Shown: positions 1-64,000 of the stretch, one piece after another | How the letters are laid out: each line of letters opens with the position of its first letter | Numbering within the stretch: position 1 is the stretch's first letter | DNA from: a virus | Direction: 5' to 3' (one strand) | DNA length: 64,000 nt | Virus record (IMG/VR): IMGVR_UViG_3300047445_000314 | Coordinates: 1-64,000 of that record | The notes under the pieces: model-generated | The model's database searches: none | What the model was told of the DNA's origin: nothing | The model's input: only the letters and a program-made list of their open reading frames with translations | Translations under genes and position numbers: made by a program

Positions 1-561
1 ATGGTCCGCTTTGAAGGCATGCGCATTGTCCAGCGCGGCAACGGCATGACGGAACTGATGCCGGTCGCGGTGGTCGAGATGGCCTGTTCGATTGCACCCG
101 ACGCGAATAATGAGATAGACGTCGCGGAAATCAGAGCATTCGTCAAGCACCTGAAAACCAAGTATGGCTACCCGATTAAATCGGTATCGTACGACGGCGT
201 AGACAGCCGCGAATCGATCCAGGCATGGCGCAAGGATGGCATGCGCGCCGTCATGGTCTCGGTTGACCGTACCGCGATCCCGTATAAGCAATTCCGCGAC
301 GCCCTATACGACACGCGAGTCCTGCTACCCGAGAACGATATATTAACCACCGAGATACTGGAATTGGAGTACGACGAGAAGGCCGATAAGATCGACCACA
401 CCGTCATCGGCACCAAGGACGTCTCGGACTCGGTGTGCGGGGCCTATACTAACATGCTGGAACGGCGCAGTACCTGGTCGGCGGCGGCTGGCGATGACGC
501 TGTGCACGCAGAACAACAACGAGCCACCTTCGATGATAGATTTGACGCCCCGCGACAGTGA
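1..561 (+). CDS. terL: Terminase large subunit, C-terminal nuclease domain (probably 5'-truncated by the window edge)
   Basis: Motifs 'IKSVSYDG..SRESIQ', 'SVDRT' and 'KIDH..GTKDVSDSVCGAY' are typical of the C-terminal RNase H-like domain of phage terminases. Confidence 0.8.
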   Translation: MVRFEGMRIVQRGNGMTELMPVAVVEMACSIAPDANNEIDVAEIRAFVKHLKTKYGYPIKSVSYDGVDSRESIQAWRKDGMRAVMVSVDRTAIPYKQFRDALYDTRVLLPENDILTTEILELEYDEKADKIDHTVIGTKDVSDSVCGAYTNMLERRSTWSAAAGDDAVHAEQQRATFDDRFDAPRQ

Positions 562-679
562 CATTAGAGTACAATGATGCTTGTCCCCAATGATGCTTGC
601 CCTCAATGTGGATTGAGCCACAGGAACCAAAGAGTTGTAGAATATAAATACTAAATCATCAACGGAGAGGTAAAAAATA

Positions 680-1597
680 ATGGATAGCTACACTTCCTTG
701 GTACAACAGGTTTTGAACGAGGGCGAGCTGCGCCCGAACCGCACCGGCATCAATACGCTGGGTATTTTCGGCGCGTACTTCACGCACAATATGGCGGACG
801 GCTTCCCGCTACTCACCACCAAACAGATGAGTATCAAGCCGATCATCGCCGAGCTGGTCGGATTCATCCACGGTGCCACCTCGGCCGCGACATTCCGCGA
901 ATTTGGCACGAAAATCTGGGACGCCAACGCCAATCAGGAGAAGGGTTGGCTGGCCAACCCGCACCGCAAAGGCGAGGACGACCTGGGACCGATTTACGGC
1001 GCGATGTGGCGGCGCTGGGATGATACCAAAATTGCCTACAGCCCGGCCGACGAGGAGCGCCTGGAAGCCGCAGGCTATGAGTATGAAACCAGCATCCAAG
1101 GTGGCGTGGTTTACATCAAGGTCATCGACCAACTCCAGGACCTGATCGACGGTATCAAGAAAGACCCGTTCGGCCGCCGCCATATCGTCACCGCCTGGAA
1201 CCCCGGCGAGCTGGACAAGGTCGCCCTGCCCGCCTGCCACTTCGCCTTCCAGTGTTATGTGCGCGGCGACAAGCTGGACTTGCAATTCCACATGCGTTCC
1301 ACCGATCTCTTCCTCGGTGCGCCGTTCAATATCGCTTCCTATGCCGCCCTGCTCACGCTGCTCGCCGCCATGACCGGCAAGGTACCGGGCCGCCTGTCCG
1401 CTACCTTCGGCGACCTGCACATCTACGAGAACCACCTGGAACAAATCAAGGAGCAGATCACGCGCACGCCGCTGCGCTTGCCATCATTCTCAGTCGATGC
1501 TACCGTCAACACCACGTTGGGCGAGGTAGCTACTTGCCTCTTCCAACTAAGTGACTATGAAAGCCACACCGCGCTGAAAGGTGCGATGGCCGTATAG
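680..1597 (+). CDS. thyA: Thymidylate synthase
   Basis: RTG N-terminal motif, FPLLTTK, LGPIYG, 'RRHIVTAWNP', catalytic 'LPACH', 'RSTDLFLGAPFN', 'GDLHIYENH' and C-terminal 'MAV'; GGAGAGG RBS. Confidence 0.97.
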   Translation: MDSYTSLVQQVLNEGELRPNRTGINTLGIFGAYFTHNMADGFPLLTTKQMSIKPIIAELVGFIHGATSAATFREFGTKIWDANANQEKGWLANPHRKGEDDLGPIYGAMWRRWDDTKIAYSPADEERLEAAGYEYETSIQGGVVYIKVIDQLQDLIDGIKKDPFGRRHIVTAWNPGELDKVALPACHFAFQCYVRGDKLDLQFHMRSTDLFLGAPFNIASYAALLTLLAAMTGKVPGRLSATFGDLHIYENHLEQIKEQITRTPLRLPSFSVDATVNTTLGEVATCLFQLSDYESHTALKGAMAV

Positions 1598-1616
1598 TTC
1601 CACTCGACAACCTATA

Positions 1617-1647
1617 GGCGGTGGTCCTCCGTTCCACCGCCCGTTTT
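1617..1647 (+). terminator. Rho-independent terminator after thyA
   Basis: GGCGGTGG/CCACCGCC stem followed by a short T-run. Confidence 0.6.
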
Positions 1648-1663
1648 GACATCGATTGCAAAT

Positions 1664-2011
1664 ATGCCGCCAAAAGTCTGGAGCACCAATGAGGTCGAGG
1701 AAAACTTCCGTACCTGGGTTGCGGAGATCATGGCGACCGACGCCATCGCCTACGAGTCGCGCCGGAGGATAGCGCACCATGTTGTCAGTACCCGCCACCT
1801 GATGATCACCGACGCGCGCCAGTTCTATACCGACGCGCTTAAATCCGGGGTGTTGGATGGCGACTACCCGATCACCATCTCCTGCAAGGGGCAGCCGCTG
1901 GCCTTGATCGAGTCGTTTGAGGAGGTACAGGAGGCGGTCGACAAGTGTAAGTCGATCGGTTGCTCCTACGACTTCCACATCTATGAGTCGGTCAGTCAAA
2001 GGATACATTGA
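1664..2011 (+). CDS. Hypothetical protein
   Basis: ORF with phage-like codon usage; ATG at 1664 just after a palindrome site. Confidence 0.6.
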   Translation: MPPKVWSTNEVEENFRTWVAEIMATDAIAYESRRRIAHHVVSTRHLMITDARQFYTDALKSGVLDGDYPITISCKGQPLALIESFEEVQEAVDKCKSIGCSYDFHIYESVSQRIH

Positions 2012-2047
2012 GGGTGCATTAGGTTTACCATCCCCGGCGCGGGTGGC

Positions 2048-2077
2048 TTGACAAAGTTGCCCGATCAATGCTATTAT
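2048..2077 (+). promoter_or_regulatory. Strong sigma70-type promoter for the RNA cluster
   Basis: TTGACA (2048-2053), 18-nt spacer ending in TGc (extended -10), TATTAT (2072-2077). Confidence 0.8.
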
Positions 2078-2116
2078 GTAGTCATGGAAACAAAGAAGTA
2101 AATGGAGTTGTTTCAA

Positions 2117-2217
2117 TCCCAGAGGTAGCTCAGTGGATAGAGCGCTTTGGTGGCGGAGTTAAACGACAACGATGCCGCTAATGAGGTGGGAGGTTCGAGT
2201 CCTCCGCTCTGGGGCCT
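2117..2217 (+). ncRNA. tRNA-like RNA 1 with an enlarged anticodon arm
   Basis: Acceptor CCAGAGG/GCTCTGG (one G:G mismatch), D arm GCTC-AGTGGATA-GAGC, perfect T arm GGAGG-TTCGAGT-CCTCC. The anticodon arm is a ~10-bp stem with a 19-nt loop. Confidence 0.75.
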
Positions 2218-2426
2218 TACTATGTGGCGCTTGTGTCGTAAGACTCTAAGGGCGTCGAACTGCAAGTCTTTGCCTCTCGCAGGCCTGCACACTCCTAGCC
2301 CACAAGGCATATAGGGGCGCGGGTCTGGACAGCCGATACGGAGAGGTTACGATGGGGTAGGTTTTCATGCCTATTCGTAGTGCGTAAAGGTGGGATTGGC
2401 CGCAGTACAGGCGTCACATAGTAAGG
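2215..2426 (+). ncRNA. Structured ncRNA closed by a ~20-bp terminal helix
   Basis: CCTTACTATGTGGCGCTTGT (2215-2234) pairs with ACAGGCGTCACATAGTAAGG (2407-2426) using G-U pairs; several internal hairpins; no credible ORF. Confidence 0.65.
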
Positions 2427-2545
2427 AGTAATAAAGAGCTACGGAGAGGATGACGGTAATCGAGTGAGTAGCTACATGGAAGGGGCCGCAGCCTCGCCTC
2501 CATGGAGTACGCCCTTGTTCTCTCCACCTGTTTTACGCAGTCCAA

Positions 2546-2632
2546 TCCGGGGTACACTAGCCAAAGCCACGAAACAGGCGCGGCCGGTTGATATTGGTCC
2601 TAATGCTGGTTTGATTCCAGCCCCCGGAGCCA
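2546..2632 (+). ncRNA. tRNA-like RNA 2 (perfect acceptor and T arm with encoded CCA; aberrant D/anticodon half)
   Basis: TCCGGGG/CCCCGGA acceptor, discriminator G, CCA (2630-2632), T arm GCTGG-TTTGATT-CCAGC. Confidence 0.75.
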
Positions 2633-2735
2633 GATTATGTAGCACCGAAAGATACCCGGTATGTTCCCGTCTGTCAGCGGCTGGGTAGTAGCAGTAAGTA
2701 GTACCCCTCGCGCCTCTCTGCAAGGAGGACGAGGG

Positions 2736-2844
2736 CCAACATCAAAGAGCGTGGGCAAGCAAAACGGACGGCTCGATCAACGTTAGTACCGAATCCCTGT
2801 CGGGTTGATATTTAACAGGCGTAGTCTGCTCTTTTTGATGTTGG
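2736..2844 (+). ncRNA. Long-stem structured RNA
   Basis: CCAACATCAAAGAGC pairs with GCTCTTTTTGATGTTGG (2-nt bulge). Confidence 0.5.
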
Positions 2845-2845
2845 T

Positions 2846-2973
2846 AACTGGTTGACGGAACATGCGCCTAACCGGAAGACGTTGAAAGTCGCGCGAGCGG
2901 CAAAGCTAGAGGCCAGGGCGCTATTGGTCGAGGACTAGCGTATTGCAGAGTTCAAACCCTGCACCGGTTACCA
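2846..2973 (+). ncRNA. tRNA-like RNA 3 (acceptor, bulged T arm and CCA, with a ~90-nt insert)
   Basis: AACTGGT/ACCGGTT acceptor, A discriminator, CCA (2971-2973); T loop TTCAAAC closed by GCAG(A)G/CCTGC. Confidence 0.6.
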
Positions 2974-3006
2974 ACTTCATTTTGCAATCAATTTCAAGAG
3001 GCAGTC

Positions 3007-3288
3007 ATGGGCCATTACTATAGCGAGATGTGTTGTTCAAGCTGCGGAGGTATCCCGTGCCGCTGCCCTCGCGCGAAAGCGGTAGACCCCCGGACGCTCT
3101 GGTACATCAAGAGCGATTTCACAGTCGCCAAGGGTAGCGCGTTCATAGTGGCACCGTCCGTTATTGGCGGCTATGTCACGGAGAAAAAAGCCAAGGAAGA
3201 CATCCCCCGAATACTGAAGATCAAGATCAGTAACGCCAAAGAAGACGTGAGAAGACTCGAATCGCTGCTTAAAAAACATAAGGAGTAG
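3007..3288 (+). CDS. Hypothetical Cys-rich protein
   Basis: RBS GAGG; N-terminal CCxxC..CxC. Confidence 0.65.
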   Translation: MGHYYSEMCCSSCGGIPCRCPRAKAVDPRTLWYIKSDFTVAKGSAFIVAPSVIGGYVTEKKAKEDIPRILKIKISNAKEDVRRLESLLKKHKE

Positions 3289-3291
3289 AAC

Positions 3292-3519
3292 ATGGCCTGC
3301 CCTCGTTGCGGTAGCACCGATATCTGGAATGACAATTTATGGTGGGGTTGCAATCCCTGCGGCTACGCGGCCGGTCCCGACGGTCCGACCATGATTTTTG
3401 CCAAAGACAAGCCCGGCCTGGCGCGCTCGGTACAGGAGATGCGCGGCGGCAATGTCCGTAGCACACCACCCCGCCCCGATCCCTACCTGAGCAGCGACGA
3501 GGATTTCGAGAACTGGTAA
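3292..3519 (+). CDS. Zinc-ribbon protein
   Basis: CPRC...CNPC; AAGGAG RBS. Confidence 0.7.
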   Translation: MACPRCGSTDIWNDNLWWGCNPCGYAAGPDGPTMIFAKDKPGLARSVQEMRGGNVRSTPPRPDPYLSSDEDFENW

Positions 3520-3566
3520 TCCCAGGTCCGTAGGTGGGCACAGGTTTTTACTAACTGAAGGAGGTC

Positions 3567-3890
3567 GTGATGGCTACCTATTCGTTACGATGCCGCAATT
3601 ATCTATGCCGTCACCGCTACGTCTCGCACACCTTCCCTTACAAGCAGCCCCCCGCATGCCCGGTATGCCTGAAGAAGGCGGGCTGGCGCGTCGAGGGTCG
3701 CGCGTACAACAAGCGCAACCTGTGCCGCTGCGGCGGGCCGATAGGGCGCGACGGCCCCATCCCACACAATACTGGCCATCCATACTGTGACCACCATCCG
3801 CTCGGGCCGTATAATCAGGCCAAGCGCGCCGGGGTGGAGGATCACGACATCCCCGCAGAGTTCAGACCAAAGGAGACAGCAGATGTATAA
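3567..3890 (+). CDS. Zinc-finger protein
   Basis: Multiple CxxC/CxC/H motifs; GGAGG RBS. Confidence 0.65.
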   Translation: MMATYSLRCRNYLCRHRYVSHTFPYKQPPACPVCLKKAGWRVEGRAYNKRNLCRCGGPIGRDGPIPHNTGHPYCDHHPLGPYNQAKRAGVEDHDIPAEFRPKETADV

Positions 3891-4194
3891 AATTGGCACA
3901 GTGTATATTTGGCAGAACCAGGTCGGTGAGGGTGAGCACTTGAATGGTACGGAGACTACCGTTATCGGTGAGTACGGGCCGCACTATGGCCTTGGTACGG
4001 GCGTGTTTCTTGGGTACGGCCAACGTACTGATACGCCTACCGGCGATAACATCGAGGACAGCTACTGGTTCGCCGAGCGCGGAGATTTGCGCCCTAGAAA
4101 CGAACCACCCAAAGCAGAGCAGGATATCCTGAATTTGTTCTTGATTGCAGAAACCGACCGCGCGTTTGATTACGCCGAGGAGCAGGAAGCGTGA
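3883..4194 (+). CDS. Hypothetical protein
   Basis: AAGGAG RBS, ATG 3883, coupled to neighbouring genes. Confidence 0.6.
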
Positions 4195-4574
4195 GAGACG
4201 GCAGCCTTCCCCTCCCCTTGAACGGCGGACACCATGTCGGCCCGCTATTCATTCCGCAGATCAAGAAACCACTGGTCCGCCCGCCCGGCAAGGAAGGCAC
4301 GGTATGGCGGCAGCAGACGCGCAGGCGCACCCCCAGGTGGGCACGGCAAGGCGAGTACTGGTCGCAAATTGCTGCTATTTACGCGGAAGCGCAGCGCATG
4401 ACGGCCCTTACCGGCATCCTTCACGTCGTTGACCATATTGTGCCTAAATGCGGCAAAACCGTCAGCGGCCTACACCTACCCTGGAACCTGCGCGTGATCC
4501 CCTGGAAAGAGAACGCGATCAAGGGCGCGTGGGTGTGGCCGGACATGTGGTTCGAGCAGATGGATTTGTTTTGA
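4191..4574 (+). CDS. HNH endonuclease
   Basis: '[35 protein letters not shown]' is an HNH signature. Confidence 0.85.
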
Positions 4575-5333
4575 AGTCAATCTCAAACCGCCCGCCAGGT
4601 GGGCACAGATTTTTAGTAACTGGAGAACGTTGTGACCTTTATTGACCTTTGCGCGGCCGGGCTAGAGAGTCCGGAAAATATTGATGATTGGATTGATCGG
4701 TGGCACGTCGATCCGAACACGGCAGACGGCGCTGTGTTACACGACCATCTGGGTATGACCCGCGCTGAGTATGCGCTATGGGTGTTCAGCCATGACGCGG
4801 GAGAGGCGATCTGGTGGATCGTGCAGCGGCGTATCGCTGGTGTTGTGCTGTCGCGCGACGAGCTGTAGACTGGCCACGCTGGTAACTACCGCTGCTATTC
4901 CTTGCCTGGAGAAAACCATGTACGCATCTGCTGAGATGGCTGCCCCGACCTACGCGATGGACGATGCCTACCGCATCACCCTGAAATACCTGACCTACGA
5001 GGCGGCGCTGGCTGCTGCGCTACTGGCCAGTCCTTATCTACGTAGCAATGGATACACCGTCACCACAGTGACCCCCTCGTCGGCCAAGCAGGATATCGAC
5101 CAGATCAAGAAACATGCTGAATTCATTACCCCGCCCGACGCCGTATGGCAAGACACCACCGAGCTGCAATGTGGCTGGCTAGGCAGCGCCTTGATCCACC
5201 GCTGGCACCGCGCCGACAAGGACGAGACGTTCTACACCCTGGTGAGCCGCGAGTAGTCCCCGAAAGAATGTAAGATATACGTACGCCAACAAAACGGCGC
5301 AAATTTTGCAACCAACATCAAAAAGGAGTCACC

Positions 5334-5753
5334 ATGCAACACAACAACCTGGGTAACAGCCTTATCTCCAAAGCCGACGCCTTCCTGGCCGCCGCGCTAT
5401 CCAACGCAGGACTCGGCGCGCGGGTGGTCGCCAATCCCCCTGACCGATACACCCGCGCCAATCTCTTTAACACCAACATCGCCACCCCGCGCTACCCTCA
5501 CAGCAGCACCAAGCAGCACACCAAGACCGCTGAACGCCAGTACACGGTCACGATCAACGGCCACAGTTACATGCAGACGCGTGACAGCAAGAGTATCCGC
5601 GCCCTGCGCGAGCATGAAGCCTACATGGCCAACCTGAAGGAATTCGCCGATGTCGAGCTGGCGGCCATCGCGCTGGTCGCGCCGGAAGACAAACCCAAGC
5701 GTACCCGCGCCAAGAAAGTAGCAGCACCTGCCGAATCGCAAGAAACCATCTAA
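5334..5753 (+). CDS. Hypothetical protein
   Basis: AAGGAG RBS directly after a palindrome site; followed by a terminator. Confidence 0.7.
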   Translation: MQHNNLGNSLISKADAFLAAALSNAGLGARVVANPPDRYTRANLFNTNIATPRYPHSSTKQHTKTAERQYTVTINGHSYMQTRDSKSIRALREHEAYMANLKEFADVELAAIALVAPEDKPKRTRAKKVAAPAESQETI

Positions 5754-5763
5754 GCCTCTCTCC

Positions 5764-5800
5764 GGCCTGTCGCGAGTACACATTCGCGCAGGCCTTTTTT
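5764..5800 (+). terminator. Rho-independent terminator
   Basis: GGCCTGTCGCGA/TCGCGCAGGCC stem followed by T6. Confidence 0.8.
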
Positions 5801-5819
5801 GTATCCGTGAAGGACTGTC

Positions 5820-6104
5820 ATGACCCGTGCTATCACCCGCGTTGTCGTTTGTGCCGCGTTGGCTTATAAAGATATCCTGATCCTCGGACCACGGCATTTC
5901 GATGCCACCATGCATGCGCAGATGGCGAACTCCCGCTGTGCCATGATGGTCAAAGGCGGTGCCTGGGAGCAGGGCTTCATCGACCAGCATGGTGTGTTCA
6001 TGGATCGCAAGGAAGCGCTGCTGGTGGCACAGGCGGCGGGCCAGATCGGCCTGTACCGCCCGAAGAACCCCGGCGAATGGCTGTGCAGCGAAGACTTGTA
6101 CTAG
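5820..6104 (+). CDS. Conserved phage hypothetical protein
   Basis: 'GPRH...EQGFIDQHGVFMDRKEA...LCSEDLY' pattern, as recalled from many phage hypotheticals. Confidence 0.75.
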   Translation: MTRAITRVVVCAALAYKDILILGPRHFDATMHAQMANSRCAMMVKGGAWEQGFIDQHGVFMDRKEALLVAQAAGQIGLYRPKNPGEWLCSEDLY

Positions 6105-6144
6105 GTAAACACTTGTACTAGACAAACAGGTACTAGCAGGAAAC
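6094..6144 (+). repeat. Three tandem 17-bp repeats
   Basis: ACTTGTACTAGGTAAAC / ACTTGTACTAGACAAAC / AGGTACTAGCAGGAAAC. Confidence 0.7.
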
Positions 6145-7091
6145 ATGACAGTATGCAAGGAAATATCATATTGTAGCGCTAACTGGAGCGTATATAGCCT
6201 ATCCTTCCCGCCAATCTCGCCTATACTAATATGTAGGAGTAGCTACCATGCGCGTAGCCTCTAGCAAGCGCAAAGTTACTCATCCATCCATACAGTGTAG
6301 CGGCAAGATACCGGGAGAATATCGTGGCAACCAAGCGTCAAATTGAAAAGGAATTCAGGGAAGCAGGTTATACGGTGGCGTTCAAGACCAACCGCGTCAA
6401 CCAGAGGCTATGCAGTATGTACATCGACACGGCGGATGGTGCGCCGGTCGTGCATGGCACGGCGTTTAGCGCCGCTACCATCGAGCGCCACCGCGCCGCC
6501 TTCACGCTGTTTTATAAATACCGTGGCGTCACCCTGCGCGATGGGCAAAAGATTGTCTAAGGTATGCTAGAAGAACAGCAACCACTAAGGAATACCATGA
6601 ACCGTAAACCACCGCACCCGCACCGGCTGTGGGCGTTGATCAAGCTGATCCTGTTGATCATCCTGACCTACGCCGTCACCCGGCTGGATTATCATTTAGG
6701 AGAGAAGTATGCAGCAACTGACCCCGCGCCCAACCACAACATTCGACACGCCGCAATGCACCCTGCTGCCGGACACGCATGCGCGCCACTACGCCAACGT
6801 AGTCAATTTGTTGCAGTGGGTGGACTACCAAGGAAATGGCAAGGAATATACTGTGGTCGTCCCCACCTGGCTGTTCCCATTCATGCGTGATGTACTAAAA
6901 CTTGACCCAAGCGAGCAGGTGTTCATGTACATCGCGCAGCAGGGCAAGTATTTCGTGTTCGGCCTCGCCTATGGGGAGCAGGAATACATTGATCTGTGGG
7001 CCTATACTGTGCAAACCCTCCCCGGATGTTTTACGGTATCATGACGATAGTTAGGTAGCAGCCGCGACCTTCCATCCTGAGAGAGGAAATC

Positions 7092-7430
7092 ATGATTACC
7101 CGTAAACAGTACACCGCGCGCGGTGTTGATGTGACGCGCATCCCCACTGAGCAATTGATCGCCGATGGCTACATCGCCCCGCTGAACGAACTGCCGACGA
7201 TTATCGACGGTCCCGGTGACTACATCACCCGCGATGGCCGCCGCGTGACCATCCACACCATCGAGCCAACCAAGACACTGGCGACCACGGGATTCCACGC
7301 GAAAGGCCATATCTGGCGCAGGGTGGATAGCATAGGACGCCACCCGCAATACGATACCTGGCACATCAGCGGGCATTATTGGACCTACGGTGATCTGGCG
7401 TTGGATATCGTCGGCGAGTGGCGCACCTAG
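7092..7430 (+). CDS. Hypothetical protein
   Basis: GAGAGG RBS; 'PGDYITRDGRRVTI' SH3-like pattern. Confidence 0.7.
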   Translation: MITRKQYTARGVDVTRIPTEQLIADGYIAPLNELPTIIDGPGDYITRDGRRVTIHTIEPTKTLATTGFHAKGHIWRRVDSIGRHPQYDTWHISGHYWTYGDLALDIVGEWRT

Positions 7431-7732
7431 CGCGCGCTGATCATGTAAAATGAAATTGATTGCAAAACGAAGTTAAACCACCCGCACCTTGAAAGGGGCA
7501 TGCAATGAACGACGACCAGATCAGCGAAGTGATGCGGCTTGCCAGCCTATATGCCACCGCCCGCGTGATTAAGCACCGCACCCGTATCGGTGACATCACG
7601 ACGGTCACGCCTGAGCAGGCGGCGGACCGTGCCGCCAAAGCAGAGCAGGAACTGAGCGACTACCTGAAAACCATACCGTAATTGATCACGGTATAGTAAC
7701 TACATGACCAACCACCTTGAAAGGGGAATAGT

Positions 7733-8227
7733 ATGACCACTGAGATAAAACCAATACCGGCTGCGGTAGCCGCTGCGTTCAAGCATGTCAGAGATAAACA
7801 CCCTGAAGTCTGTCAAGTCTTCTTCGGCTTCGACGGGCGCTGGCAGTACATGGACGCTGACTTCAACACCCCGTCATTCGGTGAGGACATCGACACGGGT
7901 ATCCTGGAAGATGCCGCCGTGGCGGCAGAACACGCCAATGGAGTACCTTGTGCGTACCTGGACCCTGAATTCACAGGAGAGGAACCGCCCGAAAAGTACG
8001 GCGACACCGCCTTGCGCTGCCCGGCCTGCGGCAACACCACCGATGACTTCCGCGTCACCGCCTGGGTACAGATCAACGTGAGCGCGACGGACTACACCAC
8101 CATCACCGAGCAAGACAACTCTGACACCGAGTACGGCTCGGACGACCGCTGCGAATGTACAAGATGCCATCACGCCGGACTGTTGCACGAGTTCCGCCGC
8201 GCCGACCAAGACGATAAGGAGGACTGA
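7733..8227 (+). CDS. Hypothetical protein with a C-terminal Zn ribbon
   Basis: CACCTTGAAAGGGG leader; CPAC...CTRC. Confidence 0.7.
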   Translation: MTTEIKPIPAAVAAAFKHVRDKHPEVCQVFFGFDGRWQYMDADFNTPSFGEDIDTGILEDAAVAAEHANGVPCAYLDPEFTGEEPPEKYGDTALRCPACGNTTDDFRVTAWVQINVSATDYTTITEQDNSDTEYGSDDRCECTRCHHAGLLHEFRRADQDDKED

Positions 8228-8460
8228 TCATGGCAATCTCTGAAGGCTATAAAGCCAATTTCGACACCCTCCTGCGCGCCGCCAAGGCGGGCGACCTGGC
8301 CCTGATGGAATGCACCGACAAGGCCACCGGCAAAACCGTCATCGCGGTGTGCGCGGTCGGTCGTGATAAAGGAGAATATGTATTCTCGCCGGTCGCCAAG
8401 CTGTTTGACGGTGATCCTTATTCTGAACTTAACCCACCCGCAGTGTGAAGGGAGAATAGT

Positions 8461-8907
8461 ATGATTCAAAATGCCATGCAGGAAGCCCTGAAGATGCACA
8501 ATTTGATTGAAGCCACCCTGCGCCGTGTCGCGCCGGAGCCTCAATGGCCTACCATGGCCGAGCTGCGTGCCATGCCAGAGATCAAGGCGCTGGAAAAGAA
8601 CCAGTACCAAGTGCGCGATATCGTGGACCGCCTGTACAAGCAAGGCTACGTGTCCTCCGTAGGCGAACGCCTGGCCCGACGCTTCGCGTGGAACCTGGAG
8701 GCACAACCTTATGTGTTCACCCCGGCCCAGCGCACGGCGCTGAAGACCCAGCCATCCCCGACGACCGACCCGCGCAAGGACAAGGTACTGGTACAGAAGG
8801 AAGCCCCGGATGTGCAGCAGGAAGTAGAGCTGGTCGTAGCGGGCGTCACCATCGTTGTCTCCAAGAACCCTGTCACGGGCCGCCCCCGCATCACCATCGA
8901 AGGATAG
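8461..8907 (+). CDS. Putative winged-helix DNA-binding protein
   Basis: 'PTMAEL...VRDIVDRLYKQGYVSSVG' wHTH pattern. Confidence 0.55.
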   Translation: MIQNAMQEALKMHNLIEATLRRVAPEPQWPTMAELRAMPEIKALEKNQYQVRDIVDRLYKQGYVSSVGERLARRFAWNLEAQPYVFTPAQRTALKTQPSPTTDPRKDKVLVQKEAPDVQQEVELVVAGVTIVVSKNPVTGRPRITIEG

Positions 8908-9321
8908 GGCGCGGTGGGTCGTAAGCTGAACTACCTAAACCTCTCTGATCTACTATAATGAATACAGTACCACTCACCTAGAAAGGGATCACCATGAATA
9001 CCATGAATGACCAGCAGATAGCTGAAGCCTTGTCCACCTGGACGGCGGCCTGTGTTGATGCGGCACAGTTGGAGGGATGGGACTTGTTCGACTCCTGCGG
9101 CGACACCCGTCAGATTCGCGTGGAGCGCATCGACGACACGGACGAGCTGCCACTGGGAGGTAAGCACCTGTCAGGCGACCTGGAGGCATGGCTGATCGTG
9201 CGCGAGGGCACGCAGCCGCACCATGTCGTCGCCCGCGCCATTCTGTGCAAATACGCGCCGGTCGAATGGGCGCTCATCTGCGCGGCAAACGCAACATCAC
9301 TCACCTAGAAAGGGAAACATC

Positions 9322-9675
9322 ATGAAAGTCCTGATCATCGACCCGCACCTGCGCACCGTCACGGAAGCGGAACATGACGGCGGCCTGGAGGTCATCTACA
9401 AGTTGCTGCATTGCGAACGCATTGAAGCCACCGCGCCCAACAAGCTGCACCTGCATGGCGATTTCCTGTATGTGGACGAGGAGGGCTTGCTTGGCGACCT
9501 GAGCAAGCAAGCGTTCTTCTACATCGAAGGGCAGTACCAGCCGCTCGCTGGCTACGGCATGGTGCTCGGCACCACCAAGTACGGTGACAATGCCCCCGCC
9601 CTGAGCACGGTGGAGGACGTCCTGAAAGTCATCACCTGGATGAACATCGACGACGTACGAAGGAGCCTGGAATGA
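9322..9675 (+). CDS. DUF3846-like phage protein
   Basis: 'MKVLIIDP...LEVIYKLL...LYVDEEGLL...LAGYGMVLG'; leader motif at 9302. Confidence 0.7.
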   Translation: MKVLIIDPHLRTVTEAEHDGGLEVIYKLLHCERIEATAPNKLHLHGDFLYVDEEGLLGDLSKQAFFYIEGQYQPLAGYGMVLGTTKYGDNAPALSTVEDVLKVITWMNIDDVRRSLE

Positions 9676-10015
9676 AACGCTATGAAAGCATGATCCGCCT
9701 CCTGACAAAGGCGCGCAGGCGCATTGAGCGCAACCAAAGCTACGCGATCTGTGCAGCGCTTGAACATCAGGAATCCATGGGCTTAAACGCCAACGAGGTG
9801 AACGACCATATCGACTATCTGAGGACCTATATCATGCAGCAGATAGGTAGGTATGGTTACCTGCATCACTGGAGTACGTACGCCGCTGGGCGTGGTCGGG
9901 AAATGATGCCGATGGATGACCGGCGCGACCTGCGCCTGCGCTACATCGACTGGATGATTCAGTGCTACCGCGAACTCATCGTGGAGAGGGACGCGAAGGG
10001 AAGGAGCGCCAAAAA

Positions 10016-10237
10016 ATGACCCATGCCAAGATCACCCGCCTGCGCTTCATCGATTTTTTACTGGACCAGTACGGCACCATCAACCGTAGTGCCATCATGG
10101 ATTACTTTGACCTGTCCATGGTGCAGGCCAGCCTGGACCTGAATGAATACATTACCCACGCGCCGATGAACACCGTGTACGACAAGTCGGCCCGGTGCTA
10201 CCGACGTGCCGAAACCTTTGTACGGGTGTGGCCATGA
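10016..10237 (+). CDS. Stand-alone CapW/BrxR-type wHTH domain protein (no WYL domain)
   Basis: 'RLRFIDFLL..YGTINRSAIMDYFDLSMVQASLDLNEY...APMNTVYDKSARCY' matches the recalled N-terminal wHTH of CapW-like WYL repressors. Confidence 0.75.
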   Translation: MTHAKITRLRFIDFLLDQYGTINRSAIMDYFDLSMVQASLDLNEYITHAPMNTVYDKSARCYRRAETFVRVWP

Positions 10238-10509
10238 CCCGTACACCTACTGAGGCCGAAATACTAACCATCGCCACCCATCGTGATTTTACTGTCCACA
10301 AATACAACTACCGCCATGAGAAGCTGCGCAAGCTGACGCGCCGCATGGCACAGGACGGCAAGCTGACGATGGTTATGTATGACGGCAAGCAGTTTTACTA
10401 CCGCACGCCGAGCGCGGTGGACACCAAAGAGCAGGGCGCGGCGGTATAATGAACTTGTCATGGATTTGACATTGATTGCAAAACGTTTCACTACTTTGAA
10501 AGGTATATC

Positions 10510-11058
10510 ATGAGTGACGCAGGATACAACTCGCAATACATCAGCTCATCCGCCTCTGGCGCGGCGGCCTCCGCCGTGGCTATCTTCGCAGGCTTCATGG
10601 ACGCTGGCATCGCACATATGCGTGGCATCCCCGCCGAGCGCACCGACGCCATCACCTGGCACCCGGCCGACCTGTACAAAGAAGAGATCGGCAAGGGCGC
10701 GTACGGCTGTGACAGCATCTACGGCATGCTGGCAAGCTGGGGTAGCATGGTGCAGGTGCTATGGGATGGCGTGCAGGCGACCGGCGCGGAGGCACCCGGC
10801 GTGTTCGACTACGAGGTGTCCGAGGAGTTCGGCGGCTGGTTCTGGCGGCGCAGTTTTGAGCGGAAGGCGGAACCCACGCACGAAGAATGTAAGCTGAAGC
10901 TGGGCGAACTTTGCTGGGACTTCTTCTATTGCGAGCGGGATGGCGTCGGCATGAACGATGTCCCTGCGGCCGATTTTGCTGGCTCCACCCCCACCGCCGA
11001 TGTGATCGAACAGATCACCGGCTACCGCGCCGCCGCCAAGCCGACCCCACCGAGGTGA
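10510..11058 (+). CDS. Hypothetical protein
   Basis: TATAAT, a palindrome site and a leader motif lie upstream. Confidence 0.7.
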   Translation: MSDAGYNSQYISSSASGAAASAVAIFAGFMDAGIAHMRGIPAERTDAITWHPADLYKEEIGKGAYGCDSIYGMLASWGSMVQVLWDGVQATGAEAPGVFDYEVSEEFGGWFWRRSFERKAEPTHEECKLKLGELCWDFFYCERDGVGMNDVPAADFAGSTPTADVIEQITGYRAAAKPTPPR

Positions 11059-11288
11059 CGCCATGACCGAAGACCAAGTGAAAGAGTTGCGGACGTTCGC
11101 TATGAACGTCATTGATCTGGAAGCCAAGGGCTACAGCATATTTGACGCTGAGATGGTCGGGGATGTGCAGCTTTTGACCGACCGCGCCGCCGACATCGTG
11201 GCGCTGTGCGACATGGTACTGGGCCTTCACGCGTAGCCGTGCCCGATGTAGAATAGATTCATACCAACTCATCTTGAAGGAGAGAAGC

Positions 11289-11756
11289 ATGCTGCCCCGC
11301 ACACCGATTAAACAGAGCGTCCTGGAGAGCAGGCTGAAGGAAGCTATCGAGGCCGCCCGCGCCCAAAACGGTATCGCCCGCATTGCCGTGGAGGTGATGC
11401 GCCGATTCGACGGCAAAACGACCAACGCCCGCATCGCCACTGCACTGAAGGAGGCGCTGCCGGTATGGACTGTCTTCTATGAAGCACGCACTGTGCAGAT
11501 ATGGGGGAATGGCCTGAGCTACGACAACCGTCTGAGCTTCAACCTGATCGTGCGGCAATCCTATGGTTCGCCGTTTGATTATAACGGCACGGAGATCGAG
11601 CTGAGGCACTACCTTCGTGGCGACGAGCACGCCGACAAGCTGCAAGCGATCCTGAACGCCGCGCCGGGACTGGTTAACCGCTATAACGCGGTGCTTACCG
11701 AGCTGGGTAATGCGCGCGATGCCTTTGGTGAAGCACGCTATCTGGTCCAAGGATAA
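11289..11756 (+). CDS. Hypothetical protein
   Basis: GGAGAG RBS; ATG 11289. Confidence 0.7.
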   Translation: MLPRTPIKQSVLESRLKEAIEAARAQNGIARIAVEVMRRFDGKTTNARIATALKEALPVWTVFYEARTVQIWGNGLSYDNRLSFNLIVRQSYGSPFDYNGTEIELRHYLRGDEHADKLQAILNAAPGLVNRYNAVLTELGNARDAFGEARYLVQG

Positions 11757-12037
11757 ATCCTCCTGGTATGGCGCGTAGGGTTTTATAAGACTATACTTAA
11801 TACATCACCACACCACTTAGAAAAGGGTACAGCAATGAAACTGATCAAACTCCCCGATACCAATATCCACATCAACCCTGACCATATCAGCGGTGTCGAG
11901 GGCCACAACGAATCCGGCAACCCCGACACCCGCAGCATCCTGCGGTGCCGTATCGGAGGCATAGACCGCAGGTTCTTCTACCGGATGGAGCCGGAGGACC
12001 TGGCCGCGCTGCTCAACGATGTGATCGCGGAGGCCGT

Positions 12038-12787
12038 ATGAAAACCACCTACTCAGACGGCGAGATCGTGGAGCGCGGCGGGTATCGCTTCCGTGTCAAC
12101 TACCCCAACGACGAGGACCACGAGGCACCCTGGAACGACGGCGACGGACAGGGTATCGTGATCGAGCCGAATCGCTACACGCAGGCCAAGAAACCCGGCT
12201 GGCGAGTACTCCATAGCGGCGACCGCTGGGACAAATGGTACTTCGACTGGCAGGGCACCATCGCTAAGGCCAAGCTGGAAGGCTGGGGGCTGGGGCCGGA
12301 GGGGATCGCCGCGCTGGCCTGGAAGCTCAAACGCGACCCGACCCCCGGTGAAATCAACGAGGAGGCGGTAGAACAGAACTTCCAGTGGATGCGTGGTTTC
12401 CTGCGAGACGATTGGTGGTACTGTGCAATTATCATCACCCACCTGCCCGACCCGGACGACGATACCGTGCCGAGGGATTACCACCCCGACCACGCTTGCT
12501 GGGGGTTCGACACCTCCTCCCCTGAGTACATCGCCGAGGAGACTGACAGCATGATCGACAACTACATCGGCGAGCTGGATACGATGGCCGCGCAGGAAAG
12601 GCGGGAAGAAGAAGCCGCCGCGCTGGAACGAGAACGCCTGGACGACGAGGCGCGAGAGGCGGTGGTCCTGCTCTGGAAAGAGATCACGAACTGGCGTTTC
12701 GGGCAAAACGCACCCACCACCGCCAACATGCTCGCCGCGCTGGAGTACCTGGCAGGGCGCGTTGGTACACCCTACCCACCACAATAA
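12038..12787 (+). CDS. Conserved phage hypothetical protein
   Basis: ATG overlapping the previous stop; acidic, Trp-rich. Confidence 0.7.
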   Translation: MKTTYSDGEIVERGGYRFRVNYPNDEDHEAPWNDGDGQGIVIEPNRYTQAKKPGWRVLHSGDRWDKWYFDWQGTIAKAKLEGWGLGPEGIAALAWKLKRDPTPGEINEEAVEQNFQWMRGFLRDDWWYCAIIITHLPDPDDDTVPRDYHPDHACWGFDTSSPEYIAEETDSMIDNYIGELDTMAAQERREEEAAALERERLDDEAREAVVLLWKEITNWRFGQNAPTTANMLAALEYLAGRVGTPYPPQ

Positions 12788-14089
12788 GGAGGCATCATGC
12801 TCAGTGATGTAAAGCTACGCTGGCGCGAGGACGAGGATCATAGCAAGGAAGTTGCACTGGAGATCGACGGCGAATTCAAGATCGCGTGGCACGACAACGA
12901 TGCGGTGGTCATGCGTAAACCGAGCATGTTTAATGGCAACCCAGACCAACGCTATCTGGCCGAAGGCGTCGTGTTGCAGATGCTGCACGAGGCCTATCGC
13001 GCCGGTCGTGAAAAAGGCGAGCAGCAGCTTACCGCTGTTCGTCAATTACTCAATGCACCATAGGAGGCATCATGCCTGAAATCAAACCGGTGAAGGTTTT
13101 CACAAAAGATCAGCCATGCACCAAGCTGGAAATCCATAATTGTTTCGCTGGCCCGCACGGGTATATTGCGCGGCCGGTCGTGGAAGCGCAGGGAGAGATC
13201 GGAAAAAACGCACCCAAGCACATGCTGTCCAAGCTGTACCTGGTCTACCGCACGGTCGGTAATATCGACTATTACGAGCTGACGCGGACCGGCACAATTT
13301 GGCTGCATGACGGCCTGGCAGCGTACTTGAAACACCATCCAGACCGTCAAAAAGACGTCAAAGTGGTCAGTTCCAGCGTACCCAAACCCGCCACCGCCGT
13401 GCGGGTAGCGCGCAGTCCTCGCAAGGCGTAGAATCACATTAAAGCGCGAGAACGCACACATTTTGCAATTGCTTGCAATTTAACGAAAATATTCTAACCA
13501 CCTGAGAGGTCTATCATGAGCACTGTATCCACCACCAAAGTCTACAAACGCAGCACCAATGGCAGCGCGCTGTCCCCTCCCGACCCGGTAGTCGCCGCCG
13601 ATCTGGTCGCGCTGGCGGCCGGGGTGAATTTCACCTCGGTAGTCAAGGTCATGCTGGCGATCAATGCCGTGGCCGATCACTACGGGGTGACGCCGGAGCT
13701 GGTCATGTCTCCTTCCTTCATCCCGGCGCAGGGTGCCAACGATGAGCGTTTCGACGCCACCGAACAGGCCGCGCTGGGGCTGGAGGACAACCCGCTGATC
13801 TGGCAATACGAAAAGGAACTGCATTTCATTTCCCGCCGCCGCCACAACCGGGAGCGCGCGTGGGCACGTACGCCACATAACGGAGAACGTGATGTCGGAT
13901 AAAGACCCACGCGACTACCAGCAACTGTGGCGCGAGACCCTGGAGACGGAGCGCAAACTGCGTGAGGCGGAAGCCCAAGCGGAGAACGCCACCACCATCT
14001 ACCACCTGGCCATCGCCCTGTTCTCCGTCGTCGGCGTCGCCGCCATCGCTGCCCTGATATTCGCCTTGTAACCACCCTGCGAGGACATC

Positions 14090-14572
14090 ATGCAAGCTCC
14101 CGCTATTGTTTATGACACCAGCCTGTGCAGCGACCCGGCGTTGTTGCTCGACCGCGCCACGCTGCTCCCCGGCGATGACGAGCCAACCCTGGCCCCGGAC
14201 GGCGAATTATTCGTCCTGTCGCCCGCCGGGCAGGCCCTATACTGGACCATGATCGAGACCGGTGTGGCGGAGATCACGCTGCTCGATATCGACGCCATCA
14301 TGGTGCGCTTCCTGATCCACAACAAGGTGTGGGGTCACATGCGCTACGCGGCCGGTGGCAAGGGCATCACCTTTACCCGCGATGAGCTGGTCGCGTTGGT
14401 CGGTTTCAAGGTCGCCATCCCCGCCATGACTGAACACCATTTCAATCACCTGACCATGGCGCGCTTGCGCCGCTATGCCAAGACCGCCATGTTCAATGGT
14501 GTCCTGGGAGTGGCGCATACCAAGAAAGCGAAGGGCGCGGTGAAGCCCACGCAGCATTCTGCTACGGCATAA
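14090..14572 (+). CDS. Hypothetical protein
   Basis: GAGGA RBS. Confidence 0.65.
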   Translation: MQAPAIVYDTSLCSDPALLLDRATLLPGDDEPTLAPDGELFVLSPAGQALYWTMIETGVAEITLLDIDAIMVRFLIHNKVWGHMRYAAGGKGITFTRDELVALVGFKVAIPAMTEHHFNHLTMARLRRYAKTAMFNGVLGVAHTKKAKGAVKPTQHSATA

Positions 14573-15300
14573 TAAAGTCTCTACCTTGAAACGGAGAACA
14601 AAATGACTACCCGATCCATTAGCGACGACGATTTGTGCGCAGATTGCACGCATTGCGGCTATCAGCCTGGCGACAGCAGTACCTGCGCCAAGGACTGGCC
14701 TGGCATTTTCGACCAGAACGGTTATTGCGTAAGCTGCGTCAGCTTCATTCCCATCCTGAAATGGGGCGATAACATACCAGAGAGCGGTACGAACTGACCG
14801 CACATGCGGCGACTGCCAAGATCAACCCGCTACCTTGAAAGGAGCAACCATGCCACGCGAAACGCTCAACAACGATGACGTGCCGGAACAGCCACAAGGC
14901 GTCCTGATGCACGGCTACCTGAACATCTACCGTTCCGGGTTCTTCCACCGCGAAAACAAACCTGGCAACATGGACCGCCACGCGGGCGACCTGTACGCCA
15001 GCATGGCGCAGGCGCTGGCCGATATCGATCCGCCCTCGCACTACGTCGCCACCGTCCCGGTCTCCTGGTACGACACCGAGCAGGTGAAAGTCAACCCGCC
15101 CGACGCCGTGCCGGTCCCGCTCTCCGTATCGCGCAAGGCCTTCGCAGCCAAGCAGGCGGTGGCGGCATGAACCCGCTCTGTTACGCTTGCGGCGAGCGCG
15201 AGTTCGCCACGCTGGAGGCGGCGGTGGCTTATGCCAGCACCGTCTTCGATGAACAAGGTATCGTGCTCGGCATTACCATCGCGCCACCCAAGGAGCTAAC

Positions 15301-15747
15301 ATGCTGACGCAGCTACTCACCCACGGCCTGTCCATGCCCGACTTGGGGCTGGCCGTCCCGCGCGTGGCGGTCGGCGTCTTCTTTGCTATTTCCGGCTACC
15401 ACAAGCTGTTCAACGCCCAACGCCATGCGCGCCTAAAGCACACGCTGGTCGAGGACATGGTGCCTTGCCCGCGCTTCATGGAATGGTGGGTCCCGTTCTG
15501 GGAACTGGCCTCCGGCGCGGCCCTGGCGATGGGTTTTTTATCCGCCTTCAACGCGGCGGTCCTGCTCATCGTATGCCTGGTCGCATGCGTGTGCGAGTCG
15601 CGCGGTAAGATCGCCAAATACGGCCCGATCGACAGGGCCGACTGGCTGGATGATCTATTGTACCTACCCGAAGTTTTATACAGCCTGATCCTGGTCGGCA
15701 TCCTCGCGGCCGGTCCTGGCGGCTACAGCATTGATGCATTGATGTAA
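15301..15747 (+). CDS. DoxX-family membrane protein
   Basis: 'RVAVGVFFAISGYHKLF', 'WELASGAALAMGF' and C-terminal 'GPGGYSIDA' are DoxX hallmarks. Confidence 0.85.
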   Translation: MLTQLLTHGLSMPDLGLAVPRVAVGVFFAISGYHKLFNAQRHARLKHTLVEDMVPCPRFMEWWVPFWELASGAALAMGFLSAFNAAVLLIVCLVACVCESRGKIAKYGPIDRADWLDDLLYLPEVLYSLILVGILAAGPGGYSIDALM

Positions 15748-15796
15748 GATAGTAGCTATACAATCATTCACCTAGACAGGGAAGGAGTAAAACCCC

Positions 15797-16459
15797 ATGG
15801 CAATCAAGCGACAATTTGTGTGGGCCGAGGATCAAGACTACGGCGGCACCGGCTGGAAGCCGAAAGGCATCCCGGACTTCAACGTGGTTAGCGGCCCGTT
15901 CATCGTGCATGATGTCCTGGAGCACTTCAGCCCGACCGACGCGAGTCTGGAAGCGGAGTTCCTGGCCTTCGGCTCGATCCTGTACCTGCGCGCGGAGACC
16001 GAATGGTGGGCGCATACGAATGCATACCACACCGACCCCGCCGAACATATGGCCTCCGACGTGTACAACTTCCTGGCCGACGAATACGGCAAGGATAGCA
16101 GGCTACGTAGTCCGGGGCGTACCACGCGCCTGGAGGAGGACCTGGAGGACATCCTGACGCGTGTCGGCGAAAAGGCCATGCGCCTGTTCCACAGCGAAGG
16201 GCGCGACATCACCTATGGTGCCATGACCAGTGGCATCAACAACGCCATCGCCTGGATGCGCAAGGGCTACCGCAAGGCAGCAAAGCGCTGGAACCTTGAC
16301 TTGAACGAGCGGATCGAGTTGCTCAGCAATGTGACGGAAGCGGCTGAGCGCGCCGGTAAGTATGGCGACTATGGCGACATCCTGACGGTCAGCGTGGACA
16401 AGCATACGCTGAAGGCGCGCGCGTGGGTCACGCATCCTTACGACAACGACGATTACTGA
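15797..16459 (+). CDS. Hypothetical protein with HDxxEH motif (paralog of 17685-18416)
   Basis: 'GW.P...HDVLEH...SLEAEFLAFGSILYLRAE'. Confidence 0.75.
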   Translation: MAIKRQFVWAEDQDYGGTGWKPKGIPDFNVVSGPFIVHDVLEHFSPTDASLEAEFLAFGSILYLRAETEWWAHTNAYHTDPAEHMASDVYNFLADEYGKDSRLRSPGRTTRLEEDLEDILTRVGEKAMRLFHSEGRDITYGAMTSGINNAIAWMRKGYRKAAKRWNLDLNERIELLSNVTEAAERAGKYGDYGDILTVSVDKHTLKARAWVTHPYDNDDY

Positions 16460-16582
16460 AGCACCAAGGGCGACTTGCTGGCGGCCTAACCATGAACTGG
16501 CCAGCTATAATGGAATTGTTCGCAGGCCACCCGCGCCGGGCGATCCGAAATATCAAAACATCTTACCCTGAGAGGAAACGTT

Positions 16583-17269
16583 ATGAAGACCATTGAAGCC
16601 CTGATCCCCGCGCCGACCGCGCAGGCCACCCCTGTCGTCGGCAAGCCCAAATCGCTGCGCAAAGGCAAAGCAGCACAGATTACCGCCGCCGCGCCTGCGG
16701 AAGATAGCGCGTGGCCCTTCCCGACCACGGCCAAGGAACTCCTGAAGACCGAGACCAAGCCCGAAGTCAAGACCCTGTCGCCGTCCAGCATCAAGGCCAA
16801 GAACACGGCCAAGCCCAAGGTGCAGGAGAAAGTCAAGGACACCGCGCCGGTCGCTGTCGAGACCTTCACGCCGCGTCTGATGACCAAGGGCCAGCCCATC
16901 TTTGCACTCGACGAGCTGCGCCGTCCGGGTTCCGGCGCGATGCTGTTCGCCCACACCCACGCCGTCCTGACGATCCTCGGCATGCTGGATGCGGCGCGAC
17001 CGGCTGTCAGCAAGTCGGCCCTGCTCACCATGATCGGCAAAAGCGCCGTGAACCACCACACCAAGAAGGATAATCTGGAGAGCGCGCCGGACAACAAGAT
17101 TCGCCTTTCTGTTACGGGCTACAACTTCTTCAAGGCGCGTGTCAGCGAGAACAAGTTCAGTTCGAACGTTGCCAGCGCCTACCAGTCGGCGATCCTGGAC
17201 GGCACCCCTAGTGATCTGACCAGCCCCAAGGTCACGAAGGCCAGCCTGTACCAAGTATCGTTCGGCTAA
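16583..17269 (+). CDS. Protein with a K/A/P-rich N-tail and putative wHTH (paralog of 34425-35012)
   Basis: Shares the 'GSGA.LFAHT.A.L' and 'L(S/T)..G..(F/H)F.AR' motifs with 34425. Confidence 0.75.
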   Translation: MKTIEALIPAPTAQATPVVGKPKSLRKGKAAQITAAAPAEDSAWPFPTTAKELLKTETKPEVKTLSPSSIKAKNTAKPKVQEKVKDTAPVAVETFTPRLMTKGQPIFALDELRRPGSGAMLFAHTHAVLTILGMLDAARPAVSKSALLTMIGKSAVNHHTKKDNLESAPDNKIRLSVTGYNFFKARVSENKFSSNVASAYQSAILDGTPSDLTSPKVTKASLYQVSFG

Positions 17270-17684
17270 CAGGCAGCACCGCCCTGCGCCCGGAGCGCAG
17301 GGTTTGCAGTCAACAACAAAAGGAGCGGCACACCATGGTTAAAGAGATCATCGAGATACAACTGAGTAACGCACCCTACCACGCCGAAGTGGCATACGCC
17401 AACGCGATGAGGCGCGCGGTGGAGGTAGCACCGGGGTACGTGACATTGCGCTTCACCGATATGGAGTCGCTGGATTTATTCACGCAACATCTGGAATACA
17501 GCGCAGGCTACACCTACCATATGGAGCGTGACGATTGTAGCAACATCGGGTTCACCTACAACAAGGACGGTGTCGCAGTCTTCTCCTTCGCGCCGGGCTA
17601 CCACCTGGATTCGGAAATCACCCTGCTCAAGTAGGGCGCGCAGGGTTTTGCAATCAATCTCAAACTACCTTGAAGGGAGAAACC

Positions 17685-18416
17685 ATGCAACTGATCCGAG
17701 AATTCATCTGGGAAAAGAACCAGACTACCCATGGCTACGGCTGGCGGCCGGTCAGCATGCCACAGTTCGATGCAGGTGGCCCGCTACATGTCGCGCACGA
17801 CGTTCTGGAACATGAGAGCTATAGCGACGGTTCGCTGGAGGAGGAAATGCGCGCGCTGGGTGCGACCATCTTCCTGCGCGGCGAGGGCGGCTGGTATAGG
17901 CACATCAGCGACAACAGTGAGCAAGTCAACTTCGCCAAGTCCAGCGCGCTGGATACCGCGTCGTTCATCTTTAGCGACAAGCGCCCGTTGCCTGCCCCGG
18001 AGAGTGTACCGGAGGTGCCGACGCGGGCGACGATGTTCCTGCGCACCACCAAGCGCTGGGCGGAGAATAACTGGGACTCCGTCAAGAACATGGTACGGCA
18101 GGACGCAGGCTGGTCCGCCGCCGAGCTGGCGCAGCGCCTGGAGGCCGCGTTGGCGTGGGCCAAGATTGGCTACACACATGCCGCCACCCGCTACGCTGGC
18201 TTGACCAAGCACGACCGCCTGAATATGTTCAAGGCGGTGGAGGACGCGGTCTCCCGGACGCAGTATCTCGCTGGCCCCGGCGACACCATGACCTTGATCG
18301 TGGACACCGAAACGAAAAGCGTGGACCGCAAGATCGTCCACGCCGCAGGCAACGAACTCAGTGATTCGGAGCGCATGCGGCGCGCGCTGTATGCCATGCT
18401 GGGCGTCGGACGCTGA
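17685..18416 (+). CDS. Hypothetical protein with HDxxEH motif (paralog of 15797-16459)
   Basis: 'GWRP...HDVLEH...SLEEEMRALGATIFLRGE'. Confidence 0.75.
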   Translation: MQLIREFIWEKNQTTHGYGWRPVSMPQFDAGGPLHVAHDVLEHESYSDGSLEEEMRALGATIFLRGEGGWYRHISDNSEQVNFAKSSALDTASFIFSDKRPLPAPESVPEVPTRATMFLRTTKRWAENNWDSVKNMVRQDAGWSAAELAQRLEAALAWAKIGYTHAATRYAGLTKHDRLNMFKAVEDAVSRTQYLAGPGDTMTLIVDTETKSVDRKIVHAAGNELSDSERMRRALYAMLGVGR

Positions 18417-18983
18417 GTACCGCGCGACCAAGCCATGTGGTACAATGTTACCATCGACCAACCCGCGACGCCTGCCCCGGCGTCGTTTCATAGTATGACC
18501 ACTGAGAAGATGAACACCACCAATATTACGCTGGACAGCGAGCAGATAGGTATCATCCTGCAATGGGCCTATCAGGCCGCACAGTCACAAAAACAGCCCG
18601 AACAGGAAACAGCCCTTAGACGCCATCTATTCATCGCGCAGGCGCAAACCATCATCAACCCGCAGGGAGACAACCATGAATGACGAAACACCACAGACAG
18701 CCCCACAGACGGCGACACAAGCGCGCATCGAACAGGAACATCGCCAGCGCCATGCCAGCAAGCAGGTCGCGGTGGCCTACCATCTATCCAAGGGACTCAG
18801 TGAGCTGATGAGTGCCATCGTCATGGATGCGAAGCATCTACCGGATCATGAACACCACGCGCTGGCTACGGCGTCACATCACGCGCATGCGGTGTTCGTC
18901 CGGCTGAACAGCATCATTCTGGATTATGGCAACCAGCCACCCGGCGCGAGGAAGGGTCGCGACCCTGTCAGAGCGGAGTAGCC

Positions 18984-19328
18984 ATGAACTACGACGAATA
19001 TGCTATTCTGCAACAGAGAACAGGCCGTACCACGCGCATGCTGTACAAGGCGTTGGAGTACTGGCGCGCACGCCGCGCCGTCTACGTCATCGCCATGAAC
19101 CTGCGAGAGAAGAAGCGGCTTGAGCAGATGCTGATCGAGATATGCGGCGGAGAGTACCCACGCGGCCTGTCGCTGGAGATGCCCAACCTGATGGAAAGCC
19201 TCGACCGGCAGACACTGCGGCTGCGCCACGCCCACCCGAATTGCATCGTGCTCATTGACCACGCTGCCATCGAAGCCGAGTTTGCCGGACTGATCGCCGA
19301 ACTGCACCGCTATGACCAAGAATCCTAA
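18984..19328 (+). CDS. Small P-loop-like protein
   Basis: 'QQRTGRTTRML' Walker A-like motif and 'IVLIDH' Walker B-like motif. Confidence 0.5.
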   Translation: MNYDEYAILQQRTGRTTRMLYKALEYWRARRAVYVIAMNLREKKRLEQMLIEICGGEYPRGLSLEMPNLMESLDRQTLRLRHAHPNCIVLIDHAAIEAEFAGLIAELHRYDQES

Positions 19329-19652
19329 ATTACCCACTAAACCCACCCGCGCGGTGGGCACGCCTCGCGTAATACTAACGAAAGGTGCTGACGCCATCGC
19401 CGCGCTGGCCGCGTTGGCATCCTTTGAAACCCTGAAACCTATCTCCCTGACCGATGACGATTTGCGGCTGGTAAAATGGCTGATTGCTGGCCACCCGAAC
19501 GAGAAGGATGAGGATGTGCAGGCCCTGCGCGCCAAGGCCGAGCACATCCTGGAGGACAGAAAAATAAAGCGACTGAAGGCGCGCAGGCCCTTCTGATAAG
19601 GTATAGTTACTACATACCGCAGCAAAACAACCCACCTTGAAAGGGGATAGCC

Positions 19653-20234
19653 ATGATGAATTACAATCCGTCATCCGAACCTGGCACCGAGCGCATCATG
19701 CTCCTCGCGCTGGACCCGCAGCCATCCTACGGCAGCGACTTCGGAAGCCTGCGCGCCTACGTCGTACGCAAGGCGCAATCCCACGCCATCAACCCTGACA
19801 CCGGGCGCAAGACCTACTGGGACGGAGAGAGCGTAGCCGGTGTGCGCAATACCTCCTGGATGAGCAACAAGCCCAACGCGCTGTATGTCGAGGACTTCTG
19901 TGTTGTTTGCCAGTTCGACCGTACCGGCGACAGCGCAGGCAAGCTGTATGGCAGCGACATCGTGTTCAAGGATGCCCACCGCATCGAAGCGCGTGAGGCT
20001 GAGCAGATGCATCGCACCTTCAGCACCGTGAACCGCAAGCTCGACAAGCTGGGCGAAAAGTTCGGCAACCTGCACAGCAACAAGTACGCCGAATTGATCC
20101 TGCGCGTCGCCAGCATACTGGGTATCGAGGCCTTCGCGCTGATGACGGAGTATACGCTGATCACGCGCACCAGTGGCGCGTCGAACGTCCAGTACATGGT
20201 GGACAAGTTGGTCAACACGGCGCTGGGCCGGTAA
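19653..20234 (+). CDS. Hypothetical protein
   Basis: TGAT-N4-TATAGT promoter and CACCTTGAAAGGGG leader upstream. Confidence 0.7.
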   Translation: MMNYNPSSEPGTERIMLLALDPQPSYGSDFGSLRAYVVRKAQSHAINPDTGRKTYWDGESVAGVRNTSWMSNKPNALYVEDFCVVCQFDRTGDSAGKLYGSDIVFKDAHRIEAREAEQMHRTFSTVNRKLDKLGEKFGNLHSNKYAELILRVASILGIEAFALMTEYTLITRTSGASNVQYMVDKLVNTALGR

Positions 20235-20522
20235 AAATGAAATTGATTGCAAACCAAAGGAGAAATGACGTGAGATTCGCTACCTTCATCAAGAGATATG
20301 TACCCAACATGATCGAGACACTGCCCGATCAGATACAGCGCTACAGCGCTGCGTCAGAGGCCATACGCCGCAGCGACATCAGCCACATCTGGACCTGCAT
20401 TGAGGCGGACAACGTAGGATGTATCGTGCCCGGCTTCCACCGCGTCAACGCCGAGTACTATGTCGTGACGGCCCATCCGTGGGAACGTGACACGCTGGTC
20501 GTTAACCTGTAAGGGCAGAGCC

Positions 20523-20810
20523 ATGGGACCTCTGCTCATCAAAACAACGTACTTCAGCCACCGCGAGACACTGAAGACCAACCGCAGCACCGATTCCAAC
20601 CGCGCGGTGGCGCAGGCGGTGCTGCACATGCAGGTCAATCATTACGGTGCCGACGTCGCGCAGGTGTACGACGACAACTCCGGCGAACTGCATGCCGAGG
20701 TCAAGCGCTATAAGGACGGTTCGATCCGCATCACCTACCGCCGTGATCCGGCCAAGTACGAACGCAAACTCGCGCTGGCCGCCTTCCTGCCGCACCTTGC
20801 CGCAGACTGA
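20523..20810 (+). CDS. Conserved phage hypothetical protein
   Basis: 'HMQVNHYGADVAQVYD..GELHA'. Confidence 0.65.
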   Translation: MGPLLIKTTYFSHRETLKTNRSTDSNRAVAQAVLHMQVNHYGADVAQVYDDNSGELHAEVKRYKDGSIRITYRRDPAKYERKLALAAFLPHLAAD

Positions 20811-22580
20811 CGCGGTATGATGTAGTTATCGGCAGGGAGCAAGGTAGTAAAACCCCTCGCCGAATTAATCTTTTTTCACTTAGACAAGGAGAACTGACAT
20901 GCATGCGAAAATCATCAAATACCCTGGCTACCCGCTCGGCGCGCTGGAATTCCCCAATTCGGTGCGCTACGTCGATGGTAAAACCTTCGTGCGCGCGGAT
21001 GGCGTCATCTACCACACCACTGCCCGCATCAATGGCATGTACCCGATCCGCCATGTCGTGGAACCGAGCCATCCTGAATACCGCGCTGCGCTCAACGCCT
21101 TCGCCATCCCGGCCAGCCTGCCGCCGCAACTCGGCATCAAGCGCGAGCGCGCACCGTTCTGGCGCGAGGTCGCGGAGGCCTGAACACGGATACCGTTGAC
21201 AACCACGGGCAAGCCCTGTAACAAGGTTGCAGTCAATCCGGGTTTGCAATCAACTTCAAAGGAACCATCGTGGACCTATGCAACGCGGCACTACAGTGTG
21301 AGTTGGAATTCCCGATGGTTGCCTATGGCGTGGCGACAACACCGCAACTGGAGGAGTTGCTACGCAGTATGAGGTCAGACACCGTGGTCACCCGCGACCC
21401 GCTGGTCATCACGGTGGACCTGGATAACGGCTTCCGGCTGTGGTCGGCGTTGGCCGTGTTGCCGGGAGTGTGGTTCATCCATGCCCGCGCCGGTTTGATT
21501 ATTGAATGAATACTGAATAAGGAGAAACACCATGCTGCATTATGCAACTACCTTCATCGGCCACCCGCTGGTCTTGCCGACCATCGCCATGATGGTGATC
21601 GGGCTGGTTCTGTTCGTGGCCGCGCGGGTGGTCTCCCGCTCATTGCTGGCACCCATGCCGGTGAGCTACACGCCGCCCCGCGAAACCAAGTGGCTCGGTA
21701 AGGTGGAGTAGATCATGAAGAAGAGACCATATATCGTCACCATCGCCCTGGACGTATGGGACAAGAAGCTCCTGTACAAGGCGGCGAAAGCACGCGCCAT
21801 CGCGGAGGGCGGTGGGCAGGAATTGCTGAAATACGCAGGAGGTGGTATCAATATCGAAGCCTGCCTCATCATGCTGCTCGACCCCGGTAGCCTCGATGGC
21901 TGCTCGATCGACAACACCATCGTGGAGAACGTAGCCTAGCGTGATGCGCTATGATGAATCTATGGGCAAGCGATAACCGCCGCGCCCATAGCCAACCACC
22001 TAGAAAGGGGAATATCGTGAACACCAACACTTCCAGCCTGATCTCACTTCCTTACCCGCCCATCGCGCCGCTGACGGATGGCAAGGCCTACCTGGTCATC
22101 GGACCGGACGGCCCTGATCGTCCGTACTATCAGGGTTATGACCGTGACGTCGCGCGGCTGGTTCGCAACAGCCTGTCGACCGACCTGGTCACGTTCTCCA
22201 ACTTCGACTAAGCGCGAAGGGAATCCCATCATGCTGATCGTTAAACTTGCCATCACCGTCAGCGCGCTGGGTCTACTCGACTACGCACTCGGCCAGAGCC
22301 GCTGCGCCGTATGGACCATCGGCGTGATGTCGGTCGCGGCCGGTGTATGGGTCGCCGCACTCACTTTATAAGGAGAAATACCGTGTACAACAGCATGTTC
22401 AAGCCGCTGAATAACGAGGAGCTGGTTGCCTACGCCGACTGGGCGCGAGGCAATTACATTCCTGGCACCAGCATCAATACCACCTGGCATCCGGCGGTAC
22501 GGCTGGAATGCGAGAAGATGAACCTGGAGGAAGTACAGAGACAGCCACGCGGCGGCGCACCGTTCTGATTCATCCCTTTC

Positions 22581-22616
22581 CCCGGCCCTGGCGATCCATC
22601 GCTGGCCGGGTTTTTT
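22581..22616 (+). terminator. Rho-independent terminator
   Basis: CCCGGCC/GGCCGGG stem followed by T6. Confidence 0.75.
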
Positions 22617-24590
22617 GGCGGGCGCGGCCGGTGCTGGTGCTGCTGGTGAGGAGTGGGGAGGTAAACTGATGCGGCGCGCTGGCCGTACATAGCCATGCTG
22701 ATGCGTTATAGTAGATGCATGGCACTACCGCAGTTCCACCCGCAACCAGTCACCTAGAAAGGGGCTTATCATGGCAACCCATATCATCGGCCAGCGCGCA
22801 CCGAAACCACTCGCGCAAGGCAGCACGCACATTGCAGCGCGCAGCATGGCACCTACCGCACCGCAGACGGTCGCACAGTCGCGTATGCACGCCGCGATAA
22901 CCGGCGCTTGCATGGTCGTTAGCAAAGCCCTTGCTGCCCGCATGCAAGGCAGTATCATCGTCAAAACCAAGGGCGGGTCGGTGTACGGCTATTTCGCCAA
23001 TGAAGACCGGGCAGGCGCTTTTATCACCCGCAACAAGATGCAATTGTACGCCGTCATTGTCCCGGCATAAGGAGCTGTCATGCGTTTCTCCGAAATCACC
23101 GAAGGTACTGTGTTCCTGGACCAGTACTGTGACACCTACACCAAGCGCTCGCCTGATTACGCGGAGCGCCTGCGCGATGGCCAAGAGACCGGCCGCCGCG
23201 TGGAATTCCAGCCGGACGATGGGGTTATTGTGTTGTCCAGCGAGCAGCGCTGGTCGTATATGATGTAGGTTCTTTCCACCACACCACCTTGAAAGGGATG
23301 CCATGAAACCACCGCAGCACCACAAGCATGTGTACCACCAGCGCCGCGTGACGGACGAAACGGACGCGCAGGATGCCGACAACGAGCAGATCATGCTGGT
23401 CGAAGTTGACAACGCCACCGGAGTACACCGCTTCTGGGTCCGCATCAACGTGGCGCGGCCGATCTGCAATGCCTTGCTGGGGGAGGAACACTCCCCGCGC
23501 CAGCGCATGCTGACCGGCGTCGGCGTCATGGCGCTCGGCGTGCTCATCGCCAAGTGCTTCGGGCACAGCCCGATGATGCTGATCTCCAGCATCGGCGACT
23601 GCGTCGGCTATGGCTTGCACGGCCTGGGGCTGACGCCGTTCATCGAGCACCTGGCGGAACGGGTGCGCAGGAAACGTACGTAGTACCGGGCGCGGAGGTT
23701 CTGTAAAGCCTCCGCTTTCGCGTTAAACCGGCCCGTACAGGGCGCGCAGGACAAGCGGGCAGGGTAGGCTAGGGCGGCGCGGAAAACGCCCCAAATAGCC
23801 CTTAAAACCTCACCCGCCGTCACTGAGGGGAGCAGCATGAAAAGCATCAACAAGGGTATCAGCAACACGCTGGATGCCATGTTGTTCGGCGTCCTGGCAA
23901 TACTGGTCAGCGTTGCCTGCCAGCGCGCCCGCATCCGCGAGTGGCTGTGGAGCTAACGTCGTGATTTTGCAATCAACTTCAAAGGAGCATTACCATGTAC
24001 ATTCCACAAAAAGGTGACATCGTGAAGGTCGTTGACCTGCATCAGCAGGACGCTTTCTACGAGGATGGTGAGGCGTATAGCTTCATCGGCACCCTGCGCA
24101 CCGTCACGATTGGTGCGGACAAGCCTGGCGTCCACGCGGATGCTGAAAACGGCTATTTCGCGCTGGGTCTGGATGGAGAACCTGACAGTCCGTTCTTCTT
24201 CGGTGTCAAGGTCGAACCGGCGTTCGGCTTCTGACCCTCCGCGCTGGCACTACCGGACTACGCTGATACGCTATAATTACTACATCGCCCCACCAACGGG
24301 GCGACAATCTAAACCACCTTGAAAGGGGAATATCATGAGTATGCATATCCATTACACTGCCGCCGACAAATCGGTCAACGAAGCCAAGGCCCTGCGCGAT
24401 TGCAAGGACTACCTGGGCGGCAAGTTTTACACGGCCAAGGCGCTGTTGAAAAAACAGGCTGACATGAACGAGCGCACCACCAACAAGTACCGCAGCATCG
24501 CCATGGCGCTGGACTTCGCCGGGATACGCGGCTACTGGCCGGTACGCGCCATGGTGCGCGAAGTCCTGAAGTAAGCTACACCGATCAACC

Positions 24591-24612
24591 ACCCCGCTGC
24601 GGCGGGGTTTTT
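24591..24612 (+). terminator. Rho-independent terminator
   Basis: ACCCCGC/GCGGGGT stem followed by a T-run that merges into a palindrome site. Confidence 0.7.
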
Positions 24613-24637
24613 GCAATCAATAACAAAGGGGATCGAT

Positions 24638-24841
24638 ATGTTAGAACTGACCCAAGGCATGGTCACGGTGGACGGCAAGGATCACTACGAGGTGATCACC
24701 GGCCACGCGCGCCTGCACGCGGCGATGATGCTGCAAGGCTATGCACGCATGTACGATGTCGGTGAAAACGAGGTCGTCGAGGTTGTGACGGATAACGCGG
24801 GCCACCTGATCCGCAGGAGCTATGATGATGTACCAGACTGA
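24638..24841 (+). CDS. Miniature ParB/Srx-like domain protein
   Basis: 'YEVITGHARLHAA' resembles the ParB-N 'I.DG.HR..A' motif. Confidence 0.45.
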   Translation: MLELTQGMVTVDGKDHYEVITGHARLHAAMMLQGYARMYDVGENEVVEVVTDNAGHLIRRSYDDVPD

Positions 24842-25558
24842 ATATCTCACCAAGACCGACACGGAGGGCGTGCCGTTGTTGGTCCAGAGAGTTGAATACA
24901 CACATAGCAACATGTGCTTTACGGCGCACATGTTCAATGGGGATAGCGTGACGCTGGCCTCTGAACTCGTGTCGCCGACCATGGGGCTTATGCAGTTATA
25001 CCCCACCCACGAGCAGCAAGTGGACGCGTTCGCGAGAGCTGCACACTATATTGGTCTGCACTACGCAGCACAAAGGAGATAGCCATGCATTACCTATCAT
25101 TCGCTGACGGCCGAATCAAAACGCTAAGCGCGGCGAGCGACGACCCCCTCTTTGCCCTGGCCGTGGCCAAGGGCTACGCGAGCATGTTTGGCACGCCTTG
25201 TATTCTGGTACGCCAGTCCGATCATGTGATCGTCGCCTCCGTCATCCGTGACGGCGCGGGTGGTTTTAAAACCATCCCCGCCACCATCGTGAAACAGTTT
25301 AAATAGGAGAAAACCCCATGTTCACCCATCGCTACAATGGCCTGTACATCCACGGCTATTTTGACAAGCCTGAATGCCACGTTACCGGCAGCAGGACGCT
25401 GGACCGCATGTTCAAGAGCTACCGCGCCGCACAGATCGCCATCACCAAGGCGCGCAGGGCTGGCGTCCCGCCGATGTACTGATACGCTATAATGGAGTTA
25501 TTGAAGTTGATTGCAAAACGCAGTCAGCCAATACTCGCCACCTTGAAAGGGGAATGAA

Positions 25559-25930
25559 ATGGAAAAGTCATATGTCAGCATGGAGCAACGCCAGTGCATC
25601 GTCTGCGGCGTAGTGTACGATACGGGCAGCATTCTGATGGACAAACGCCTGCGCGCCAGCATGGAAAAGAATACTGTGACCGGCACGGGCTTCTGCCCCG
25701 AACACCAAAAGCTGAAAGACGAGGGCTACATCGCGCTGATCGAGGCCGATCCGGCGACGGACAAACGCACCGGTAACATCGCGCATATTCGTGCCTCGGT
25801 ATGGCCCGATCTGTTCAGAGGGGAGCATAGCCAGCCTCCGGGTGGCATGGTCGCGTATGTCACACCCGACACCATGGACGCCCTGAAGAAGATCGCTGGC
25901 GCGGCCACTGATGACCAAGACCAGACCTGA
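25559..25930 (+). CDS. Conserved Zn-binding phage protein
   Basis: 'SYVSMEQRQCIVCG...DTGSILMDKRL...CPEH'. Confidence 0.7.
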   Translation: MEKSYVSMEQRQCIVCGVVYDTGSILMDKRLRASMEKNTVTGTGFCPEHQKLKDEGYIALIEADPATDKRTGNIAHIRASVWPDLFRGEHSQPPGGMVAYVTPDTMDALKKIAGAATDDQDQT

Positions 25931-27714
25931 CGCACTATACTAGACCTATCGAATCCACCACCGGAAGGACAACATCATGGAAAAGAACAAAACCCTGGGT
26001 TACCACCGCGACATGGCGGCGACGGTGTTCGGCGAGGAATCGGCTGCGGTCTACTTCCTGGATGAGCAGATCGCCAGCCACCCGCGCGGCCGTGACGAGG
26101 AAGTCATCATCGACGAGTCGCAACTGATCGGGCTGTTGATCGACATCGACCAGCGTGAACACGCCACCATCCATTAATTGCACACTAAGGAGAACACCAT
26201 GCGACTGGAAATCAACATCGACCTGACCGCCGCCGCGCTGTGCGGCGCGGACATCCTGTCGGACGAGGCGGGGACGGCGCTGGGCAAGATCGCCAAAGCC
26301 ATCAACGATTCACTGATCCCCATGGTGGACTTTGACAAGTACCAGAACGTGAAAGACACCAACGGCAACATCATCGGCGTATGGCGGTTGAAATGAAAGA
26401 ATTGAGCTATAAAGCCATTGCCATGATGTGCGGCTACCGCTTCCAGAAGTACGGCGATAGTTACACCTATTTTCTGTATGGCGGCACGCCGACGCGCCTG
26501 AGCGACTGGTACGATACGGAAGAGATTGCGGCGGAACAATGCTGCATCGAGAACAAACTGATAGACCCGTTCGATCTGCCACCGGTAAAGGAGGCCTAAG
26601 ATGCCTATCTGGGGCGAAGGGCTATGGACCCGCCACTACCTGCGCGGTAGCATCGGACTGCGCCGCAACCTGTACGTCTACGAGGTCACGCTGATAATCG
26701 CACGCATACACCTGACTTTCCGGTACTACCGGAAAACGAAAAGGAACTGAAATGAAGCTATACGTATGGTACGAGACGGATTACGGCAGTGGCACGTATA
26801 ACAGTGTCGCCGTGGTTGCCAATAACGTGGAAGAGGCGCGGACTGCTGCCATCGCCGCCTACCGCGCACAGAATACGCGCTCTGTCTACATACACAGCTA
26901 CCCTGAACATTACGATTACGATCCTGACGTGGAGGAAGTGGTCGAGGGCAGGCCGGTCGCCGTGTACATCGGCTAGGAGAACTGAAATGACCACTACCTA
27001 TCAACGAAAGGAGAACCACCATGCGTGACTTCACCGACGCCGAGCGCGCCATCCTGCAAGGCCGCAAGCCGGAGTTCTGTTCCGGCAGGTACGTCATCGT
27101 GCCATCGGACTACGAGGAACAGCGCCACACGCATTTCCGCGTGGTCAACCTGGAGACCGGCGCGGAATCCGCGCTGTACTCCTACCTGGTATGCGGGGCC
27201 ATCATAGTCCATGCGCAAGCGGAGGAGCTGAAAGGCTCGTTCGATATCACGGGGATACATGTATGACCACCGTCACCGGCAAGGCACTGCTCTTTATCTA
27301 CAGGCTAGATGACGGGCCTGTTCCGTTCAACGTGTACGCCTATGTCCTGACAGGCGATCAGCGCGTCGCTGACGACTTCTATCTATTAGATAGCGACAGC
27401 TTACCGCTCCCGAACGCGGCCTACCGGCTGAAACCGGGCGACCGGATCACCGTGGCGGTCAGCTATGAATTCACCTACACTCGCGGTGACGGCTGGACTA
27501 CTGACAACGATATCGACCTGCATTACAACCGACAAAAGGTCCTGCGCCGCCGCATCCACAAGGACAACTGGCGCGGTGGGGTTTTGAAATCAATGAAGAA
27601 GAGGTGACAAGGCGCGTAGGGTTTTTGAAATCAACTGCAAAATACAAACATACGCTGATGAGAGATAATGGAATCTCTCAACCAGTCATACAACGCACCT
27701 TGAAAGGGGCTATC

Positions 27715-28050
27715 GTGAAAGACATTTCCATCTACGGGCAGCAGGGCGAACGTGTTCTCATCAAAGACGACGACACGGCCATCGTGATGCACAACACGCC
27801 TGATAGCTACATCATCAATCGGGTCCTGGAGATGCGCGACGAAATGAACCGCATGCCGCTGACCGTCCGCGCCCCGCGTGACATCGGTACGGCTATCTTC
27901 CAAGCCTACATCGCCAAGGGCTTTGACAACCCCGTGGTTGTCACCAAATTCGACGACGACGGCACCATGTACAGCGTGGTCGACGGCACGCATTGCCTGA
28001 TTGGCGTCGATGACAGCAGCGCGTATTTCGTGTACATGGAACTCGCATAA
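27715..28050 (+). CDS. Hypothetical protein (GTG start after the leader motif)
   Basis: CACCTTGAAAGGGG at 27696 places the start at GTG 27715. Confidence 0.65.
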   Translation: MKDISIYGQQGERVLIKDDDTAIVMHNTPDSYIINRVLEMRDEMNRMPLTVRAPRDIGTAIFQAYIAKGFDNPVVVTKFDDDGTMYSVVDGTHCLIGVDDSSAYFVYMELA

Positions 28051-28877
28051 ACCACACCCACCGGGTTTGCCTACCCCGTGGGCACACCTTACCCTATACA
28101 GGAGAACCTGACGTGAACATGACACCCGAACAAACCGCCGCGCTGGACGCCGCCATTCCCTCCGCCGAACGCGAGCGCGTGGTCACGCTGATGGGCAAGG
28201 GTTACAAAAACCTGACGCGCGAGGAGAAACTGGAAATCCACGCCATCGCCGTCAAGGCAGCCGCCATTATCCCACCACCACCCCGCGTGGCCGCCGCGAT
28301 AGCGCGCGTGGCAGCAACCCGCCGCTAGTGATCAGTTATACTTCATACATACCAACTCCACCTTGAAAGGGGCATATCATGATGACCGCTCGCACCTTCC
28401 TGTCTATCTTGTACATGGACTGGCGCAACAACTGGCTCAGCATCGATAAGTTCGCTGAATATCACGGCCTGGAACCGGCCCGCGCCGCCGAACTGGTTGC
28501 GTTGGCGCGCCTGGTCTTCGACTCCAAACACCCTGACGCATAAGGAGAGCAGACCATGGCCAACTCATACTCTGTAGTCGAAGTACCTGTCACATTGCGT
28601 ACCGGCGAGATAGCGTATTTGCCTGTTGCGGAAGATGAAACAGAAACCTATCTGATCGTAGTCAAACCAGACAAGGCATATCTGCTCACTACGTCAGACC
28701 CAAACGAAGACCGAATCGCTGTCGGCGCATTAACTCTCGCTGAAGCTTTGGGGAAAGTCCTGCGGGATAACCCAAAGCTGTGTTATGACGATATCCTGGA
28801 TCACATGGTCTGTTGATTCAAGGCCGCGCTGATCAGCTATAATGGAATCTCTACCCACTTACACATAGGGGAATAGC

Positions 28878-29216
28878 ATGGAAACCATCAATCGCGACAT
28901 CTACGGCACCAAGGAGATCAACGGCCTCGTGGACGGCCCCGGCTACCACGCCGCCCGTGTCGAAGCAGACACCGTCGACTGGACCACGCCGGGCTTGAAG
29001 ATCACCCGCTTGCGCCTGGTCTCCGACCCCGGCTTTCCTGCATGGGACGTCTCGTACTGCCATGGCATGCTGGATGGCGAGCCGGTCGATGTGTTGTTGC
29101 CGTTCTCGCAGCTACCCAAGCGTAATACGCGGGCAGCCATCATCGACTGCGCCAAGAAAGCCAAGCTGTACGCGAAGGGCTTGGGGATTCTGGATAACAT
29201 CTCAACACTGAACTAA
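28878..29216 (+). CDS. Conserved phage hypothetical protein
   Basis: 'RLRLVSDPGFPAWDVSYCHG'; TGAT-N4-TATAAT promoter upstream. Confidence 0.7.
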   Translation: METINRDIYGTKEINGLVDGPGYHAARVEADTVDWTTPGLKITRLRLVSDPGFPAWDVSYCHGMLDGEPVDVLLPFSQLPKRNTRAAIIDCAKKAKLYAKGLGILDNISTLN

Positions 29217-30523
29217 GGAGAACCGGCCATGGATACCCCTGAAGGCACCACGCATACAATGCCATTCTACGGCAGTACGCATTTTTTCAAGCGCACTGAG
29301 TACGACCACCTGAACCAAGTATCGGAGCAATGGGAAACGCTCGTGTCTTGGTCTTTCTGGAACGGCCGGAAATGGGTTGACAGTGGTCCGGAGTTCAGTG
29401 ACCGCCGTCTCACGCCGCTGTAGCCGGGCGCGGATGGTCTTGAACCTCATTTTGCAATCAACATCAAAAAATCTACTGAAAGGAATATCATGAGAACGCC
29501 TATAACCCTGGTTGTGTATTTTGATAGTCTGCAAGACGCGGCATATCCGAATGGCACATGGGCGTGTGGTATCCCCGGCCAAGATACCTACTACGGCGAC
29601 ACTCCTGAAGCCGCGTTGGCGGCATGGCGTGCAGCTAACCCTAAATGTCAGTGAAAGGAAATACCATGAAACGCAGTGACAAGAAACCGGATGGCAACTG
29701 GCACAACATCAGCGAGGTGGAGCCGATGGAGGAAGGCCTGTACTTTGTTAAAGTAGATGCCAAATATACTTTTACACACTACGCATACTGGGACGGCCTG
29801 GAATGGAAGTCAGCCAATAGTACAATCTCCTACGCAATGCAAGCCGTGAACAAGAGCCATGTGCTGTATATGCATGGCGCGCAATGGTGCGGGGCGGCAT
29901 GAAAATCCACTACAACGACGCCAACGCCACGGTGCGCAACTTCGCCTGGGCGGCGGCTTGCTGCCAAGGCTACAACCCATGCGACCAGGTGTTCTGGAGT
30001 ATGTTCAACACCAAGCCCATCCCCGACAACCTCTGGCTGGGCGGGTTGCGGTCGATGTACGAAGACGTCATCCGTGGCCAGTTCCCCGACCTGATGATCG
30101 AGATACCGGACGACTTCCTGCACTGGCTCTGGAGTCCGCTCGGCTTCTGGCACCGGGTCGATGGCCCGCAGCGATTGTGAAAAGGCGCGGAGGGGCTATG
30201 AGAATACCGACCAACACCGGCCGCCTGAACGTATCGCAGCCCAACGTCCAGTACCTGCCTGGCACGCCACAGGCGCAGGCTGAATTACGGCACATACGGG
30301 CCGCGCTGAGCTACTACACCCTGCCGCTCTACTCGCATCATGGGCGTATCCTGCATCGGTATCATGGGGAAAGTTTTGAAGACCGTTTCATCATGGATGA
30401 CTTTGGCAACGCCTACAAGCTCACTGACTACCAGTACCACTACTACGTACAGGAATTCATCCTCAGCGGTTATACGCCGATCTAGGGGCTTTGCAATCGA
30501 CTGCAATATTTCGCGGAGGAAGT

Positions 30524-30862
30524 ATGGAAACCAATATAAGTGATGCCTTTGCCCAGCACGAAGCGCAATACAAGACCCGCGTCATGCACGCTACGTGGGG
30601 GCACCTCGCGCCGGAGCCACTGAAGGAATACCCAGGCCACATGCTGTTTGCATGGGGCCAATACGGAGACATTGTGATAGTCGACTCAGACTTCGGCGAC
30701 CTGCCCGGCTCTCCATGGCGATACAGTGCGGAGCACGACTTTGCTGGCAAGACAACCAAGATTAAAGAGCGCGGAGGATTATACAAATTTACAGGCAAGC
30801 TACGCATGTGCAGGAACGGCGTCATCAAATTCATTGGCAAGACGGTGCGCGTGCGGCCGTAG
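30524..30862 (+). CDS. Hypothetical protein (cassette 1)
   Basis: GGAGG RBS supplied by the repeat. Confidence 0.75.
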   Translation: METNISDAFAQHEAQYKTRVMHATWGHLAPEPLKEYPGHMLFAWGQYGDIVIVDSDFGDLPGSPWRYSAEHDFAGKTTKIKERGGLYKFTGKLRMCRNGVIKFIGKTVRVRP

Positions 30863-30889
30863 CCTAACATTTCGCGGAGGGTCTGACCT

Positions 30890-31090
30890 ATGTATGGCTA
30901 TAAAGCATATAACCATGAAGTGACGTTTTGGGTACGGCGCGGCGGAGGCCTTGACTGGTCCGGCTATACCATCCATGTGAGGACCAAGCATCCTGGAAGA
31001 ATAGCCGACCTGGTTCTGGCGTTCGCCATGCGCCGTGAGCCTAAGCTGACCAAGTTCGACGTACTCATCACCAGTGTAGGAATCGTGTGA
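30890..31090 (+). CDS. Hypothetical protein (cassette 2; paralog of 31325)
   Basis: MYGYKAYNHEVTFWVRR...; RBS from the repeat. Confidence 0.75.
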   Translation: MYGYKAYNHEVTFWVRRGGGLDWSGYTIHVRTKHPGRIADLVLAFAMRREPKLTKFDVLITSVGIV

Positions 31091-31108
31091 ATATTTCGCG
31101 GAGGGTTT

Positions 31109-31297
31109 ATGAACATTACTGATATCCATCCCGGACAAGTAATCACTGTCCACAACCAAGGCACCAACATCACCCCGGTGGACATCGAAGTCACGGTTCT
31201 CTGGGTTGGCCCGAACGCGGTCCATTACTACTTCAAAGGTGATCGGACCCCGCGTGAGACCTCGCGCGAGCGGTTCCTGGAGATCGTTAATCAATAA
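31109..31297 (+). CDS. Hypothetical protein (cassette 3)
   Basis: RBS from the repeat. Confidence 0.7.
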   Translation: MNITDIHPGQVITVHNQGTNITPVDIEVTVLWVGPNAVHYYFKGDRTPRETSRERFLEIVNQ

Positions 31298-31324
31298 GCT
31301 GAACATTTCGCGGAGGGCTTTGAT

Positions 31325-31522
31325 ATGTATGGCTATAAGGTGTACGACCACGAAGTAAGATTCATCGTGCGCCGCAACGGCGGGTGGTCTGATGTATTCA
31401 CGATTCGTGTCAGGACCAAGCAGCGCGGCAGGATAGCCGACCTGGTCCTGGGCTACGCCACGCGGCGCATTCCTGAACTCACCCGGTTCGACGTGTATAT
31501 TACGGGCGTGTATATCGTGTAA
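31325..31522 (+). CDS. Hypothetical protein (cassette 4; paralog of 30890)
   Basis: MYGYKVYDHEVRFIVRR...; RBS from the repeat. Confidence 0.75.
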   Translation: MYGYKVYDHEVRFIVRRNGGWSDVFTIRVRTKQRGRIADLVLGYATRRIPELTRFDVYITGVYIV

Positions 31523-31945
31523 CATTTCGCGGAGGGTCTTTCTACTTCCCTATATACCTCATAGACGTGGCTCATCCCTCCTTTAAACTCTGAAGGGCGC
31601 GGGTGGGCGCGCAGGCTTCTATGCAATTGTCCTCAATCCTACAGGCTGTCTACGAGGCTTTGTGTTTAGACCGTGGAGTATCAACTGCACATTTTTACTA
31701 GAAACAATACTTTTGAATTCATTATCGGTCATGACTGCCGTCGTGTCTGATCCTACCTACTTCGCATACGCCCCGTACCTACAGGCTCCCTGGCTTATCG
31801 CACCCTGGCCGTGGCCCCTCTCAGGTGGGCACTGCAATCCCTATACTACACCCCTGGTGGTGGGCATGTGTACTGTACTACTGCTACTGGTGAGGTGGTG
31901 AATTAGCTGTTATGATCAGTACTCTATTCAAACAAGGAGGCTGTT

Positions 31946-32305
31946 ATGGGTATCGGAAAAGGAAGTGGGCGTGGTGGTGCGCGTGCTGGTGCTGGTAAGA
32001 AGAGTGTAGATAGCGCGGAGATCGTCTACTCGGCTACGGTGACTGTTGACGAGACCACCCGCGCCCTATTGTATGAACTAGGTAACGGCAACTACTCACT
32101 AGGCGCGCGAAGGGCTGCTGCTGAACTGCTGGAGTACCGTAAGGGTAACGTAGGTGGGCATGTGAAACGTAATACTACACACGCTGCTGCGGTGAAGAAA
32201 GTTCAACCACCCGCGCCTGCTCAACCTGTACGTTCCATCCTACGGCGTCCTGGCACGGAACCGGTACTGCCGCGCGACCGGTATGCTGTCTACAGCGATG
32301 ATTGA
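31946..32305 (+). CDS. Putative DNA-binding protein (GGARAGAG-K motif plus RHH-like region)
   Basis: AAGGAGG RBS; 'RGGARAGAGKK...TVTVDETTRALLYELGNGNYSLGARRA'. Confidence 0.65.
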   Translation: MGIGKGSGRGGARAGAGKKSVDSAEIVYSATVTVDETTRALLYELGNGNYSLGARRAAAELLEYRKGNVGGHVKRNTTHAAAVKKVQPPAPAQPVRSILRRPGTEPVLPRDRYAVYSDD

Positions 32306-33489
32306 TCCTGGTCTACAATGAATTTGCAATTGATTGCATAATGGAGTCTCTTACCCCACCCTACGGGAGAACGCCATGAACACCGTCTCATCTACCGCGC
32401 AAGTTGCCACCACGCCTTATGGCGATGCGATCTACCAAACGTATCATGGCGCGTTCGGCCTCATTGAAACGACCATTCCTTTCCTCGGTCACTTCGACAT
32501 CGGCATCCATGACGATATGGGCAATGTGGTTCCGGCCAATTTCGGGCAGATGTTCGCTGGCTTACACGACGCCGACCAGAATCACTAAACTGGATTTCGC
32601 GAGGGGTTCTGTTACGGCATAATGGAATCTCTCACCCCACCCCGCGTTACCTTGATTACCTTGAAAGGAATCATCATGAGTCACTACACCGTCAATTTCA
32701 CCGGCAACGCCGCCGCTGTCCACAAACAAGCCATCGCGGAATGCAAGCGTTGGATGGGTGCCAAGCGCTTCAAGGAATTCATGGAGAACCTGCGCGCCTT
32801 GACGGCCAAGGACAGCAGCACCACACGCCTGCGCCGGATATACTTCTACGCAGGATTGACTGGCATGCAGGGCCGCTCTGTTGTCCACGCGCTCTACCGT
32901 GAATCGGTCAAGTAGTCCACCTCATCCACCATAAGGAGCTATCATGAAAACCGTGCCAGCACTCAACCCTAGCCGTCCCCTCAGCAACCTTGGCTACCTG
33001 TCGGATATGGCCATCCGCGCCCTGTTGCGCTCCTTCCCACCCGACGCCGACATCACCGTGGGCGACATCTTCATCAAGGTGGCATCCCCGCAAGGAGAGC
33101 CGGTTCTGAGCGCGGCGCGGCTGACCCGGAATAACTGGCATGTCCGGGCGCGCGCCGGTCTGATTACCGCAACGTATCCACAGCATCTGAGCTGAACGAA
33201 GGTAAGCTGAACCCCAAGCCCACCCGCGCAGGTGGGCACAGTTTTCCTTATACTACATCGCTGCTGCTGCACCCCTGGTGGGCACGGCCCACGCTATACT
33301 GCTGCGCTGCTGGTGAGGGCGTTCGTGATAGAGTATGTGCTGCGCTGGTGCTGTACTGCTGACGTGGTGGTCCTGGTGATGTGGTGCGCGGGTGGTGTAG
33401 TAGGACACACTGCTGCCCACCCTACCTCCTCCTGCCATGGCATAATGAACTCCTCACCTCCCCACCCACGCACCTAGAAAGGGCATATC

Positions 33490-33750
33490 ATGAAAAACGC
33501 GCACAGCATCGTCAACGAACGCGGTTGGAACGTCCATGAATGGCAGCTTAAGGAAATGCTCGGCCTCTCGCGGAAAGCCAAACTTCCCGCCGCAGGCTTG
33601 CCAGAACAAGTCGTACAGGGCGTCACGGTATGGGCTAAGCCGCTCGATCCTAATCGCCGCCAGCGCGCGCCACATCGCATGATGGCGCGTTGCCCGCAAT
33701 GCGGTAAAGAAATGAGCGCGGGTCGTCTGTTCCAGCACGTTTGCAAGTAA
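33490..33750 (+). CDS. C2H2-type zinc-finger protein
   Basis: 'RCPQCGKEMSAGRLFQHVC'; leader motif at 33471. Confidence 0.7.
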   Translation: MKNAHSIVNERGWNVHEWQLKEMLGLSRKAKLPAAGLPEQVVQGVTVWAKPLDPNRRQRAPHRMMARCPQCGKEMSAGRLFQHVCK

Positions 33751-33756
33751 TTGCAC

Positions 33757-33780
33757 GCGCCCTCCGGGGCGCTTTTCTTT
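33757..33780 (+). terminator. Rho-independent terminator
   Basis: GCGCCC-TCCG-GGGCGC followed by TTTTCTTT. Confidence 0.75.
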
Positions 33781-34338
33781 GCGCGCAGGCTCCATGTGCT
33801 GTACTGCTGTTTACCCTGTAGGTGGGCACGGTGATCCTTATACTACCCCGCTGCTGGTGCACACGTTCGTGATTATTTTCCCTGCTGCGCTGGTGGTGTG
33901 CTGAAGGCGTGCTGCTGCTGGCGTGGTGAGGCCCTGAGAACGCCAGGTGGGCATGTGCCAAAAACAACCTATTTTGTGCTGGTGAGACCGACCGCGCCCC
34001 ATGCACCGACCAGGACCAGGACGGCGAGCGCAAAACCCAAAACCCGATGCACCGCATACGAGGGAATCGATCAGGAAGGGATCGGCCTCGCGTTGACGTA
34101 CGCCAAGAATGCGCGAAGGCAATCTCATGTATAAGACCCGGCGCAGGTCATGTATAAGACCGTACCGCAGTCTTATAGCTTTTCCGGTATATGTACGTTT
34201 ATACAGTAAAACGCGCAGGTTCGACGATCGGACAGTCGCCAATGCCTTCCTATGCACGGCGCGCAGGTCGCCTAAAAAGCGCCTTAAAACGCGTTTAAAC
34301 GGCATCCGATTATTTTGCAATCAATGTCAAAATTCGCC

Positions 34339-34366
34339 TTGAATTGCTTGTTTTATTCCCTATAAT
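34339..34366 (+). promoter_or_regulatory. sigma70-type promoter next to a palindrome site
   Basis: TTGAAT-16-TATAAT; palindrome at 34315-34330 just upstream. Confidence 0.65.
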
Positions 34367-34424
34367 GAATTTAGCGCGGCAACAAAGCGCGCCCCTCCCC
34401 AGCTATCCACAATTGGAGCTAGTC

Positions 34425-35012
34425 ATGAATACCGATAACAAACCAGTCGCAAACCCAGTCGCAAACGCTTTCGGCGCTTTCGTCGCCAGCGCGGAAATCG
34501 CCAAACAAGCTACCGCGCCAGTCGTCGCGCCGGTTAAGGCAAAGACCGTCAAAACGACGACAGCCACCAAAGCGAAAAGCACGCCCGCGATTGCCATGTT
34601 CTCCCTCGTCAATCACCCTTTACAGTTCATTGTCCGCGATGGCTCAGGCGCAGCTAAGTTGTTCGCACATACGGCCGCATGGCTTGACCTCACCGGCTTG
34701 ATCCGGGGCGAATCATACCCGGCCGACATTATTCGCGAATTGGGGGGTTCGGCTTATTCCAACCATACGCGACTTGGCAATTTTACCGAATCGCAAGGTA
34801 TGGCGTCCCTCACGCCGCAGGGTTTGACGCATTTTCGCGCAAGGGACACGAACAGCGCCAAAGATATTCCCTCCGGCAAACAAAAGTATTTGATTGAGGA
34901 CAAAGAACATTACATGCTAATGATGATGGAAGGCGTCAACGATGCGCGCTTAGTACGGTCCGAATTGACCGTTAAGAAAATCAGCGCGAAATTCCCGCAG
35001 TATTTCAAGTAA
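34425..35012 (+). CDS. Protein with a K/A/T-rich N-tail and putative wHTH (paralog of 16583-17269)
   Basis: GGAG RBS; shares motifs with 16583; the gene contains no CTG or GTG trinucleotide. Confidence 0.8.
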   Translation: MNTDNKPVANPVANAFGAFVASAEIAKQATAPVVAPVKAKTVKTTTATKAKSTPAIAMFSLVNHPLQFIVRDGSGAAKLFAHTAAWLDLTGLIRGESYPADIIRELGGSAYSNHTRLGNFTESQGMASLTPQGLTHFRARDTNSAKDIPSGKQKYLIEDKEHYMLMMMEGVNDARLVRSELTVKKISAKFPQYFK

Positions 35013-35075
35013 GCAATACCGGGGGGAGTCAGACACTCCCCCTCTTTCCCTCATCTACCCTCATTGGAGATTGCC

Positions 35076-35405
35076 ATGAAACAACATTCCCTCCGCGCCT
35101 ATCGCGCCGCCGCACAAGCGTCATCCCCTTGCTATTGCGCATCATTCGACGCGCAAGGCAATATCGTCGAAACGGAAATCGCCCAGCGCGCACCGATACG
35201 CGCATGGTCCGACTTTGAACCCGACGAAGTACACTACACACACCGTATCATGGCCTTGCAAGAAACAGGCGAGGAAGTATTCTACTCGTATGCGACCGAA
35301 CGCACCGCAGCGCGCAAGATCACCGAAGCGCACAGGCAGCATGTCGAATGGCGTCGCGTATGGTCCGAAGCACTCCCCCGCCATGGCGCACCACGTAGCA
35401 TCTAA
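35076..35405 (+). CDS. Hypothetical protein
   Basis: GGAG RBS; lies within the CTG/GTG desert. Confidence 0.65.
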   Translation: MKQHSLRAYRAAAQASSPCYCASFDAQGNIVETEIAQRAPIRAWSDFEPDEVHYTHRIMALQETGEEVFYSYATERTAARKITEAHRQHVEWRRVWSEALPRHGAPRSI

Positions 35406-35606
35406 GCGGCGCGCAGGGTCTACTAAGCGCGCTCCCTTCCTTCCATACATTGGAGAACATCATGAAAAACATAGTCGCCCTTGTCATCGCTACCGCATCC
35501 GGCGCAATGATCTACCTTACTGCCTCCGGTATCCATGACAGTATCATCCGGGTTGCGCAGGCAGTCGTTATTGCAGCACACTAACAATTACAAAAGAGAG
35601 AATATC

Positions 35607-35765
35607 ATGTTGCTTACCGCTTGCATTATCTTCGCCCTTATCATGTCCTTACCCGCTATCAATGCGGCGCACGCTCAGCTTGCCATTGTCAAACAGCAGC
35701 GCAATTACGACAGCGAATTGCAGCGCGACAAATTTGCACGCGGCAAGTTGCACGAGGAAAAGTAG
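35607..35765 (+). CDS. Small membrane-anchored protein
   Basis: Hydrophobic N-terminus; AGAGAG RBS. Confidence 0.5.
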   Translation: MLLTACIIFALIMSLPAINAAHAQLAIVKQQRNYDSELQRDKFARGKLHEEK

Positions 35766-35959
35766 TTCCAAACGACAATTATCCTATGCTCGGTATTCCC
35801 ACACGGAAAAATTGAGCATAGGAAATAAAAAATTTCTCATATCGACGGGCGGTGAGCGTTTTTTGTACCTACAGAGTTTTCAACTACCCTTATCAGTTTC
35901 TTCTCCCAGTATTCCCTCTTCCCCCAGCCAGCGTCATGGTCTTCTCTTGCACAGTTCAT

Positions 35960-36076
35960 GACCGGGATCACGACCGGGTACGGGTATGCGTTTATGGCCG
36001 GGTACATTGACCGGGATCGCGTCCGGGTATATAGAAAAATTTTGAAAAGGGCTGTGTCTCGGTACTTGGCCGGGTT
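35960..36076 (+). repeat. Cluster of short CCGGG(T/A) direct repeats
   Basis: About seven copies of (G)ACCGGGAT/CCGGGTA, the first six at roughly 8-17 bp intervals, in non-coding DNA. Confidence 0.7.
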
Positions 36077-36670
36077 GCGCGGAGGTACATGAAAATTTGC
36101 GCGTGGACGTCAGGGCCTGGATGCCGTTGCCTACCGTATCGCTACCTGCTGCGTGTCGTGCTCCCGCCGCTATCAGATTCTTTACTCCGTTACTTCACCG
36201 ATAATTTCTACGTTGTTCCTACCTTGCTTTACTACGCTGGCGCGGAGGGCGTAGGATGGGCTATGCGATAATGGGATGTACCAAAAATTCGACGGTTGTC
36301 TATTTAAAGGAGGAGCACATGATCTACAACAAAGAAAAGATAGAGGCCATCTTGGCGGATGCAGAGACCGGCACCGATGGCGAGGGCCGGTTATTCCTGA
36401 TACAGCAAGAGAAGATAGCGGCGCGGCTGGCAGGGATCGGCTTCATGGATACGCTCGACTGGAAAAAATGCGACGTTGAAATGCCGACCGAACTAGGCCA
36501 GGCCTACTTCGTCGTACGCCAATACCCGAACGGCGTCCTACGTTTGCGCACCTTGCCGTGGCTTGCATCCCTTGATGGTGATGAGCATTTCTACAGCCCT
36601 ACAGGCTTAGGCAAGGATATCCTGTGGGCCGAGATACCGGAGATTGAACTACCCTTCTAAGGAGCACAGC

Positions 36671-37051
36671 ATGATCAAGGTCAATTACCTACGTCGGCGC
36701 AGGGTGGCCGAGAAGTATCTGGAACAGGAACAGCAGACCGCCGCCGTTACGGCTACCACCTCAGAAGCCCAGGTAGCAGGCTGCACCGGCAAGCAGGGTT
36801 ACGAGACCCGCAGTGACGCCGCGCGCTCACTGGAGCATGTCCGGCATGCCAAGCGGCTGGGCAGTACCACCAAGGTCCGCATCTACCAATGCGCGACGTG
36901 TAACAAGCACCATATCGGTGGCTACATGCCAGCCGTCATGCACAAGACACCGAGGAGGACGCGCCAGGAGTTGCTGGAGGCAGCCATGGCCGAGGTCGAG
37001 GAGATACGCCAGGATAGCCTGGTCACTAGCGATACGGTAGAAACTACGTAG
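36671..37051 (+). CDS. Zinc-finger phage protein
   Basis: 'CTGKQGYETRSDA...IYQCATCNKHHIG'. Confidence 0.7.
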   Translation: MIKVNYLRRRRVAEKYLEQEQQTAAVTATTSEAQVAGCTGKQGYETRSDAARSLEHVRHAKRLGSTTKVRIYQCATCNKHHIGGYMPAVMHKTPRRTRQELLEAAMAEVEEIRQDSLVTSDTVETT

Positions 37052-37884
37052 CAGCCCAGCAACAGATATATCCACAATATGTACAAAATAGTTGTACCGA
37101 GGACATAATGTCATGGTACAATAGGGACTATTCCCTAGCGTAATCACCAGACATATACCAGCCCATGCAGTTTAACCTCACGTCGGTGGTTTACGGCGTA
37201 TTTACGGAGATTATCATGATTGGTTTCAGCTTATCCTTCTGGTTGCCGGGTAACTTCAACACCGGCCGCGCGCTACTCAACTTCCTGCTGTGGCTTTTTG
37301 CAATTGATATCAAATACGACCCCGACCAGCGCAGCTTGATGCTGGTAGCCCGCTTGACCGGGGTCGAGCTGACCGTACGCATCGCCGGGGTAGACCGGGA
37401 GCTGGCACCCACTATACACGACGAAAACAGGGTCGATGGGCACCAAAAAGCAGCCGAAGAGTTCATCGAAAACATCAAAAAAGGCGCAGAAAGTAGTCAA
37501 AAATACGCGGAAAGCAGCCAAAACACCGATAAAAGCACCAAAATACGCGTCAGAGCGGTCGATAACGATGGAAATGTGCGCGCCAGCACAGAAACACACG
37601 AAAACGGAGGCAAAGGAGGGCCAGTCACCGATGCACCGAAATGGGCGCGCGAGCTGATGCGCAAGGGTGCGTCGCTGATCCTGATGAACCGCAACATCGT
37701 TGACGAGCAGGAGTACAGCTTCCGACTACCCATCCCCGCCAGCGCGCTGGCCCTGGAGATCGGCTCGGTGGCGGTATTCGGCACCGAAGACAACCATATC
37801 CTGTGCAAGGTCACCGGCTACCGCGAGGAAGAGGATGACGGCAGGCTATATTACTACACGAAAACTAAGCTGTAAGGAGGTAGC

Positions 37885-38238
37885 ATGCCTATCACTCACG
37901 AAAAACCGTTGACGCTAGAACAGATCGAAACGCAGATCGCCTGTCACAGCAAGGTGGTTCAGAAATGGCGCGACCATCTGGATGAGTACCACCGCAACTC
38001 CACGATAGCCTGCCCGACCTGCAAGCAGGAGCACAAGTTGCGCGACCTCATCTATCTCCAAACCCACTACTACCATGACCCGGTAGGCTGTATCGGTGGG
38101 GATTACTGGAGCAACGACGAGGGGCAGGCGGACTGTATCACGCCGGGCTGCAAGGCGCGCTGGCGCTTCTACAACAATCCCGATGTCGTTGCTAAGAAGA
38201 AGTATTTCGGAAAAGTAGTGGACGTCTACGACAAGTAG
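37885..38238 (+). CDS. Zinc-ribbon protein
   Basis: CPTC...CxxxxC; AAGGAGG RBS. Confidence 0.7.
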   Translation: MPITHEKPLTLEQIETQIACHSKVVQKWRDHLDEYHRNSTIACPTCKQEHKLRDLIYLQTHYYHDPVGCIGGDYWSNDEGQADCITPGCKARWRFYNNPDVVAKKKYFGKVVDVYDK

Positions 38239-38476
38239 TTTGCAATCAACTTCAAAGGAAAACCATGCTGCGACTTACCTACCATAAAAACCGCAAATTC
38301 GTGAAGGTCGGCGACGCCGTGTATGACACCGAAGACCAGCCCGTCACCGTACGCGAGATTGTCCGGCCCGACGCCGTGCAATGGCCCGAAGGGCGGGTAG
38401 CCCTGGAGTGCGTCAAGACCGGCGTGATCGCCTTGTACGATGTCAGCATTATCCGTGCCCACTGGAAAGAAGAAGC

Positions 38477-39016
38477 ATGAAACTCTTTGACTACATCGTC
38501 GACCGCCTGATCGCGCGGGCGCAAAAGACACCCTACTTTACTCTACCCGGCTACATGGAACGTTTCTGGCTAGTACCCTATACCCGCGTCGGCTCGCACA
38601 GCGCGATGGATGGCGTCGGTCCGGTCTCACCATGGAAGCGCCCGCTCTCGCGCGCCGTCCAGCTCCTCAATATCGCCGCGCGCATCCACCACATCCTGCG
38701 CTCCGACCTGGACCGCCACATGCACAACCACCCATGGTGGTATGTCACCGTTATCTTGCGCGGCGGCTACTACGAGGTCACCCCGCTATACGATATGTGG
38801 GGCGATTACGTCTGCGATATCCGCGAATGGCACGGACCCGGCAGCGTCCTGTTCCGGCGCGCAAATTCTCTGCACCGGATAGAGATACCGGCAGGACAGA
38901 CGGCATGGACTTTGTTCATCACCGGCAAGTACAGCAATAGCTGGGGCTTCGCGGAGGACATGGACCGGCCCGACGAGATCACGCCGTACAGAGAGTATCT
39001 AGACGCCAAGAAATAA
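38477..39016 (+). CDS. Cupin-fold protein
   Basis: 'HHILRSD.DRHMHNHPW...ILRGGY.E...HRIE...WTLFITG' double-stranded beta-helix motif. Confidence 0.75.
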   Translation: MKLFDYIVDRLIARAQKTPYFTLPGYMERFWLVPYTRVGSHSAMDGVGPVSPWKRPLSRAVQLLNIAARIHHILRSDLDRHMHNHPWWYVTVILRGGYYEVTPLYDMWGDYVCDIREWHGPGSVLFRRANSLHRIEIPAGQTAWTLFITGKYSNSWGFAEDMDRPDEITPYREYLDAKK

Positions 39017-40179
39017 AAGCCGCAAGTAGTCCGATTTTGCAGTTAATTGCAAAGAGGCACGCGATGGACAGTATGCTACACCTCCTTAGAGGGCTGGTTA
39101 TCCCAGTATTCAAGCATGTCCACCGCGCGCTCGACCAGCGCCGCAAGCCTGCCGGACACGCGCTGGATGCACGCCTGGTCGCGGCGATCCGCTGGGATTA
39201 TGAACACGGTGCGATGAGCAAATGCGCGGTGGCGCGCAAGTACCGGCTGGTGGTCGGCCGCAACAACGTCCTTGGCATAGTCAATGGGCGGGTCCGGCCG
39301 GAAGTAGTTGCCAAACAGGACGATCTGGCATGGAGCAAACGAACATGGAACAGCGACCCGAGCAGTGGACGGAACATAGTACGAGGAGGGAAGCAATGAA
39401 CATCTCGATGTACAACCCTGATTTCAACCTGCGCGTCAACTGGACATATCTATGGCGCAAGTTGCATTGCCTGAACGCGATGGATCAATGGACCAACTGG
39501 GAACGGCACTACGAGCGCGACGTCGACGCCGGGTACTGTCTTGATCGCTACAACCTGGAGGATGCATTATGGAAGAATTGAAATCAATTGCAAACGACGA
39601 GGAATTCACACGGCTTTTTCAAGATCTACTCCTGTATGAATCCCCATTCCAGCTCTCGGTGCGTACAGCACTCCTTACTAACTACATCGACCAGCGCACC
39701 GCCAAGCGCATCGAAGAAGAAGTCGAGCGGTATAGCCACACCCGTCGCTGCGTCGACTTGTCCAAGTTGGAAATCCCGCTGACCTTTTGCGGGGAGGACA
39801 TGGTGCGCCTCAAGGACGTCGCGACCTTGTGCCAGGATAGTCCGGATATGTTCGTCCTGGATGATAGCCAGCCGCTCTACAAATACGAGCCGCCCAGGCT
39901 GGACCCGGATTGGGGGGATTGAGCATGGAAAATTTGAAACCAATTGCATATATCACCCAGCGTGAAGGAGTAAGCATGGATATCGACGAGTACATCCGGG
40001 GGCTGTCCGACGAGGAACTGCGCGAGGCGGTTGTCACGGTCAGGGAGGATTTGGCGGAAGCCGCCGCCGACCATAACGGCTCGGAATGGCACGAGGCCTG
40101 CTTCGCGGCGGCCATGATTGTCGCGCTGGAAGTCGAGCGGCGCGGGATGGTTTTGAACGTAATACACTAGGAGAGTAAA

Positions 40180-41184
40180 TTGAACGCAGAACAGATCAAG
40201 GACGCGCGTGAGGCATTGGACAGCATGGATGACTACGCGCGCATGGAAACCGGTATTAATGCCATCGGCCCGCGCAATGTATTAGAGGCGTTTATCGCTT
40301 CGGCGGAGGCCACCATTGACGCGTCGGACGATCTGTCTGCGCAAATGGACGCGGCGGAGGAGCGAGCATCCTTGTACGATGACGATCTGCGCGACGCGAT
40401 CAAGACCGATGTGATGAACAGCTTCTACGCGGGGGTGGCCTGGGCGCGCGCAAACCCCCTCCCCGCACCTGTATCTCTAGCCGAGCGGTTAGGCAAACAA
40501 TGGGAGGAAAATCGGCAATTCGACCGCGATGCTATCAAGGCAACGCTTACCAAATTGGAGTCCACCTTTCAGGCGCAGCAGGGCTGTCACTTCCCCCTGT
40601 GCGAATCCCCGGAAGAACAGCAGACTATCGCAGCCCAAGTGCATGCCGAGCTATATACCGGGGCGCAGGATGGTCCGGGTACACCATCCGCGCGCTTAGG
40701 CGGCATCCTCTCAAGACTGTCGGAGATTTTTCCTGATCTGCACAATCAGTTTGCAGCAGCGCCGCCAGAGATTGCCTATCTTGAGCGAATAGCAGCCCTC
40801 CAGTCGCAGCAGGATATTGCCCATTGCCGTGATATTACAGTGGCATACGCAATCCGGGACTGGTACGCAACGCAATGGCCGGAACGTGATTTTTGTGTCG
40901 AACACACCGATCTGGTAAAGGCAATTGCAGCCCTCAAAGCGCAGCAGGGATCATGCGACGAATGCGGGAAGAAGCAGGCTGATGGCTGGGCGCTTTACTG
41001 CGTTGAATGTGGCGCGCTGGCGCAGCAGGGTTGTAGCTTTCCCCTCTGTGAATCAGCGGAGGAACAGCAGCGCATTGCGGCACAAGTACAACATCTACTC
41101 TACAACGCCAAGATCGAAAACGTGCATTTGCGCGTGCGCGCTGAGAAAGCAGAGGCGGCGCTGGCGGCACGGGAGGGTAAATGA
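40180..41184 (+). CDS. Mosaic Ead/Ea22-like accessory protein with an internal duplication
   Basis: GGAGAG RBS, TTG start; the segment 'AQQGC.FPLCES.EEQQ.IAAQV' occurs twice. Confidence 0.65.
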   Translation: MNAEQIKDAREALDSMDDYARMETGINAIGPRNVLEAFIASAEATIDASDDLSAQMDAAEERASLYDDDLRDAIKTDVMNSFYAGVAWARANPLPAPVSLAERLGKQWEENRQFDRDAIKATLTKLESTFQAQQGCHFPLCESPEEQQTIAAQVHAELYTGAQDGPGTPSARLGGILSRLSEIFPDLHNQFAAAPPEIAYLERIAALQSQQDIAHCRDITVAYAIRDWYATQWPERDFCVEHTDLVKAIAALKAQQGSCDECGKKQADGWALYCVECGALAQQGCSFPLCESAEEQQRIAAQVQHLLYNAKIENVHLRVRAEKAEAALAAREGK

Positions 41185-42906
41185 ACAACCTTCGATACTA
41201 CATCGATCCCGACCTGCTGGAGAAAGAGAAAGCCATGTACACCGAGGTAGTAATAGGTGGCAACGGCTTCTTTGCAGGCTGCAAGATATATATTGACCCT
41301 ACGTTGCCGATCGACACCATTGAATGGCGCGGGGCTAACCGCGTACGCCTGAACATCCGTACAGGCGAAATCACTGTAACGGAAAGGGAATAAATCATGA
41401 CACTCGACGACCTGCGCAACAGCTACCCTTACACCGCCTCCCGGCGCAAAACCACGCGCCATCAGTTTGTACTGACCACCGAGCAGCTTTGCCAATTGCG
41501 CAAAGTACACGAGGACCTGGGCGAAAAGGAGATCAACCTGCACCTGTGGTGGGCGCAGCTAGGGGAGCAACTCGGTTTCAAATGGTGGACCATGAAAGTG
41601 GTCACCGCGCAGCCGCTGACCTTTACGGCGGAACTTAGTTAATTCTCTTTCGGAAAGAACCTGCTTGCCATAAAATACAGGTTCCGACCGAAGTGCATCC
41701 CAAGAGGTTGCCATGAAGAAGTTACTGAATGTCCTGTACCGCGCGAGTCTCCGGGTAGATATGCTGGCGGCTACCGCCACCGATAGCCTCATTGACTGGC
41801 TTAACAATCCCAGCTCCGACCGCTGGGTCGATCGCTTTATCCTCGGCACCCTGGTGGCTATTGTCACCGTCGTCGCGGTTCTCTGGTGAGACGACCATGA
41901 AACCACCGCAAAACGGCACCCAGGACGAGTTCAGTGAGGCCTCGCTACGTACCCTGACCACCGCCAAGCCCATGTCCAGGGAAGAACATAAAGCCATCCA
42001 GCAACAACGTATCAAAGCCCGCCGCGACAACGAGGACCGGGCCATGGAAAGGGAAATAAAATGATGCCGATGCCTGCCCCGATCACCACCGCCACCTATT
42101 GCCGGGAATGCGCGAAGCGGCTCACATCGCTTTCCGCAGAGACACACTACGTACGTTGCCGTGGCCGCAACCCATACAACCGGGCATGGGAGACCAAAAA
42201 TATCCCCATGCCTTTTTGCGATGCAGCATGTTTTAAGAAGTACCAGCGCAGCGCCGACGAAGATTGAAATTGATTGCAACTCCAAGGAGAGCAGCATGGA
42301 CAGCGAAGAGGGGCGGGGCGGCATACGGATCATCCGTACGCTGGTATGTAGCGGATGTACGATGTGTTGCGTCGCCGACCCAGTTACCGGCAAGCCCAAG
42401 CAGAACCTGCACTACCTATCCTGCGAGGATATCACCGAGGGTAGCGGTCAGCGCCTGGCCATGACCAATGAGGGGCAGCATAGCCACGCCGAGTTCCTGT
42501 TCAACGCGTATTGGGGTACGCTGGATTGGCATCAGCACGTCAGCCGTATCGTTGCCTCTGAGATATGGCACGCCTCCGCTGATCATCTCAAATAGCCACC
42601 GACGATATATAATTGTTCTATGGGAATCATTGAACATAGACAACCAGGAGATAACATGCCGACACCCTATTTTTGCAGTAACCGCTCGCGCCCCGACCCG
42701 GCGCGCAAGCTCCTGGTACAAGATGGGTACATCACCGTCCGCGTGGCGGGATTGCACGGAGTCGTTACCTTGCGTCAGCCCAATATGGTTGAGGTAGCGT
42801 GCCCAAATACTACCGATTGCCAGTATGACCGGAGCGCACTGGATGCGCGCTGCGCAGGCTGTAACAATGCTCCCCATTTGCGCATCCCGCAGCATGAGGT
42901 GACAGC

Positions 42907-43662
42907 ATGAGCGAAGACCACGACAAGGCTACCCAGTTCGCCCTGACTTTAGGCGACACGCTCTCGGACAGCACGGTCGCCACGGTGATCGGCGCGGAGT
43001 TTCCGTCGCTCTCCAACGTAGCCAGGACCGACGAGCTGTTCCGTGCCGGGTATGTCTCCGGCAGTCATGATACCTACCTGCAAATCCAGCCGCGCTGCGC
43101 CGAGATGGGGCGGGTACTGAAAAACATGTATCTGATGCTTCAGAAGATGATCCCGGCGCAGGACAACCTGGAACATCTGAACGACCTGATCGCCTTGCGC
43201 TGCGAGATCGCAGGCTACCTGGTCAGCGAGAGCGAGAGCATCCTGCTTGCGGCGCGCTTGAAACTGGCGCGCATGTCCGGCGTACCGCAGGAATACGTGG
43301 ATGGTACGGTACTTATCTCCGATATCCCGCCCGACGCCCTGCAAGAGATCGGCCGCATCATGGCCAAAGCCAACCCGCGTAGCTGGTCGATCTTTGCACT
43401 GAGTAACGGCGAGCAAGGCAAGAATGGCAACCTGACCTACGAGGAGATGCAGCACAATTGCCACAACGGTCGGCAGTACACCATGCCGGACAAGAGCGCC
43501 TTTCCCGAGCAACTAAAACGCTTCGGGGCCGGGCAGGTGCGTCATGTGCGCAAGATGTACCGCGACGTGCAAGCCAGCATGCAGCGCTACCAGGACATCC
43601 ATGAAAGCGATGCCAAAGTCGTCACCGACAGCGTTCTACAGCGCGCGGGCCAGAAAGGATAG
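42907..43662 (+). CDS. Hypothetical protein
   Basis: GAGGTG RBS; coupled to neighbouring genes. Confidence 0.7.
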   Translation: MSEDHDKATQFALTLGDTLSDSTVATVIGAEFPSLSNVARTDELFRAGYVSGSHDTYLQIQPRCAEMGRVLKNMYLMLQKMIPAQDNLEHLNDLIALRCEIAGYLVSESESILLAARLKLARMSGVPQEYVDGTVLISDIPPDALQEIGRIMAKANPRSWSIFALSNGEQGKNGNLTYEEMQHNCHNGRQYTMPDKSAFPEQLKRFGAGQVRHVRKMYRDVQASMQRYQDIHESDAKVVTDSVLQRAGQKG

Positions 43663-43665
43663 GCC

Positions 43666-44121
43666 ATGCTGCAAGTCGACACAATCGAGAGGATGAAGGG
43701 CGGGCATTTAGTCAGCCATTATCTCTTATCCTCCTACGCCTACTACCTGATGTCGGCCTCGCCCTTGAGCGACGCCGCCTTCGACCGGCTCTGCGCGCGC
43801 CTACTGCGCGAGTACGACACTATCGAGCATCCACACAAGCACATCATCGACAAGGAACACCTGCAAGCCGGGACCGGCTACTACCTGCGCGACGAGGACT
43901 ACCCGCGCATGGTCACCTCCGGCATGGATGCCTATCTCGCCAAGTGTGCCTCCGGCCAGATGGCCAAGGATTTGGAACCGTATCTTCTGCCGACCGGCAC
44001 CGCCCGGCCCTCGCCGCGCGTGGCGCGCACCCCCCGGCCGTCCGTAGCACCTGCCCCCGTCGTAGTAATACCCGCACCTGCACCAACTCGTATCCGTCGC
44101 ACACCGAGAGGAACATCATGA
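43666..44121 (+). CDS. Stand-alone NAD+-ligase subdomain Ia (Nlig-Ia)-like protein
   Basis: 'SSYAYYLMSASPLSDAAFDRL' matches the LigA 'H.Y.Y(Y/H)..D.P.I.DAEYD.L' motif; no KxDG adenylation domain follows. Confidence 0.75.
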   Translation: MLQVDTIERMKGGHLVSHYLLSSYAYYLMSASPLSDAAFDRLCARLLREYDTIEHPHKHIIDKEHLQAGTGYYLRDEDYPRMVTSGMDAYLAKCASGQMAKDLEPYLLPTGTARPSPRVARTPRPSVAPAPVVVIPAPAPTRIRRTPRGTS

Positions 44122-45199
44122 ACCGCACCGTCCACAGCATCATGCACCGTCCTATTTCCACCTTCGCACAACAACTGATCGACAAAACGGAGAAACCCAT
44201 GGCACGCATCACCTATGACGGCCTGTTGTTGCAGGCGCACATCGCCCCCGGCACCACCATGACGCTAGTACAGATCGCCACGGACTTATTCATGGTGGAG
44301 GAGGACCGCGAACCGAGCAAGGTCGCCATGTGCCGGGCGCGCAGGGCCGCGTTGAACCTGGTCACCATGGGGCAGGCCACCGCCCACCCCAGCAGACACG
44401 ACATGACCCGCATACGCTCCGTCGCGCCGCAGGGCACGCAGTTATCCGCCCTGATGAACCTCGGCGTGCGGCAGGCGATCACCCACCGCCTGGAAGACGA
44501 GGATGCCGCAGCGGACCTGTCCTATCCGGACGTTGCCATAGAGACCCAAGTGGTCGCGCCAGCCACCCCATAAAACAGCCGGGCTATGCTATAATGTACC
44601 CAATGAAGCAGTAATCCACCCCCACCACGAGGAGCGCATATGCAAGTCGCAAAAACAAACAAGCAGCAAGCAGAGATCGACGAAATTTTCGCGATGATGG
44701 AGCAGGCCATCCGCCTGAATGACTACGGCTCGGACGACTTGCTGTATATGGTCGCCGACCTGATCCCGGTCAACCCGACGCTGGCCTCGGCGATTGCGCA
44801 ACATGCGGGAGACTTCATGAAAAACGACGCAGTCGCCGGAGAGACCACCTGGACCGATATCGTGGTCGAGGCCTACCGCCGCGCTTTGTTCGACCTGGAA
44901 AAGTCGCCGCTGTACGGCACCGGCTACATGGTCAATAAGATTGACGCCATGCGCGCCTTCGTCACCCATTACATCAGCAACCACTCCCTGGAAGCGTCCG
45001 GGGGCGGTCATGCCGTCGCCGAGCACGTACAGTAAGGAAGCAGCATGAAAAAGCACGTACTCCCCATCGCCGTCATCGCCGCACTGGCTATCTCAGCCTA
45101 CATCGAGGTCGGCCTGTGGCGCGAATGCCGTCAGACAGGCAGCATCCTGTATTGCATGCGCGTATTGGGTAATTAAAGGTAAAATAGCAGGAGGGTTCC

Positions 45200-46267
45200 A
45201 TGCAATTCGATCCAACAAAAATCAGAGTATCGAAACACTTCATTCTTTCAGATTTTCTGGGCAACCATAGCGTGTACACGCGCGGCATACCGAACATGCT
45301 GGACCCGCACGACCCGGAACTCCCCCTGAAGATGGCCAACCTGCACGCACTGTGCGACGAGTTCCTGGAACCGTTTTTGGAGCAGGCCGGGCCGTTGTCG
45401 ATCTCGTACTCCTACATCACACCGGAGCTGTCCGATGAAATTGTCCACTATCAGGATTCCCGTAAGCCGTCTCATCACCAATTCAACCTTGGCGCGGCGG
45501 CAGATATTATCTCCCACGAATGGGTCAACGCCGACCCCGAAGACGACAGCGCCACCAGCGCGCCAGTTATGCTGGCTCATGAAATTGCCAGCAGTGGGTA
45601 CCCTCTCTCCCGACTCATTACCTATTCGGAGTCGCCGTATCTTTGCGTTGCTGTATCGGCATCCGAAGTTGCGGAAGGCAAGCCGCGTGGCGCGTTCTAT
45701 GAAAATCGCTACACCGGCCACAAAGGCGAGAAGCCTGACTACCGCAAGTACCCGTCACCGGCTGCAAAGCATGGCGCGCTGGCGGCTCTTGTAAAGGAAG
45801 GCCTCTCCCACGGCTGGCGCGGGCAGGGCTACCCCAGTTACCATGGACACGGCCGCCGCCAGTACCATCATATCCGGGTATCCGACTACAGCATGCTCTC
45901 CGACTGGCTATTCGATTTGCAATCAGTTGCAAACGGCGCGAAAAACATCCCGAACGTACAGAATCCCAACTTGATGGAATCCTTCTACCTCGCGGGCGAT
46001 CTATACGACAGCCTGATCAAGGAAGGCGGTCACAACCGCTACTCGATCATCAGCGGGTATGTCGATCACGCCAACCCGTCCTTCGTGAAGGAAAACGACT
46101 GGGCGCGGGGCCAGGGCTGGTTCACCGTAGTCATGCCGGAAGGGGTGGAGGTCGCGCAGGTGATGACGAACATGACCCCTGCCACCGCCACCCAGCCGAT
46201 CTGGGAGCACGCCTATATACAGGACATGGGCGAGGGCAAGATGCGGGTCCATTTCCAACAACAATGA
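45200..46267 (+). CDS. Peptidase M15-like protein, divergent, with a tandem domain
   Basis: 'SKHFILSDFL', 'NLHALCDEFLEP', 'SHH..LGAAADI'; a second 'IRVSDYSMLSDWL...IISGY' unit follows. Confidence 0.65.
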   Translation: MQFDPTKIRVSKHFILSDFLGNHSVYTRGIPNMLDPHDPELPLKMANLHALCDEFLEPFLEQAGPLSISYSYITPELSDEIVHYQDSRKPSHHQFNLGAAADIISHEWVNADPEDDSATSAPVMLAHEIASSGYPLSRLITYSESPYLCVAVSASEVAEGKPRGAFYENRYTGHKGEKPDYRKYPSPAAKHGALAALVKEGLSHGWRGQGYPSYHGHGRRQYHHIRVSDYSMLSDWLFDLQSVANGAKNIPNVQNPNLMESFYLAGDLYDSLIKEGGHNRYSIISGYVDHANPSFVKENDWARGQGWFTVVMPEGVEVAQVMTNMTPATATQPIWEHAYIQDMGEGKMRVHFQQQ

Positions 46268-46695
46268 AAGAGGGACGGATATGGTGGTAAGGGAGCGGGT
46301 AAAGAAGTCGAAGACCACGGCGCGCGCACCACGACGCTGGCCGGACATGGATAGATTCGACATAGCGCGGCGGCGCAAGCCCGCGATACAGGGCGGACTA
46401 TCCTCCACCGTCCTATACGAGGACAAGGGTTACGTGGATATCCGCTTCAACACGTACCTGATCCATACGGTCGGTATTCGGATGCCGCGCGGGGTCTCCG
46501 CGCAGGACCCAGCCTTCATGCTGGTCCGCTACAACAAGATCAGGGAAGAGTTTCAATTGCTCGCGCAGTATCTCAACGAAATAGGCCAGAATAACGAGCA
46601 ATACTATATACTCAGCATGCAGGAGTTGCCCAAGTGGCTGCTCAGGGTAAAACCGCTTTAATTACGAACAACCCCGGTAAAAGGAACAATACACA

Positions 46696-47064
46696 ATGGC
46701 AACCATTCGCAGGGCACCGCGCCCCTCCGCGCCGGTAGCAGAACCATCACCAGAAGCCCTCAAGCCTCCCGCCCCGCCATCGCGCGCGGAACTGCTCGGC
46801 GCTACCAAGGAAGATGGTGAGATCGGCTCCAGCCGGGTTGACTACGTTGCCGTCATCCAACGCTACCAGGACAAGGTGTCCAATCGCGGTACGGCCATTC
46901 GCGCAAAATGCGTCGAGTGCTCGGGCGGGGCTTTGTCCGAGGTGCGCGATTGCCCGATCACCAAATGTGCGCTGTGGCCATATAGGATGGGCACCGACCC
47001 GAATAACAAAAAGACCGCAGCCAAGCTGGCCAAGGGTATCGACAACGAGGAGGATGAGGAATGA
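46696..47064 (+). CDS. Conserved Cys4 phage protein
   Basis: 'AIRAKCVECSGG..SEVRDCPITKCALWPYRMG'. Confidence 0.75.
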   Translation: MATIRRAPRPSAPVAEPSPEALKPPAPPSRAELLGATKEDGEIGSSRVDYVAVIQRYQDKVSNRGTAIRAKCVECSGGALSEVRDCPITKCALWPYRMGTDPNNKKTAAKLAKGIDNEEDEE

Positions 47065-47762
47065 GCTATAACAAGGATCGCGGCCAGAAGGTGCCGATGA
47101 TAATCGGGATGTACGGCCTACCGCGCAGTGGCAAGGACACCGCCGCCGACTTGATGGTCAACGAGTTCGGTTTCGCGAAGGAGAGCTTCGCCAAGCCGTT
47201 GTACGAGGAAGTGGCCGCCGCCTTCAACGTCACGATTGAGAACCTGCAATCGAGCGCGTGGAAGACTTACGAGGCACCCGAGCTGTCATTGTATAACTGC
47301 AATGATCATGACTTTGTCGATGCCATCCGCGCCATCGAGCTGTTCTACGGCATGAATTCGTCGGAGCATGAGCAGGCGTTCGACAAATTCGAGTACAGCC
47401 CGCGCACCTCGCGCTTCATCCTGCAACGCTGGGCCACCGAGTACCGGCGCGCAGACGACCCGCTGTATTGGGTATGGAAGATGCGGGAACGGCTGGTCCC
47501 GTTGCTGGAGGCGGGCCGCGACGTGGTCATCGCCGACCTGCGCGAGGAGCCGGAAGTTCAGCTCCTGCTCGGCCACGCCACCGCGCTGGGTCTACCGATC
47601 CGCATCCTGGAAGTCACGCGCGAGGGCACGGTATCCAATGGGCATAGTTCGGACAACGCCCTGCCGCGCCACTACATCCACACTACCATCCGCAATGACC
47701 ATCTCGACGAGTATCTGTCGACCATCCGCCGCACCATCAACAACGTCAGGAGAACCAAATGA
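47061..47762 (+). CDS. Deoxynucleoside monophosphate kinase
   Basis: 'IIGMYGLPRSGKDTAA', 'SFAKPL', 'R.ILQRWATEYRR', 'VIADLRE..E', 'HSSD'; T4 gp1-like. Confidence 0.9.
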   Translation: MSYNKDRGQKVPMIIGMYGLPRSGKDTAADLMVNEFGFAKESFAKPLYEEVAAAFNVTIENLQSSAWKTYEAPELSLYNCNDHDFVDAIRAIELFYGMNSSEHEQAFDKFEYSPRTSRFILQRWATEYRRADDPLYWVWKMRERLVPLLEAGRDVVIADLREEPEVQLLLGHATALGLPIRILEVTREGTVSNGHSSDNALPRHYIHTTIRNDHLDEYLSTIRRTINNVRRTK

Positions 47763-48541
47763 GCACGAAAGAACCTAATATCATCACCCCCTTTCAGCGC
47801 GTCGCTGCAATGAATGTCGCGTTCGGCAATCCAGCAGGAGAGCCGGGCGACATCGACTGGGAGCGTATCCGCAAGCAATGTCTGAATATTCCGGACGAGG
47901 TCGGCGAGCTGTTCATTGCGCTTGGCTGCGACCCTACCCGCGTCAAGGCCATCCTGTATTCACTCAAGCGTTGCATGGACGAACGGCTCTGTACTACCGA
48001 CCCGCTCGGCGTGCGCGATGCCTTGTGTGACATCAATGTCTTCTCCAACGGTGCGCACCATCTGATGGGGATCGACGCCGACCGCGACATGCACAGCGTC
48101 ATCGACGGCGTGATGACCCGGTTTATCAAAGATGATGACGACCAAGCAGCTACCATCGAGAAACACAGGGCGCTCGGAGTCACGCACGTCTATTTCGAGG
48201 GCGACTATCCGACCATGATCATGAAATCGGCGCTCGACCAGCCCGACGCGCCGAAAGGCAAGTTCCTGAAATCCGCCAGCTATGCCGAACCGGTGTTCTA
48301 CGATCCGCTCGCGGAACAGAACCTGCGCGGCTTCATGTCGGTAGTAGACACCGATGATTATTTTGCTTTCCCCTGCGCCGACCTGGTCACCCAGCCGGAA
48401 GCCGCGCAGGCCGACATCGGCAACGTAGTTAACGGCCACCTGGTACTCGGCAAGCCGATATTTGCCGACGCTCTGGACCTTCACCGCACGCGCTTCGGCA
48501 GCGGCTTTGAAGTTGATATTCCGAAATGTAGCCTGGACTAA
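47759..48541 (+). CDS. MazG/HisE-like all-alpha NTP pyrophosphohydrolase
   Basis: 'IPDEVGEL...VRDALCDINVF...VIDGVMTRF...GKFLKS..Y.EP' phage NTP-PPase pattern. Confidence 0.8.
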   Translation: MSTKEPNIITPFQRVAAMNVAFGNPAGEPGDIDWERIRKQCLNIPDEVGELFIALGCDPTRVKAILYSLKRCMDERLCTTDPLGVRDALCDINVFSNGAHHLMGIDADRDMHSVIDGVMTRFIKDDDDQAATIEKHRALGVTHVYFEGDYPTMIMKSALDQPDAPKGKFLKSASYAEPVFYDPLAEQNLRGFMSVVDTDDYFAFPCADLVTQPEAAQADIGNVVNGHLVLGKPIFADALDLHRTRFGSGFEVDIPKCSLD

Positions 48542-48581
48542 ATTACAGTCCTATTTGCAATTGATTGCAAAGCATGTTACG

Positions 48582-48607
48582 AAAGCCGCCTTCGGGGCGG
48601 CTTTTTT
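48582..48607 (+). terminator. Rho-independent terminator ending the middle-gene block
   Basis: AAAGCCGCC-TTCGG-GGCGGCTTT followed by a T-run. Confidence 0.85.
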
Positions 48608-48679
48608 ATTGCCCGCAGTATAGACTCTGCGGTATGATCGCCTCCATTGATTTTAGTCATCTTGGCGAGGGGATCGGAA

Positions 48680-49033
48680 ATGCCAACAGATAGTGTATAT
48701 AGCGCGGAAGTAATGGACGTCTTCTCCGGCGACGACCTGGTCCTCATGGTCGACCTCGGCGTGGAAGGCTTGCACAAGCGCCAGCGCGTCCGCCTGTACG
48801 GCGTCGACACCCCCAACGCGGTCAATGCGGGCCAGGACACCGACGCGGGCAAGGTCCGCGCGCTGATCCGCAGCATGACTCGCGACCGCAAGGTCACCCT
48901 CACCGTCCACTCGCGCGTCGGCACAAGCTGGGTAGGCACCGTCCTGGTCCACACCCGCGACGGGGACATCCAGTTGAACCAGTTCCTGATCGAGCGCGGC
49001 TTCTCCTATCAACGTGAAAAGAGCGCACCATGA
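48680..49033 (+). CDS. Thermonuclease (SNase-like) protein, possibly degenerate
   Basis: 'VMDVFSGDDL..MVDLG...RVRLYGVDTP...LNQFLIERGF'; the canonical DGDT and GR residues are altered. Confidence 0.75.
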   Translation: MPTDSVYSAEVMDVFSGDDLVLMVDLGVEGLHKRQRVRLYGVDTPNAVNAGQDTDAGKVRALIRSMTRDRKVTLTVHSRVGTSWVGTVLVHTRDGDIQLNQFLIERGFSYQREKSAP

Positions 49034-50649
49034 GCAATAACCGTATCACCCGCACCGCGCGCCCGAGTAAGGAACGCAGCATCACTGCCACCGCGCGCAC
49101 CATCACCATCAACCGCGCCGACCATTCGACCAGCAACCAGTCGGTATATGTCGACCAGATGGAAGCCATCCTGAATGGCTCCGGCATGGCGGGCACCGTC
49201 CTGCCAACGCCATTCGACATCCCGCAGCTCTACCAGATGATCAGCCGCTCCTCCATGCTGCCACAGTGTATCGACGCAATGGTGGTCAACACGGTCGAGT
49301 CCGGCTGGGAGGTCAAGCCGCTGTCGAAAAAGATCACCGTCGATCCGGACGAGGAGGACGAGCTGGAATCGTTCGTCACCCGCGCCAATACCGAGGAATC
49401 GCTGGCAGGCGTGATGAGCAAGGTCGTGCGCGACCGCGAATCGGTCGGCTTCGGCTTCATGGAGGTGATCCGCGACCGGGGAGGCAATATCTCGTTACTG
49501 CGTCACGCCCCCTCGCTGACCACGCGCCTGACTGCGCGCCACCAGAAGGAGGTGCCGGTCAAGTACGACGTGCCGCGCGGCAAGCGTACCGCCGTGGTTA
49601 CCGAATACAAGCTGTTCCGCAAATATGTGCAACTTGTCGGCGGTAAGCTGATCTTCTTCCGCGAATTCGGCGACCCACGCAAGATGGATTCGGTCACGGG
49701 GGCCTTCGAGGGCGAGCCTGGCTTCCCTCTTGGTGACGTCAAACTAGCCACCGAGATTTACCACACACGACTACCTTCCAACGACGCCTACGGCCTACCG
49801 CGCTGGCTGAGCCAGATACCGTCGATGATCGGTTCGCGCGAGGCCGAGGAAGTGAATATGAGATTTTTCGAGGACAACACCATCCCGCCCGCGATGATCA
49901 CCGTCTCCGGTGGACGGCTGACCGCCGCCTCGTATCAGGAAATTCAGCGCGTGATCAACACCGGCACTGGTAAGGAGCGTCAGAACAAGATGATCCTGAT
50001 CGAGGCGGTGGGTGATGGCGACACCATAGACAAAGGTGCCTCGCCGATCACGATCCACATTGAAAAGCTCACCAGCGAGCGCCCCTCCGACGGCCTGTTC
50101 AAGACTTACAAGGAAGGCAACCAGGCCGACCTACGCAGCTCGTTCCGCCTGCCGCCGATCTCGGTCGGCATGTCGCAGGACGCCAATTTCGCCACGGCGA
50201 ATGTCAGCCAGTTTGTAGCCGAGGCACAAGTATTTGCACCGGCCCGCCAGCGCGAGGACGAGGCGCTGAACAACCTGATCGTGCATGGACGTAATGGTCT
50301 GCGCCTGAAAACCGTGAAACTGGTGGCCCGGCCGCCGTCGATCTCCTCGCCGGAGATGACGATGAAAGCATTGACCGCGCTGAACGTCATGGGCGCGGTC
50401 ACGCCGCGCTCGGCGCAGATCGTCGCCAACGCGCTGTTGCAGATCGAGCTGCCGCCGTATCCGGAAAAAGGCGAGGATGGCTACGAGGACTGGATGGACA
50501 TGCCGATGCCGCTTTCCATGAAAGCGTCGGGCGCGGCGGAGGTCCCGGCCAACACGCATGATGAGCAGGCAGGCAAGGACGCGGCGGGTAAAGCCCTAGA
50601 GGCTAACGGCAATGTCGCCCCGGCCTCGCCGGAACACGGCCAGGAGTAA
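49030..50649 (+). CDS. Portal protein (PBSX/HK97-like)
   Basis: 'GFGFMEVIRD..G', 'YGLPRW', 'N.RFFEDNTIP', 'SSFRLPPISVG...NFATA'; position upstream of the head genes. Confidence 0.92.
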   Translation: MSNNRITRTARPSKERSITATARTITINRADHSTSNQSVYVDQMEAILNGSGMAGTVLPTPFDIPQLYQMISRSSMLPQCIDAMVVNTVESGWEVKPLSKKITVDPDEEDELESFVTRANTEESLAGVMSKVVRDRESVGFGFMEVIRDRGGNISLLRHAPSLTTRLTARHQKEVPVKYDVPRGKRTAVVTEYKLFRKYVQLVGGKLIFFREFGDPRKMDSVTGAFEGEPGFPLGDVKLATEIYHTRLPSNDAYGLPRWLSQIPSMIGSREAEEVNMRFFEDNTIPPAMITVSGGRLTAASYQEIQRVINTGTGKERQNKMILIEAVGDGDTIDKGASPITIHIEKLTSERPSDGLFKTYKEGNQADLRSSFRLPPISVGMSQDANFATANVSQFVAEAQVFAPARQREDEALNNLIVHGRNGLRLKTVKLVARPPSISSPEMTMKALTALNVMGAVTPRSAQIVANALLQIELPPYPEKGEDGYEDWMDMPMPLSMKASGAAEVPANTHDEQAGKDAAGKALEANGNVAPASPEHGQE

Positions 50650-50652
50650 GCC

Positions 50653-51228
50653 ATGGCCCATAAATTCATCCGGCGCGACGGCGAGGGCTGGGAGCAGGTG
50701 GTCATGGCGGAAATCCTGATCCCCGACACACCCAACACCTATGGCGACATCTACACCCACGCCGCCATCAAGGAATTCGCCTACCAGTTCGCCATGCAAG
50801 GTTACGGTATCGACGTCAACCACAATCAGGATGACGTCACCGGCAAGGTGTACGTGGTCGAGAGCTTCATCGTGCGGCCGGGCGACCCGGACTTCATCGA
50901 AGGCTCGTGGGTGGTGGCCATGAAAATTCTCGATCCGGATATCTGGCAAAAAGTGCTCGATGGCGAAATCAATGGCTATTCCTTTGAAGCACTGGTTACA
51001 ATGCTGCCTATTCAGATCGACAACTTGCGTAATCGCATCATCACCGGCATCACGCATCCCGACCTGTTCGACGGACACACGCATACCTACTCGGTGGTGG
51101 TGGATACGCTGAACAAGCCGGTGTCGGGCGGGACTGGCGTCACGGATGGGCATTCGCATAATATCAGCACCCATACGTTTACGGATATTGCCGATGCTCA
51201 CTCGCACCGGTTCGATGTAATTGAATAA
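50653..51228 (+). CDS. XkdF-like prohead serine protease with a His-rich tail
   Basis: 'EILIPD..NTYGD...IDVNH...VVESFI...GSWV...IWQKVLDGEINGYSFE'. Confidence 0.85.
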   Translation: MAHKFIRRDGEGWEQVVMAEILIPDTPNTYGDIYTHAAIKEFAYQFAMQGYGIDVNHNQDDVTGKVYVVESFIVRPGDPDFIEGSWVVAMKILDPDIWQKVLDGEINGYSFEALVTMLPIQIDNLRNRIITGITHPDLFDGHTHTYSVVVDTLNKPVSGGTGVTDGHSHNISTHTFTDIADAHSHRFDVIE

Positions 51229-51257
51229 CGCATTTACGTAATTTAAGGAGAAGTGAT

Positions 51258-52757
51258 ATGACCAGCAAACGCATTGCCCGCAGCGCAGCCGGTAACCTCG
51301 TCAAGGTGGACACGCCGGAATTCCTGAGCCTGGTCGGCAAGCCCGCCAACCAGCGCCCGTTCCAGATCATCCGTTCGGCCCGCCCAGCCAAGGCCAAGCG
51401 CGGCGAGGACGCGGTCCTGATGATCACCTTCCCAGATGACTACACCGAGGAAGACGCCGCCGCCGCGCTGGAGAGCTTCGGCATGGAAGGCTACACCCTG
51501 GTGGTCGAGGAGACGCTGTGCTACGCCTACCGCAGCGATTTGCAATCAGTTGCAAAAGTCCAGGAACTGAAGCCCACCACGGTACGCCTGACCTCGGACG
51601 GCGTCACGGCACACATCGATCCGGCGCAATACCAGCCGAAATCGGGCAGCGAAGGCACCGGCATTGGCGTGTGCCGTTACGAATTCACCAAAACCACGTT
51701 CGATAATGACAAAATTATTGCGTGGGGTAATCAAAATGGTGTTGACATTTCCGTCGACGCCATCGAGAATTCGTCCAGCGATGTGATTTCGGTTTCCCGC
51801 GCGCAACTTACCGAGGGTACCGAGGTCCGCAGGATGGAGCTGGAGGCAGGTGTCACCGCCGTCATCGTCCGCACCGATGGCATGCAGATCATCGACGGCG
51901 CGATCAAGATTCCGGACGGCTTTGTCGCCGTGGTCAATGAAGCAGCCTACGGCAACTGGGGCTGGGGTCAGATGGACTTCTACGCAGCCAGCGCCGACCG
52001 CGCCTTCTGCGAAGAGATGGAAGACGCGGCGTGGCGTCTGCGGGATGTGATGAGCAACATCATGTTCTACAACCAGCTTCCGCTGGATACCCGCAAGCAA
52101 CTGGTGACGCGGTGCTTGCAGCAATATGGACAGTTCATCTCGGATGCAATGGATGCGCTGCCCCGTCAAGTTTTGCTGCTCGCCAGTCGCGCAGATTCCA
52201 TTAAACGAAAGGATGTTGACATGACTATCGATGCCGTGAAAGCCCAGCAAGAACTGGACAAGATCGTCGCCAAACGCGCCGCCGATGAAAAAATCGCCCA
52301 GGATGCCGCCGATAAGGCTGCCGCCGAGAAAGCAGAAATCCAGCGCGCCGCTGACGAGAAAATCGCCACCGACAAGGCTGCTGCTGACAAGGCCACCGCC
52401 GACGCGGTCTCGCTGACCATGACCCGCGCCGACCTGGACAAGATGATCGCCGACGCCGTGGCCAAGGCTACCACCGCCGCGCCTGCTGTCACGACCGAAA
52501 CCGCCGTACGCAGCGAAGCCACCACCACGACTACCACGACTCCTGCTACCGCAGAAGCTCCGGTCGCCATCACCCGTGCCGATCTGGAAGCCCTGCTGGC
52601 TGCCGCCGTCGCCCCGCTGGCGGAAAAGGTCGGCCGCCTGGAAGGCACCACCATCGTCCGCAGCGCGGATGGCAACGAAACTGCCGCTGTGACCGCTACC
52701 GAGAAGAGAAGTGTCTTCCGTGGCATCTTCAACAATCTGACCGGCACCCCCGAGTAA
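51258..52757 (+). CDS. Scaffolding / head-assembly protein
   Basis: N-terminal 'LSLVGKPAN', Ala/Lys coiled-coil C-terminus; lies between the protease and the capsid gene. Confidence 0.7.
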   Translation: MTSKRIARSAAGNLVKVDTPEFLSLVGKPANQRPFQIIRSARPAKAKRGEDAVLMITFPDDYTEEDAAAALESFGMEGYTLVVEETLCYAYRSDLQSVAKVQELKPTTVRLTSDGVTAHIDPAQYQPKSGSEGTGIGVCRYEFTKTTFDNDKIIAWGNQNGVDISVDAIENSSSDVISVSRAQLTEGTEVRRMELEAGVTAVIVRTDGMQIIDGAIKIPDGFVAVVNEAAYGNWGWGQMDFYAASADRAFCEEMEDAAWRLRDVMSNIMFYNQLPLDTRKQLVTRCLQQYGQFISDAMDALPRQVLLLASRADSIKRKDVDMTIDAVKAQQELDKIVAKRAADEKIAQDAADKAAAEKAEIQRAADEKIATDKAAADKATADAVSLTMTRADLDKMIADAVAKATTAAPAVTTETAVRSEATTTTTTTPATAEAPVAITRADLEALLAAAVAPLAEKVGRLEGTTIVRSADGNETAAVTATEKRSVFRGIFNNLTGTPE

Positions 52758-52799
52758 CCTGGCGCGTAGCATCTTTTCACCTTACTAACGGAGTAACAA

Positions 52800-53744
52800 A
52801 TGACCACTAGCACCGAACGCCTGCTGCGCGCCGATATTGCGCTGTCCAACCTGGCCTCCAACGGCGGCCTGCTTCTGCCTGAACAGGCCAACCAGTTCAT
52901 CGACTTTGTCGTTGAGCAACCAACCATGCTGGCCCAAGTGCGTCAACAGCGCATGAACGGCCCGCAAATGAAAATCAACCGTTTGGGCTTCGACTCGCGC
53001 ATCATGCACGCCGCGACCCAGACCGGTGGCCAGAACGACTCCGGCTCGAACGATCGCTGGCTGGCCGCTGCCAAACGCAGCAAGCCGCTGTCCTCGCAAA
53101 TCCAGCTCGACACCAAGGAATACATCGCTGAAGTACGTATCCCGTACGAAGTGATGGAAGACAACATCGAGCAGGGCAATTTCGAGGAACACGTCCTGCG
53201 CCAGATGGCCGCCCGCGCCGCGCTGGACTTCGAGGAGTTCGCTATCTTCTCCGACACCGGCTCCGGCGACGCCGACCTGCTGGTACAGGATGGCTGGCTG
53301 AAACGCATCACCTCGAACGTGCTGGACAACGCCTCGGCCGGTCCGAAGGACTCGATGGTGACCGCCGCCCTGCTGGCTATCCCGCAGCGCTACCTGCGCA
53401 ACCTGCCAGCGATGCGCATGTTCTTGTCGATCGCCAACAAGATCAAGTTCCAGGCCGACCGCATCAACCGCATCGGCGCGCTGGGTGACCAGTCGGCGGT
53501 AGCCAACGTGGACCTGTACTCGCAGGGCGTGAAGATCGAGCCGACCGCCACCATGGCCTCGGATGGCGTCGGTGCGAAGGGCATCTTCACCTACCCGCAA
53601 AACCTGGTGTTCGGCATCCAGCGCCAGATCACCGTGGAAACCGACAAAGATATCCGCTCGCGCGAATACATCATTGTGGTTACCGCACGTATCGCGCTGC
53701 AAGTCGATGACCAGGTCGGCGCGCTGAAGCTGATCAACGTCTGA
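52800..53744 (+). CDS. Major capsid protein (HK97 fold, XkdG/P2-like)
   Basis: 'GGLLLPEQANQFID', 'EDNIEQGNFE', 'DGWLKR', 'NLVFGIQRQITVETDKDI'. Confidence 0.93.
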   Translation: MTTSTERLLRADIALSNLASNGGLLLPEQANQFIDFVVEQPTMLAQVRQQRMNGPQMKINRLGFDSRIMHAATQTGGQNDSGSNDRWLAAAKRSKPLSSQIQLDTKEYIAEVRIPYEVMEDNIEQGNFEEHVLRQMAARAALDFEEFAIFSDTGSGDADLLVQDGWLKRITSNVLDNASAGPKDSMVTAALLAIPQRYLRNLPAMRMFLSIANKIKFQADRINRIGALGDQSAVANVDLYSQGVKIEPTATMASDGVGAKGIFTYPQNLVFGIQRQITVETDKDIRSREYIIVVTARIALQVDDQVGALKLINV

Positions 53745-53764
53745 TCAACGGCAGCCGGTAATAG

Positions 53765-53801
53765 AAGGCGGGTACGGGCTTGGTCCATGCCCGCCTTTTT
53801 T
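53765..53801 (+). terminator. Terminator after the capsid gene
   Basis: AAGGCGGGTA.GGGC/GTCC.TGCCCGCCTT stem followed by a T-run. Confidence 0.8.
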
Positions 53802-53844
53802 GTTTTGAAATTGATTGCATAATTTACGACAAAGGATAGGTATA

Positions 53845-54219
53845 ATGAAAACCCTGAAAATGAGCGGCCTGGACAACTACATCTCCCCTGTGACCAAATT
53901 CACCACCATCACCCGCGACAAGGTGTTGCGTGTGGACGACAGCGATGCCGAGCGCATGCTGCAAGGTGAGGAGTGGAACACGACCAAAGGTATCTACCCG
54001 CACTTTGAAGTCGTCGGCGACGATGTGCGGCCGGACTACGATTTCACCACCGCGACCGTCACGGAAGTAACCACAGCACCGGTCGCGCCGCTGGTCCTGG
54101 ATACCGCAGCCTTCCTGGAGGAGTCGACCGCAGAGACTGACGACCCGGCACCGGCCCCCGCCGTGGTAAAGGGCAAGAGCCAGCGCGTGGCCCGCAAGTC
54201 CGCCTCCGCTACCGCCTAA
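53845..54219 (+). CDS. Hypothetical head-associated protein
   Basis: Position after the capsid gene. Confidence 0.55.
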   Translation: MKTLKMSGLDNYISPVTKFTTITRDKVLRVDDSDAERMLQGEEWNTTKGIYPHFEVVGDDVRPDYDFTTATVTEVTTAPVAPLVLDTAAFLEESTAETDDPAPAPAVVKGKSQRVARKSASATA

Positions 54220-54234
54220 GCAAAGAGACCCGCC

Positions 54235-54897
54235 ATGCCCTATCTGATCGATCCTACCGCTGCGGCAGCCTCCATCGGTGCCAAGTGCACCGGCTCGGTC
54301 GGGCCGGATGACAGCGCGCTGCTGAATATCCTCAACTACCTGCTACCACGGGTAGAAGATGCGATGGGTGTGGCATCCCTGACCTTCGGTGAAACGGTCG
54401 ATACCTTCGACCTTCCCGTGCTGGCCAGCGGCGTGCAACCGCGCGATGCCAGGTTGCGCCTATCCAACGGCTATGTGGAAAATTCCGAGGATTTCCCGGT
54501 CACGATCACAGGTCCGGACGGTTTGCCGGTCAGCACCTGGTCGATCGACCTCCGTCTGGGCGTGGTGATCCTGGCAGCAGGCTGGAAAGCCGGTAGCTAC
54601 ACCGTCACTTACAGTGCCGGTTTCAGCACGCCCGAGGTGGACCCGGACATCGACCCGCCACTCACTCCGCTGTTTGAGGATGTGCCGCTGTGGATCGAGG
54701 GCGTGGTCGTCACCTTGCTGGTGCAATGGTACCGCGTCAATCAGAAGGTATTAAAACTGCCGGACAACGTGCGCTACGGCGAGCTGATGGTGCCGTTGCA
54801 GAAAGATATCACCACCCGCGTCTACATGCGCTACCAGCGCCCGCGCGATTGCGTGTGGCCGGTGAACTCCACCCGCGCGGACGGTATGCGCGTATGA
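54235..54897 (+). CDS. Head-tail adaptor/connector
   Basis: 'VTYSAGF...VPLWIEGVV..LL..WY' adaptor pattern; position. Confidence 0.75.
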   Translation: MPYLIDPTAAAASIGAKCTGSVGPDDSALLNILNYLLPRVEDAMGVASLTFGETVDTFDLPVLASGVQPRDARLRLSNGYVENSEDFPVTITGPDGLPVSTWSIDLRLGVVILAAGWKAGSYTVTYSAGFSTPEVDPDIDPPLTPLFEDVPLWIEGVVVTLLVQWYRVNQKVLKLPDNVRYGELMVPLQKDITTRVYMRYQRPRDCVWPVNSTRADGMRV

Positions 54898-55403
54898 GCG
54901 AAGACACCAAATTTGTACAGGGTGCGGCCAAGCTATCGCAGCGCATCGCCACCATCCGTGACCGGCTGGCGTTGCCGGTCATGGTTGAGCAGATCGGTAA
55001 GCGCCTACTGGAGCGTACCTGGGACCGCTTCGACAAGCAGGTGGACCCGGACGGCGTCAAATGGAAGAAGCTGGAGGACAGCACGCTGGAGCGGCGTGCG
55101 CGGGCAGGCATCACCTCGAATGAGATTCTAAAACGTTCGCGCCGCCTGCGCGAATCAATCAAGATCATCAAGGGTGGTGCAGGCTCCACCTTCTTCAATA
55201 CCGGCGCGGGTCTGCGCATCGGTATCGACCCATCGGCCACCGGCACGCGCGGTGAGTCCATGGCTGCCTATGCCGCTGTCATGCAGCGCGGTGACAACAA
55301 ACATGGCACAAAGCCACGGCGTTTCCTGGGTATCGGCGCGCTGGACGTCAAATCGGTCGATAGCCTGCTGCGCCGCGCGGGCGACAATGCAGTGGAGGAA
55401 TAG
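54894..55403 (+). CDS. Virion morphogenesis / tail completion protein (Mu gpG / P2 S-like)
   Basis: 'RFDKQVDPDG.KW..L..ST', 'YAAVMQRG', 'P.RRFLG'. Confidence 0.85.
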   Translation: MSEDTKFVQGAAKLSQRIATIRDRLALPVMVEQIGKRLLERTWDRFDKQVDPDGVKWKKLEDSTLERRARAGITSNEILKRSRRLRESIKIIKGGAGSTFFNTGAGLRIGIDPSATGTRGESMAAYAAVMQRGDNKHGTKPRRFLGIGALDVKSVDSLLRRAGDNAVEE

Positions 55404-55405
55404 AG

Positions 55406-55909
55406 ATGAACTTGCTGAACCGCGACATGGACATGATCGAGCGCATGGAGAGCGATCTGGTCCAGAAGGTACAAAGTGCCTACCAGTCGGTGCCTGACCT
55501 GCACCCAAACGTGCATGGTGTTTTCTCGCTCGACAATCTGGAAGCCATGCTGGCGACCGACCTGTGCCAGCACATCGGCGTCGGTATCGGCTACCTGGAA
55601 ACCAAGCCGCACCGTCCCCCGGAACAGAATACCAACGCTGCGCGCGGCAGCAGCGGTCTGATGGCGTTGTTCTCGTATCTGATCATCCTGGCGGTACCCA
55701 CCGAGGAAGCGTGCGGTACCAGGCATAACGCGACCAAGCTGCTGACCTTGCTGCGCGCGGGTATCCAAGGCTCGTTCGTCACCGACGACGCCGCCAACCG
55801 CGCATGGACCTTTGTCGGCGAAAAACCTGAAATTAGTGCTTCCACGAAAGACATGCTGTACTATTCGCAGGTATGGCAAATTGCCTTACCTATTGCAGGT
55901 AACCCGTAA
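55406..55909 (+). CDS. Tail terminator-like protein
   Basis: Position before the tail tube; 'YYSQVWQI' C-terminus. Confidence 0.6.
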   Translation: MNLLNRDMDMIERMESDLVQKVQSAYQSVPDLHPNVHGVFSLDNLEAMLATDLCQHIGVGIGYLETKPHRPPEQNTNAARGSSGLMALFSYLIILAVPTEEACGTRHNATKLLTLLRAGIQGSFVTDDAANRAWTFVGEKPEISASTKDMLYYSQVWQIALPIAGNP

Positions 55910-55927
55910 CTCAACTGGAGAATCATC

Positions 55928-56695
55928 ATGACTCGTCCTATCCCAACCAGCTACTACTACTCCGGTCAAGGTCGTCTGCTGATCGGTAAACGCAACGCCA
56001 CGACCGGCGCAGGCGAAAACTTCATCGCGGTCGGCAACGTCACCTCGCTGACGGTGGATATCGCCACCACCAAGTTCGAGCACAAGGAATCGATGTCGGG
56101 CAACCGCTCGATCGACGCCACCGTGATCACCGAGCAGAAGGGTACCTTCAAGTTCTCGACCGAATCGCTGTCGCTGGACAACCTGGCGCTGGGCCTGTAC
56201 GGCACCAAGCTCACCACCACCTCGGGCGCGGTCACCGCCGAGACGCACACCTACGAAGCAGGCCACATCATCGCGCTGAAGAAGCCGAAGGTCTCGGCCG
56301 TGATCGTCAAGGTTGGCGCGACCACCTGCGTACTGGGCACCGACTATGACATCGACACCGACTTCGGCACGATCTACCCGATCGCTACCTCGACTCTGAT
56401 CGTCGATGCTGCCGTGGTCAGCGTGGACTACACGGCTGGTGCCGTGGACCGCATGGACGCCTTCACCACCGGCACCGCGCCGGAGCGCTTCCTGCGCTTC
56501 GAGGGCCTGAACACCTACGACGGCAAGCTGGTCCTGCTGGAAGTGTTCCGCGCGGCAGTCGATCCAATGACCGGCCTGGAATACATCAACCAGGACTTCG
56601 GCAAGGCTGACTTCTCCGGCAACATCCTGCTGGACTCGCTGGTCACCGGCTCCGGCTCGAAGTACTTCCGCGAATACCAGTTCGCTGGTACCTAA
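55928..56695 (+). CDS. Major tail tube protein
   Basis: 'YYSGQGRL', 'VGNV..L', 'EHKES.SG.R', 'LRFEGLNT' siphovirus tail-tube motifs. Confidence 0.9.
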   Translation: MTRPIPTSYYYSGQGRLLIGKRNATTGAGENFIAVGNVTSLTVDIATTKFEHKESMSGNRSIDATVITEQKGTFKFSTESLSLDNLALGLYGTKLTTTSGAVTAETHTYEAGHIIALKKPKVSAVIVKVGATTCVLGTDYDIDTDFGTIYPIATSTLIVDAAVVSVDYTAGAVDRMDAFTTGTAPERFLRFEGLNTYDGKLVLLEVFRAAVDPMTGLEYINQDFGKADFSGNILLDSLVTGSGSKYFREYQFAGT

Positions 56696-56721
56696 GCCCC
56701 TGCGGGCGGATAGCAGCATCC

Positions 56722-56755
56722 AAGGGGAGAGGGCTTCGGCTCTTTCCCCTTTTTT
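56722..56755 (+). terminator. Terminator after the tail tube gene
   Basis: AAGGGGAGAGGGC-TTCG-GCTCTTTCCCCTT followed by a T-run. Confidence 0.85.
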
Positions 56756-57063
56756 CATTTCAGGAGAACGCCATGACCAGCATCAAAAATGCAATTGATT
56801 GCAAAGAGACCGAATACGTACTGACGGCGGTTGCCCCTTGTCAAGTATCTGGTGTAGACTTCGCCCCAGGTGCCACGATCCGTACACGCAACCAAGGTAG
56901 CCGGGATTACTTGGTCGACACGGGCGCGGCAGTGGAGGAGAAAGTAGAAAACGTAGACGTACCGGAGACACGACAGGTGTCCGAGGTTGCCGCAACATCA
57001 CCCACCGCGCGCGGTCGCATTGGCCGTAGCCGGTAATTTGTACCAACTGGATATAACAGGAGC

Positions 57064-57714
57064 ATGATCATGGTAGAAACGAACGCAGAAACCAACGCAG
57101 GCGGTCAGTACGTCCAGTCCACCCCGACGCCCTCCACCGGGCCTGCCGTGGCCGAGATCGCGGTGTCGCTGGAGACCATCGTCGACGAGATGTTCGCCGG
57201 TAGCCGCATGTCCTACACGCTCAAGAACGGCCGCACCGTTAATTTCCATACGGCAGTGTTCAAGCAGATTGCCACCGTTACGCGGCTGTTCCAGAACCTG
57301 TGCAACAACATCCCGCGCGAGCAGTTCATCGACCTGATCGCCACCATGGCGCATGAACAAATCAAGGCGATGGCGGCGGGTAAAGGCATCAACGACATCA
57401 ACCTGAACACCACCGAGTTAGTGGAAAAGGCCTTCGGCCAGCAATCGATCGTGCTGACCCTGTTTGCGTCCTGCATGGACTTCCTACCCGAGGCCATGCC
57501 CAACTTCTGCGATATCACCGAGGACGAGTTCAATCACCTGGAGATCGAGGACGCCATCATGGTGTGCCTGGGTGTGATCGGGATGAACTACGGTTTTTTT
57601 ACCCAGAGCTTGCCCCGGCTGTTCAAGACCGTCATCGGCGGATGGTCGAAAAAGAACGCCGCCGCCAGCACGGTCGCAAGCCTGTACGCACCCGCGACAA
57701 GCACGGCAAAGTAA
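57064..57714 (+). CDS. Tail assembly chaperone (gpG-like)
   Basis: Position before the tape measure; contains a slippery T7 run. Confidence 0.75.
   Translation: MIMVETNAETNAGGQYVQSTPTPSTGPAVAEIAVSLETIVDEMFAGSRMSYTLKNGRTVNFHTAVFKQIATVTRLFQNLCNNIPREQFIDLIATMAHEQIKAMAAGKGINDINLNTTELVEKAFGQQSIVLTLFASCMDFLPEAMPNFCDITEDEFNHLEIEDAIMVCLGVIGMNYGFFTQSLPRLFKTVIGGWSKKNAAASTVASLYAPATSTAK
57594..57600 (+). other. -1 programmed ribosomal frameshift site (T TTT TTT) producing the gpGT fusion ending at 57980
   Basis: In-frame GGT TTT TTT ACC; the -1 frame is open to 57980, immediately before the tape measure ATG at 57982. Confidence 0.8.
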
Positions 57715-57981
57715 TTTCCCCCGAAAAGGGGATGGACTTCGGTCTGTGGGTCCGCGATACGGTACAGAAGCTGGTGAGCCATCATCATCGTCTACAGGAC
57801 ATCGCGGAGTACCCACTGGACCGTGTAGTCACCCTCCTGGATGCGATCGACAGGGTCGATGCTAGGGCAAGGCTGGCGTTCGTCACCGACATGAGTGCAG
57901 TAGTGGGCGGTATGTTCGGTAGCGGAGACCATCTCAGCGAGCATATCGAGGACCTGACCGACGTATCTAAAGGAGAGTAAC

Positions 57982-60900
57982 ATGGCTGACAGCCAACTCA
58001 ACGTAACCATCCAGGCACGCGATGAGCTAAGCCCCGACTTGAACCGGCTGGAATCGAAGCTGATCCGGTTTGTCGGGGCGGTTACCTCTGCGCTGGCTGC
58101 CATCAAGATTTCCGGACTCCCTATCTCCACCGCAGGCGATCTGGAGCGCGAGCTGGCGAACGTCAAAAAGACGACTGGATTCACTACCACCCAGATTCTC
58201 GACCTGAATGACGGCTTGCTCAAGCTGTCCCTGCATAGCGACCAGTCCGCCTTAAACCTCGCAAAAATCTCCTCCGCCGCAGGCCAGCAAGGTCTCGGCG
58301 GGGCTGGTGTAGCAGGTGTGCTGAAGTTCACTGATTCGATCGCGCGCATGGCTTCGGTGCTGGATATCGAGGTGGGCAAGGCCGGGTCCGACATGGGCAA
58401 GTTGCTCAACATTTTCAAGATCGATATCAACGACGTTGAAAAGGCGGCGTCCGGTTTCAACGAAGTCACCAACCACGGTGCTATCAACGCAGGCAACCTG
58501 CTGGATGCCGTCAAGCGCATCGGTGCCGCAGCAGGCTCGATCAATGCCACGCCGCTGGAAAACCTGCGTGACGCTATCACGCTCGGCGCTACCGGCATCG
58601 AGCTTGGTCTGTCGCCCGAGGTAGTCGGCACCTCGTTCACCAAAATTCTCGTGCAGCTCAAGACCAAGCGTGCGGATATTATCAAGGCGCTGTCCAGGGC
58701 GGAAGGCAAGCCCGTCACCGAGGATGAATGGCTGGCGGATGTAGAGAAAAGCGGAATAAACGCCTACCTGCGCCTCACCAAGGCACTGCGCACCTTCACC
58801 GGGGCGGGCCAGGCGGAGCTGATCAGCAGGACGCAAGGTCAGGGCCGTATCTTCGGTCTAGGTGACAAGGCACTGCAAGACGTCAACGACGATCTGATAC
58901 GAAAGAATCGTGCCAACGCAGCCAAGGGGATCGACACCGGTACCTCCGCGCTGCGCGAGCAACAGACCGTCTTGAATACGTTCAATGCACAGGTCGAGAC
59001 GCTTAAAAATAGCCTATTTAAGCTCGCGGCGGACGGTGGCCAGCCACTGCTCGCCGTCCTGACCAAGTATGTCGGACAACTCGCGTTAGCACTACAGGCT
59101 CCCGGTATGCGCGCCTTTATCGGTGCTGTCGTCAAATCCTTCGGCGACATGATCGATCTGGCCGTCTCCCTTACTAAGGCCGTCTCGGCGCTTGGTATCA
59201 ACTGGGAGAACTTCATCAAGGTGGTGAAGGTACTACTGACGGTCAAGGCCGTATCGTATTTCCTGAATCTGGCGACTAGCCTGCCAATCATATCCGGCCT
59301 GCTCAAAAAGGTCACGGCAGACACAGCAGCGGTCGGCGCGGCAGCGACAGGTGCAGGAGCGGCCGTTGGCGCGTCCAACGCCAAACAGATGAACTCCTGG
59401 GAGGCGCTGCGTGCGTCAGTCAAAAAGACTGCTGACGCCTACCGCACTGCTTCCGCCGAGCGTATCGCCGCCGCTGAGAAGGAGGCTGCGGCAACAGCCG
59501 CATTAGCCGCGAAGGCGGCTGCCTCCTTTGCCGAAAAAGATGCTGCTATCGTCGCCGCATATCAGACCAAGGTGGCGAAGTCCGCCGCTGCGGCGTCACA
59601 GAAGCAGTCGCAGCCCGCACTGAATCAAGCCCGCGTTAGCTTGAATACCGCGCAAGGTGCGGTAGCCGCTGCGATCACGTCAGGCAATGCAGCCATACAA
59701 AATGGCGACGCCGCCCTGGCCAATGCCACCAATACCGGTCAAGTAGGAGTGGACAAGGCGGTCGCTATCGGCCAGGCAAAGCGCGCGGCGGCACTGAAGG
59801 AGCATGAAGCGCAGATGGCCGCTATTGAGGCGGAGGCGCGCGGCAAGCGTACTGCGGTCGATAAGGAAGCCAAAGCCTTTGCGCTGGCACAAGAGGAGGC
59901 CTTCTATACTAAGCAGCTTGCCTCATTAAAGGTGGCGGACGCCAAACGCATCCAGCAGGCCAAAGTCGCGGCGGATGCGTTGCTGCTCACCACCACGCAG
60001 CGGGTGGAGCAAGAGATACTGGCAGAAAATGCCAAATTACTGGCGATGCAGAAGGGCGCGGCGCAGGCGAACATCGCCAATGTTATTGCAATAAAAAATG
60101 CCGAGCAACTTGCTAAGCTGCGCGCCAACGCAGCAGCAGGTATCCTGCCGATCGTACCCACCACGGGTCCTGGATTGGGCGGAGGTCCGGCACCTGCCTC
60201 GCCTACCCCTCTACCACGCGCGCCTGCTGGCGGACTTTTCGCGGGGTTGAGCAAGCTCGAAGTATTGGCTGTTGGACTGACGGCGGTAGGTAATGCCCTG
60301 AAGTTTGTCCTAAGATGGCTGGGTCCGGTCTACCTGGGCTTTATCATCCTGGGTAGCATCGCCGACGCGCTAGGCTGGGTAGACATACTGCCCAAAGCCC
60401 TGCGCAATCTTGGCGACTGGCTAGGCTTCAGCAGCGAGGCTGCGCGTAAAGAGGCGCAGGCGATGGAGGAATCAACCGCTGCAATGAAGCGCAAGAATGA
60501 CCGCATCAAGGAGCAGGTAGACCAGTACAAGGAGCTGTTGCTGATCAACGGCAAGCTCGACAAGAACAAGTCCGACGACGTCACCAACAAGATCAAGCTG
60601 AATACCGACGCCAAGACCAAGGCGCAAGGGGTGGATCAGCTTGGTGCGTTGTTGAGTGCAGCGCGGCTGGTGAATACCGACGCACTGACAGAGGCCAGCG
60701 CACAGCCTGCTGTGGATGCCGCGAAGAAGAATGAACTAGACGCGTTTCCTGCCAAGATTGCTAAGGCCAAGGCGGAGTTGGCTCAACTGCAAAAATCGCT
60801 GCAAGACTCCAACACGGAGACTGCTGGGTTTTTTGCTACTGCTGTCGAGAAACGTACTGTCGAGCTGAAGACGATAGAGGACGCCTACGCAATCGCCTCT

Positions 60901-63441
60901 GGTCATGCCAAACAACTGGGCCTGGATTCGACCAATGCAGTCAAGGCCGGGGTGGAGGACTCCAGCGAGGCGCTGGCGGTGTTCGTCAATAAAACCACCA
61001 GCATCTTCACAGACGCCAGCGCCATTATCTTCACACAGATGGTGGTCCCTCTTATCGAAGCACGCGATGCTCGCGATAAGCTGCTAGTCGATATTGCAGA
61101 GCAGCAGAAGATACTCGACAACCCCGGCGCAAGCAAACAGGACAAGAAAGAGGCCACTGAACGGCTGGCAGAGTACAACGAGCAGCTTAAGGCCGCTAAG
61201 GAGACCTTCCGCCTGTTCGGCGTGGCGATTAGCGATGTCAGCAAAAAGATAGCCGAGATGAAGGGCGTTCCGCAGAATGTCCTGGACTCGGTCGCCCTCG
61301 TACTGGGGATTGCAAATACCAAAGAAGTGACGCTCGCCTCCGCGAAGGCTATCAAGACGGAGCTTGCCACCGCCAAGCAGCAGGGCACCCCATTGACCGG
61401 TGCCGATGCAGGTAAGACGCTGGATAAGCCGAAGGCGACCGGCAGCAACACGGTTGATCCAAAGGGTGGAGAGAGTGAAGCGCGTAAGCTGGCGAAAGCG
61501 AAGGCCGACCTTATCCGCGCCCAACTAGAGGCAGAAGCTGCGATAAAAAAGCAAGCCAACGACAATGCCTTGCAAGAGGACCAGCGCCGGTTCGATCGTG
61601 GTCTGATCGATCTGAGGGAGTTCTACCGGGAAAAGGCGCGAATCGACACCAACAACCTGAATATCGAGATCAACCTGAAGCAGGATGAGATCGACAATAA
61701 GCTGAAGGAACGCGGCGATAAGTCATTCAAGGAATCCGACCGTGTCAAGATCGACAAAGAACTGGCTATCTTGCGAGGACAGAAGGCGGTTCTGATATCC
61801 AGGGTCAACGAGATACCAGCACAGACTGCGGAAACGATCCGCAGGGCGGTAAAAACCTTCAATGAAGGGGTATTGGCCGACAAGCTCAACCTGGTCAAGG
61901 CCTTCGGCCTGGATGACGCCGAACAGGCAATGAAGGACCAATTTACCCTGATCGAGAGCCAGATCGAGGAGCGTATCCAGACATTGGAGACCGCGTTGTC
62001 GAAGAAGCGGCCAGGTATTACACGCGGCCTCATCGACGGTCTCAAGCTGGATGCGCTGGTTAAAGCTATCGACCCGCTTTTGCAATCAATTGCAGATCGG
62101 GCGCGCTTGACCGCCGACGCGGTGCAGAATGCCTTTAACCGTATCGCCTTCCTGCGCAATCAGGGAAAGGTCACCGATAAGCAAGTCGAGCAGTTCACCA
62201 ATCTGGCCAACGCGGAACAGGCGGTGGCGATCCAGCGACAGATCGACGATACCGAACGCCTGATCGCAATCAATAATCGCGAGATCGAGACCAAGATGCT
62301 TGCGGCAGGTGCTACCCGCGAGAATATCCGTGCGGCCATCGAGCAGGATGTCGCTTACCAGCAGAATATCAATGCACTGGACGGCCTGAAGCTGAAGTAC
62401 CAGGAGTTGACGGCGGTAGTCGACGAGACGGCGACATCAATCAACCATGCGCTGGAAGCGGGTATCAGCAATTCGCTAACCAATGCGATGAGCCGCAGCT
62501 TTGGTGGCATCCGCCGCATGCTGGGCAACCTGCTGACCGACCTCGGTCATGCGATCCGCGAATCCGTCGCCAAGGAATTCTCCCAGACCATCATCAAGGA
62601 TGTGCTCGGTGGCGGCGGCACGGGTGGTATCGGCGGCTTCTTCTCCGGTCTATTGCGGGGGGCTGGCGACGGCCCGAAGGCGCTGATCGATAAGGACAAG
62701 CTGGGTCGCACCAAGGATAGCGCGATGTACGTCCGGCTGGCCGACGCGCAGGATGCGCTGGTCAACCCACAAGGGCAAGGCCAGGACAGCGCGTTCGGCC
62801 CTACCCCCAACGGCGAGACGCTGAGCCTCAAGGATTTCAGTAAGGAGACCCAGGACGCGGTCGGTGCGGCGGAGGACGGCGCTACCAAGATACTCGCCAG
62901 CGCCGGTAATGTGTTCGCCGAGCGCGGCCTGCAAGGCGTGGTAGAGCAGGGTATCGGCAGCGTCAAGAAATCGCTGGTGAGCGGCGTATTGAACCTGTCC
63001 AACGATACCAAGGGCGGCGGTATATTCGGGGATTTCTTCAAGGCGGTCGGTAGTACCTTTAAAGAAGCACTAAAGGGTATCGGTGATCTGCTCGGTTCTG
63101 CTTTATCGGGGGTGGGAGGCATTCTCAGCGGTGTATTCCACACGGGCGGCGTGGTCGGTGAAGGCTCCGCCATGGCAACCGTGTCGCCTATGGTGTTTGC
63201 CAATGCGATACGCTACCATACTGGTGGCCTGGCAGGGTTGAAGCCGAATGAGGTACCTGCCATCCTGCAAAAAGGGGAAGAGGTATTGACCGCGAACAGC
63301 CCACGCCACCGCGACAACATTGCCGTGGCACCGAAGGCACCACCGGTCAACTTGCAATTGTCGGTACATCCGGACGCGCTGAACATGACCTTGCGCGACT
63401 GGTTCGAGTCAGAGCTGGCGCGCATTCACGCCAACCGGTAA
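57982..63441 (+). CDS. Tape measure protein (1819 aa)
   Basis: TP901-type N-terminus 'LANVKKTTG', Ala-rich helical body, C-terminal 'RYHTGGLAGLKPNEVPAILQKGEEVLT'. Confidence 0.95.
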   Translation: MADSQLNVTIQARDELSPDLNRLESKLIRFVGAVTSALAAIKISGLPISTAGDLERELANVKKTTGFTTTQILDLNDGLLKLSLHSDQSALNLAKISSAAGQQGLGGAGVAGVLKFTDSIARMASVLDIEVGKAGSDMGKLLNIFKIDINDVEKAASGFNEVTNHGAINAGNLLDAVKRIGAAAGSINATPLENLRDAITLGATGIELGLSPEVVGTSFTKILVQLKTKRADIIKALSRAEGKPVTEDEWLADVEKSGINAYLRLTKALRTFTGAGQAELISRTQGQGRIFGLGDKALQDVNDDLIRKNRANAAKGIDTGTSALREQQTVLNTFNAQVETLKNSLFKLAADGGQPLLAVLTKYVGQLALALQAPGMRAFIGAVVKSFGDMIDLAVSLTKAVSALGINWENFIKVVKVLLTVKAVSYFLNLATSLPIISGLLKKVTADTAAVGAAATGAGAAVGASNAKQMNSWEALRASVKKTADAYRTASAERIAAAEKEAAATAALAAKAAASFAEKDAAIVAAYQTKVAKSAAAASQKQSQPALNQARVSLNTAQGAVAAAITSGNAAIQNGDAALANATNTGQVGVDKAVAIGQAKRAAALKEHEAQMAAIEAEARGKRTAVDKEAKAFALAQEEAFYTKQLASLKVADAKRIQQAKVAADALLLTTTQRVEQEILAENAKLLAMQKGAAQANIANVIAIKNAEQLAKLRANAAAGILPIVPTTGPGLGGGPAPASPTPLPRAPAGGLFAGLSKLEVLAVGLTAVGNALKFVLRWLGPVYLGFIILGSIADALGWVDILPKALRNLGDWLGFSSEAARKEAQAMEESTAAMKRKNDRIKEQVDQYKELLLINGKLDKNKSDDVTNKIKLNTDAKTKAQGVDQLGALLSAARLVNTDALTEASAQPAVDAAKKNELDAFPAKIAKAKAELAQLQKSLQDSNTETAGFFATAVEKRTVELKTIEDAYAIASGHAKQLGLDSTNAVKAGVEDSSEALAVFVNKTTSIFTDASAIIFTQMVVPLIEARDARDKLLVDIAEQQKILDNPGASKQDKKEATERLAEYNEQLKAAKETFRLFGVAISDVSKKIAEMKGVPQNVLDSVALVLGIANTKEVTLASAKAIKTELATAKQQGTPLTGADAGKTLDKPKATGSNTVDPKGGESEARKLAKAKADLIRAQLEAEAAIKKQANDNALQEDQRRFDRGLIDLREFYREKARIDTNNLNIEINLKQDEIDNKLKERGDKSFKESDRVKIDKELAILRGQKAVLISRVNEIPAQTAETIRRAVKTFNEGVLADKLNLVKAFGLDDAEQAMKDQFTLIESQIEERIQTLETALSKKRPGITRGLIDGLKLDALVKAIDPLLQSIADRARLTADAVQNAFNRIAFLRNQGKVTDKQVEQFTNLANAEQAVAIQRQIDDTERLIAINNREIETKMLAAGATRENIRAAIEQDVAYQQNINALDGLKLKYQELTAVVDETATSINHALEAGISNSLTNAMSRSFGGIRRMLGNLLTDLGHAIRESVAKEFSQTIIKDVLGGGGTGGIGGFFSGLLRGAGDGPKALIDKDKLGRTKDSAMYVRLADAQDALVNPQGQGQDSAFGPTPNGETLSLKDFSKETQDAVGAAEDGATKILASAGNVFAERGLQGVVEQGIGSVKKSLVSGVLNLSNDTKGGGIFGDFFKAVGSTFKEALKGIGDLLGSALSGVGGILSGVFHTGGVVGEGSAMATVSPMVFANAIRYHTGGLAGLKPNEVPAILQKGEEVLTANSPRHRDNIAVAPKAPPVNLQLSVHPDALNMTLRDWFESELARIHANR

Positions 63442-63464
63442 CACTAGGTAAAACAGGAGGTACT

Positions 63465-63683
63465 ATGTCCATTACAATCCATCCACAAGCCATCCGCCCC
63501 GACGCCACCGCTGTGGCGGTGCTGCGCGGTCCGGCCAACGTCAGCGTGATCTGGTCGTTGACCGGAGCAGGCACACTCACACACGCGTCGGAGCGGACGG
63601 ACGGGCAAGGTATCGCTACTGCCTTATTTACGCCCAGTGCCGCTGACCAGACGGCGATCATCTCCGCGCAGTACGCTGAATAA
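63465..63683 (+). CDS. Small Ig-like tail protein
   Basis: 'TDGQGIATALF' Ig/Big-like motif; AGGAGG RBS. Confidence 0.55.
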   Translation: MSITIHPQAIRPDATAVAVLRGPANVSVIWSLTGAGTLTHASERTDGQGIATALFTPSAADQTAIISAQYAE

Positions 63684-63692
63684 GGAGAGGCA

Positions 63693-64000
63693 ATGTCAAT
63701 TGATCTCTACTATCACCGTCCCACGGATAGTGGCGCGTGGCTGACCGGTATGCTATGGCTGGATACGGTCGGCGTATGTACCCTGATCGCGTCGGCGGAA
63801 GGGCAGCCCAACCTATATGGCATCCTGCAACTTGATGGTAGCTGGGATACGCGTAGCGTCAGCATCTATACCCCGCCCGACACGGCGCAGGCCTGGTTCG
63901 GCCCCGACCTGTCCCTCAAAGAATCCATGGTGATGGTCACACAAAAGGTGATCATCACCGGCACCAGTGATCTGTTCAAATGGGACTACGAGGCGTTCTA
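63693..64000 (+). CDS. Tail protein, 3'-truncated by the window edge
   Basis: AAGGAGAGG RBS; frame open to the window end. Confidence 0.55.
   Translation, partial: MSIDLYYHRPTDSGAWLTGMLWLDTVGVCTLIASAEGQPNLYGILQLDGSWDTRSVSIYTPPDTAQAWFGPDLSLKESMVMVTQKVIITGTSDLFKWDYEAF

Follow-up and report, generated by a model that had tools for sequence, protein, structure and literature searches.

Why should one short palindrome be written again and again across an entire phage chromosome, inside genes as well as between them? The 16-bp motif in question, with core TGCAA-N4-TTGCA, recurs about every 2 kb across the ~100-kb chromosome of an uncultured phage. The window analysed here, meaning the whole stretch of DNA presented, is 64,000 nt long and belongs to a 99,206-bp record (G000 in the genome comparisons). 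In the window, the first consensus found 26 matches at up to three mismatches where shuffles predict 0.21, and none of 100 shuffles attained that number. A symmetrised PWM resolved 32 strong sites in the window and 46-47 in the full record, against 0.3-2 in shuffled genomes. An earlier note on this DNA had listed the copies by position, and the motif is present at every one, including the weak partial copies reported at 21227 and 27584; a third copy that it called partial, at 31621, is marginal and lies outside the 32 strong sites. The consensus given there captured the motif and misjudged its centre: the true consensus is TTTGCAAT-YR-ATTGCAAA, mostly CA or TG at the centre and CG in just two copies of this genome. 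The TTT/AAA flanks it described are real. The sites are as follows (window coordinates; strand '.' for all).

1646..1661, lattice site TTGACATCGATTGCAA, intergenic, immediately 3' of a terminator-like hairpin; PWM 22.5
2982..2997, lattice site, intergenic, the start at 3007 lying 9 nt on; PWM 28.1
4571..4586, lattice site overlapping the end of gene 4191-4574; PWM 20.0
5306..5321, degenerate lattice site, intergenic, preceding the RBS of 5334; PWM 16.2
7450..7465, lattice site, intergenic; PWM 24.4
10466..10481, lattice site, intergenic, TATAAT box 15 nt upstream; PWM 23.3
13463..13478, lattice site, intergenic; PWM 23.3
17304..17319, degenerate lattice site between a hairpin (before) and an RBS (after); PWM 14.7
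17648..17663, lattice site, intergenic, preceded by a hairpin; PWM 23.3
20237..20252, lattice site, intergenic; PWM 24.4
21244..21259, lattice site fused to an RBS (…TTCAAAGGA), weak partial copy at 21227; PWM 25.0
23967..23982, lattice site fused to an RBS; PWM 25.0
24611..24626, lattice site, terminator hairpin before and RBS after; PWM 20.4
25501..25516, lattice site, TATAAT box 7 nt upstream; PWM 25.5
27625..27640, lattice site, intergenic, weak partial copy at 27584; PWM 24.8
29452..29467, lattice site, intergenic; PWM 20.8
30491..30506, lattice site with CG centre, intergenic; PWM 24.9
31621..31636, marginal copy, 13.3 in the first PWM scan, outside the 32 strong sites
32324..32339, lattice site, TACAAT box 4 nt upstream; PWM 25.6
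33741..33756, lattice site with a terminator-like hairpin after it; PWM 18.1
34315..34330, lattice site, strong sigma-70-like promoter (TTGAAT-17-TATAAT) 8 nt downstream; PWM 23.0
37298..37313, lattice site deep in gene 37165-37875, encoding FAIDIK; PWM 24.3
38240..38255, lattice site, stop codon before and RBS after; PWM 25.0
39037..39052, lattice site, intergenic; PWM 26.4
39578..39593, lattice site at the 5' edge of gene 39569-39922 (LKSIA); PWM 27.8
39934..39949, lattice site, intergenic; PWM 20.1
42264..42279, lattice site overlapping the stop of 42061-42267; PWM 28.2
45917..45932, lattice site deep in the 355-aa gene 45200-46267 (LQSVA); PWM 24.1
48555..48570, sole perfect 16-bp palindrome, intergenic, terminator hairpin after it, a 117-aa gene and the portal gene downstream; PWM 28.7
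51540..51555, lattice site deep in the scaffold-like gene 51258-52757 (LQSVA); PWM 24.1
53805..53820, lattice site 3' of the capsid-gene terminator, position kept in L010; PWM 25.1
56789..56804, lattice site at the 5' edge of gene 56773-57036 (NAIDCK); PWM 25.0
62080..62095, lattice site deep in the tape-measure gene 57982-63441 (LQSIA); PWM 22.3

The 16-mer is dyad-symmetric, its two TGCA(A) cores lying on the same helix face at a distance of exactly 10 bp, and no repeats or duplications flank the 16-bp unit. Its orientation is mixed, CA and TG centres occurring about 23 and 17 times on the coding strand. About 70% of the sites fall within the 10% of the DNA that is non-coding and the remainder are written into genes; in the window this gives 23 intergenic copies, three overlapping a gene end, two at a CDS edge and four deep in a CDS (37298, 45917, 51540 and 62080). 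Enrichment at gene junctions is ~3-fold, and in relatives 20-50% of the copies are deeply intragenic.

The sites are also evenly spaced. The coefficient of variation (CV) of the gaps is 0.60 in the window (P=0.0016 against random placement, for which ~1.0 is expected by chance), and the largest gap reaches 5,291 bp there and 5,746 bp in the record, where ~10 kb is expected, in agreement with an earlier remark that gaps rarely exceed 4-5 kb. All seven genomes measured are evenly spaced (CV 0.42-0.66), with P≤0.001 in the six that are complete or nearly so and 0.015 in G002, a 29-kb fragment. When the null model kept the split between junction and deep-CDS sites, spacing was still even in all five genomes tested (G000, G001, G002, G003 and SM1), and the largest gap had about half the expected length. 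Sites are denser in the region of small early genes, so part of the regularity could stem from operon architecture.

The lattice is common to G001, G002, SM1, L338C, HJ05 and JP1, which share TGCAA-N4-TTGCA and have lineage-specific inner bases, the centre being CG in 4 of 7 lineages. (G003 is the same phage as G001, at 99.9-100% identity, and the sites of G004 repeat the G001 series, so neither is independent.) Cultured carriers come from at least four phage groups, infecting Pseudomonas (Samunavirus, P. aeruginosa), Rhizobium (L338C), Agrobacterium (JP1) and Aeromonas (HJ05). The copy in the scaffold-like gene (51540) occupies an identical alignment column in G000, G002 and SM1, in three motif variants, and it is conserved at 16 of 16 positions in L010 despite 69% overall identity, when just 1.8% of the 16-nt windows of this gene are fully conserved. 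Synonymous conservation of intragenic copies in relatives, proposed earlier as a test, is thus borne out for this copy against G002, SM1 and L010. Deviations from the consensus are mostly confined to one half-site, in 77 of 81 cases in G000 and in 37/40, 39/43, 36/48, 14/14 and 26/26 in five further genomes (229/252 in total), and such uncompensated changes favour a protein site on duplex DNA over a hairpin. Two Rhizobiaceae phages carry different motif variants, and bacterial genomes contain isolated single copies only, scattered over unrelated phyla; together these observations argue for a phage-encoded reader. A literature search with motif strings and related phages found no description of the lattice.

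Altogether, the lattice is probably a set of docking sites for a symmetric phage protein that acts over a limited range, with a logic resembling that of KorB and ParB. That one symmetric protein binds along the whole genome was already suggested in the earlier note, and it is the best reading of the dyad symmetry, the uncompensated half-site changes, the even spacing and a site conservation that overrides coding constraints. From these sequence patterns we infer protein binding, phage encoding of the binder and action at a distance. On duplex DNA, each 16-mer would dock one phage-encoded protein, either dimeric or a dimer of dimers, and selection would keep successive sites no more than ~5-6 kb apart (mean ~2 kb) over the whole chromosome, using the cheapest placement available, intergenic spacers first and, failing these, stretches of long genes that tolerate a site. 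A KorB-like system that loads and then acts over a limited range needs just such a ceiling on gap length, and therefore the protein may spread or slide outward from each site so as to reach the entire genome. It could serve in silencing or timing across the genome, in genome organisation, or in self-marking of phage DNA.

The best candidate for the binder, judged on sequence and genomic context, is a short, highly conserved ParB_N-domain protein encoded beside terS/terL in relatives. ParB_N genes are present in five of five relatives and adjoin terL in four, lying elsewhere in L338C. In G001, SM1 and HJ05 a ParB_N pair, a methyltransferase and an HTH protein (the putative TerS) stand directly upstream of terL, and in JP1 a single ParB_N gene does. 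The full-length short protein (614 homologs, the top 120 at 58-77% identity) accompanies the lattice at 13 of 13 loci, against 0 of 67 loci having a generic ParB_N domain only; this co-occurrence is confounded by phylogeny because any clade-specific core gene would give the same pattern. Structural similarity to CTP-bound ParB, Noc and KorB (Z 9.5-10.4, KorB 9.5) is limited to its N-domain, residues 25-130. The GERRxR CTP motif is absent from the relatives' short proteins, which have GHTR (GHHR in JP1, GHGR in L338C) in its place; G, H, T and R are invariant in ParB_N alignment A3 and invariant or nearly so in A4. The HTH_ParB (PF17762) and KorB (PF08535) Pfam models had no match at E≤1 in the genomes of five relatives, though a divergent domain of this kind may lie in another protein, and the C-terminal module bore no clear resemblance to a known fold (best Z 3.7). 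For a ribbon-helix-helix in that module no fold match was found, and the strand residues showed no correspondence with the motif; ParB_N residues do not co-vary with the site variant either. The record itself has no ParB_N (PF02195) match at E≤0.01 and is without the ~12-kb segment that bears the gene in relatives. The binders named earlier (16583, 34425, 8461, 24638 and 31946) fared less well: none has a detectable DNA-binding domain by Pfam or PHROGs matches, and the 16583/34425 family, which has an H1-like K/A/P-rich tail, is confined to the G000/G001/SM1 subclade and absent from distant lattice-bearing phages. Two core proteins were set aside as candidates, p208 for a poor Atlas model and p114 when a word-indexed search returned p114 alone; PDB sequence searches with TerL, TerS and a 454-aa protein gave nothing useful.

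The same sites could serve several other ends. As local operators or roadblocks of a global transcription regulator (stoperator-like or phiC31-CIR-like), they would take their spacing from operon size, and this fits the junction enrichment and the density among small early genes, as well as a start codon within 45 nt at 27 of 47 sites and the copies that directly follow -10 boxes (10466, 25501 and 32324 in the window, 23650 in SM1) or stand just upstream of a strong promoter (34315). However, most sites lie away from confidently predicted promoters or terminators, their position relative to promoters is inconsistent, relatives carry a large share of them deep in genes, and the spacing stays even under the null that preserves the junction and deep classes; stoperators, moreover, share neither the symmetry nor the mixed orientation of these sites, and cultured relatives are reported lytic, UF_RH6 among them. 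We regard this account as unlikely. Since most sites have no predicted promoter or terminator beside them, a classical transcriptional switch, one of two roles offered in the earlier note, is improbable as the main function. Nor do the copies read as promoters themselves, -10 spacing and orientation being both inconsistent. A separate, oriented promoter-like motif, GGTGGGCAC-N9-TATACT, has 14 matches against 1.4 expected. A replication lattice, improbable in our estimation, would have the sites bind a lambda-O-like winged-helix initiator (record 89602-90987), as multiple origins or for helicase or primosome loading, spaced at about Okazaki-fragment length. Lambda O binds dyad iterons as dimers, the 2-3 kb spacing approximates an Okazaki fragment, and the initiator-like protein is core to all six genomes within a syntenic replication cassette. 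It resembles Phage_rep_O (Atlas score 0.94, TM 0.62), with sub-threshold Pfam matches among orthologs (5.6e-5 and 0.01), and a copy lies inside its gene in five of six genomes, in the interdomain linker in G001 and SM1. Yet one copy per 1.4-kb gene is about what chance gives at such density, no site in the six genomes has a tandem iteron cluster or adjacent AT-rich element, copies around the initiator gene being single, and the putative recognition helix is poorly conserved, differing between G000 and G001 although their half-site is identical.

Packaging has slim prospects as an explanation. Distributed pac-like marks, recognised by the HTH-bearing small terminase or by the ParB_N proteins encoded beside it, would let a headful start almost anywhere on phage and not on host DNA, which suits both the ParB_N and putative terS genes upstream of terL and the UF_RH6 genome, reported from PhageTerm to be circularly permuted with no dominant terminus, as many start sites would give. 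Against it, a packaging start has no obvious need of even spacing, no cluster of sites lies near terS, the TerS HTH is not strongly conserved, and the ParB_N genes of L338C lie away from terL. Recognition-helix covariation was uninformative or negative for the O-like initiator and TerS. That the motif acts as RNA or single-stranded DNA (in mRNA processing or stability, as part of a terminator or as a hairpin for priming) is very improbable: the palindrome and the many intercistronic or terminator-adjacent copies would suit it, but compensated deviations are almost never seen, none of the 47 G000 sites of a 20-bp scan is perfectly self-complementary over the aligned 16-mer with the central YR counted, the common TTGCAA/TTTCAA pairing puts a mismatch mid-way in a 6-bp stem, and deep-intragenic copies keep conserved positions. 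Hardly credible is a host transcription-factor box, a chance effect of composition or a miniature mobile element. Variants with CG at the centre fit TGnAAnCGnTTnCA, which we take to be a generic LacI/PurR-type operator pattern, but the excess over shuffles is more than 100-fold, the two Rhizobiaceae phages differ in variant, positions are kept between lineages, and repeats are absent from the flanks of the 16-mer. The bacterial genomes, with their isolated singles, lend no support to the idea, raised earlier as a potential refutation, of a host box equally common in the host.

Returning to the docking sites, a tentative and bolder possibility is that the lattice belongs to a system, so far undescribed, which marks or coats the whole chromosome and is the defining trait of a large clade of proteobacterial siphophages of 80-110 kb. 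In such a system, a nucleotide-binding protein of ParB/Srx fold without a canonical HTH, possibly together with a methyltransferase-fused paralogue, might use the TGCA-N6-TGCA lattice for self/host discrimination in packaging or as a shield against host defences; if true, the ParB superfamily would have gained a new role. Should the lattice consist of loading sites for whole-chromosome coverage, it would reveal a new principle by which the genomes of lytic phages are organised. It imposes constraints on protein sequences, has persisted through deep divergence and drifts in concert over about 40 sites per genome; cultured carriers make the system directly testable, and the motif is a practical marker of this phage clade and its fragments in metagenomes.

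Among known elements, REP- or MITE-like hairpins differ in that the copies here show no selection for stem pairing and are 20-50% intragenic, and phage or sigma-70 promoters differ in having the fixed orientation and -10 or start distance that these sites lack. Cluster A stoperators reach a similar density, with ~25-35 repressor sites per ~50-kb genome, mostly in short intergenic gaps (PMC9283540, PMC6550527). They lack symmetry, however, point in the direction of transcription and are recognised by an immunity repressor that is monomeric and comes from temperate phages, whereas the present sites are symmetric, lie in both orientations, are often intragenic and occur in phages reported lytic, so the stoperator analogy drawn earlier fails on its defining features. 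Lambda O iterons share dyad symmetry, an O-like initiator gene and, in two lineages, a copy within that gene's linker, but ori-lambda has four tandem iterons and an AT-rich region at one locus, and the copies here are single and genome-wide. The parS/ParB and NBS/Noc systems likewise use a 14-16-bp palindrome with a central CG, a centre that most lineages here share, from which a symmetric protein then covers flanking DNA; parS sites, unlike these, are few and clustered near the origin, and canonical ParB (GERR plus HTH) was not found in the five relatives searched. On the IncP-1 plasmid RK2, the ParB-superfamily protein KorB loads at palindromic O_B sites spread over the whole replicon, some far from promoters, and slides ~1.5 kb from them, so that coverage is set by site spacing (PMC11790492). 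Unlike KorB, the candidate has GHTR and not GERR, shows no match to the KorB/ParB HTH models and has no known KorA-like partner; site density is 3-4 times higher here, in a lytic phage and not a plasmid. The Cluster O mycobacteriophages (Corndog) carry 17-bp dyad repeats, 5'-TGTTCGGNNNCCGAACA, for which a dimeric binding protein was predicted (PMC4351075). As in those lytic siphophages, more than 30 copies of one short dyad-symmetric sequence run through the genome here, and in both about a third are intragenic, most are away from promoters and no orientation rule holds. The sequences are unrelated and the host phylum is another; Cluster O comprises five near-identical genomes, whereas the present lattice spans ~33% portal identity and four host genera, with in-place motif drift and an even spacing that is unreported for Cluster O. 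If the sites do act as loading sites, they would offer a general context for the Cluster O repeats.

Matches to the consensus proposed in the earlier note were highly overrepresented in the window (26 at up to three mismatches vs 0.21 expected), and a copy of the motif was present at every position which that note had listed. The CG centre that it had assigned to the palindrome is rare in the phage under study (G000), and the genome-specific consensus reads TTTGCAAT-YR-ATTGCAAA. The window is the initial 64 kb of a 99,206-bp IMG/VR viral record, and an iterated symmetric PWM detected 46-47 strong sites in the whole record (32 inside the window) vs 0.3-2 in codon-shuffled genomes. The motif is real and far above chance. 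Because TTGCAA and its TGCA core are themselves palindromic, each site can equally be described as two TGCA cores, 10 bp apart.

We next located the sites relative to genes, using a simple gene call on the record (183/186 genes on the + strand, 90% coding). Among 46 sites, 32 were intergenic, 5 lay at gene ends or edges and 9 deep inside genes, a ~3-fold enrichment at junctions, and many copies were wedged into the space that separates a stop codon or a terminator hairpin from the following Shine-Dalgarno sequence. The spacing was strikingly even: the mean gap was 2.1 kb, with a coefficient of variation (CV) of 0.61-0.63 vs ~0.97 under random placement, and the largest gap was 5.7 kb when ~9-10.8 kb was expected (two nulls). 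This regularity persisted (P<0.001) when the null preserved the split between junction and deep coding sites. Internal copies occurred in long genes (the tape measure, a scaffold-like gene and a 355-aa gene), as if placed to fill gaps, and no genome compared had a copy in the enzyme genes under strong conservation (portal, PolA, AAA+). An extended Shine-Dalgarno context, (C)TTGAAAGG / TTCAAAGGA, also recurred upstream of many start codons in the window (for example 7490, 10495, 17668 and 25545), its TTCAA part being supplied by the weak half of the palindrome in one orientation. Separately, ARAGORN called a single unusual tRNA-like gene, its anticodon four bases long (gcgg), at window 2118-2216, within a non-coding gap (2011-2982) of ~1 kb without a credible ORF.

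Relatives retrieved via the portal share this architecture with lineage-specific details, around an invariant TGCAA-N4-TTGCA core; the base beside the centre takes all four values among lineages.

Lattice motifs in relatives of G000
G001 (99 kb): TTGCAAT-CG-ATTGCAA, 40 copies
G002: TTGAAAT-YR-ATTTCAA
Pseudomonas phage SM1: GTGCAAG-CG-CTTGCAC, 33 copies, motif found de novo
Rhizobium phage L338C: TGCAAC-NN-GTTGCA, 55 copies
Aeromonas phage HJ05: TTGCAAC-CG-GTTGCAA, 26 copies
Agrobacterium phage JP1: TTGCAAA-CG-TTTGCAA, 47 copies

Gap CV was 0.42-0.66 in every lattice-bearing relative. Two further sequences were not counted as independent, since G003 is identical to G001 (99.9-100%, L026-L027 vs L019-L023) and the sites of G004 repeat the G001 series. 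G003 also spans the end-to-start junction of G001, which is thus a closed genome of ~99.3 kb, circularly permuted or terminally redundant. The earlier note had proposed conservation of the intragenic copies as a test, and the site in the scaffold-like gene is indeed kept across G000, G002, SM1 and L010. In G000, G002 and SM1 it falls in one and the same column of the protein alignment, with a motif variant of each phage's own and a different peptide encoded each time (LQSVA, LKSIS and SAIAC, respectively), and it is 16/16 identical in L010, a relative at 69% nucleotide identity in which only 1.8% of 16-nt windows of the gene are fully conserved with G000. Altogether, the shared column and the conservation in L010 show that the sites are old and evolve in place as specificity drifts, overriding coding constraints.

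The G000 record is incomplete despite a CheckV estimate of 100%, because it starts at TerL residue ~459 (ORF 1-561 encodes residues 459-643 only) and stops (98507-99206) just past the primase. It lacks a ~12-kb segment that SM1 and G001 hold between primase and TerL, with genes for a helicase, a UvsX-like recombinase, a Cas4-like exonuclease, two proteins with a ParB_N domain, of which the short one is SM1_051 in SM1 and the other, SM1_052, is a methyltransferase fusion, as well as a separate methyltransferase and an HTH protein (SM1_054), which overlaps terL and is a putative TerS; the TerL N-terminus falls in the same segment. A search of the record (E<=0.01) gave no ParB_N gene; such genes are present in all five relatives. 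The large terminase of G001 (L021:14912-17797) is a 961-aa fusion protein that begins with a PhoH-like domain; SM1 encodes PhoH and TerL in two genes.

Within the record, none of the genes which the earlier note had named as possible binders (16583, 34425, 8461, 24638 and 31946) encodes a detectable DNA-binding domain. A profile-based core computed over six complete or near-complete genomes consisted of the head module and a syntenic replication cassette (AAA+ ATPase, p208, DUF1257, DUF2997, p114, a 461-aa protein, DnaB, PolA and primase).

Record genes relevant to site binding and replication
Window 16583-17269 and 34425-35012: paralogues whose N-terminal tail is rich in Lys, Ala and Pro and resembles histone H1, with a conserved C-domain of ~110 aa (RPGSG.RLFAHTHAVL…FKAR)
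Record 83580-87605 (L030/L031): cassette head, with AAA+ ATPase, 208-aa protein, DUF1257 and DUF2997, syntenic in all six lattice-bearing genomes
Record 89602-90987: 461-aa protein (counterpart in SM1, SM1_034) whose winged helix is lambda-O-like (Atlas score 0.94, TM 0.62)

The paralogues, with zero Pfam or PHROG matches, are common to G000, G001 and SM1 only and missing from distant lattice phages; one possibility is a nucleoid-type DNA binder specific to this subclade.

The leading candidate is the short ParB_N protein of the relatives, which is remarkably well conserved. It has 614 homologs, the best 120 of which (58-77% identity) lie on 85-107-kb contigs, and ~35 clusters (50% identity) match it full-length. 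All 13 IMG/VR loci encoding the full-length protein (GC 40-62%) carried the lattice motif, which was at background in the 67 loci (997 kb) that encode just a generic ParB_N domain, a co-occurrence that is phylogenetically confounded. Its N-domain matches CTP-bound ParB, Noc, KorB and PadC (Z 9.5-10.4). The GERR position reads GHTR, sequence searches of five relatives (E<=1) detected no HTH_ParB or KorB domain, the C-terminal strand-strand-helix-helix module matched no known fold, and no residue covaried with the site variant; together with the confounded co-occurrence, this makes the protein a candidate and not an established binder. The segment that links the ParB_N core to the C-terminal module (alignments A3 and A4; G001 L021:11197-11901) contains a DCL-x8-DCL motif. 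Its two Cys residues are invariant in A3 and may provide a metal or redox site where two subunits of a dimer meet.

Every stretch of the DNA is within ~3 kb of a site, a rule that would be imposed by a protein of limited range acting from loading sites. For KorB, the sliding distance from an O_B site is about 1.5 kb (PMC11790492), and this range, taken with the ~3-kb coverage rule, favours a load-and-spread scheme, in which the lattice probably provides docking sites for a putative protein. A purely local role, as operators or roadblocks, appears unlikely to us. By strict criteria, a minority of sites in G000 and five relatives adjoin a predicted terminator or strong sigma-70 promoter, and a strand-specific bipartite motif, GGTGGGCAC-N9-TATACT (14 matches vs 1.4 expected, 13 of which are on the + strand), resembles a class of phage-specific promoters separate from the palindrome, which therefore need not be the promoter. 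All except one of these matches fall in the early region (3.5-33.8 kb, window 3533-33844).

Example matches to GGTGGGCAC-N9-TATACT (window position)
31824
33231
33277
33821

Dispersed initiator sites are a more doubtful explanation: the 461-aa protein is lambda-O-like, its orthologs give sub-threshold Phage_rep_O matches and its own gene holds a motif copy in 5/6 genomes, but no iteron cluster was found at that gene in the six genomes and the putative recognition helix differs between genomes with the same half-site. Distributed packaging marks, with which the reportedly circularly permuted genome of the relative UF_RH6 (no dominant terminus) would agree, seem less probable again. That the sites act as hairpins is highly improbable, since departures from consensus were nearly always confined to one half (77/81, 37/40, 39/43, 36/48, 14/14 and 26/26 in six genomes) and the common TTGCAA/TTTCAA pairing would leave the centre of a 6-bp stem mismatched; such one-sided changes are the behaviour of two half-sites read on duplex DNA by a putative symmetric protein. 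Least credible of all are host transcription factor boxes: when one genome from each bacterial species was scanned, only isolated single copies turned up, in unrelated phyla and at about the chance rate by our own estimate, and two phages of Rhizobiaceae carry different variants.

In the searchable literature we found no description of these motif strings or of the repeat in these phages. The closest description is that of the 17-bp dyad repeats found in mycobacteriophages of Cluster O, repeats whose function is unknown (PMC4351075). The sites differ from stoperators in symmetry and orientation, and GHTR in place of GERR sets the short ParB_N protein apart from the ParB-clamp family. For the favoured load-and-spread lattice, the closest known mechanism is that of KorB and O_B.

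Follow-up and report, generated by a model that had tools for sequence, protein, structure and literature searches.

The early region of this phage combines non-coding tracts saturated with CTG and GTG (together STG; their complements, CAG and CAC, are CAS) with adjoining stretches of the same strand from which both words are almost absent. The layout recurs in distant relatives, some of which use different triplets, and thus looks like an undescribed strand-specific signal. Judged from the sequences compared, this is a real lineage-specific, strand-specific trinucleotide code. We consider it rather likely that a broad group of 80-100-kb siphophages of Proteobacteria shares an undescribed cis-code in which a lineage-specific set of triplets is saturated in short leaders, wholly excluded from the immediate-early coding strand, and read by a co-evolving phage factor (a primase or a protein reading RNA or single-stranded DNA), fixing where an event such as priming, cleavage, or binding must, and must never, occur during the first minutes of infection. 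The window (the whole stretch of DNA analyzed, 64,000 nucleotides) belongs to a phage genome of 99,206 bp, and whole-genome figures refer to the latter. The features are collected in Table 1.

Table 1. Coordinates of the tracts, voids, and associated elements
Feature	Position	Strand	Remarks
Short STG tract	22631..22657	+	GTGCTGGTGCTGCTGGTG run at 22631-22648; directly 3' of an intrinsic terminator
Mini-void behind the short tract	22698..22934	+	4th longest STG gap of the genome
Small ORF in the 22.6-kb mini-void	about 22772-22900	+	Leader like that of the 33490 ORF, cacctagaaagggg..atcATG
Head of A0, AGGTGGGCAC-N9-TATACTAC	31823..31849	+	
Tract A0	31850..31905	+	10 STG (exact count) in 56 bp
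Terminator-like hairpin (GCCCACC..GGTGGGC)	33221..33256	+	Overlaps the A1 head
Tract A1	33255..33418	+	28 STG (exact count) in 164 bp
Mini-void over nearly all of the 86-aa ORF 33490-33750	33432..33727	+	3rd longest STG gap of the genome
Intrinsic terminator of the 33490 ORF	33757..33782	+	
Tract A2	33795..33984	+	30 STG (exact count) in 190 bp; heads at 33820-33846 and 33945-33975
STG void	33985..35851	+	Single CTG (35520) versus about 70 STG expected
Sigma-70-type promoter TTGAAT-16-TATAAT	34339..34366	+	10/12 matches; in the void, 355 bp past its start
First early gene	34425..35012	+	Encodes a domain of roughly 130 aa and a disordered tail rich in Lys and Ala
The other three early genes, all small	35076-35405, 35462-35584, 35607-35765	+	
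Hairpin and A/T element CATAGG-AAATAAAAAATTTCTC	35793..35840	+	Right edge of the void

Saturated tracts

Across the whole genome, a 190-bp segment contains 6.5 ± 2.8 STG (mean and standard deviation), and the three richest segments are the three tracts A2, A1, and A0 (30, 29, and 24 among them), the next best having 18. Within the tracts, the density reaches 16 to 22 words per 100 nt. The words come mostly as in-phase pairs or triples, seldom singly, and the STG-STG hexamers are used about equally (CTGGTG 17, CTGCTG 16, GTGCTG 14, and GTGGTG 12 in the tracts). Spacing peaks suggest a period of ca. 3.3 nt. A strict triplet register, as would be expected of a RecA-like filament or of translation, was rejected because multiples of 3 are not enriched beyond distances of 3 and 6. 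The base content of the tracts is biased to G over C (G 0.32-0.41, C 0.18-0.26), and that of the voids mostly to C over G. A1 and A2 are paralogous, with a 46-nt insert in A1 that duplicates its head (33277). A terminator directly precedes A1, A2, and the 22.6-kb tract, and likewise tracts B1 and B2 of the relative G001. We found no mirror CAS-rich tract on the other strand, no Rfam match for the tracts, and no similarity match of the DNA between 31.5 and 36.5 kb among GenBank phages.

Each tract carries a conserved promoter-like head, GGTGGGCAY-N9-TATACTAC, on the + strand, which differs from the sigma-70 consensus; genome-wide, GGTGGGCA has 13 copies on the + strand and two on the - strand. 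Some STG words lie upstream of the heads. No terminator was found after A1 or A2 or between A2 and the operon, and the head motif, searched for as an exact string in viral contigs, had one match there, likely by chance. The heads may act as promoters.

The tracts are non-coding. In 10 of 12 of them, counting those of relatives, the three phases hold roughly similar numbers of words (A0 and B1 of G001 are skewed), most have stops in all frames, and no peptide is conserved between A1 and A2 or among relatives. Open frames of 41 to 81 codons do overlap the tracts, but given those observations the chance that they encode Leu/Val/Cys-rich peptides, a condition that the sequence-only reading had set for its own refutation, is practically negligible. 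That reading had also called the tracts ssi-like. This label does not hold, as classical ssi signals are hairpins and A0, A1, and A2, folded as RNA from either strand, are less structured than dinucleotide shuffles (z = +0.8 to +1.5; A1 +1.39, A2 +1.49). A hairpin-type ssi signal was accordingly discarded. Folding worse than shuffles fits an accessible single strand.

The void and the early operon

The final STG of A2 occupies 33982 to 33984, and the next words on this strand are the CTG at 35520 and a GTG at 35852, so that the boundary lies exactly at 33984/33985. About 30 words in A2, further tracts at A1, A0, and 22631, and a sharp switch at this boundary had all been proposed before, and all are borne out by exact counting; the “complete absence” proposed beyond the edge has one exception, the CTG at 35520. 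The gaps in CTG and GTG are the two most extreme trinucleotide gaps of the genome (33 and 24 times their own mean spacing). The complements are found in the void at a normal frequency (77 CAG/CAC versus 75 expected). In-frame words number 0 versus 28 expected and out-of-frame words 1 versus 12 in this void, and 0 versus 15 and 0 versus 14, respectively, in that of G001. The four-gene operon has no CTG or GTG codon, its sole CTG being out of frame, and the non-coding start of the void (ca. 440 bp, 33985-34424) is also word-free. Avoidance therefore works at the nucleotide level, including out-of-frame and UTR positions.

Phages are known to deplete asymmetric sites on one strand only (bioRxiv 10.64898/2026.09.23.753747), which gives a precedent for escape from a host system, of the restriction or BREX-like kind, whose action depends on asymmetric sites in inverted orientation. 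However, the known biases are genome-wide and affect 5-6-bp sites, whereas here 3-nt words are missing from 1.4-1.9 kb only, the genome-wide counts (STG 3398, CAS 3596) were taken as equal, and the saturated tracts would be left without an explanation, all of which makes this possibility very slim.

The product of the first early gene has a predicted structure of pLDDT 76 with only weak winged-helix-type matches (E ≥ 0.25). Its family comprises 22 metagenomic homologues; it had no match among viral contigs, and among metagenome contigs it matched one of 1.1 kb. The 86-aa ORF behind A1 has a C-x2-C...H-x-C motif. Most voids stop at an intrinsic terminator of the early operon or at the A/T element (a motif common to relatives of both word sets), or a short way beyond, and the words resume at once. 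Together with the small ORFs behind tracts, which are void as well, these ends indicate that the code is tied to transcription units, something not predicted by a simple priming code that acts on DNA alone. Over the 15 kb downstream of the void, STG is depleted by ca. 35% in this phage. Iteron-like repeats lie just to the right of the void (35950-36040), and there is no clear GC-skew origin signal in the genome.

Conservation in relatives and change of words

The same succession of tract and void was detected in eight relatives, whose pooled voids contain a single CTG versus 184 expected and a single GTG versus 158. It is kept in G001, L023, L025, L026, L028, L029, and L043 despite unrelated local proteins. 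In Agrobacterium phage JP1 and Rhodobacter phage RcMenchie the layout is the same but is built from other words, [AT]G[AGT] (AGA/AGG/AGT/TGA/TGG/TGT). In JP1 these number 0 versus 99 expected in a 1.4-kb void and reach 19 to 24 per 100 bp in the tract. The saturated and the absent words thus switch together in these two phages, in which the first early proteins have no detectable homology to those of the STG phages. To the right of its void, RcMenchie carries nine copies of the iteron-like CATAACCGATT (243-520). The earlier suggestion that tracts and desert complement each other as one strand-specific code agrees with their exact abutment, the position of the tracts, which proved to be conserved in related phages, and this joint switch of words.

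In Pseudomonas phage SM1 the tracts are kept and the void is only relaxed; the FBPa45 record begins exactly at the SM1 tract end and has no terminal repeat. Neither T7 nor Aeromonas phage HJ05 has a tract/void code. Three DnaA boxes clustered in the void of G001 are not conserved in the other relatives and were dismissed as the signal. Reading [AT]G[AGT] as ribosome (Shine-Dalgarno) sites was rejected because the genuine ribosome-binding sites inside the voids themselves avoid the words, being forced to C-GGAG-C or CGGAAAGC.

That the void is a direct terminal repeat or genome end is doubtful. The contig begins inside a gene that G001 has complete, and a related phage has been reported as circularly permuted (PMC10281142). 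Such permutation leaves no fixed end, which argues against clusters of Chi-like sites (GCTGGTGG) taming RecBCD arriving from the right. GCTGGTG is found five times in A1 and A2, there is one perfect Escherichia coli Chi at 33889, and the orientation suits an enzyme coming from that side. However, the equal use of the four (STG)2 hexamers defines no octamer, JP1 and RcMenchie build the same architecture from purine-rich [AT]G[AGT], and the downstream void would have no reason, so that we give Chi hardly any credence.

Which factor reads the code

Our best explanation, held tentatively and at well under an even chance, is that the tracts are priming pads exposed by transcription and read by the phage zinc-finger DnaG-type primase. 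These non-coding cis elements form the target-rich half of the code and the adjoining early operon its target-free half, and reading would take place on the + (coding, non-template) strand while it is single-stranded, with a specificity that depends on the lineage (CTG/GTG here, [AT]G[AGT] in JP1 and RcMenchie). Transcription from the phage-type head through the G-rich tract would open the duplex, probably into an R-loop as at the T4 and T7 origins, and the displaced strand would offer a dense, unstructured array of triplets to the primase. DNA chains would then begin in the tract and run leftwards. The remainder of the transcription unit, i.e., the 86-aa ORF behind A1 and the four-gene operon behind A2, would expose no triplets on its displaced strand, and no chain would start inside it. 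We infer both the R-loops at the tracts and the reading of STG by the primase, and any benefit that the phage might draw from an operon free of priming is conjectural.

The primase gene (97459-98469) encodes DNAG_N and Toprim domains with an N-terminal CC..H..H..CxxC zinc-binding motif, and the phage also codes for a DnaB-type helicase and PolA. The triplet typical of proteobacterial DnaG has T in the middle and G at its 3' end, d(CTG) (PMC2978363). Among the six STG phages, the zinc-finger strand reads TSI[FY][NH]C in five and PIFNC in the sixth, L056; the two phages with [AT]G[AGT] have RSWTRC and RSGYRC. This difference between the word sets is confounded with phylogeny. The G bias of the tracts, the terminators in front of them, and the iteron-like repeats to the right of the void also count in favor of priming. 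The HJ05 primase has residues like those of the [AT]G[AGT] group, yet that phage has no tract or void, and the T7 genome shows no desert of GTC, the site of its own primase. Moreover, [AT]G[AGT] on the + strand would require chains to be started opposite G, and DnaG-type enzymes do not usually do so. A further point against priming is that 30 sites in 190 bp, and three to four pads in 2.2 kb plus one 11 kb off, exceed the need of an origin. The lack of a mirror tract on the other strand, the relaxed void of SM1, and the words found ahead of some heads weigh against it as well.

An RNA-level reader is nearly as likely as the primase, i.e., possible but again clearly short of probable. The tracts would then be transcribed 5' leaders serving as a sink, decoy, or processing zone for a triplet-reading RNA factor, which could be a lineage-specific endoribonuclease or an RNA-binding repressor or terminator, encoded by the phage or an early-active host factor, and the word-free mRNAs of the early operon and small ORFs would be immune to it. 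This would account for voids that mostly stop at or just beyond terminators, such as those at the right void edge of G001 (78843-78890), L023, and L025, for the small ORFs behind tracts that are wholly void (33432-33727 and 22698-22934), and for words purged in all frames and in UTRs. The placement of the tracts behind terminators, with promoter-like heads and with no terminator separating A2 from the operon, also fits, as does their unstructured and very dense make-up in several paralogous copies, like that of sponge RNAs. Likewise, the ca. 35% depletion over the next 15 kb is what would be expected if the cost faded with time after infection. However, no RNase or RNA-binding domain appeared in the early proteins or in 138 further ORFs, most of them ORFans, the search of which gave just ThyA, DUFs, and structural families. 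The remaining phage mRNAs bear the words at normal density, the voids begin 180-390 bp upstream of the sigma-70 promoters and overrun the first terminator by 180-240 bp in JP1 and RcMenchie, some words precede the heads, and Rfam gave no match.

Enzymes that cut at triplets are known, namely T4 endonuclease IV (5'-TCA) and the chlorella-virus nickases (CCD, RAG). A triplet-specific single-stranded DNA endonuclease or nickase would find its target in the tract and an immune zone in the early operon; nicking of the tract would create the 3'-OH ends from which strand-displacement synthesis starts, and the displaced strand of the operon could not be cut. The strand-specific, triplet-level, lineage-variable logic is the same as here, TCA is among the complements of [AT]G[AGT], and SM1 has an HNH-like “endonuclease” upstream of the portal gene. 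This nevertheless seems unlikely, as no such nuclease was found in our phage and the words present on both strands elsewhere in the genome would need protection, for which no modification genes were found and the thymidylate synthase is canonical.

We give still less weight to the idea that virion DNA has bulky modified bases at the word duplexes, which would block unmodified host RNA polymerase when they lie on the template strand. In that case the first-transcribed operon would have to be word-free and the tracts would be dense roadblocks gating their neighbors until replication. The transcription-linked strand asymmetry, with CAS tolerated on the coding strand, and the restriction to the earliest unit would be accounted for, and the target of Mu Mom resembles the complement C-A-[CG]. 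However, no methyltransferase, Mom-like protein, transglycosylase, or hydroxymethylase was found in the genome, and its ThyA is of the canonical kind (E 5e-83). The void also sets in upstream of the sigma-70 promoter, and the ORFs directly behind the supposed roadblocks are void too, which the model does not need.

If the reader is a primase, this would be the first natural genome that programs both the start sites of lagging or retrograde chains and the zones where none can start, with a recognition triplet that could be read from the genome sequence alone. If it acts on RNA, early phage expression would follow a new self/non-self principle in which immunity by word avoidance is coupled to a sink in cis. 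In either case, the signature can be computed from sequence and flags the immediate-early operon where the early genes are all ORFans. The code is present in cultured phages (Pseudomonas SM1/PA_L9, Agrobacterium JP1, and Rhodobacter RcMenchie) and is thus directly testable.

Comparison with known systems

The strand bias related to Type III/MANTIS systems shares the orientation-specific depletion of a non-palindromic word, but it is genome-wide and concerns 5-6-bp sites, whereas here depletion is local, of 3 nt, and adjoined by saturation. Chi sites are similarly GT-rich and strand-specific, and GCTGGTG is frequent in the tracts; these, however, consist of degenerate (STG)n and not of an octamer, and the words of JP1 and RcMenchie are purine-rich. 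In ACA-less mRNAs that escape MazF, and with T4 RegB (GGAG), a transcript has been cleared of a word of 3 or 4 nt in every frame. In contrast, the void described here is conserved across lineages, its word set changes, and a saturated tract precedes it. The sponge RNAs CsrB, RsmY, and RsmZ (many GGA) and the triplet-repeat leaders to which TRAP or HutP binds have many 3-nt motifs with short spacers in an unstructured leader, and the several paralogous copies of the tracts are also reminiscent of sponges, although the tracts lack a terminator of their own. We know of no sponge paired with complete absence of its motif from a neighboring operon.

On the DNA side, what defines an ssi signal (G4 oric, phiX174 n'-pas, plasmid ssiA) is its stable hairpin or hairpins, and CTG is the triplet used by E. 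coli DnaG. The proposed role of the tracts, the start of RNA priming on one strand, is alike, but they are defined by word density and not by structure. At T4 oriF and oriG and the T7 primary origin, a transcript from a phage promoter opens the DNA and primase acts on the displaced strand. The region described here differs in being a G-rich array of about 30 triplets of the same type instead of A/T-rich, in the 1.4-1.9-kb triplet-free zone that follows it, and in that its role as an origin is a proposal. It resembles those origins in having a phage-type promoter-like head followed by a short non-coding region, in several copies per genome, and in the primase, helicase, and PolA encoded by the phage, and its heads, in which about 10 bp separate a -10 box from an upstream box, recall the T4 middle promoters.

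The tracts and their heads

The IMG/VR phage record (99,206 bp, rated complete by CheckV, the window being its first 64 kb) codes for a portal, tape measure protein, protease and endolysin-like protein. It also has genes for a DnaG-type primase, a DnaB-type helicase, an AAA ATPase and a family-A polymerase containing a UDG-like domain. To judge by the ORF lists, nearly all its transcription appears to be carried by the + strand. No DNA-level matches of the region were found among GenBank phages. The sequence-only reading had described tracts saturated with CTG and GTG (STG, on the + strand), and the counts agree: the tract at 33795-33984 (A2) has exactly 30 words in 190 bp where about 30 had been claimed, those at 33255-33418 (A1) and 31850-31905 (A0) have 28 and 10, and the short one near 22.6 kb is a six-word run (22631-22648) after a terminator. 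The genome as a whole has 6.5 +/- 2.8 STG per 190-bp window, and A0, A1 and A2 are its three highest densities. The switch to absence is as sharp as described, the final word ending at 33984 and the next two starting only at 35520 (CTG) and 35852 (GTG). Most words form in-phase pairs or triples, with CTGGTG, CTGCTG, GTGCTG and GTGGTG used about equally; a spacing of 3 dominates, with further peaks near 6/7, 10, 13, 17, 20 and 23, and no long triplet register was found in the word spacing. The tracts are A-poor with G>C, and A1 and A2 are paralogous across ~110 nt. They had been taken as non-coding, and we could indeed reject coding peptides since, in most tracts, words fall about evenly in the three phases and stops occur in all frames. 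Their supposed ssi-like nature did not hold for the hairpin type, rejected because the tracts fold more weakly than shuffled controls on both strands (z +0.8 to +1.5). No Rfam family matched the tracts.

A0, A1 and A2 share a head, CAGGTGGGCAC-N9-TATACTA(C), a putative promoter by its motif; GGTGGGCA has 13 copies on the + strand of the genome and two on the - strand. Directly 5' of A1, A2 and the 22.6-kb tract is an intrinsic terminator or a hairpin resembling one. Additional head copies (GGTGGGCAY-N8-10-TA[AT]ACTA at 3533, 4598, 19353 and 32153) precede genes without an STG tract, so head and tract are separable elements; some of these copies also serve as the 3' arm of a terminator hairpin that has a T-run behind it.

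The void and its early operon

The word-free zone right of A2 (void, 33985-35851) contains a single CTG where ~70 STG are expected, with CAG/CAC, ATG and TTG at expectation or higher, and no other trinucleotide in the genome has a gap as extreme as those of CTG and GTG. Its four early genes have none of the 28 CTG/GTG codons expected (CTG makes up 58% of Leu codons outside this operon). Out-of-frame words are also depleted (1 present, 12 expected), so the constraint is on nucleotides, not codons. Shorter mini-voids cover a small ORF after A1 (33432-33727) and another after the 22.6-kb tract (22698-22934). Early protein 1, linker-histone-like in style, has a Lys/Ala/Pro-rich disordered tail and a conserved domain of ~130 aa (KLFAHTAAWLELTGLIHG ... 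EDKEHYMLMMMEG); its fold model weakly resembles a winged helix, and 21 metagenomic homologues (P0003-P0023) were found. Base modification at the words is unlikely, since the genome has a canonical ThyA and a search for modification genes found none; ThyA and the dNMP kinase argue for ordinary thymine in this DNA. Restriction-site strand bias was also rejected, such bias being genome-wide and concerning 5-6-bp sites.

Coordinates of features in the window and in related phages
Feature	Genome	Position	Detail
Canonical thymidylate synthase (ThyA)	window	680-1597	Pfam E 5e-83
dNMP kinase	window	47061-47762	
Non-coding start of void	window	~440 bp from 33985	
Good sigma-70 promoter (predicted)	window	34339-34366	inside non-coding start of void
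Early gene 1	window	34425-35012	void
Early gene 2	window	35076-35405	void
Early gene 3	window	35462-35584	void
Early gene 4	window	35607-35765	void
Hairpin and A/T element	window	35793-35840	right edge of void
A/T element	G001	78843-78890	
A/T element	L028		
A/T element	L043		
A/T element	JP1	86620-86645	
Iteron-like direct repeats	window	35940-36045	GACCGGGATC/CCGGGTA units
Iteron-like direct repeats	RcMenchie	243-520	9x CATAACCGATT + 4x AAAATTCCAGCAT
Iteron-like direct repeats	G001	78930-79200	3x TATACAATTCTT
Tracts	G001	75280-75500, 76660-76765, 77330-77472	
Void	G001	77473-78896	ends 10 nt past terminator

Recurrence in relatives

The position of the tract, directly left of a void, is conserved in related phages, namely G001 (99,461 bp, portal 52% identical) and six further viral contigs. 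G001 and our genome have no recognisably common proteins in the tract/void region. In the six contigs, a tract with 12-24 words per 100 bp abuts on its right a void of 0.75-1.7 kb, often with smaller tract and mini-void units upstream. The pooled voids (eight phages, 10.4 kb) have one CTG against 184 expected and one GTG against 158, figures that illustrate and do not test independently, the voids having been chosen from the longest gaps; CAS is normal, GAG 0.37x and AAA 2.5x. Independent support for the code comes from position, strand, recurrence and a co-varying second word set. The voids of the eight STG phages consistently have 2-5-fold less GAG, and some of them (contigs L023, L025, L029 and L039) also lack ACT, GAC or TGA; in some phages the avoided set may be wider than CTG/GTG. 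Strong tracts (71890-72190 and 73040-73170) with a near-identical head are also present in the cultured Pseudomonas phage SM1 (PolA 56% identical), whose void is only relaxed (~1 word per 100 bp, against 3.2). Position 1 of ON857939.1 (phage FBPa45), which has no terminal repeat, equals SM1 72196, a few bases from the end of the large STG tract, a possible packaging end.

The detrended cumulative skew of STG minus CAS has its maximum exactly at the tract/void junction (34003 here, 77470 in G001), climbing steadily across the ~30-kb upstream small-gene block, chiefly by CTG over CAG. The 15 kb right of our void are ~35% poorer in STG.

A second word set

Agrobacterium phage JP1 (PolA 40% identical) keeps the layout with different words. 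Its tract (84900-85226) has AGA, AGG, AGT, TGA, TGG and TGT at 19-24 per 100 bp, and its void is 1,424 bp without those six words (99 expected). Rhodobacter phage RcMenchie has three such [AT]G[AGT] tracts, a 350-bp mini-void and a void of ~1.4 kb spanning the record start. Both voids likewise code for a Lys/Ala-rich protein besides a small membrane peptide, have genuine ribosome-binding sites confined to word-free forms (e.g., C-GGAG-C) and end past terminators. No void of this kind was found in T7 or Aeromonas phage HJ05. Since saturated and absent words switch together, the sequences indicate a reader that would be lineage-specific and see one strand, and this is the result that bears most on mechanism. 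Chi sites were rejected, the tract hexamers being degenerate and the second word set purine-rich.

At the right edge of voids with both word sets stands an A/T element (CATAG-N-AAATAAAAATTTTT or AATCGACCATAGAATTT), in JP1 together with a terminator and as CATAG..AAATAAAAATTTTT, as in STG phages. It is more conserved than any local protein and may serve as a DNA-unwinding element, as a binding site or as the tail of a terminator. Iteron-like repeats, a candidate origin or regulated-promoter cluster, lie immediately right of the void in our genome, RcMenchie and G001. Three clustered DnaA-box matches (TTATCCACA, ATATCCACA, TTATTCACA) at the start of the G001 void (77517-77563, or L019 17517-17563) are not conserved in other relatives. 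Proteins in the style of early protein 1, with no detectable homology to it, open the voids of G001, L026, L028, SM1 (annotated AlgP in FBPa45), JP1 and RcMenchie. Palindromes of 16 bp (TTGCAAnnnnTTGCAA type) are intergenic genome-wide (e.g., window 32324, 33741 and 34315), also adjoin tracts and stand just 5' of the sigma-70 promoter, with analogues in G001, SM1 (TGCAAGCGCTTGCA), JP1 and RcMenchie.

Candidate readers of the words

No enzyme that reads sequence in a single strand was identified other than the primase, which has a zinc-binding domain. In form, STG resembles the sites of proteobacterial DnaG (CTG; PMC2978363). The primases of the six STG phages differ in their zinc-finger strand residues from those of the two [AT]G[AGT] phages, a difference that phylogeny could explain equally well; the HJ05 primase has residues like the [AT]G[AGT] group, yet its phage has no code. 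A plain DNA priming code of the "prime here / never there" kind, as first proposed, leaves three features unexplained: voids mostly end at a terminator or shortly after one, entire small ORFs that follow tracts are word-free, and the tracts stand behind promoter-like heads. All three fit either of two readings. Tentatively, transcription would expose the non-template strand and priming would occur there, at R-loop-type origins like those of T4 and T7; the G-rich tracts would favour R-loops, and voids are mostly C>G. Slightly more doubtful is that the RNA itself is read, the tract being a sink and the early mRNAs immune. We rank priming on the exposed strand slightly higher because a candidate enzyme exists, iteron-like arrays and the A/T element flank the void, the JP1 and RcMenchie voids run past the first terminator, and every void starts upstream of a sigma-70 promoter.

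Follow-up and report, generated by a model that had tools for sequence, protein, structure and literature searches.

The window analysed here comprises 64,000 nucleotides of a phage genome, taken from a record of 99,206 bp. Three short tracts saturated with the trinucleotides CTG and GTG precede a region of about 2 kb from which both words are almost entirely missing on the same strand (Table 1). CTG or GTG read on the + strand is hereafter called STG, and the depleted region the desert. The genome contains a mean of 6.9 STG per 200 bp (sd 2.9), and the three tracts are its three densest STG stretches. Each carries a promoter-like repeat, which has the form AGGTGGGCAC-N9-TATACTAC at 31823 in tract a (with a variant at 31859) and recurs at 33230 and 33276 in tract b and at 33820 in tract c (variant at 33946). 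Tract c also holds one copy of GCTGGTGG at 33889. Word doublets in the tracts are phased at roughly 10 nt. The minor purge between tracts b and c includes a gene at 33490-33750, which encodes 86 aa with a zinc-ribbon-like C-terminus.

Table 1. Features of the locus, with positions in the window.
Feature	Position	Strand	Details
STG-saturated tract a	31805..32000	+	25 STG per 200 bp; third-highest genome peak; repeat family D1
STG-saturated tract b	33230..33431	+	29 STG per 200 bp; second-highest peak; repeat families D1, D3
Minor purge between tracts b and c	33432..33789	+	one STG (33727) in ~360 bp
Intrinsic terminator in minor purge	33757-33772	+	
STG-saturated tract c	33790..33984	+	30 STG per 200 bp; highest genome peak
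Full desert	33985..36051	+	2 STG vs 70.8 expected; exceptions CTG 35520, GTG 35852
Strict CTG/GTG desert	33985..35519	+	0 STG vs 52.6 expected; 53 on minus strand
Non-coding head of desert	33985..34338	+	0 STG vs 12.1 expected; without credible ORF
Sigma-70-type promoter	34339..34366	+	TTGAAT-N16-TATAAT; 10/12 consensus matches
Gene A, 195 aa	34425..35012	+	disordered Lys/Ala-rich N-terminal tail and winged-helix-like globular domain (predicted)
Gene B, 109 aa	35076..35405	+	ORF with RBS; 0 STG vs 9.2 expected
Small hydrophobic peptide gene, 40 aa	35462..35584	+	ORF with RBS; holds exception CTG 35520
Small membrane-protein gene, 52 aa	35607..35765	+	ORF with RBS; 0 STG vs 5.6 expected
Hairpin 3' of last desert gene	35782..35823	+	inverted repeat I7; weak terminator candidate
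Five CCGGG(A/T)(T/A)(C/T) repeats	35959..36030	.	2 + 3 around 16-bp spacer; direct repeat D20
First words past desert, CTG+GTG doublet	36052..36056	+	predicted boundary or cut position, by analogy

The desert begins at the very edge of tract c, with the switch to zero STG at 33984/33985, in agreement with the STG-dense tract that the initial annotation had noted at its left edge. Its non-coding head carries a copy of a genome-wide TGCAA..TTGCA-type palindrome at 34314 and has similar sequence in contig L025, where the promoter of gene A also has an equivalent (TTGAAT-N17-TATACT). Gene A has 22 homologues, none with a Pfam family. Its AlphaFold2 model reaches a mean pLDDT of 77, and the fold matches are weak only, all of them winged-helix proteins. 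We read genes at the matching region of L025, JP1 (JP1_136), RcTiptonus (gene 139) and SM1 (gp093) as being of the gene A type. Gene B was without a match to known families in Pfam and PHROG searches, and Rfam contained no RNA family within 31-37 kb. Closer relatives of the desert genes were found in no viral or genome contigs, and among metagenome contigs only in L025 (1149 bp). Near the right edge of the desert, two of the five CCGGG-type repeats contain GATC and an A/T run follows the cluster.

Loss of CTG and GTG from one strand

The purge of STG is far beyond chance. The + strand at 33985-35519 is expected to contain 52.6 STG from genome frequency, and 20.8 when a first-order Markov model is fitted to the desert's own sequence. 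None are present, and the minus strand retains a normal level of 53. The STG-free gap on the + strand, between 33982 and 35520, measures 1538 bp. The initial annotation had reported this absence, with a single CTG and a single GTG as the only occurrences up to 36051, and its counts match ours exactly. Related words are common in the flagged region, including ATG (39), TTG (39), CAG (44) and CAC (33). When the gaps of all 64 trinucleotides are compared across the complete record, those of CTG and GTG take the two top ranks (lambda x gap of 33 and 24, compared to <=16 for all others), and the two gaps coincide. The next-largest STG gaps of 332 bp (35520-35852) and 295 bp (33432-33727) belong to the same feature as the main desert, and gaps outside the feature reach at most 236 bp. 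A zero-set statistic in 1200-bp windows yields 41 at the desert versus 11 at the next best window.

The protein-coding sequences were depleted through synonymous codon choice, as indicated by codon resampling. Synonymous resampling of the four desert genes predicts 16.9, 9.2, 3.6 and 5.6 STG, compared to 0, 0, 1 and 0 observed. The gene at 33490-33750, also described initially as depleted, indeed contains one STG against 11.9 expected, the only one in all of 33432-33795. CTG accounts for 55% of Leu codons in the long genes of the genome, but none of the 26 Leu codons within the four desert genes is CTG. No single trinucleotide shows a compensating enrichment and the desert ORFs are intact. Chance, composition or mutation bias are ruled out by the purge statistics together with the codon resampling. 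Codon bias is ruled out as well because all frames and non-coding DNA are affected. The normal minus strand and the purged non-coding DNA agree with the initial view of a selected and strand-specific feature. The desert is best read as a selected element acting at the DNA level and not as a property of mRNA. We found no published description of such an element in the literature.

Related phages and the packaging cut

Deserts recur in relatives that are highly diverged, and the avoided words differ among groups. The genome G001 and contig L025 avoid the same words as the phage described here (CTG, GTG). Agrobacterium phage JP1 and the Rhodobacter phages RcTiptonus and RcDurkin avoid AGA, AGG, AGT, TGA, TGG and TGT. 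There is one such element per genome in our phage, G001 and JP1, each located directly downstream of the densest word tract. Our phage and G001 share almost no DNA identity and there is no tblastn match among the genes of the region, yet the element persists. L025 is a further independent case of a desert. Desert length ranges from 1.3 to 2.1 kb across genomes despite differing gene content. Non-coding segments are again fully purged, with 0 avoided words versus 12.6 expected in JP1 (86470-86649) and 0 versus 15.8 in RcTiptonus (93875-94091), and the purge includes DNA 3' of strong terminators. RcTiptonus has an additional small internal purge at ~90,800-91,170, which is not at an end. Comparing gene presence between phages with and without a desert revealed nothing useful.

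In RcTiptonus and RcDurkin, the desert extends up to the record's final base, and AGT at base 3 is the first of the avoided words. Base 1 of both records is a pac end defined by PhageTerm, with rightward packaging of the P1-like class (PMC8601537). These two phages are the only relatives with mapped ends, and the fact that their deserts end at the last base before a pac cut indirectly supports a link between desert and genome end. By analogy, the right edge of the desert in our phage (~36050) is probably the pac cut, and the purged + strand is the strand that would form a 3' tail at such an end. The initial annotation had tentatively placed the desert at a genome end or an origin. The former is thus indirectly supported through the RcTiptonus/RcDurkin pac cut, whereas nothing indicates an origin. 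The first words past the boundary are GTGCTG in G001 and AGAAGG in JP1, and an A/T run lies ahead of the right boundary in all five genomes compared. The cluster of CCGGG-type repeats is a candidate packaging-site element, and SM1 carries four CAGGGTCATG repeats at the syntenic place. The 2 + 3 repeats at the desert's right edge are comparable to P1 pac, where clustered short repeats with GATC flank the cut and the first cut is defined. In sequence, however, they do not resemble P1 pac, and we know of no word-free flank in P1. A strict desert pairs with a defined pac end in the RcF phages. No desert or a partial desert pairs with genomes described as "circularly permuted", i.e. RcZahn, Samunavirus UF_RH6 and SM1 (only ~2.5-fold depleted).

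Three further records start at the element. The FBPa45 record begins immediately past tract a. The RcKickapoo record begins 66 nt inside the desert, following a C9 run, and the RcMenchie record 238 nt short of the RcTiptonus cut. No published method was found for these three record starts. They may represent assembly breaks at repetitive tracts, and we do not treat them as indications of ends. If the desert were itself a direct terminal repeat, the three record starts would have a common explanation, but this is unsupported, and the RcTiptonus record contains no terminal repeat.

We tentatively suggest that these elements might form a new class of polar cis elements in tailed phages, in which a tract saturated with the 3-base words targeted by a strand-tracking enzyme is followed by 1-2 kb free of the same words on that strand, ending at the packaging cut. 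If true, the phage would programme where its replisome or a nickase may act and where not. The result would be a terminal segment of defined extent that is single-stranded or uninterrupted, and the genome end itself would perhaps be set in this way. On one strand only, 50-100 expected occurrences of two to six trinucleotides have been lost to selection, in phages without shared DNA similarity. The near-total purge, the word set switched between clades and the boundary at a mapped cut suggest that each occurrence must be harmful. This in turn would imply a reader of one strand with three-base specificity at the genome end. To our knowledge, no such reader has been described for these phages. 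The identity of the reader bears on the fate of the unpackaged DNA end in pac-type phages, on the restart of concatemers and on how genome ends are defined. Specificities of uncharacterised phage primases or nickases might then become readable from genomes, with CTG/GTG here and [A/T]G[A/G/T] in alpha-proteobacterial phages. Such elements could also be searched for computationally, providing a route to enzyme specificities in uncultured phages. Isolated and easily grown relatives exist among the Rhodobacter RcF phages, Agrobacterium phage JP1 and the Pseudomonas Samunavirus phages.

Enzymes that might read the words

Our best explanation, which we consider possible though doubtful, is that selection acts on the DNA itself, on the strand whose 3' end lies at the unpackaged pac end, and removes the target of an enzyme that reads trinucleotides. 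The likeliest reader would be the phage's own DnaG-type primase with its zinc-binding domain. From the last saturated tract to ~36050, the + strand would have been purged of the 3-base words that a one-strand enzyme reads. This strand would end 3' at the end left unpackaged after pac cleavage, and for forks heading to that end it would also serve as the template of the lagging strand. The saturated tracts would force priming at the inner border and leave the 1.5-2 kb beyond unprimable. The unprimed stretch might stay single-stranded, as a 3' tail of defined extent that could serve strand invasion and recombination-dependent replication, or alternatively be covered by a single Okazaki fragment started from the first word past the boundary. 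The enzyme may gain access through DNA opened by the promoters inside the tracts. The purge, its strand, its conservation, the word sets of the clades and the match with the pac cut in two relatives are direct observations, whereas where pac lies in this phage, which enzyme reads the words and what the desert is for are inferences. On this reading, the arrangement resembles the T7 primary origin (promoters phi1.1A/B and gene 4 sites) and T4 oriF/oriG (a middle promoter and an unwinding element), with promoters followed by trinucleotide-primase sites on the displaced non-template strand. Helicase, primase and polymerase are likewise phage-owned in these systems. The T7 and T4 origins differ in having single sites instead of 200-bp saturated tracts, with no site-free zone at the kilobase scale described. 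Unlike these origins, the desert element adjoins the packaging cut in relatives.

Replication genes of the phage include a DnaB-like helicase, a family A polymerase and a TOPRIM primase. The primase, a TOPRIM/DnaG_N protein at 97459-98469 of the record, carries a Cys/His zinc-ribbon motif that is also conserved in the relatives. DnaG-type primases are characterised by recognising trinucleotides on single-stranded DNA, with a specificity that varies by class, and gamma-proteobacterial DnaG initiates on CTG and CTA (PMC2978363). The initial annotation had cited the priming of E. coli DnaG at CTG. Host DnaG fits poorly, with 18 CTA in the desert versus 16.5 expected and no GTG (19 expected), and was rejected as the reader because CTA is not avoided. 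The parallel drawn with the pRN1 primase is irrelevant. CTG and GTG have a central T, which fits a primer starting with a purine. In JP1 and the RcF phages, all six words carry a central G, which is unusual for a DnaG-type primase and a poor match, as [A/T]G[A/G/T] would entail a primer starting with C. We know of no characterised DnaG-type primase with such a primer start. Further points speak against the phage primase. The JP1 and RcF primases are only 33% identical but the word set is shared, and L338C and HJ05 have homologous primases but no desert. One primer would merely shorten the tail, hence eliminating 50-100 sites exceeds the obvious need of the model. Both exceptions in our phage lie toward the outer end, where selection is predicted to be strongest, and the internal purges (33432-33789 here and the one in RcTiptonus) are not at an end. 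Every desert also has probable early genes with host-type promoters, and the cause could be linked to transcription.

The main rival, in our view rather unlikely, is a nicking or single-strand endonuclease of phage or host, which cuts the word-bearing strand at a degenerate 3-base site and to which the desert provides immunity. One strand of the purged block would escape cutting, which could be the + strand or, if the words are read as CAG/CAC, the strand serving as template for the early genes. Breaks in the block and obstacles to its transcription would then be avoided, with the saturated tracts acting as programmed nicking zones. In favour of this model, phage HNH nickases encoded near packaging genes are strand-specific with partly degenerate sites of 3-7 bp, such as S^RT (PMC3592412). 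A nuclease would account for the total purge since a single cut matters, and would equally accommodate the purged spacers, the small internal purges and word sets regardless of their central base. The ~10-nt phasing of doublets would suit an enzyme reaching one face of duplex DNA. However, no candidate nickase was found, there is no sign of modification protecting the rest of the genome, and the block stops exactly at the pac cut without an obvious reason. An HNH nickase beside the portal gene was considered, but the small endonuclease before the portal gene is SNase-like. Pfam and PHROGs searches of 30 further proteins, and of those in or beside the desert, retrieved no modification, nuclease or RNase candidates. 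Restriction enzymes, CRISPR PAMs and MazF-type RNases likewise cause short words to be lost via synonymous codons. Such avoidance is genome-wide or gene-wide, and affects both strands for DNA targets. The desert differs in being local, on one strand, inclusive of non-coding DNA and adjacent to a tract saturated with the same words.

Selection on RNA appears improbable. The earliest transcripts would avoid the word of a MazF/RegB-kind endoribonuclease of host or phage, with the saturated leaders as decoys. Toxin RNases with 3-base and partly degenerate sites exist, and a single cut inactivates an mRNA, which would lead to total avoidance. The purged strand is also the sense strand of a block with probable immediate-early genes and a near-consensus sigma-70 promoter, and small genes just past other tracts are purged too. 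Yet promoter regions and spacers after strong terminators are purged as fully as genes, including 354 nt upstream of the gene A promoter and, in RcTiptonus and RcDurkin, the 217-290 nt of apparently untranscribed DNA that directly precede the pac cut. In addition, word density is normal in the rest of the genome and no RNase gene was identified. Control of RecBCD or AddAB receives a similarly low probability. Here, the tracts would be Chi-like arrays stopping the helicase-nuclease that enters the unpackaged end, and the desert a Chi-free run-up. In lambda, the unpackaged cos end is the entry point of RecBCD, and Chi is active in a single orientation. The locus would be similar in placing a polar one-strand signal upstream of a packaging cut, on the strand 3'-ending at the exposed end, and the E. 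coli-type octamer GCTGGTGG (G-CTG-GTG-G) is present in the tracts. Perfect octamers within tracts make up 1 of 3 + strand copies in our phage, 2 of 3 in G001 and 2 of 2 in SM1. Their orientation would be the active one relative to the presumed end, if this end is the right edge as in RcTiptonus and RcDurkin. AddAB is typical of alpha-proteobacteria and RecBCD of gamma-proteobacteria, and the word set differs between the RcF/JP1 group with alpha-proteobacterial hosts and the group of our phage, G001 and SM1. An 8-mer needs no purge of 3-mers however, chance alone gives no Chi in 2 kb, and early Chi recognition carries no obvious harm. CTGGTG is not favoured among the four word pairings of the tracts (counts of 32, 28, 26 and 17). 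With the octamer present and CTGGTG not preferred, Chi is ruled out as the selected unit, which here is a 3-base word, and Chi systems have no adjacent purge. Pseudomonas RecBCD is not known to use the GCTGGTGG octamer. Least probable, and very unlikely, is a motif-specific modification of T or G in the words, with the block having to stay unmodified on one strand, e.g. for packaging-site recognition or early transcription. Short-motif base replacement exists in phages, and this phage has thymidylate-synthase-like, dNMP kinase-like and MazG-like genes. Among relatives, a dCTP deaminase is annotated in SM1 and a glycosyltransferase in JP1. Effects of modification are additive though, making a total purge of one strand unexpected, and no DNA transglycosylase, DNA kinase or methyltransferase was found within the window.

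A further possibility raised initially was first-injected DNA or RNA avoiding a strand-specific host activity. This is weakened by headful packaging, which provides no fixed first end, and by the purge of apparently untranscribed spacers. The T5 terminal repeat consists of first-step-transfer (pre-early) DNA with the A2 DNA-binding protein, a small membrane protein and an injection stop signal. The desert is alike in being a presumably terminal block of probable early genes, with a putative DNA-binding protein and small membrane proteins, bordered by a repeat-rich non-coding signal. Gene A, two small hydrophobic ORFs and the sigma-70-type promoter are the T5-like content, with A2 and T5.005 on the side of T5. 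The desert genes have no sequence homology to T5 genes. T5 was rejected as a direct model because its genome has no trinucleotide desert anywhere. The systems also differ in packaging, as relatives with mapped ends use the P1-type headful mode and the block would have no fixed first-entering end. The phage carries T5-type modules, including a dNMP kinase, a ligase N-terminal domain and the polymerase/helicase/primase set.

A one-strand CTG/GTG desert

The initial annotation reported a lack of CTG and GTG (together STG) on the + strand of this phage (record G000), and its counts are exact: no STG occurs at 33983-35519 and just two occur up to 36051. ATG, TTG, CAG and CAC are all common on the same strand. 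For the strict desert, the genome frequency predicts 52.6 STG and a Markov model trained on the desert's own sequence predicts 20.8, against none observed. Across the entire record, no other of the 64 trinucleotides has gaps as extreme as those of CTG and GTG, which fall at the same place, and the desert is the sole outlier of the genome by a zero-set window statistic. The purge is equally complete in non-coding parts and genes. Synonymous-codon resampling predicts 35 STG in the four desert genes, where one is observed, and CTG is the main leucine codon of the genome, yet unused in these genes. No compensating trinucleotide suggesting a mutational origin was found in the desert, which reflects nucleotide-level selection acting on a single strand. 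Outside the window, a 1150-bp GAG-free stretch on the + strand (record 76,467-77,617, L002; lambda x gap 16.2) ranks third among the trinucleotide gaps of the genome.

Features of the desert and its flanks, in order along the + strand
Feature	Position	Description
STG-saturated tracts a, b and c	about 31.8, 33.2 and 33.8 kb	25-30 STG per 200 bp (mean 6.9)
Full desert	33985-36051	exceptions CTG 35520 and GTG 35852
Strict desert	33985-35519	
Non-coding DNA		354 nt, first in the main desert
Sigma-70 promoter		near-consensus, after the non-coding head
Gene A	34425..35012	after the promoter; disordered Lys/Ala-rich tail and winged-helix-like domain
Gene B	35076..35405	after gene A; no known family
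Two small hydrophobic ORFs		after gene B
Hairpin		after the two ORFs
CCGGG(A/T)(T/A)(C/T) repeats		five, clustered, then an A/T run; last in the desert
CTG+GTG doublet	36052	first words beyond the desert

The three tracts are the top STG peaks of the genome, and each opens with the promoter-like repeat GGTGGGCAC-N9-TATACT. Their STG words are mostly adjacent doublets at ~10 nt spacing. Between tracts b and c, an interval that contains an 86-aa gene with its terminator holds a single STG; the main desert begins at the final base of tract c. Just upstream of tract a lies an array of five 16-20-bp repeats (window 30505-31540), each providing a ribosome binding site for a short ORF. An AT-rich palindrome of type TTGCAATCGATTGCAA occurs in intergenic positions genome-wide (e.g., window 30490, 32323, 34314 and many more), with relative-specific versions at comparable sites in SM1 (TGCAAGCGCTTGCA), JP1 (TTGCAAACGTTTGCAA) and RcTiptonus (TTGCAATCGCTTGCAA). 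Copies are present within every desert.

Deserts among related phages

The desert observation is confirmed and much extended across relatives. In the literature searched, we met no account of a trinucleotide purge that is local, confined to one strand and adjacent to a saturated tract. The 99.5-kb virus contig G001 has a portal about 53% identical to that of G000, with almost no DNA similarity. Again, the gaps of CTG and GTG outrank those of all other trinucleotides in this genome; they coincide at 77.5-78.9 kb, immediately downstream of its densest STG tract. A groundwater contig (L025) encodes a gene A homologue with 50% protein identity, and has three STG within its first 11 bases and none across the other 1138. 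In the isolated Pseudomonas phage SM1 (Samunavirus), the tracts are present and depletion is only about 2.5-fold. We read SM1 gp093 as the gene A counterpart. The lone SM1 tblastn match (38% identity) of a 228-aa ORF at window 16583-17269 falls inside gp093; this ORF is not part of the desert, and its word content is normal. G001 gives a weak gene A-like match at record 64,874-65,206.

The non-coding head of the G001 desert carries three DnaA-box-like nonamers in the same orientation, one perfect and two near-perfect (TTATCCACA, TATCCACAG and TTATTCACA; record 77,510-77,560, L021 17,510-17,560), with no clear counterpart in G000. Directly after the first STG tract of G001, four ~16-bp direct repeats (TGGTATATACTGTT-like, period 19-22 bp; L021 15,500-15,590) resemble iterons or operators. 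Also in G001, some 600-700 bp (L020 49,600-50,300) lack TAA, TAC, TAG, TAT, GTA and CAC; this looks like a coding stretch that is TA-free and probably of low complexity.

Agrobacterium phage JP1 shares the layout of G000 but uses different words. Its 1.42-kb desert, with no TGA, TGG, TGT, AGA, AGG or AGT (99 expected), comes after a purine-rich tract that [A/T]G[A/G/T] words saturate. The same six words are absent across 1.43-1.45 kb in Rhodobacter phages RcTiptonus and RcDurkin. T5, L338C, RcZahn, HJ05 and TM16 have no desert of this kind. JP1_136 (record 85,781-86,407; L058 3282-3908) is annotated as a GIY-YIG endonuclease, but no GIY-YIG motif was seen, and by our reading it resembles gene A. 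Its FBPa45 counterpart is annotated as "alginate regulatory protein AlgP", probably due to Lys/Ala/Pro repeats.

The right boundary and the packaging cut

The RcTiptonus and RcDurkin deserts extend to the very end of the linear record, and it is at base 3 that an avoided word first appears. Base 1 was placed by PhageTerm, and the mechanism is described as P1-like, with pac cleavage creating a well-defined left end and the genome given once per record (PMC8601537). These deserts thus occupy the final 1.4 kb ahead of the pac cut, and the 3' terminus of the purged strand lies at the DNA end that packaging from this cut leaves behind. In RcTiptonus, the 217 nt from the last terminator to the pac cut contain none of the six words (15.8 expected). 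An A/T run lies 10-45 nt upstream of the right boundary in G000, G001, JP1 and both Rhodobacter phages, and short-repeat clusters occupy syntenic places in G000 and SM1. From these similarities, we infer a pac cut near 36050 as the end point of the desert in G000. Among phages reported as circularly permuted, RcZahn has no desert and Samunavirus UF_RH6 (PMC10281142) only a partial one. In the first 270 bp past the RcTiptonus pac cut (L071 1-270), GACATAACCGATT occurs about nine times and AAATTCCAGCATATATTG twice; these may be terminase small-subunit binding sites.

Candidate readers of the avoided words

The reader must be specific for a three-base word on one strand, and even one such word must have consequences. 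The initial annotation invoked E. coli-type DnaG priming. Gamma-proteobacterial DnaG initiates at CTG and CTA (PMC2978363); host DnaG is excluded because CTA is not avoided in the desert. The leading candidate is the phage's own primase, a reading close to the initial proposal. G000 is a siphovirus whose genes all lie on the + strand; it encodes a portal, protease, tape measure and endolysin, and its own DnaB-like helicase, family A polymerase and TOPRIM primase, the latter with a conserved zinc ribbon. Tracts would serve as zones of forced priming and the desert as a primer-free stretch on the strand that makes up the 3' tail where the DNA end is exposed. However, the second word set has a central G, word sets match primase relatedness poorly, some relatives have the primase but no desert, and small internal purges fit poorly as well.

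The main rival to the phage primase is a strand-specific nickase or single-strand endonuclease. Phages do encode enzymes of this type that recognize degenerate sites of 3-7 bp (PMC3592412), but no candidate gene was found. RNase immunity is a weaker explanation, and an mRNA-level cause does not explain the word-free 217 nt before the RcTiptonus pac cut. Chi-type control is likewise weaker; the Chi core CTGGTG is no more frequent in the tracts than other word pairs. Motif-specific base modification also ranks below the nickase.

The window covers the initial 64 kb of an IMG/VR virus record of 99,206 bp, which is probably incomplete despite a "100% complete" estimate. The contig start truncates the terminase large-subunit gene within its C-terminal part (window 1-561). 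The record end (98,850-99,206) is the N-terminal part of a gene sited 13-14 kb from the terminase large subunit in SM1 and G001, and because of this spacing the record is probably short of ~13 kb. The corresponding stretch in SM1 is annotated with RecA-like, exonuclease, resolvase and ParB-like genes.
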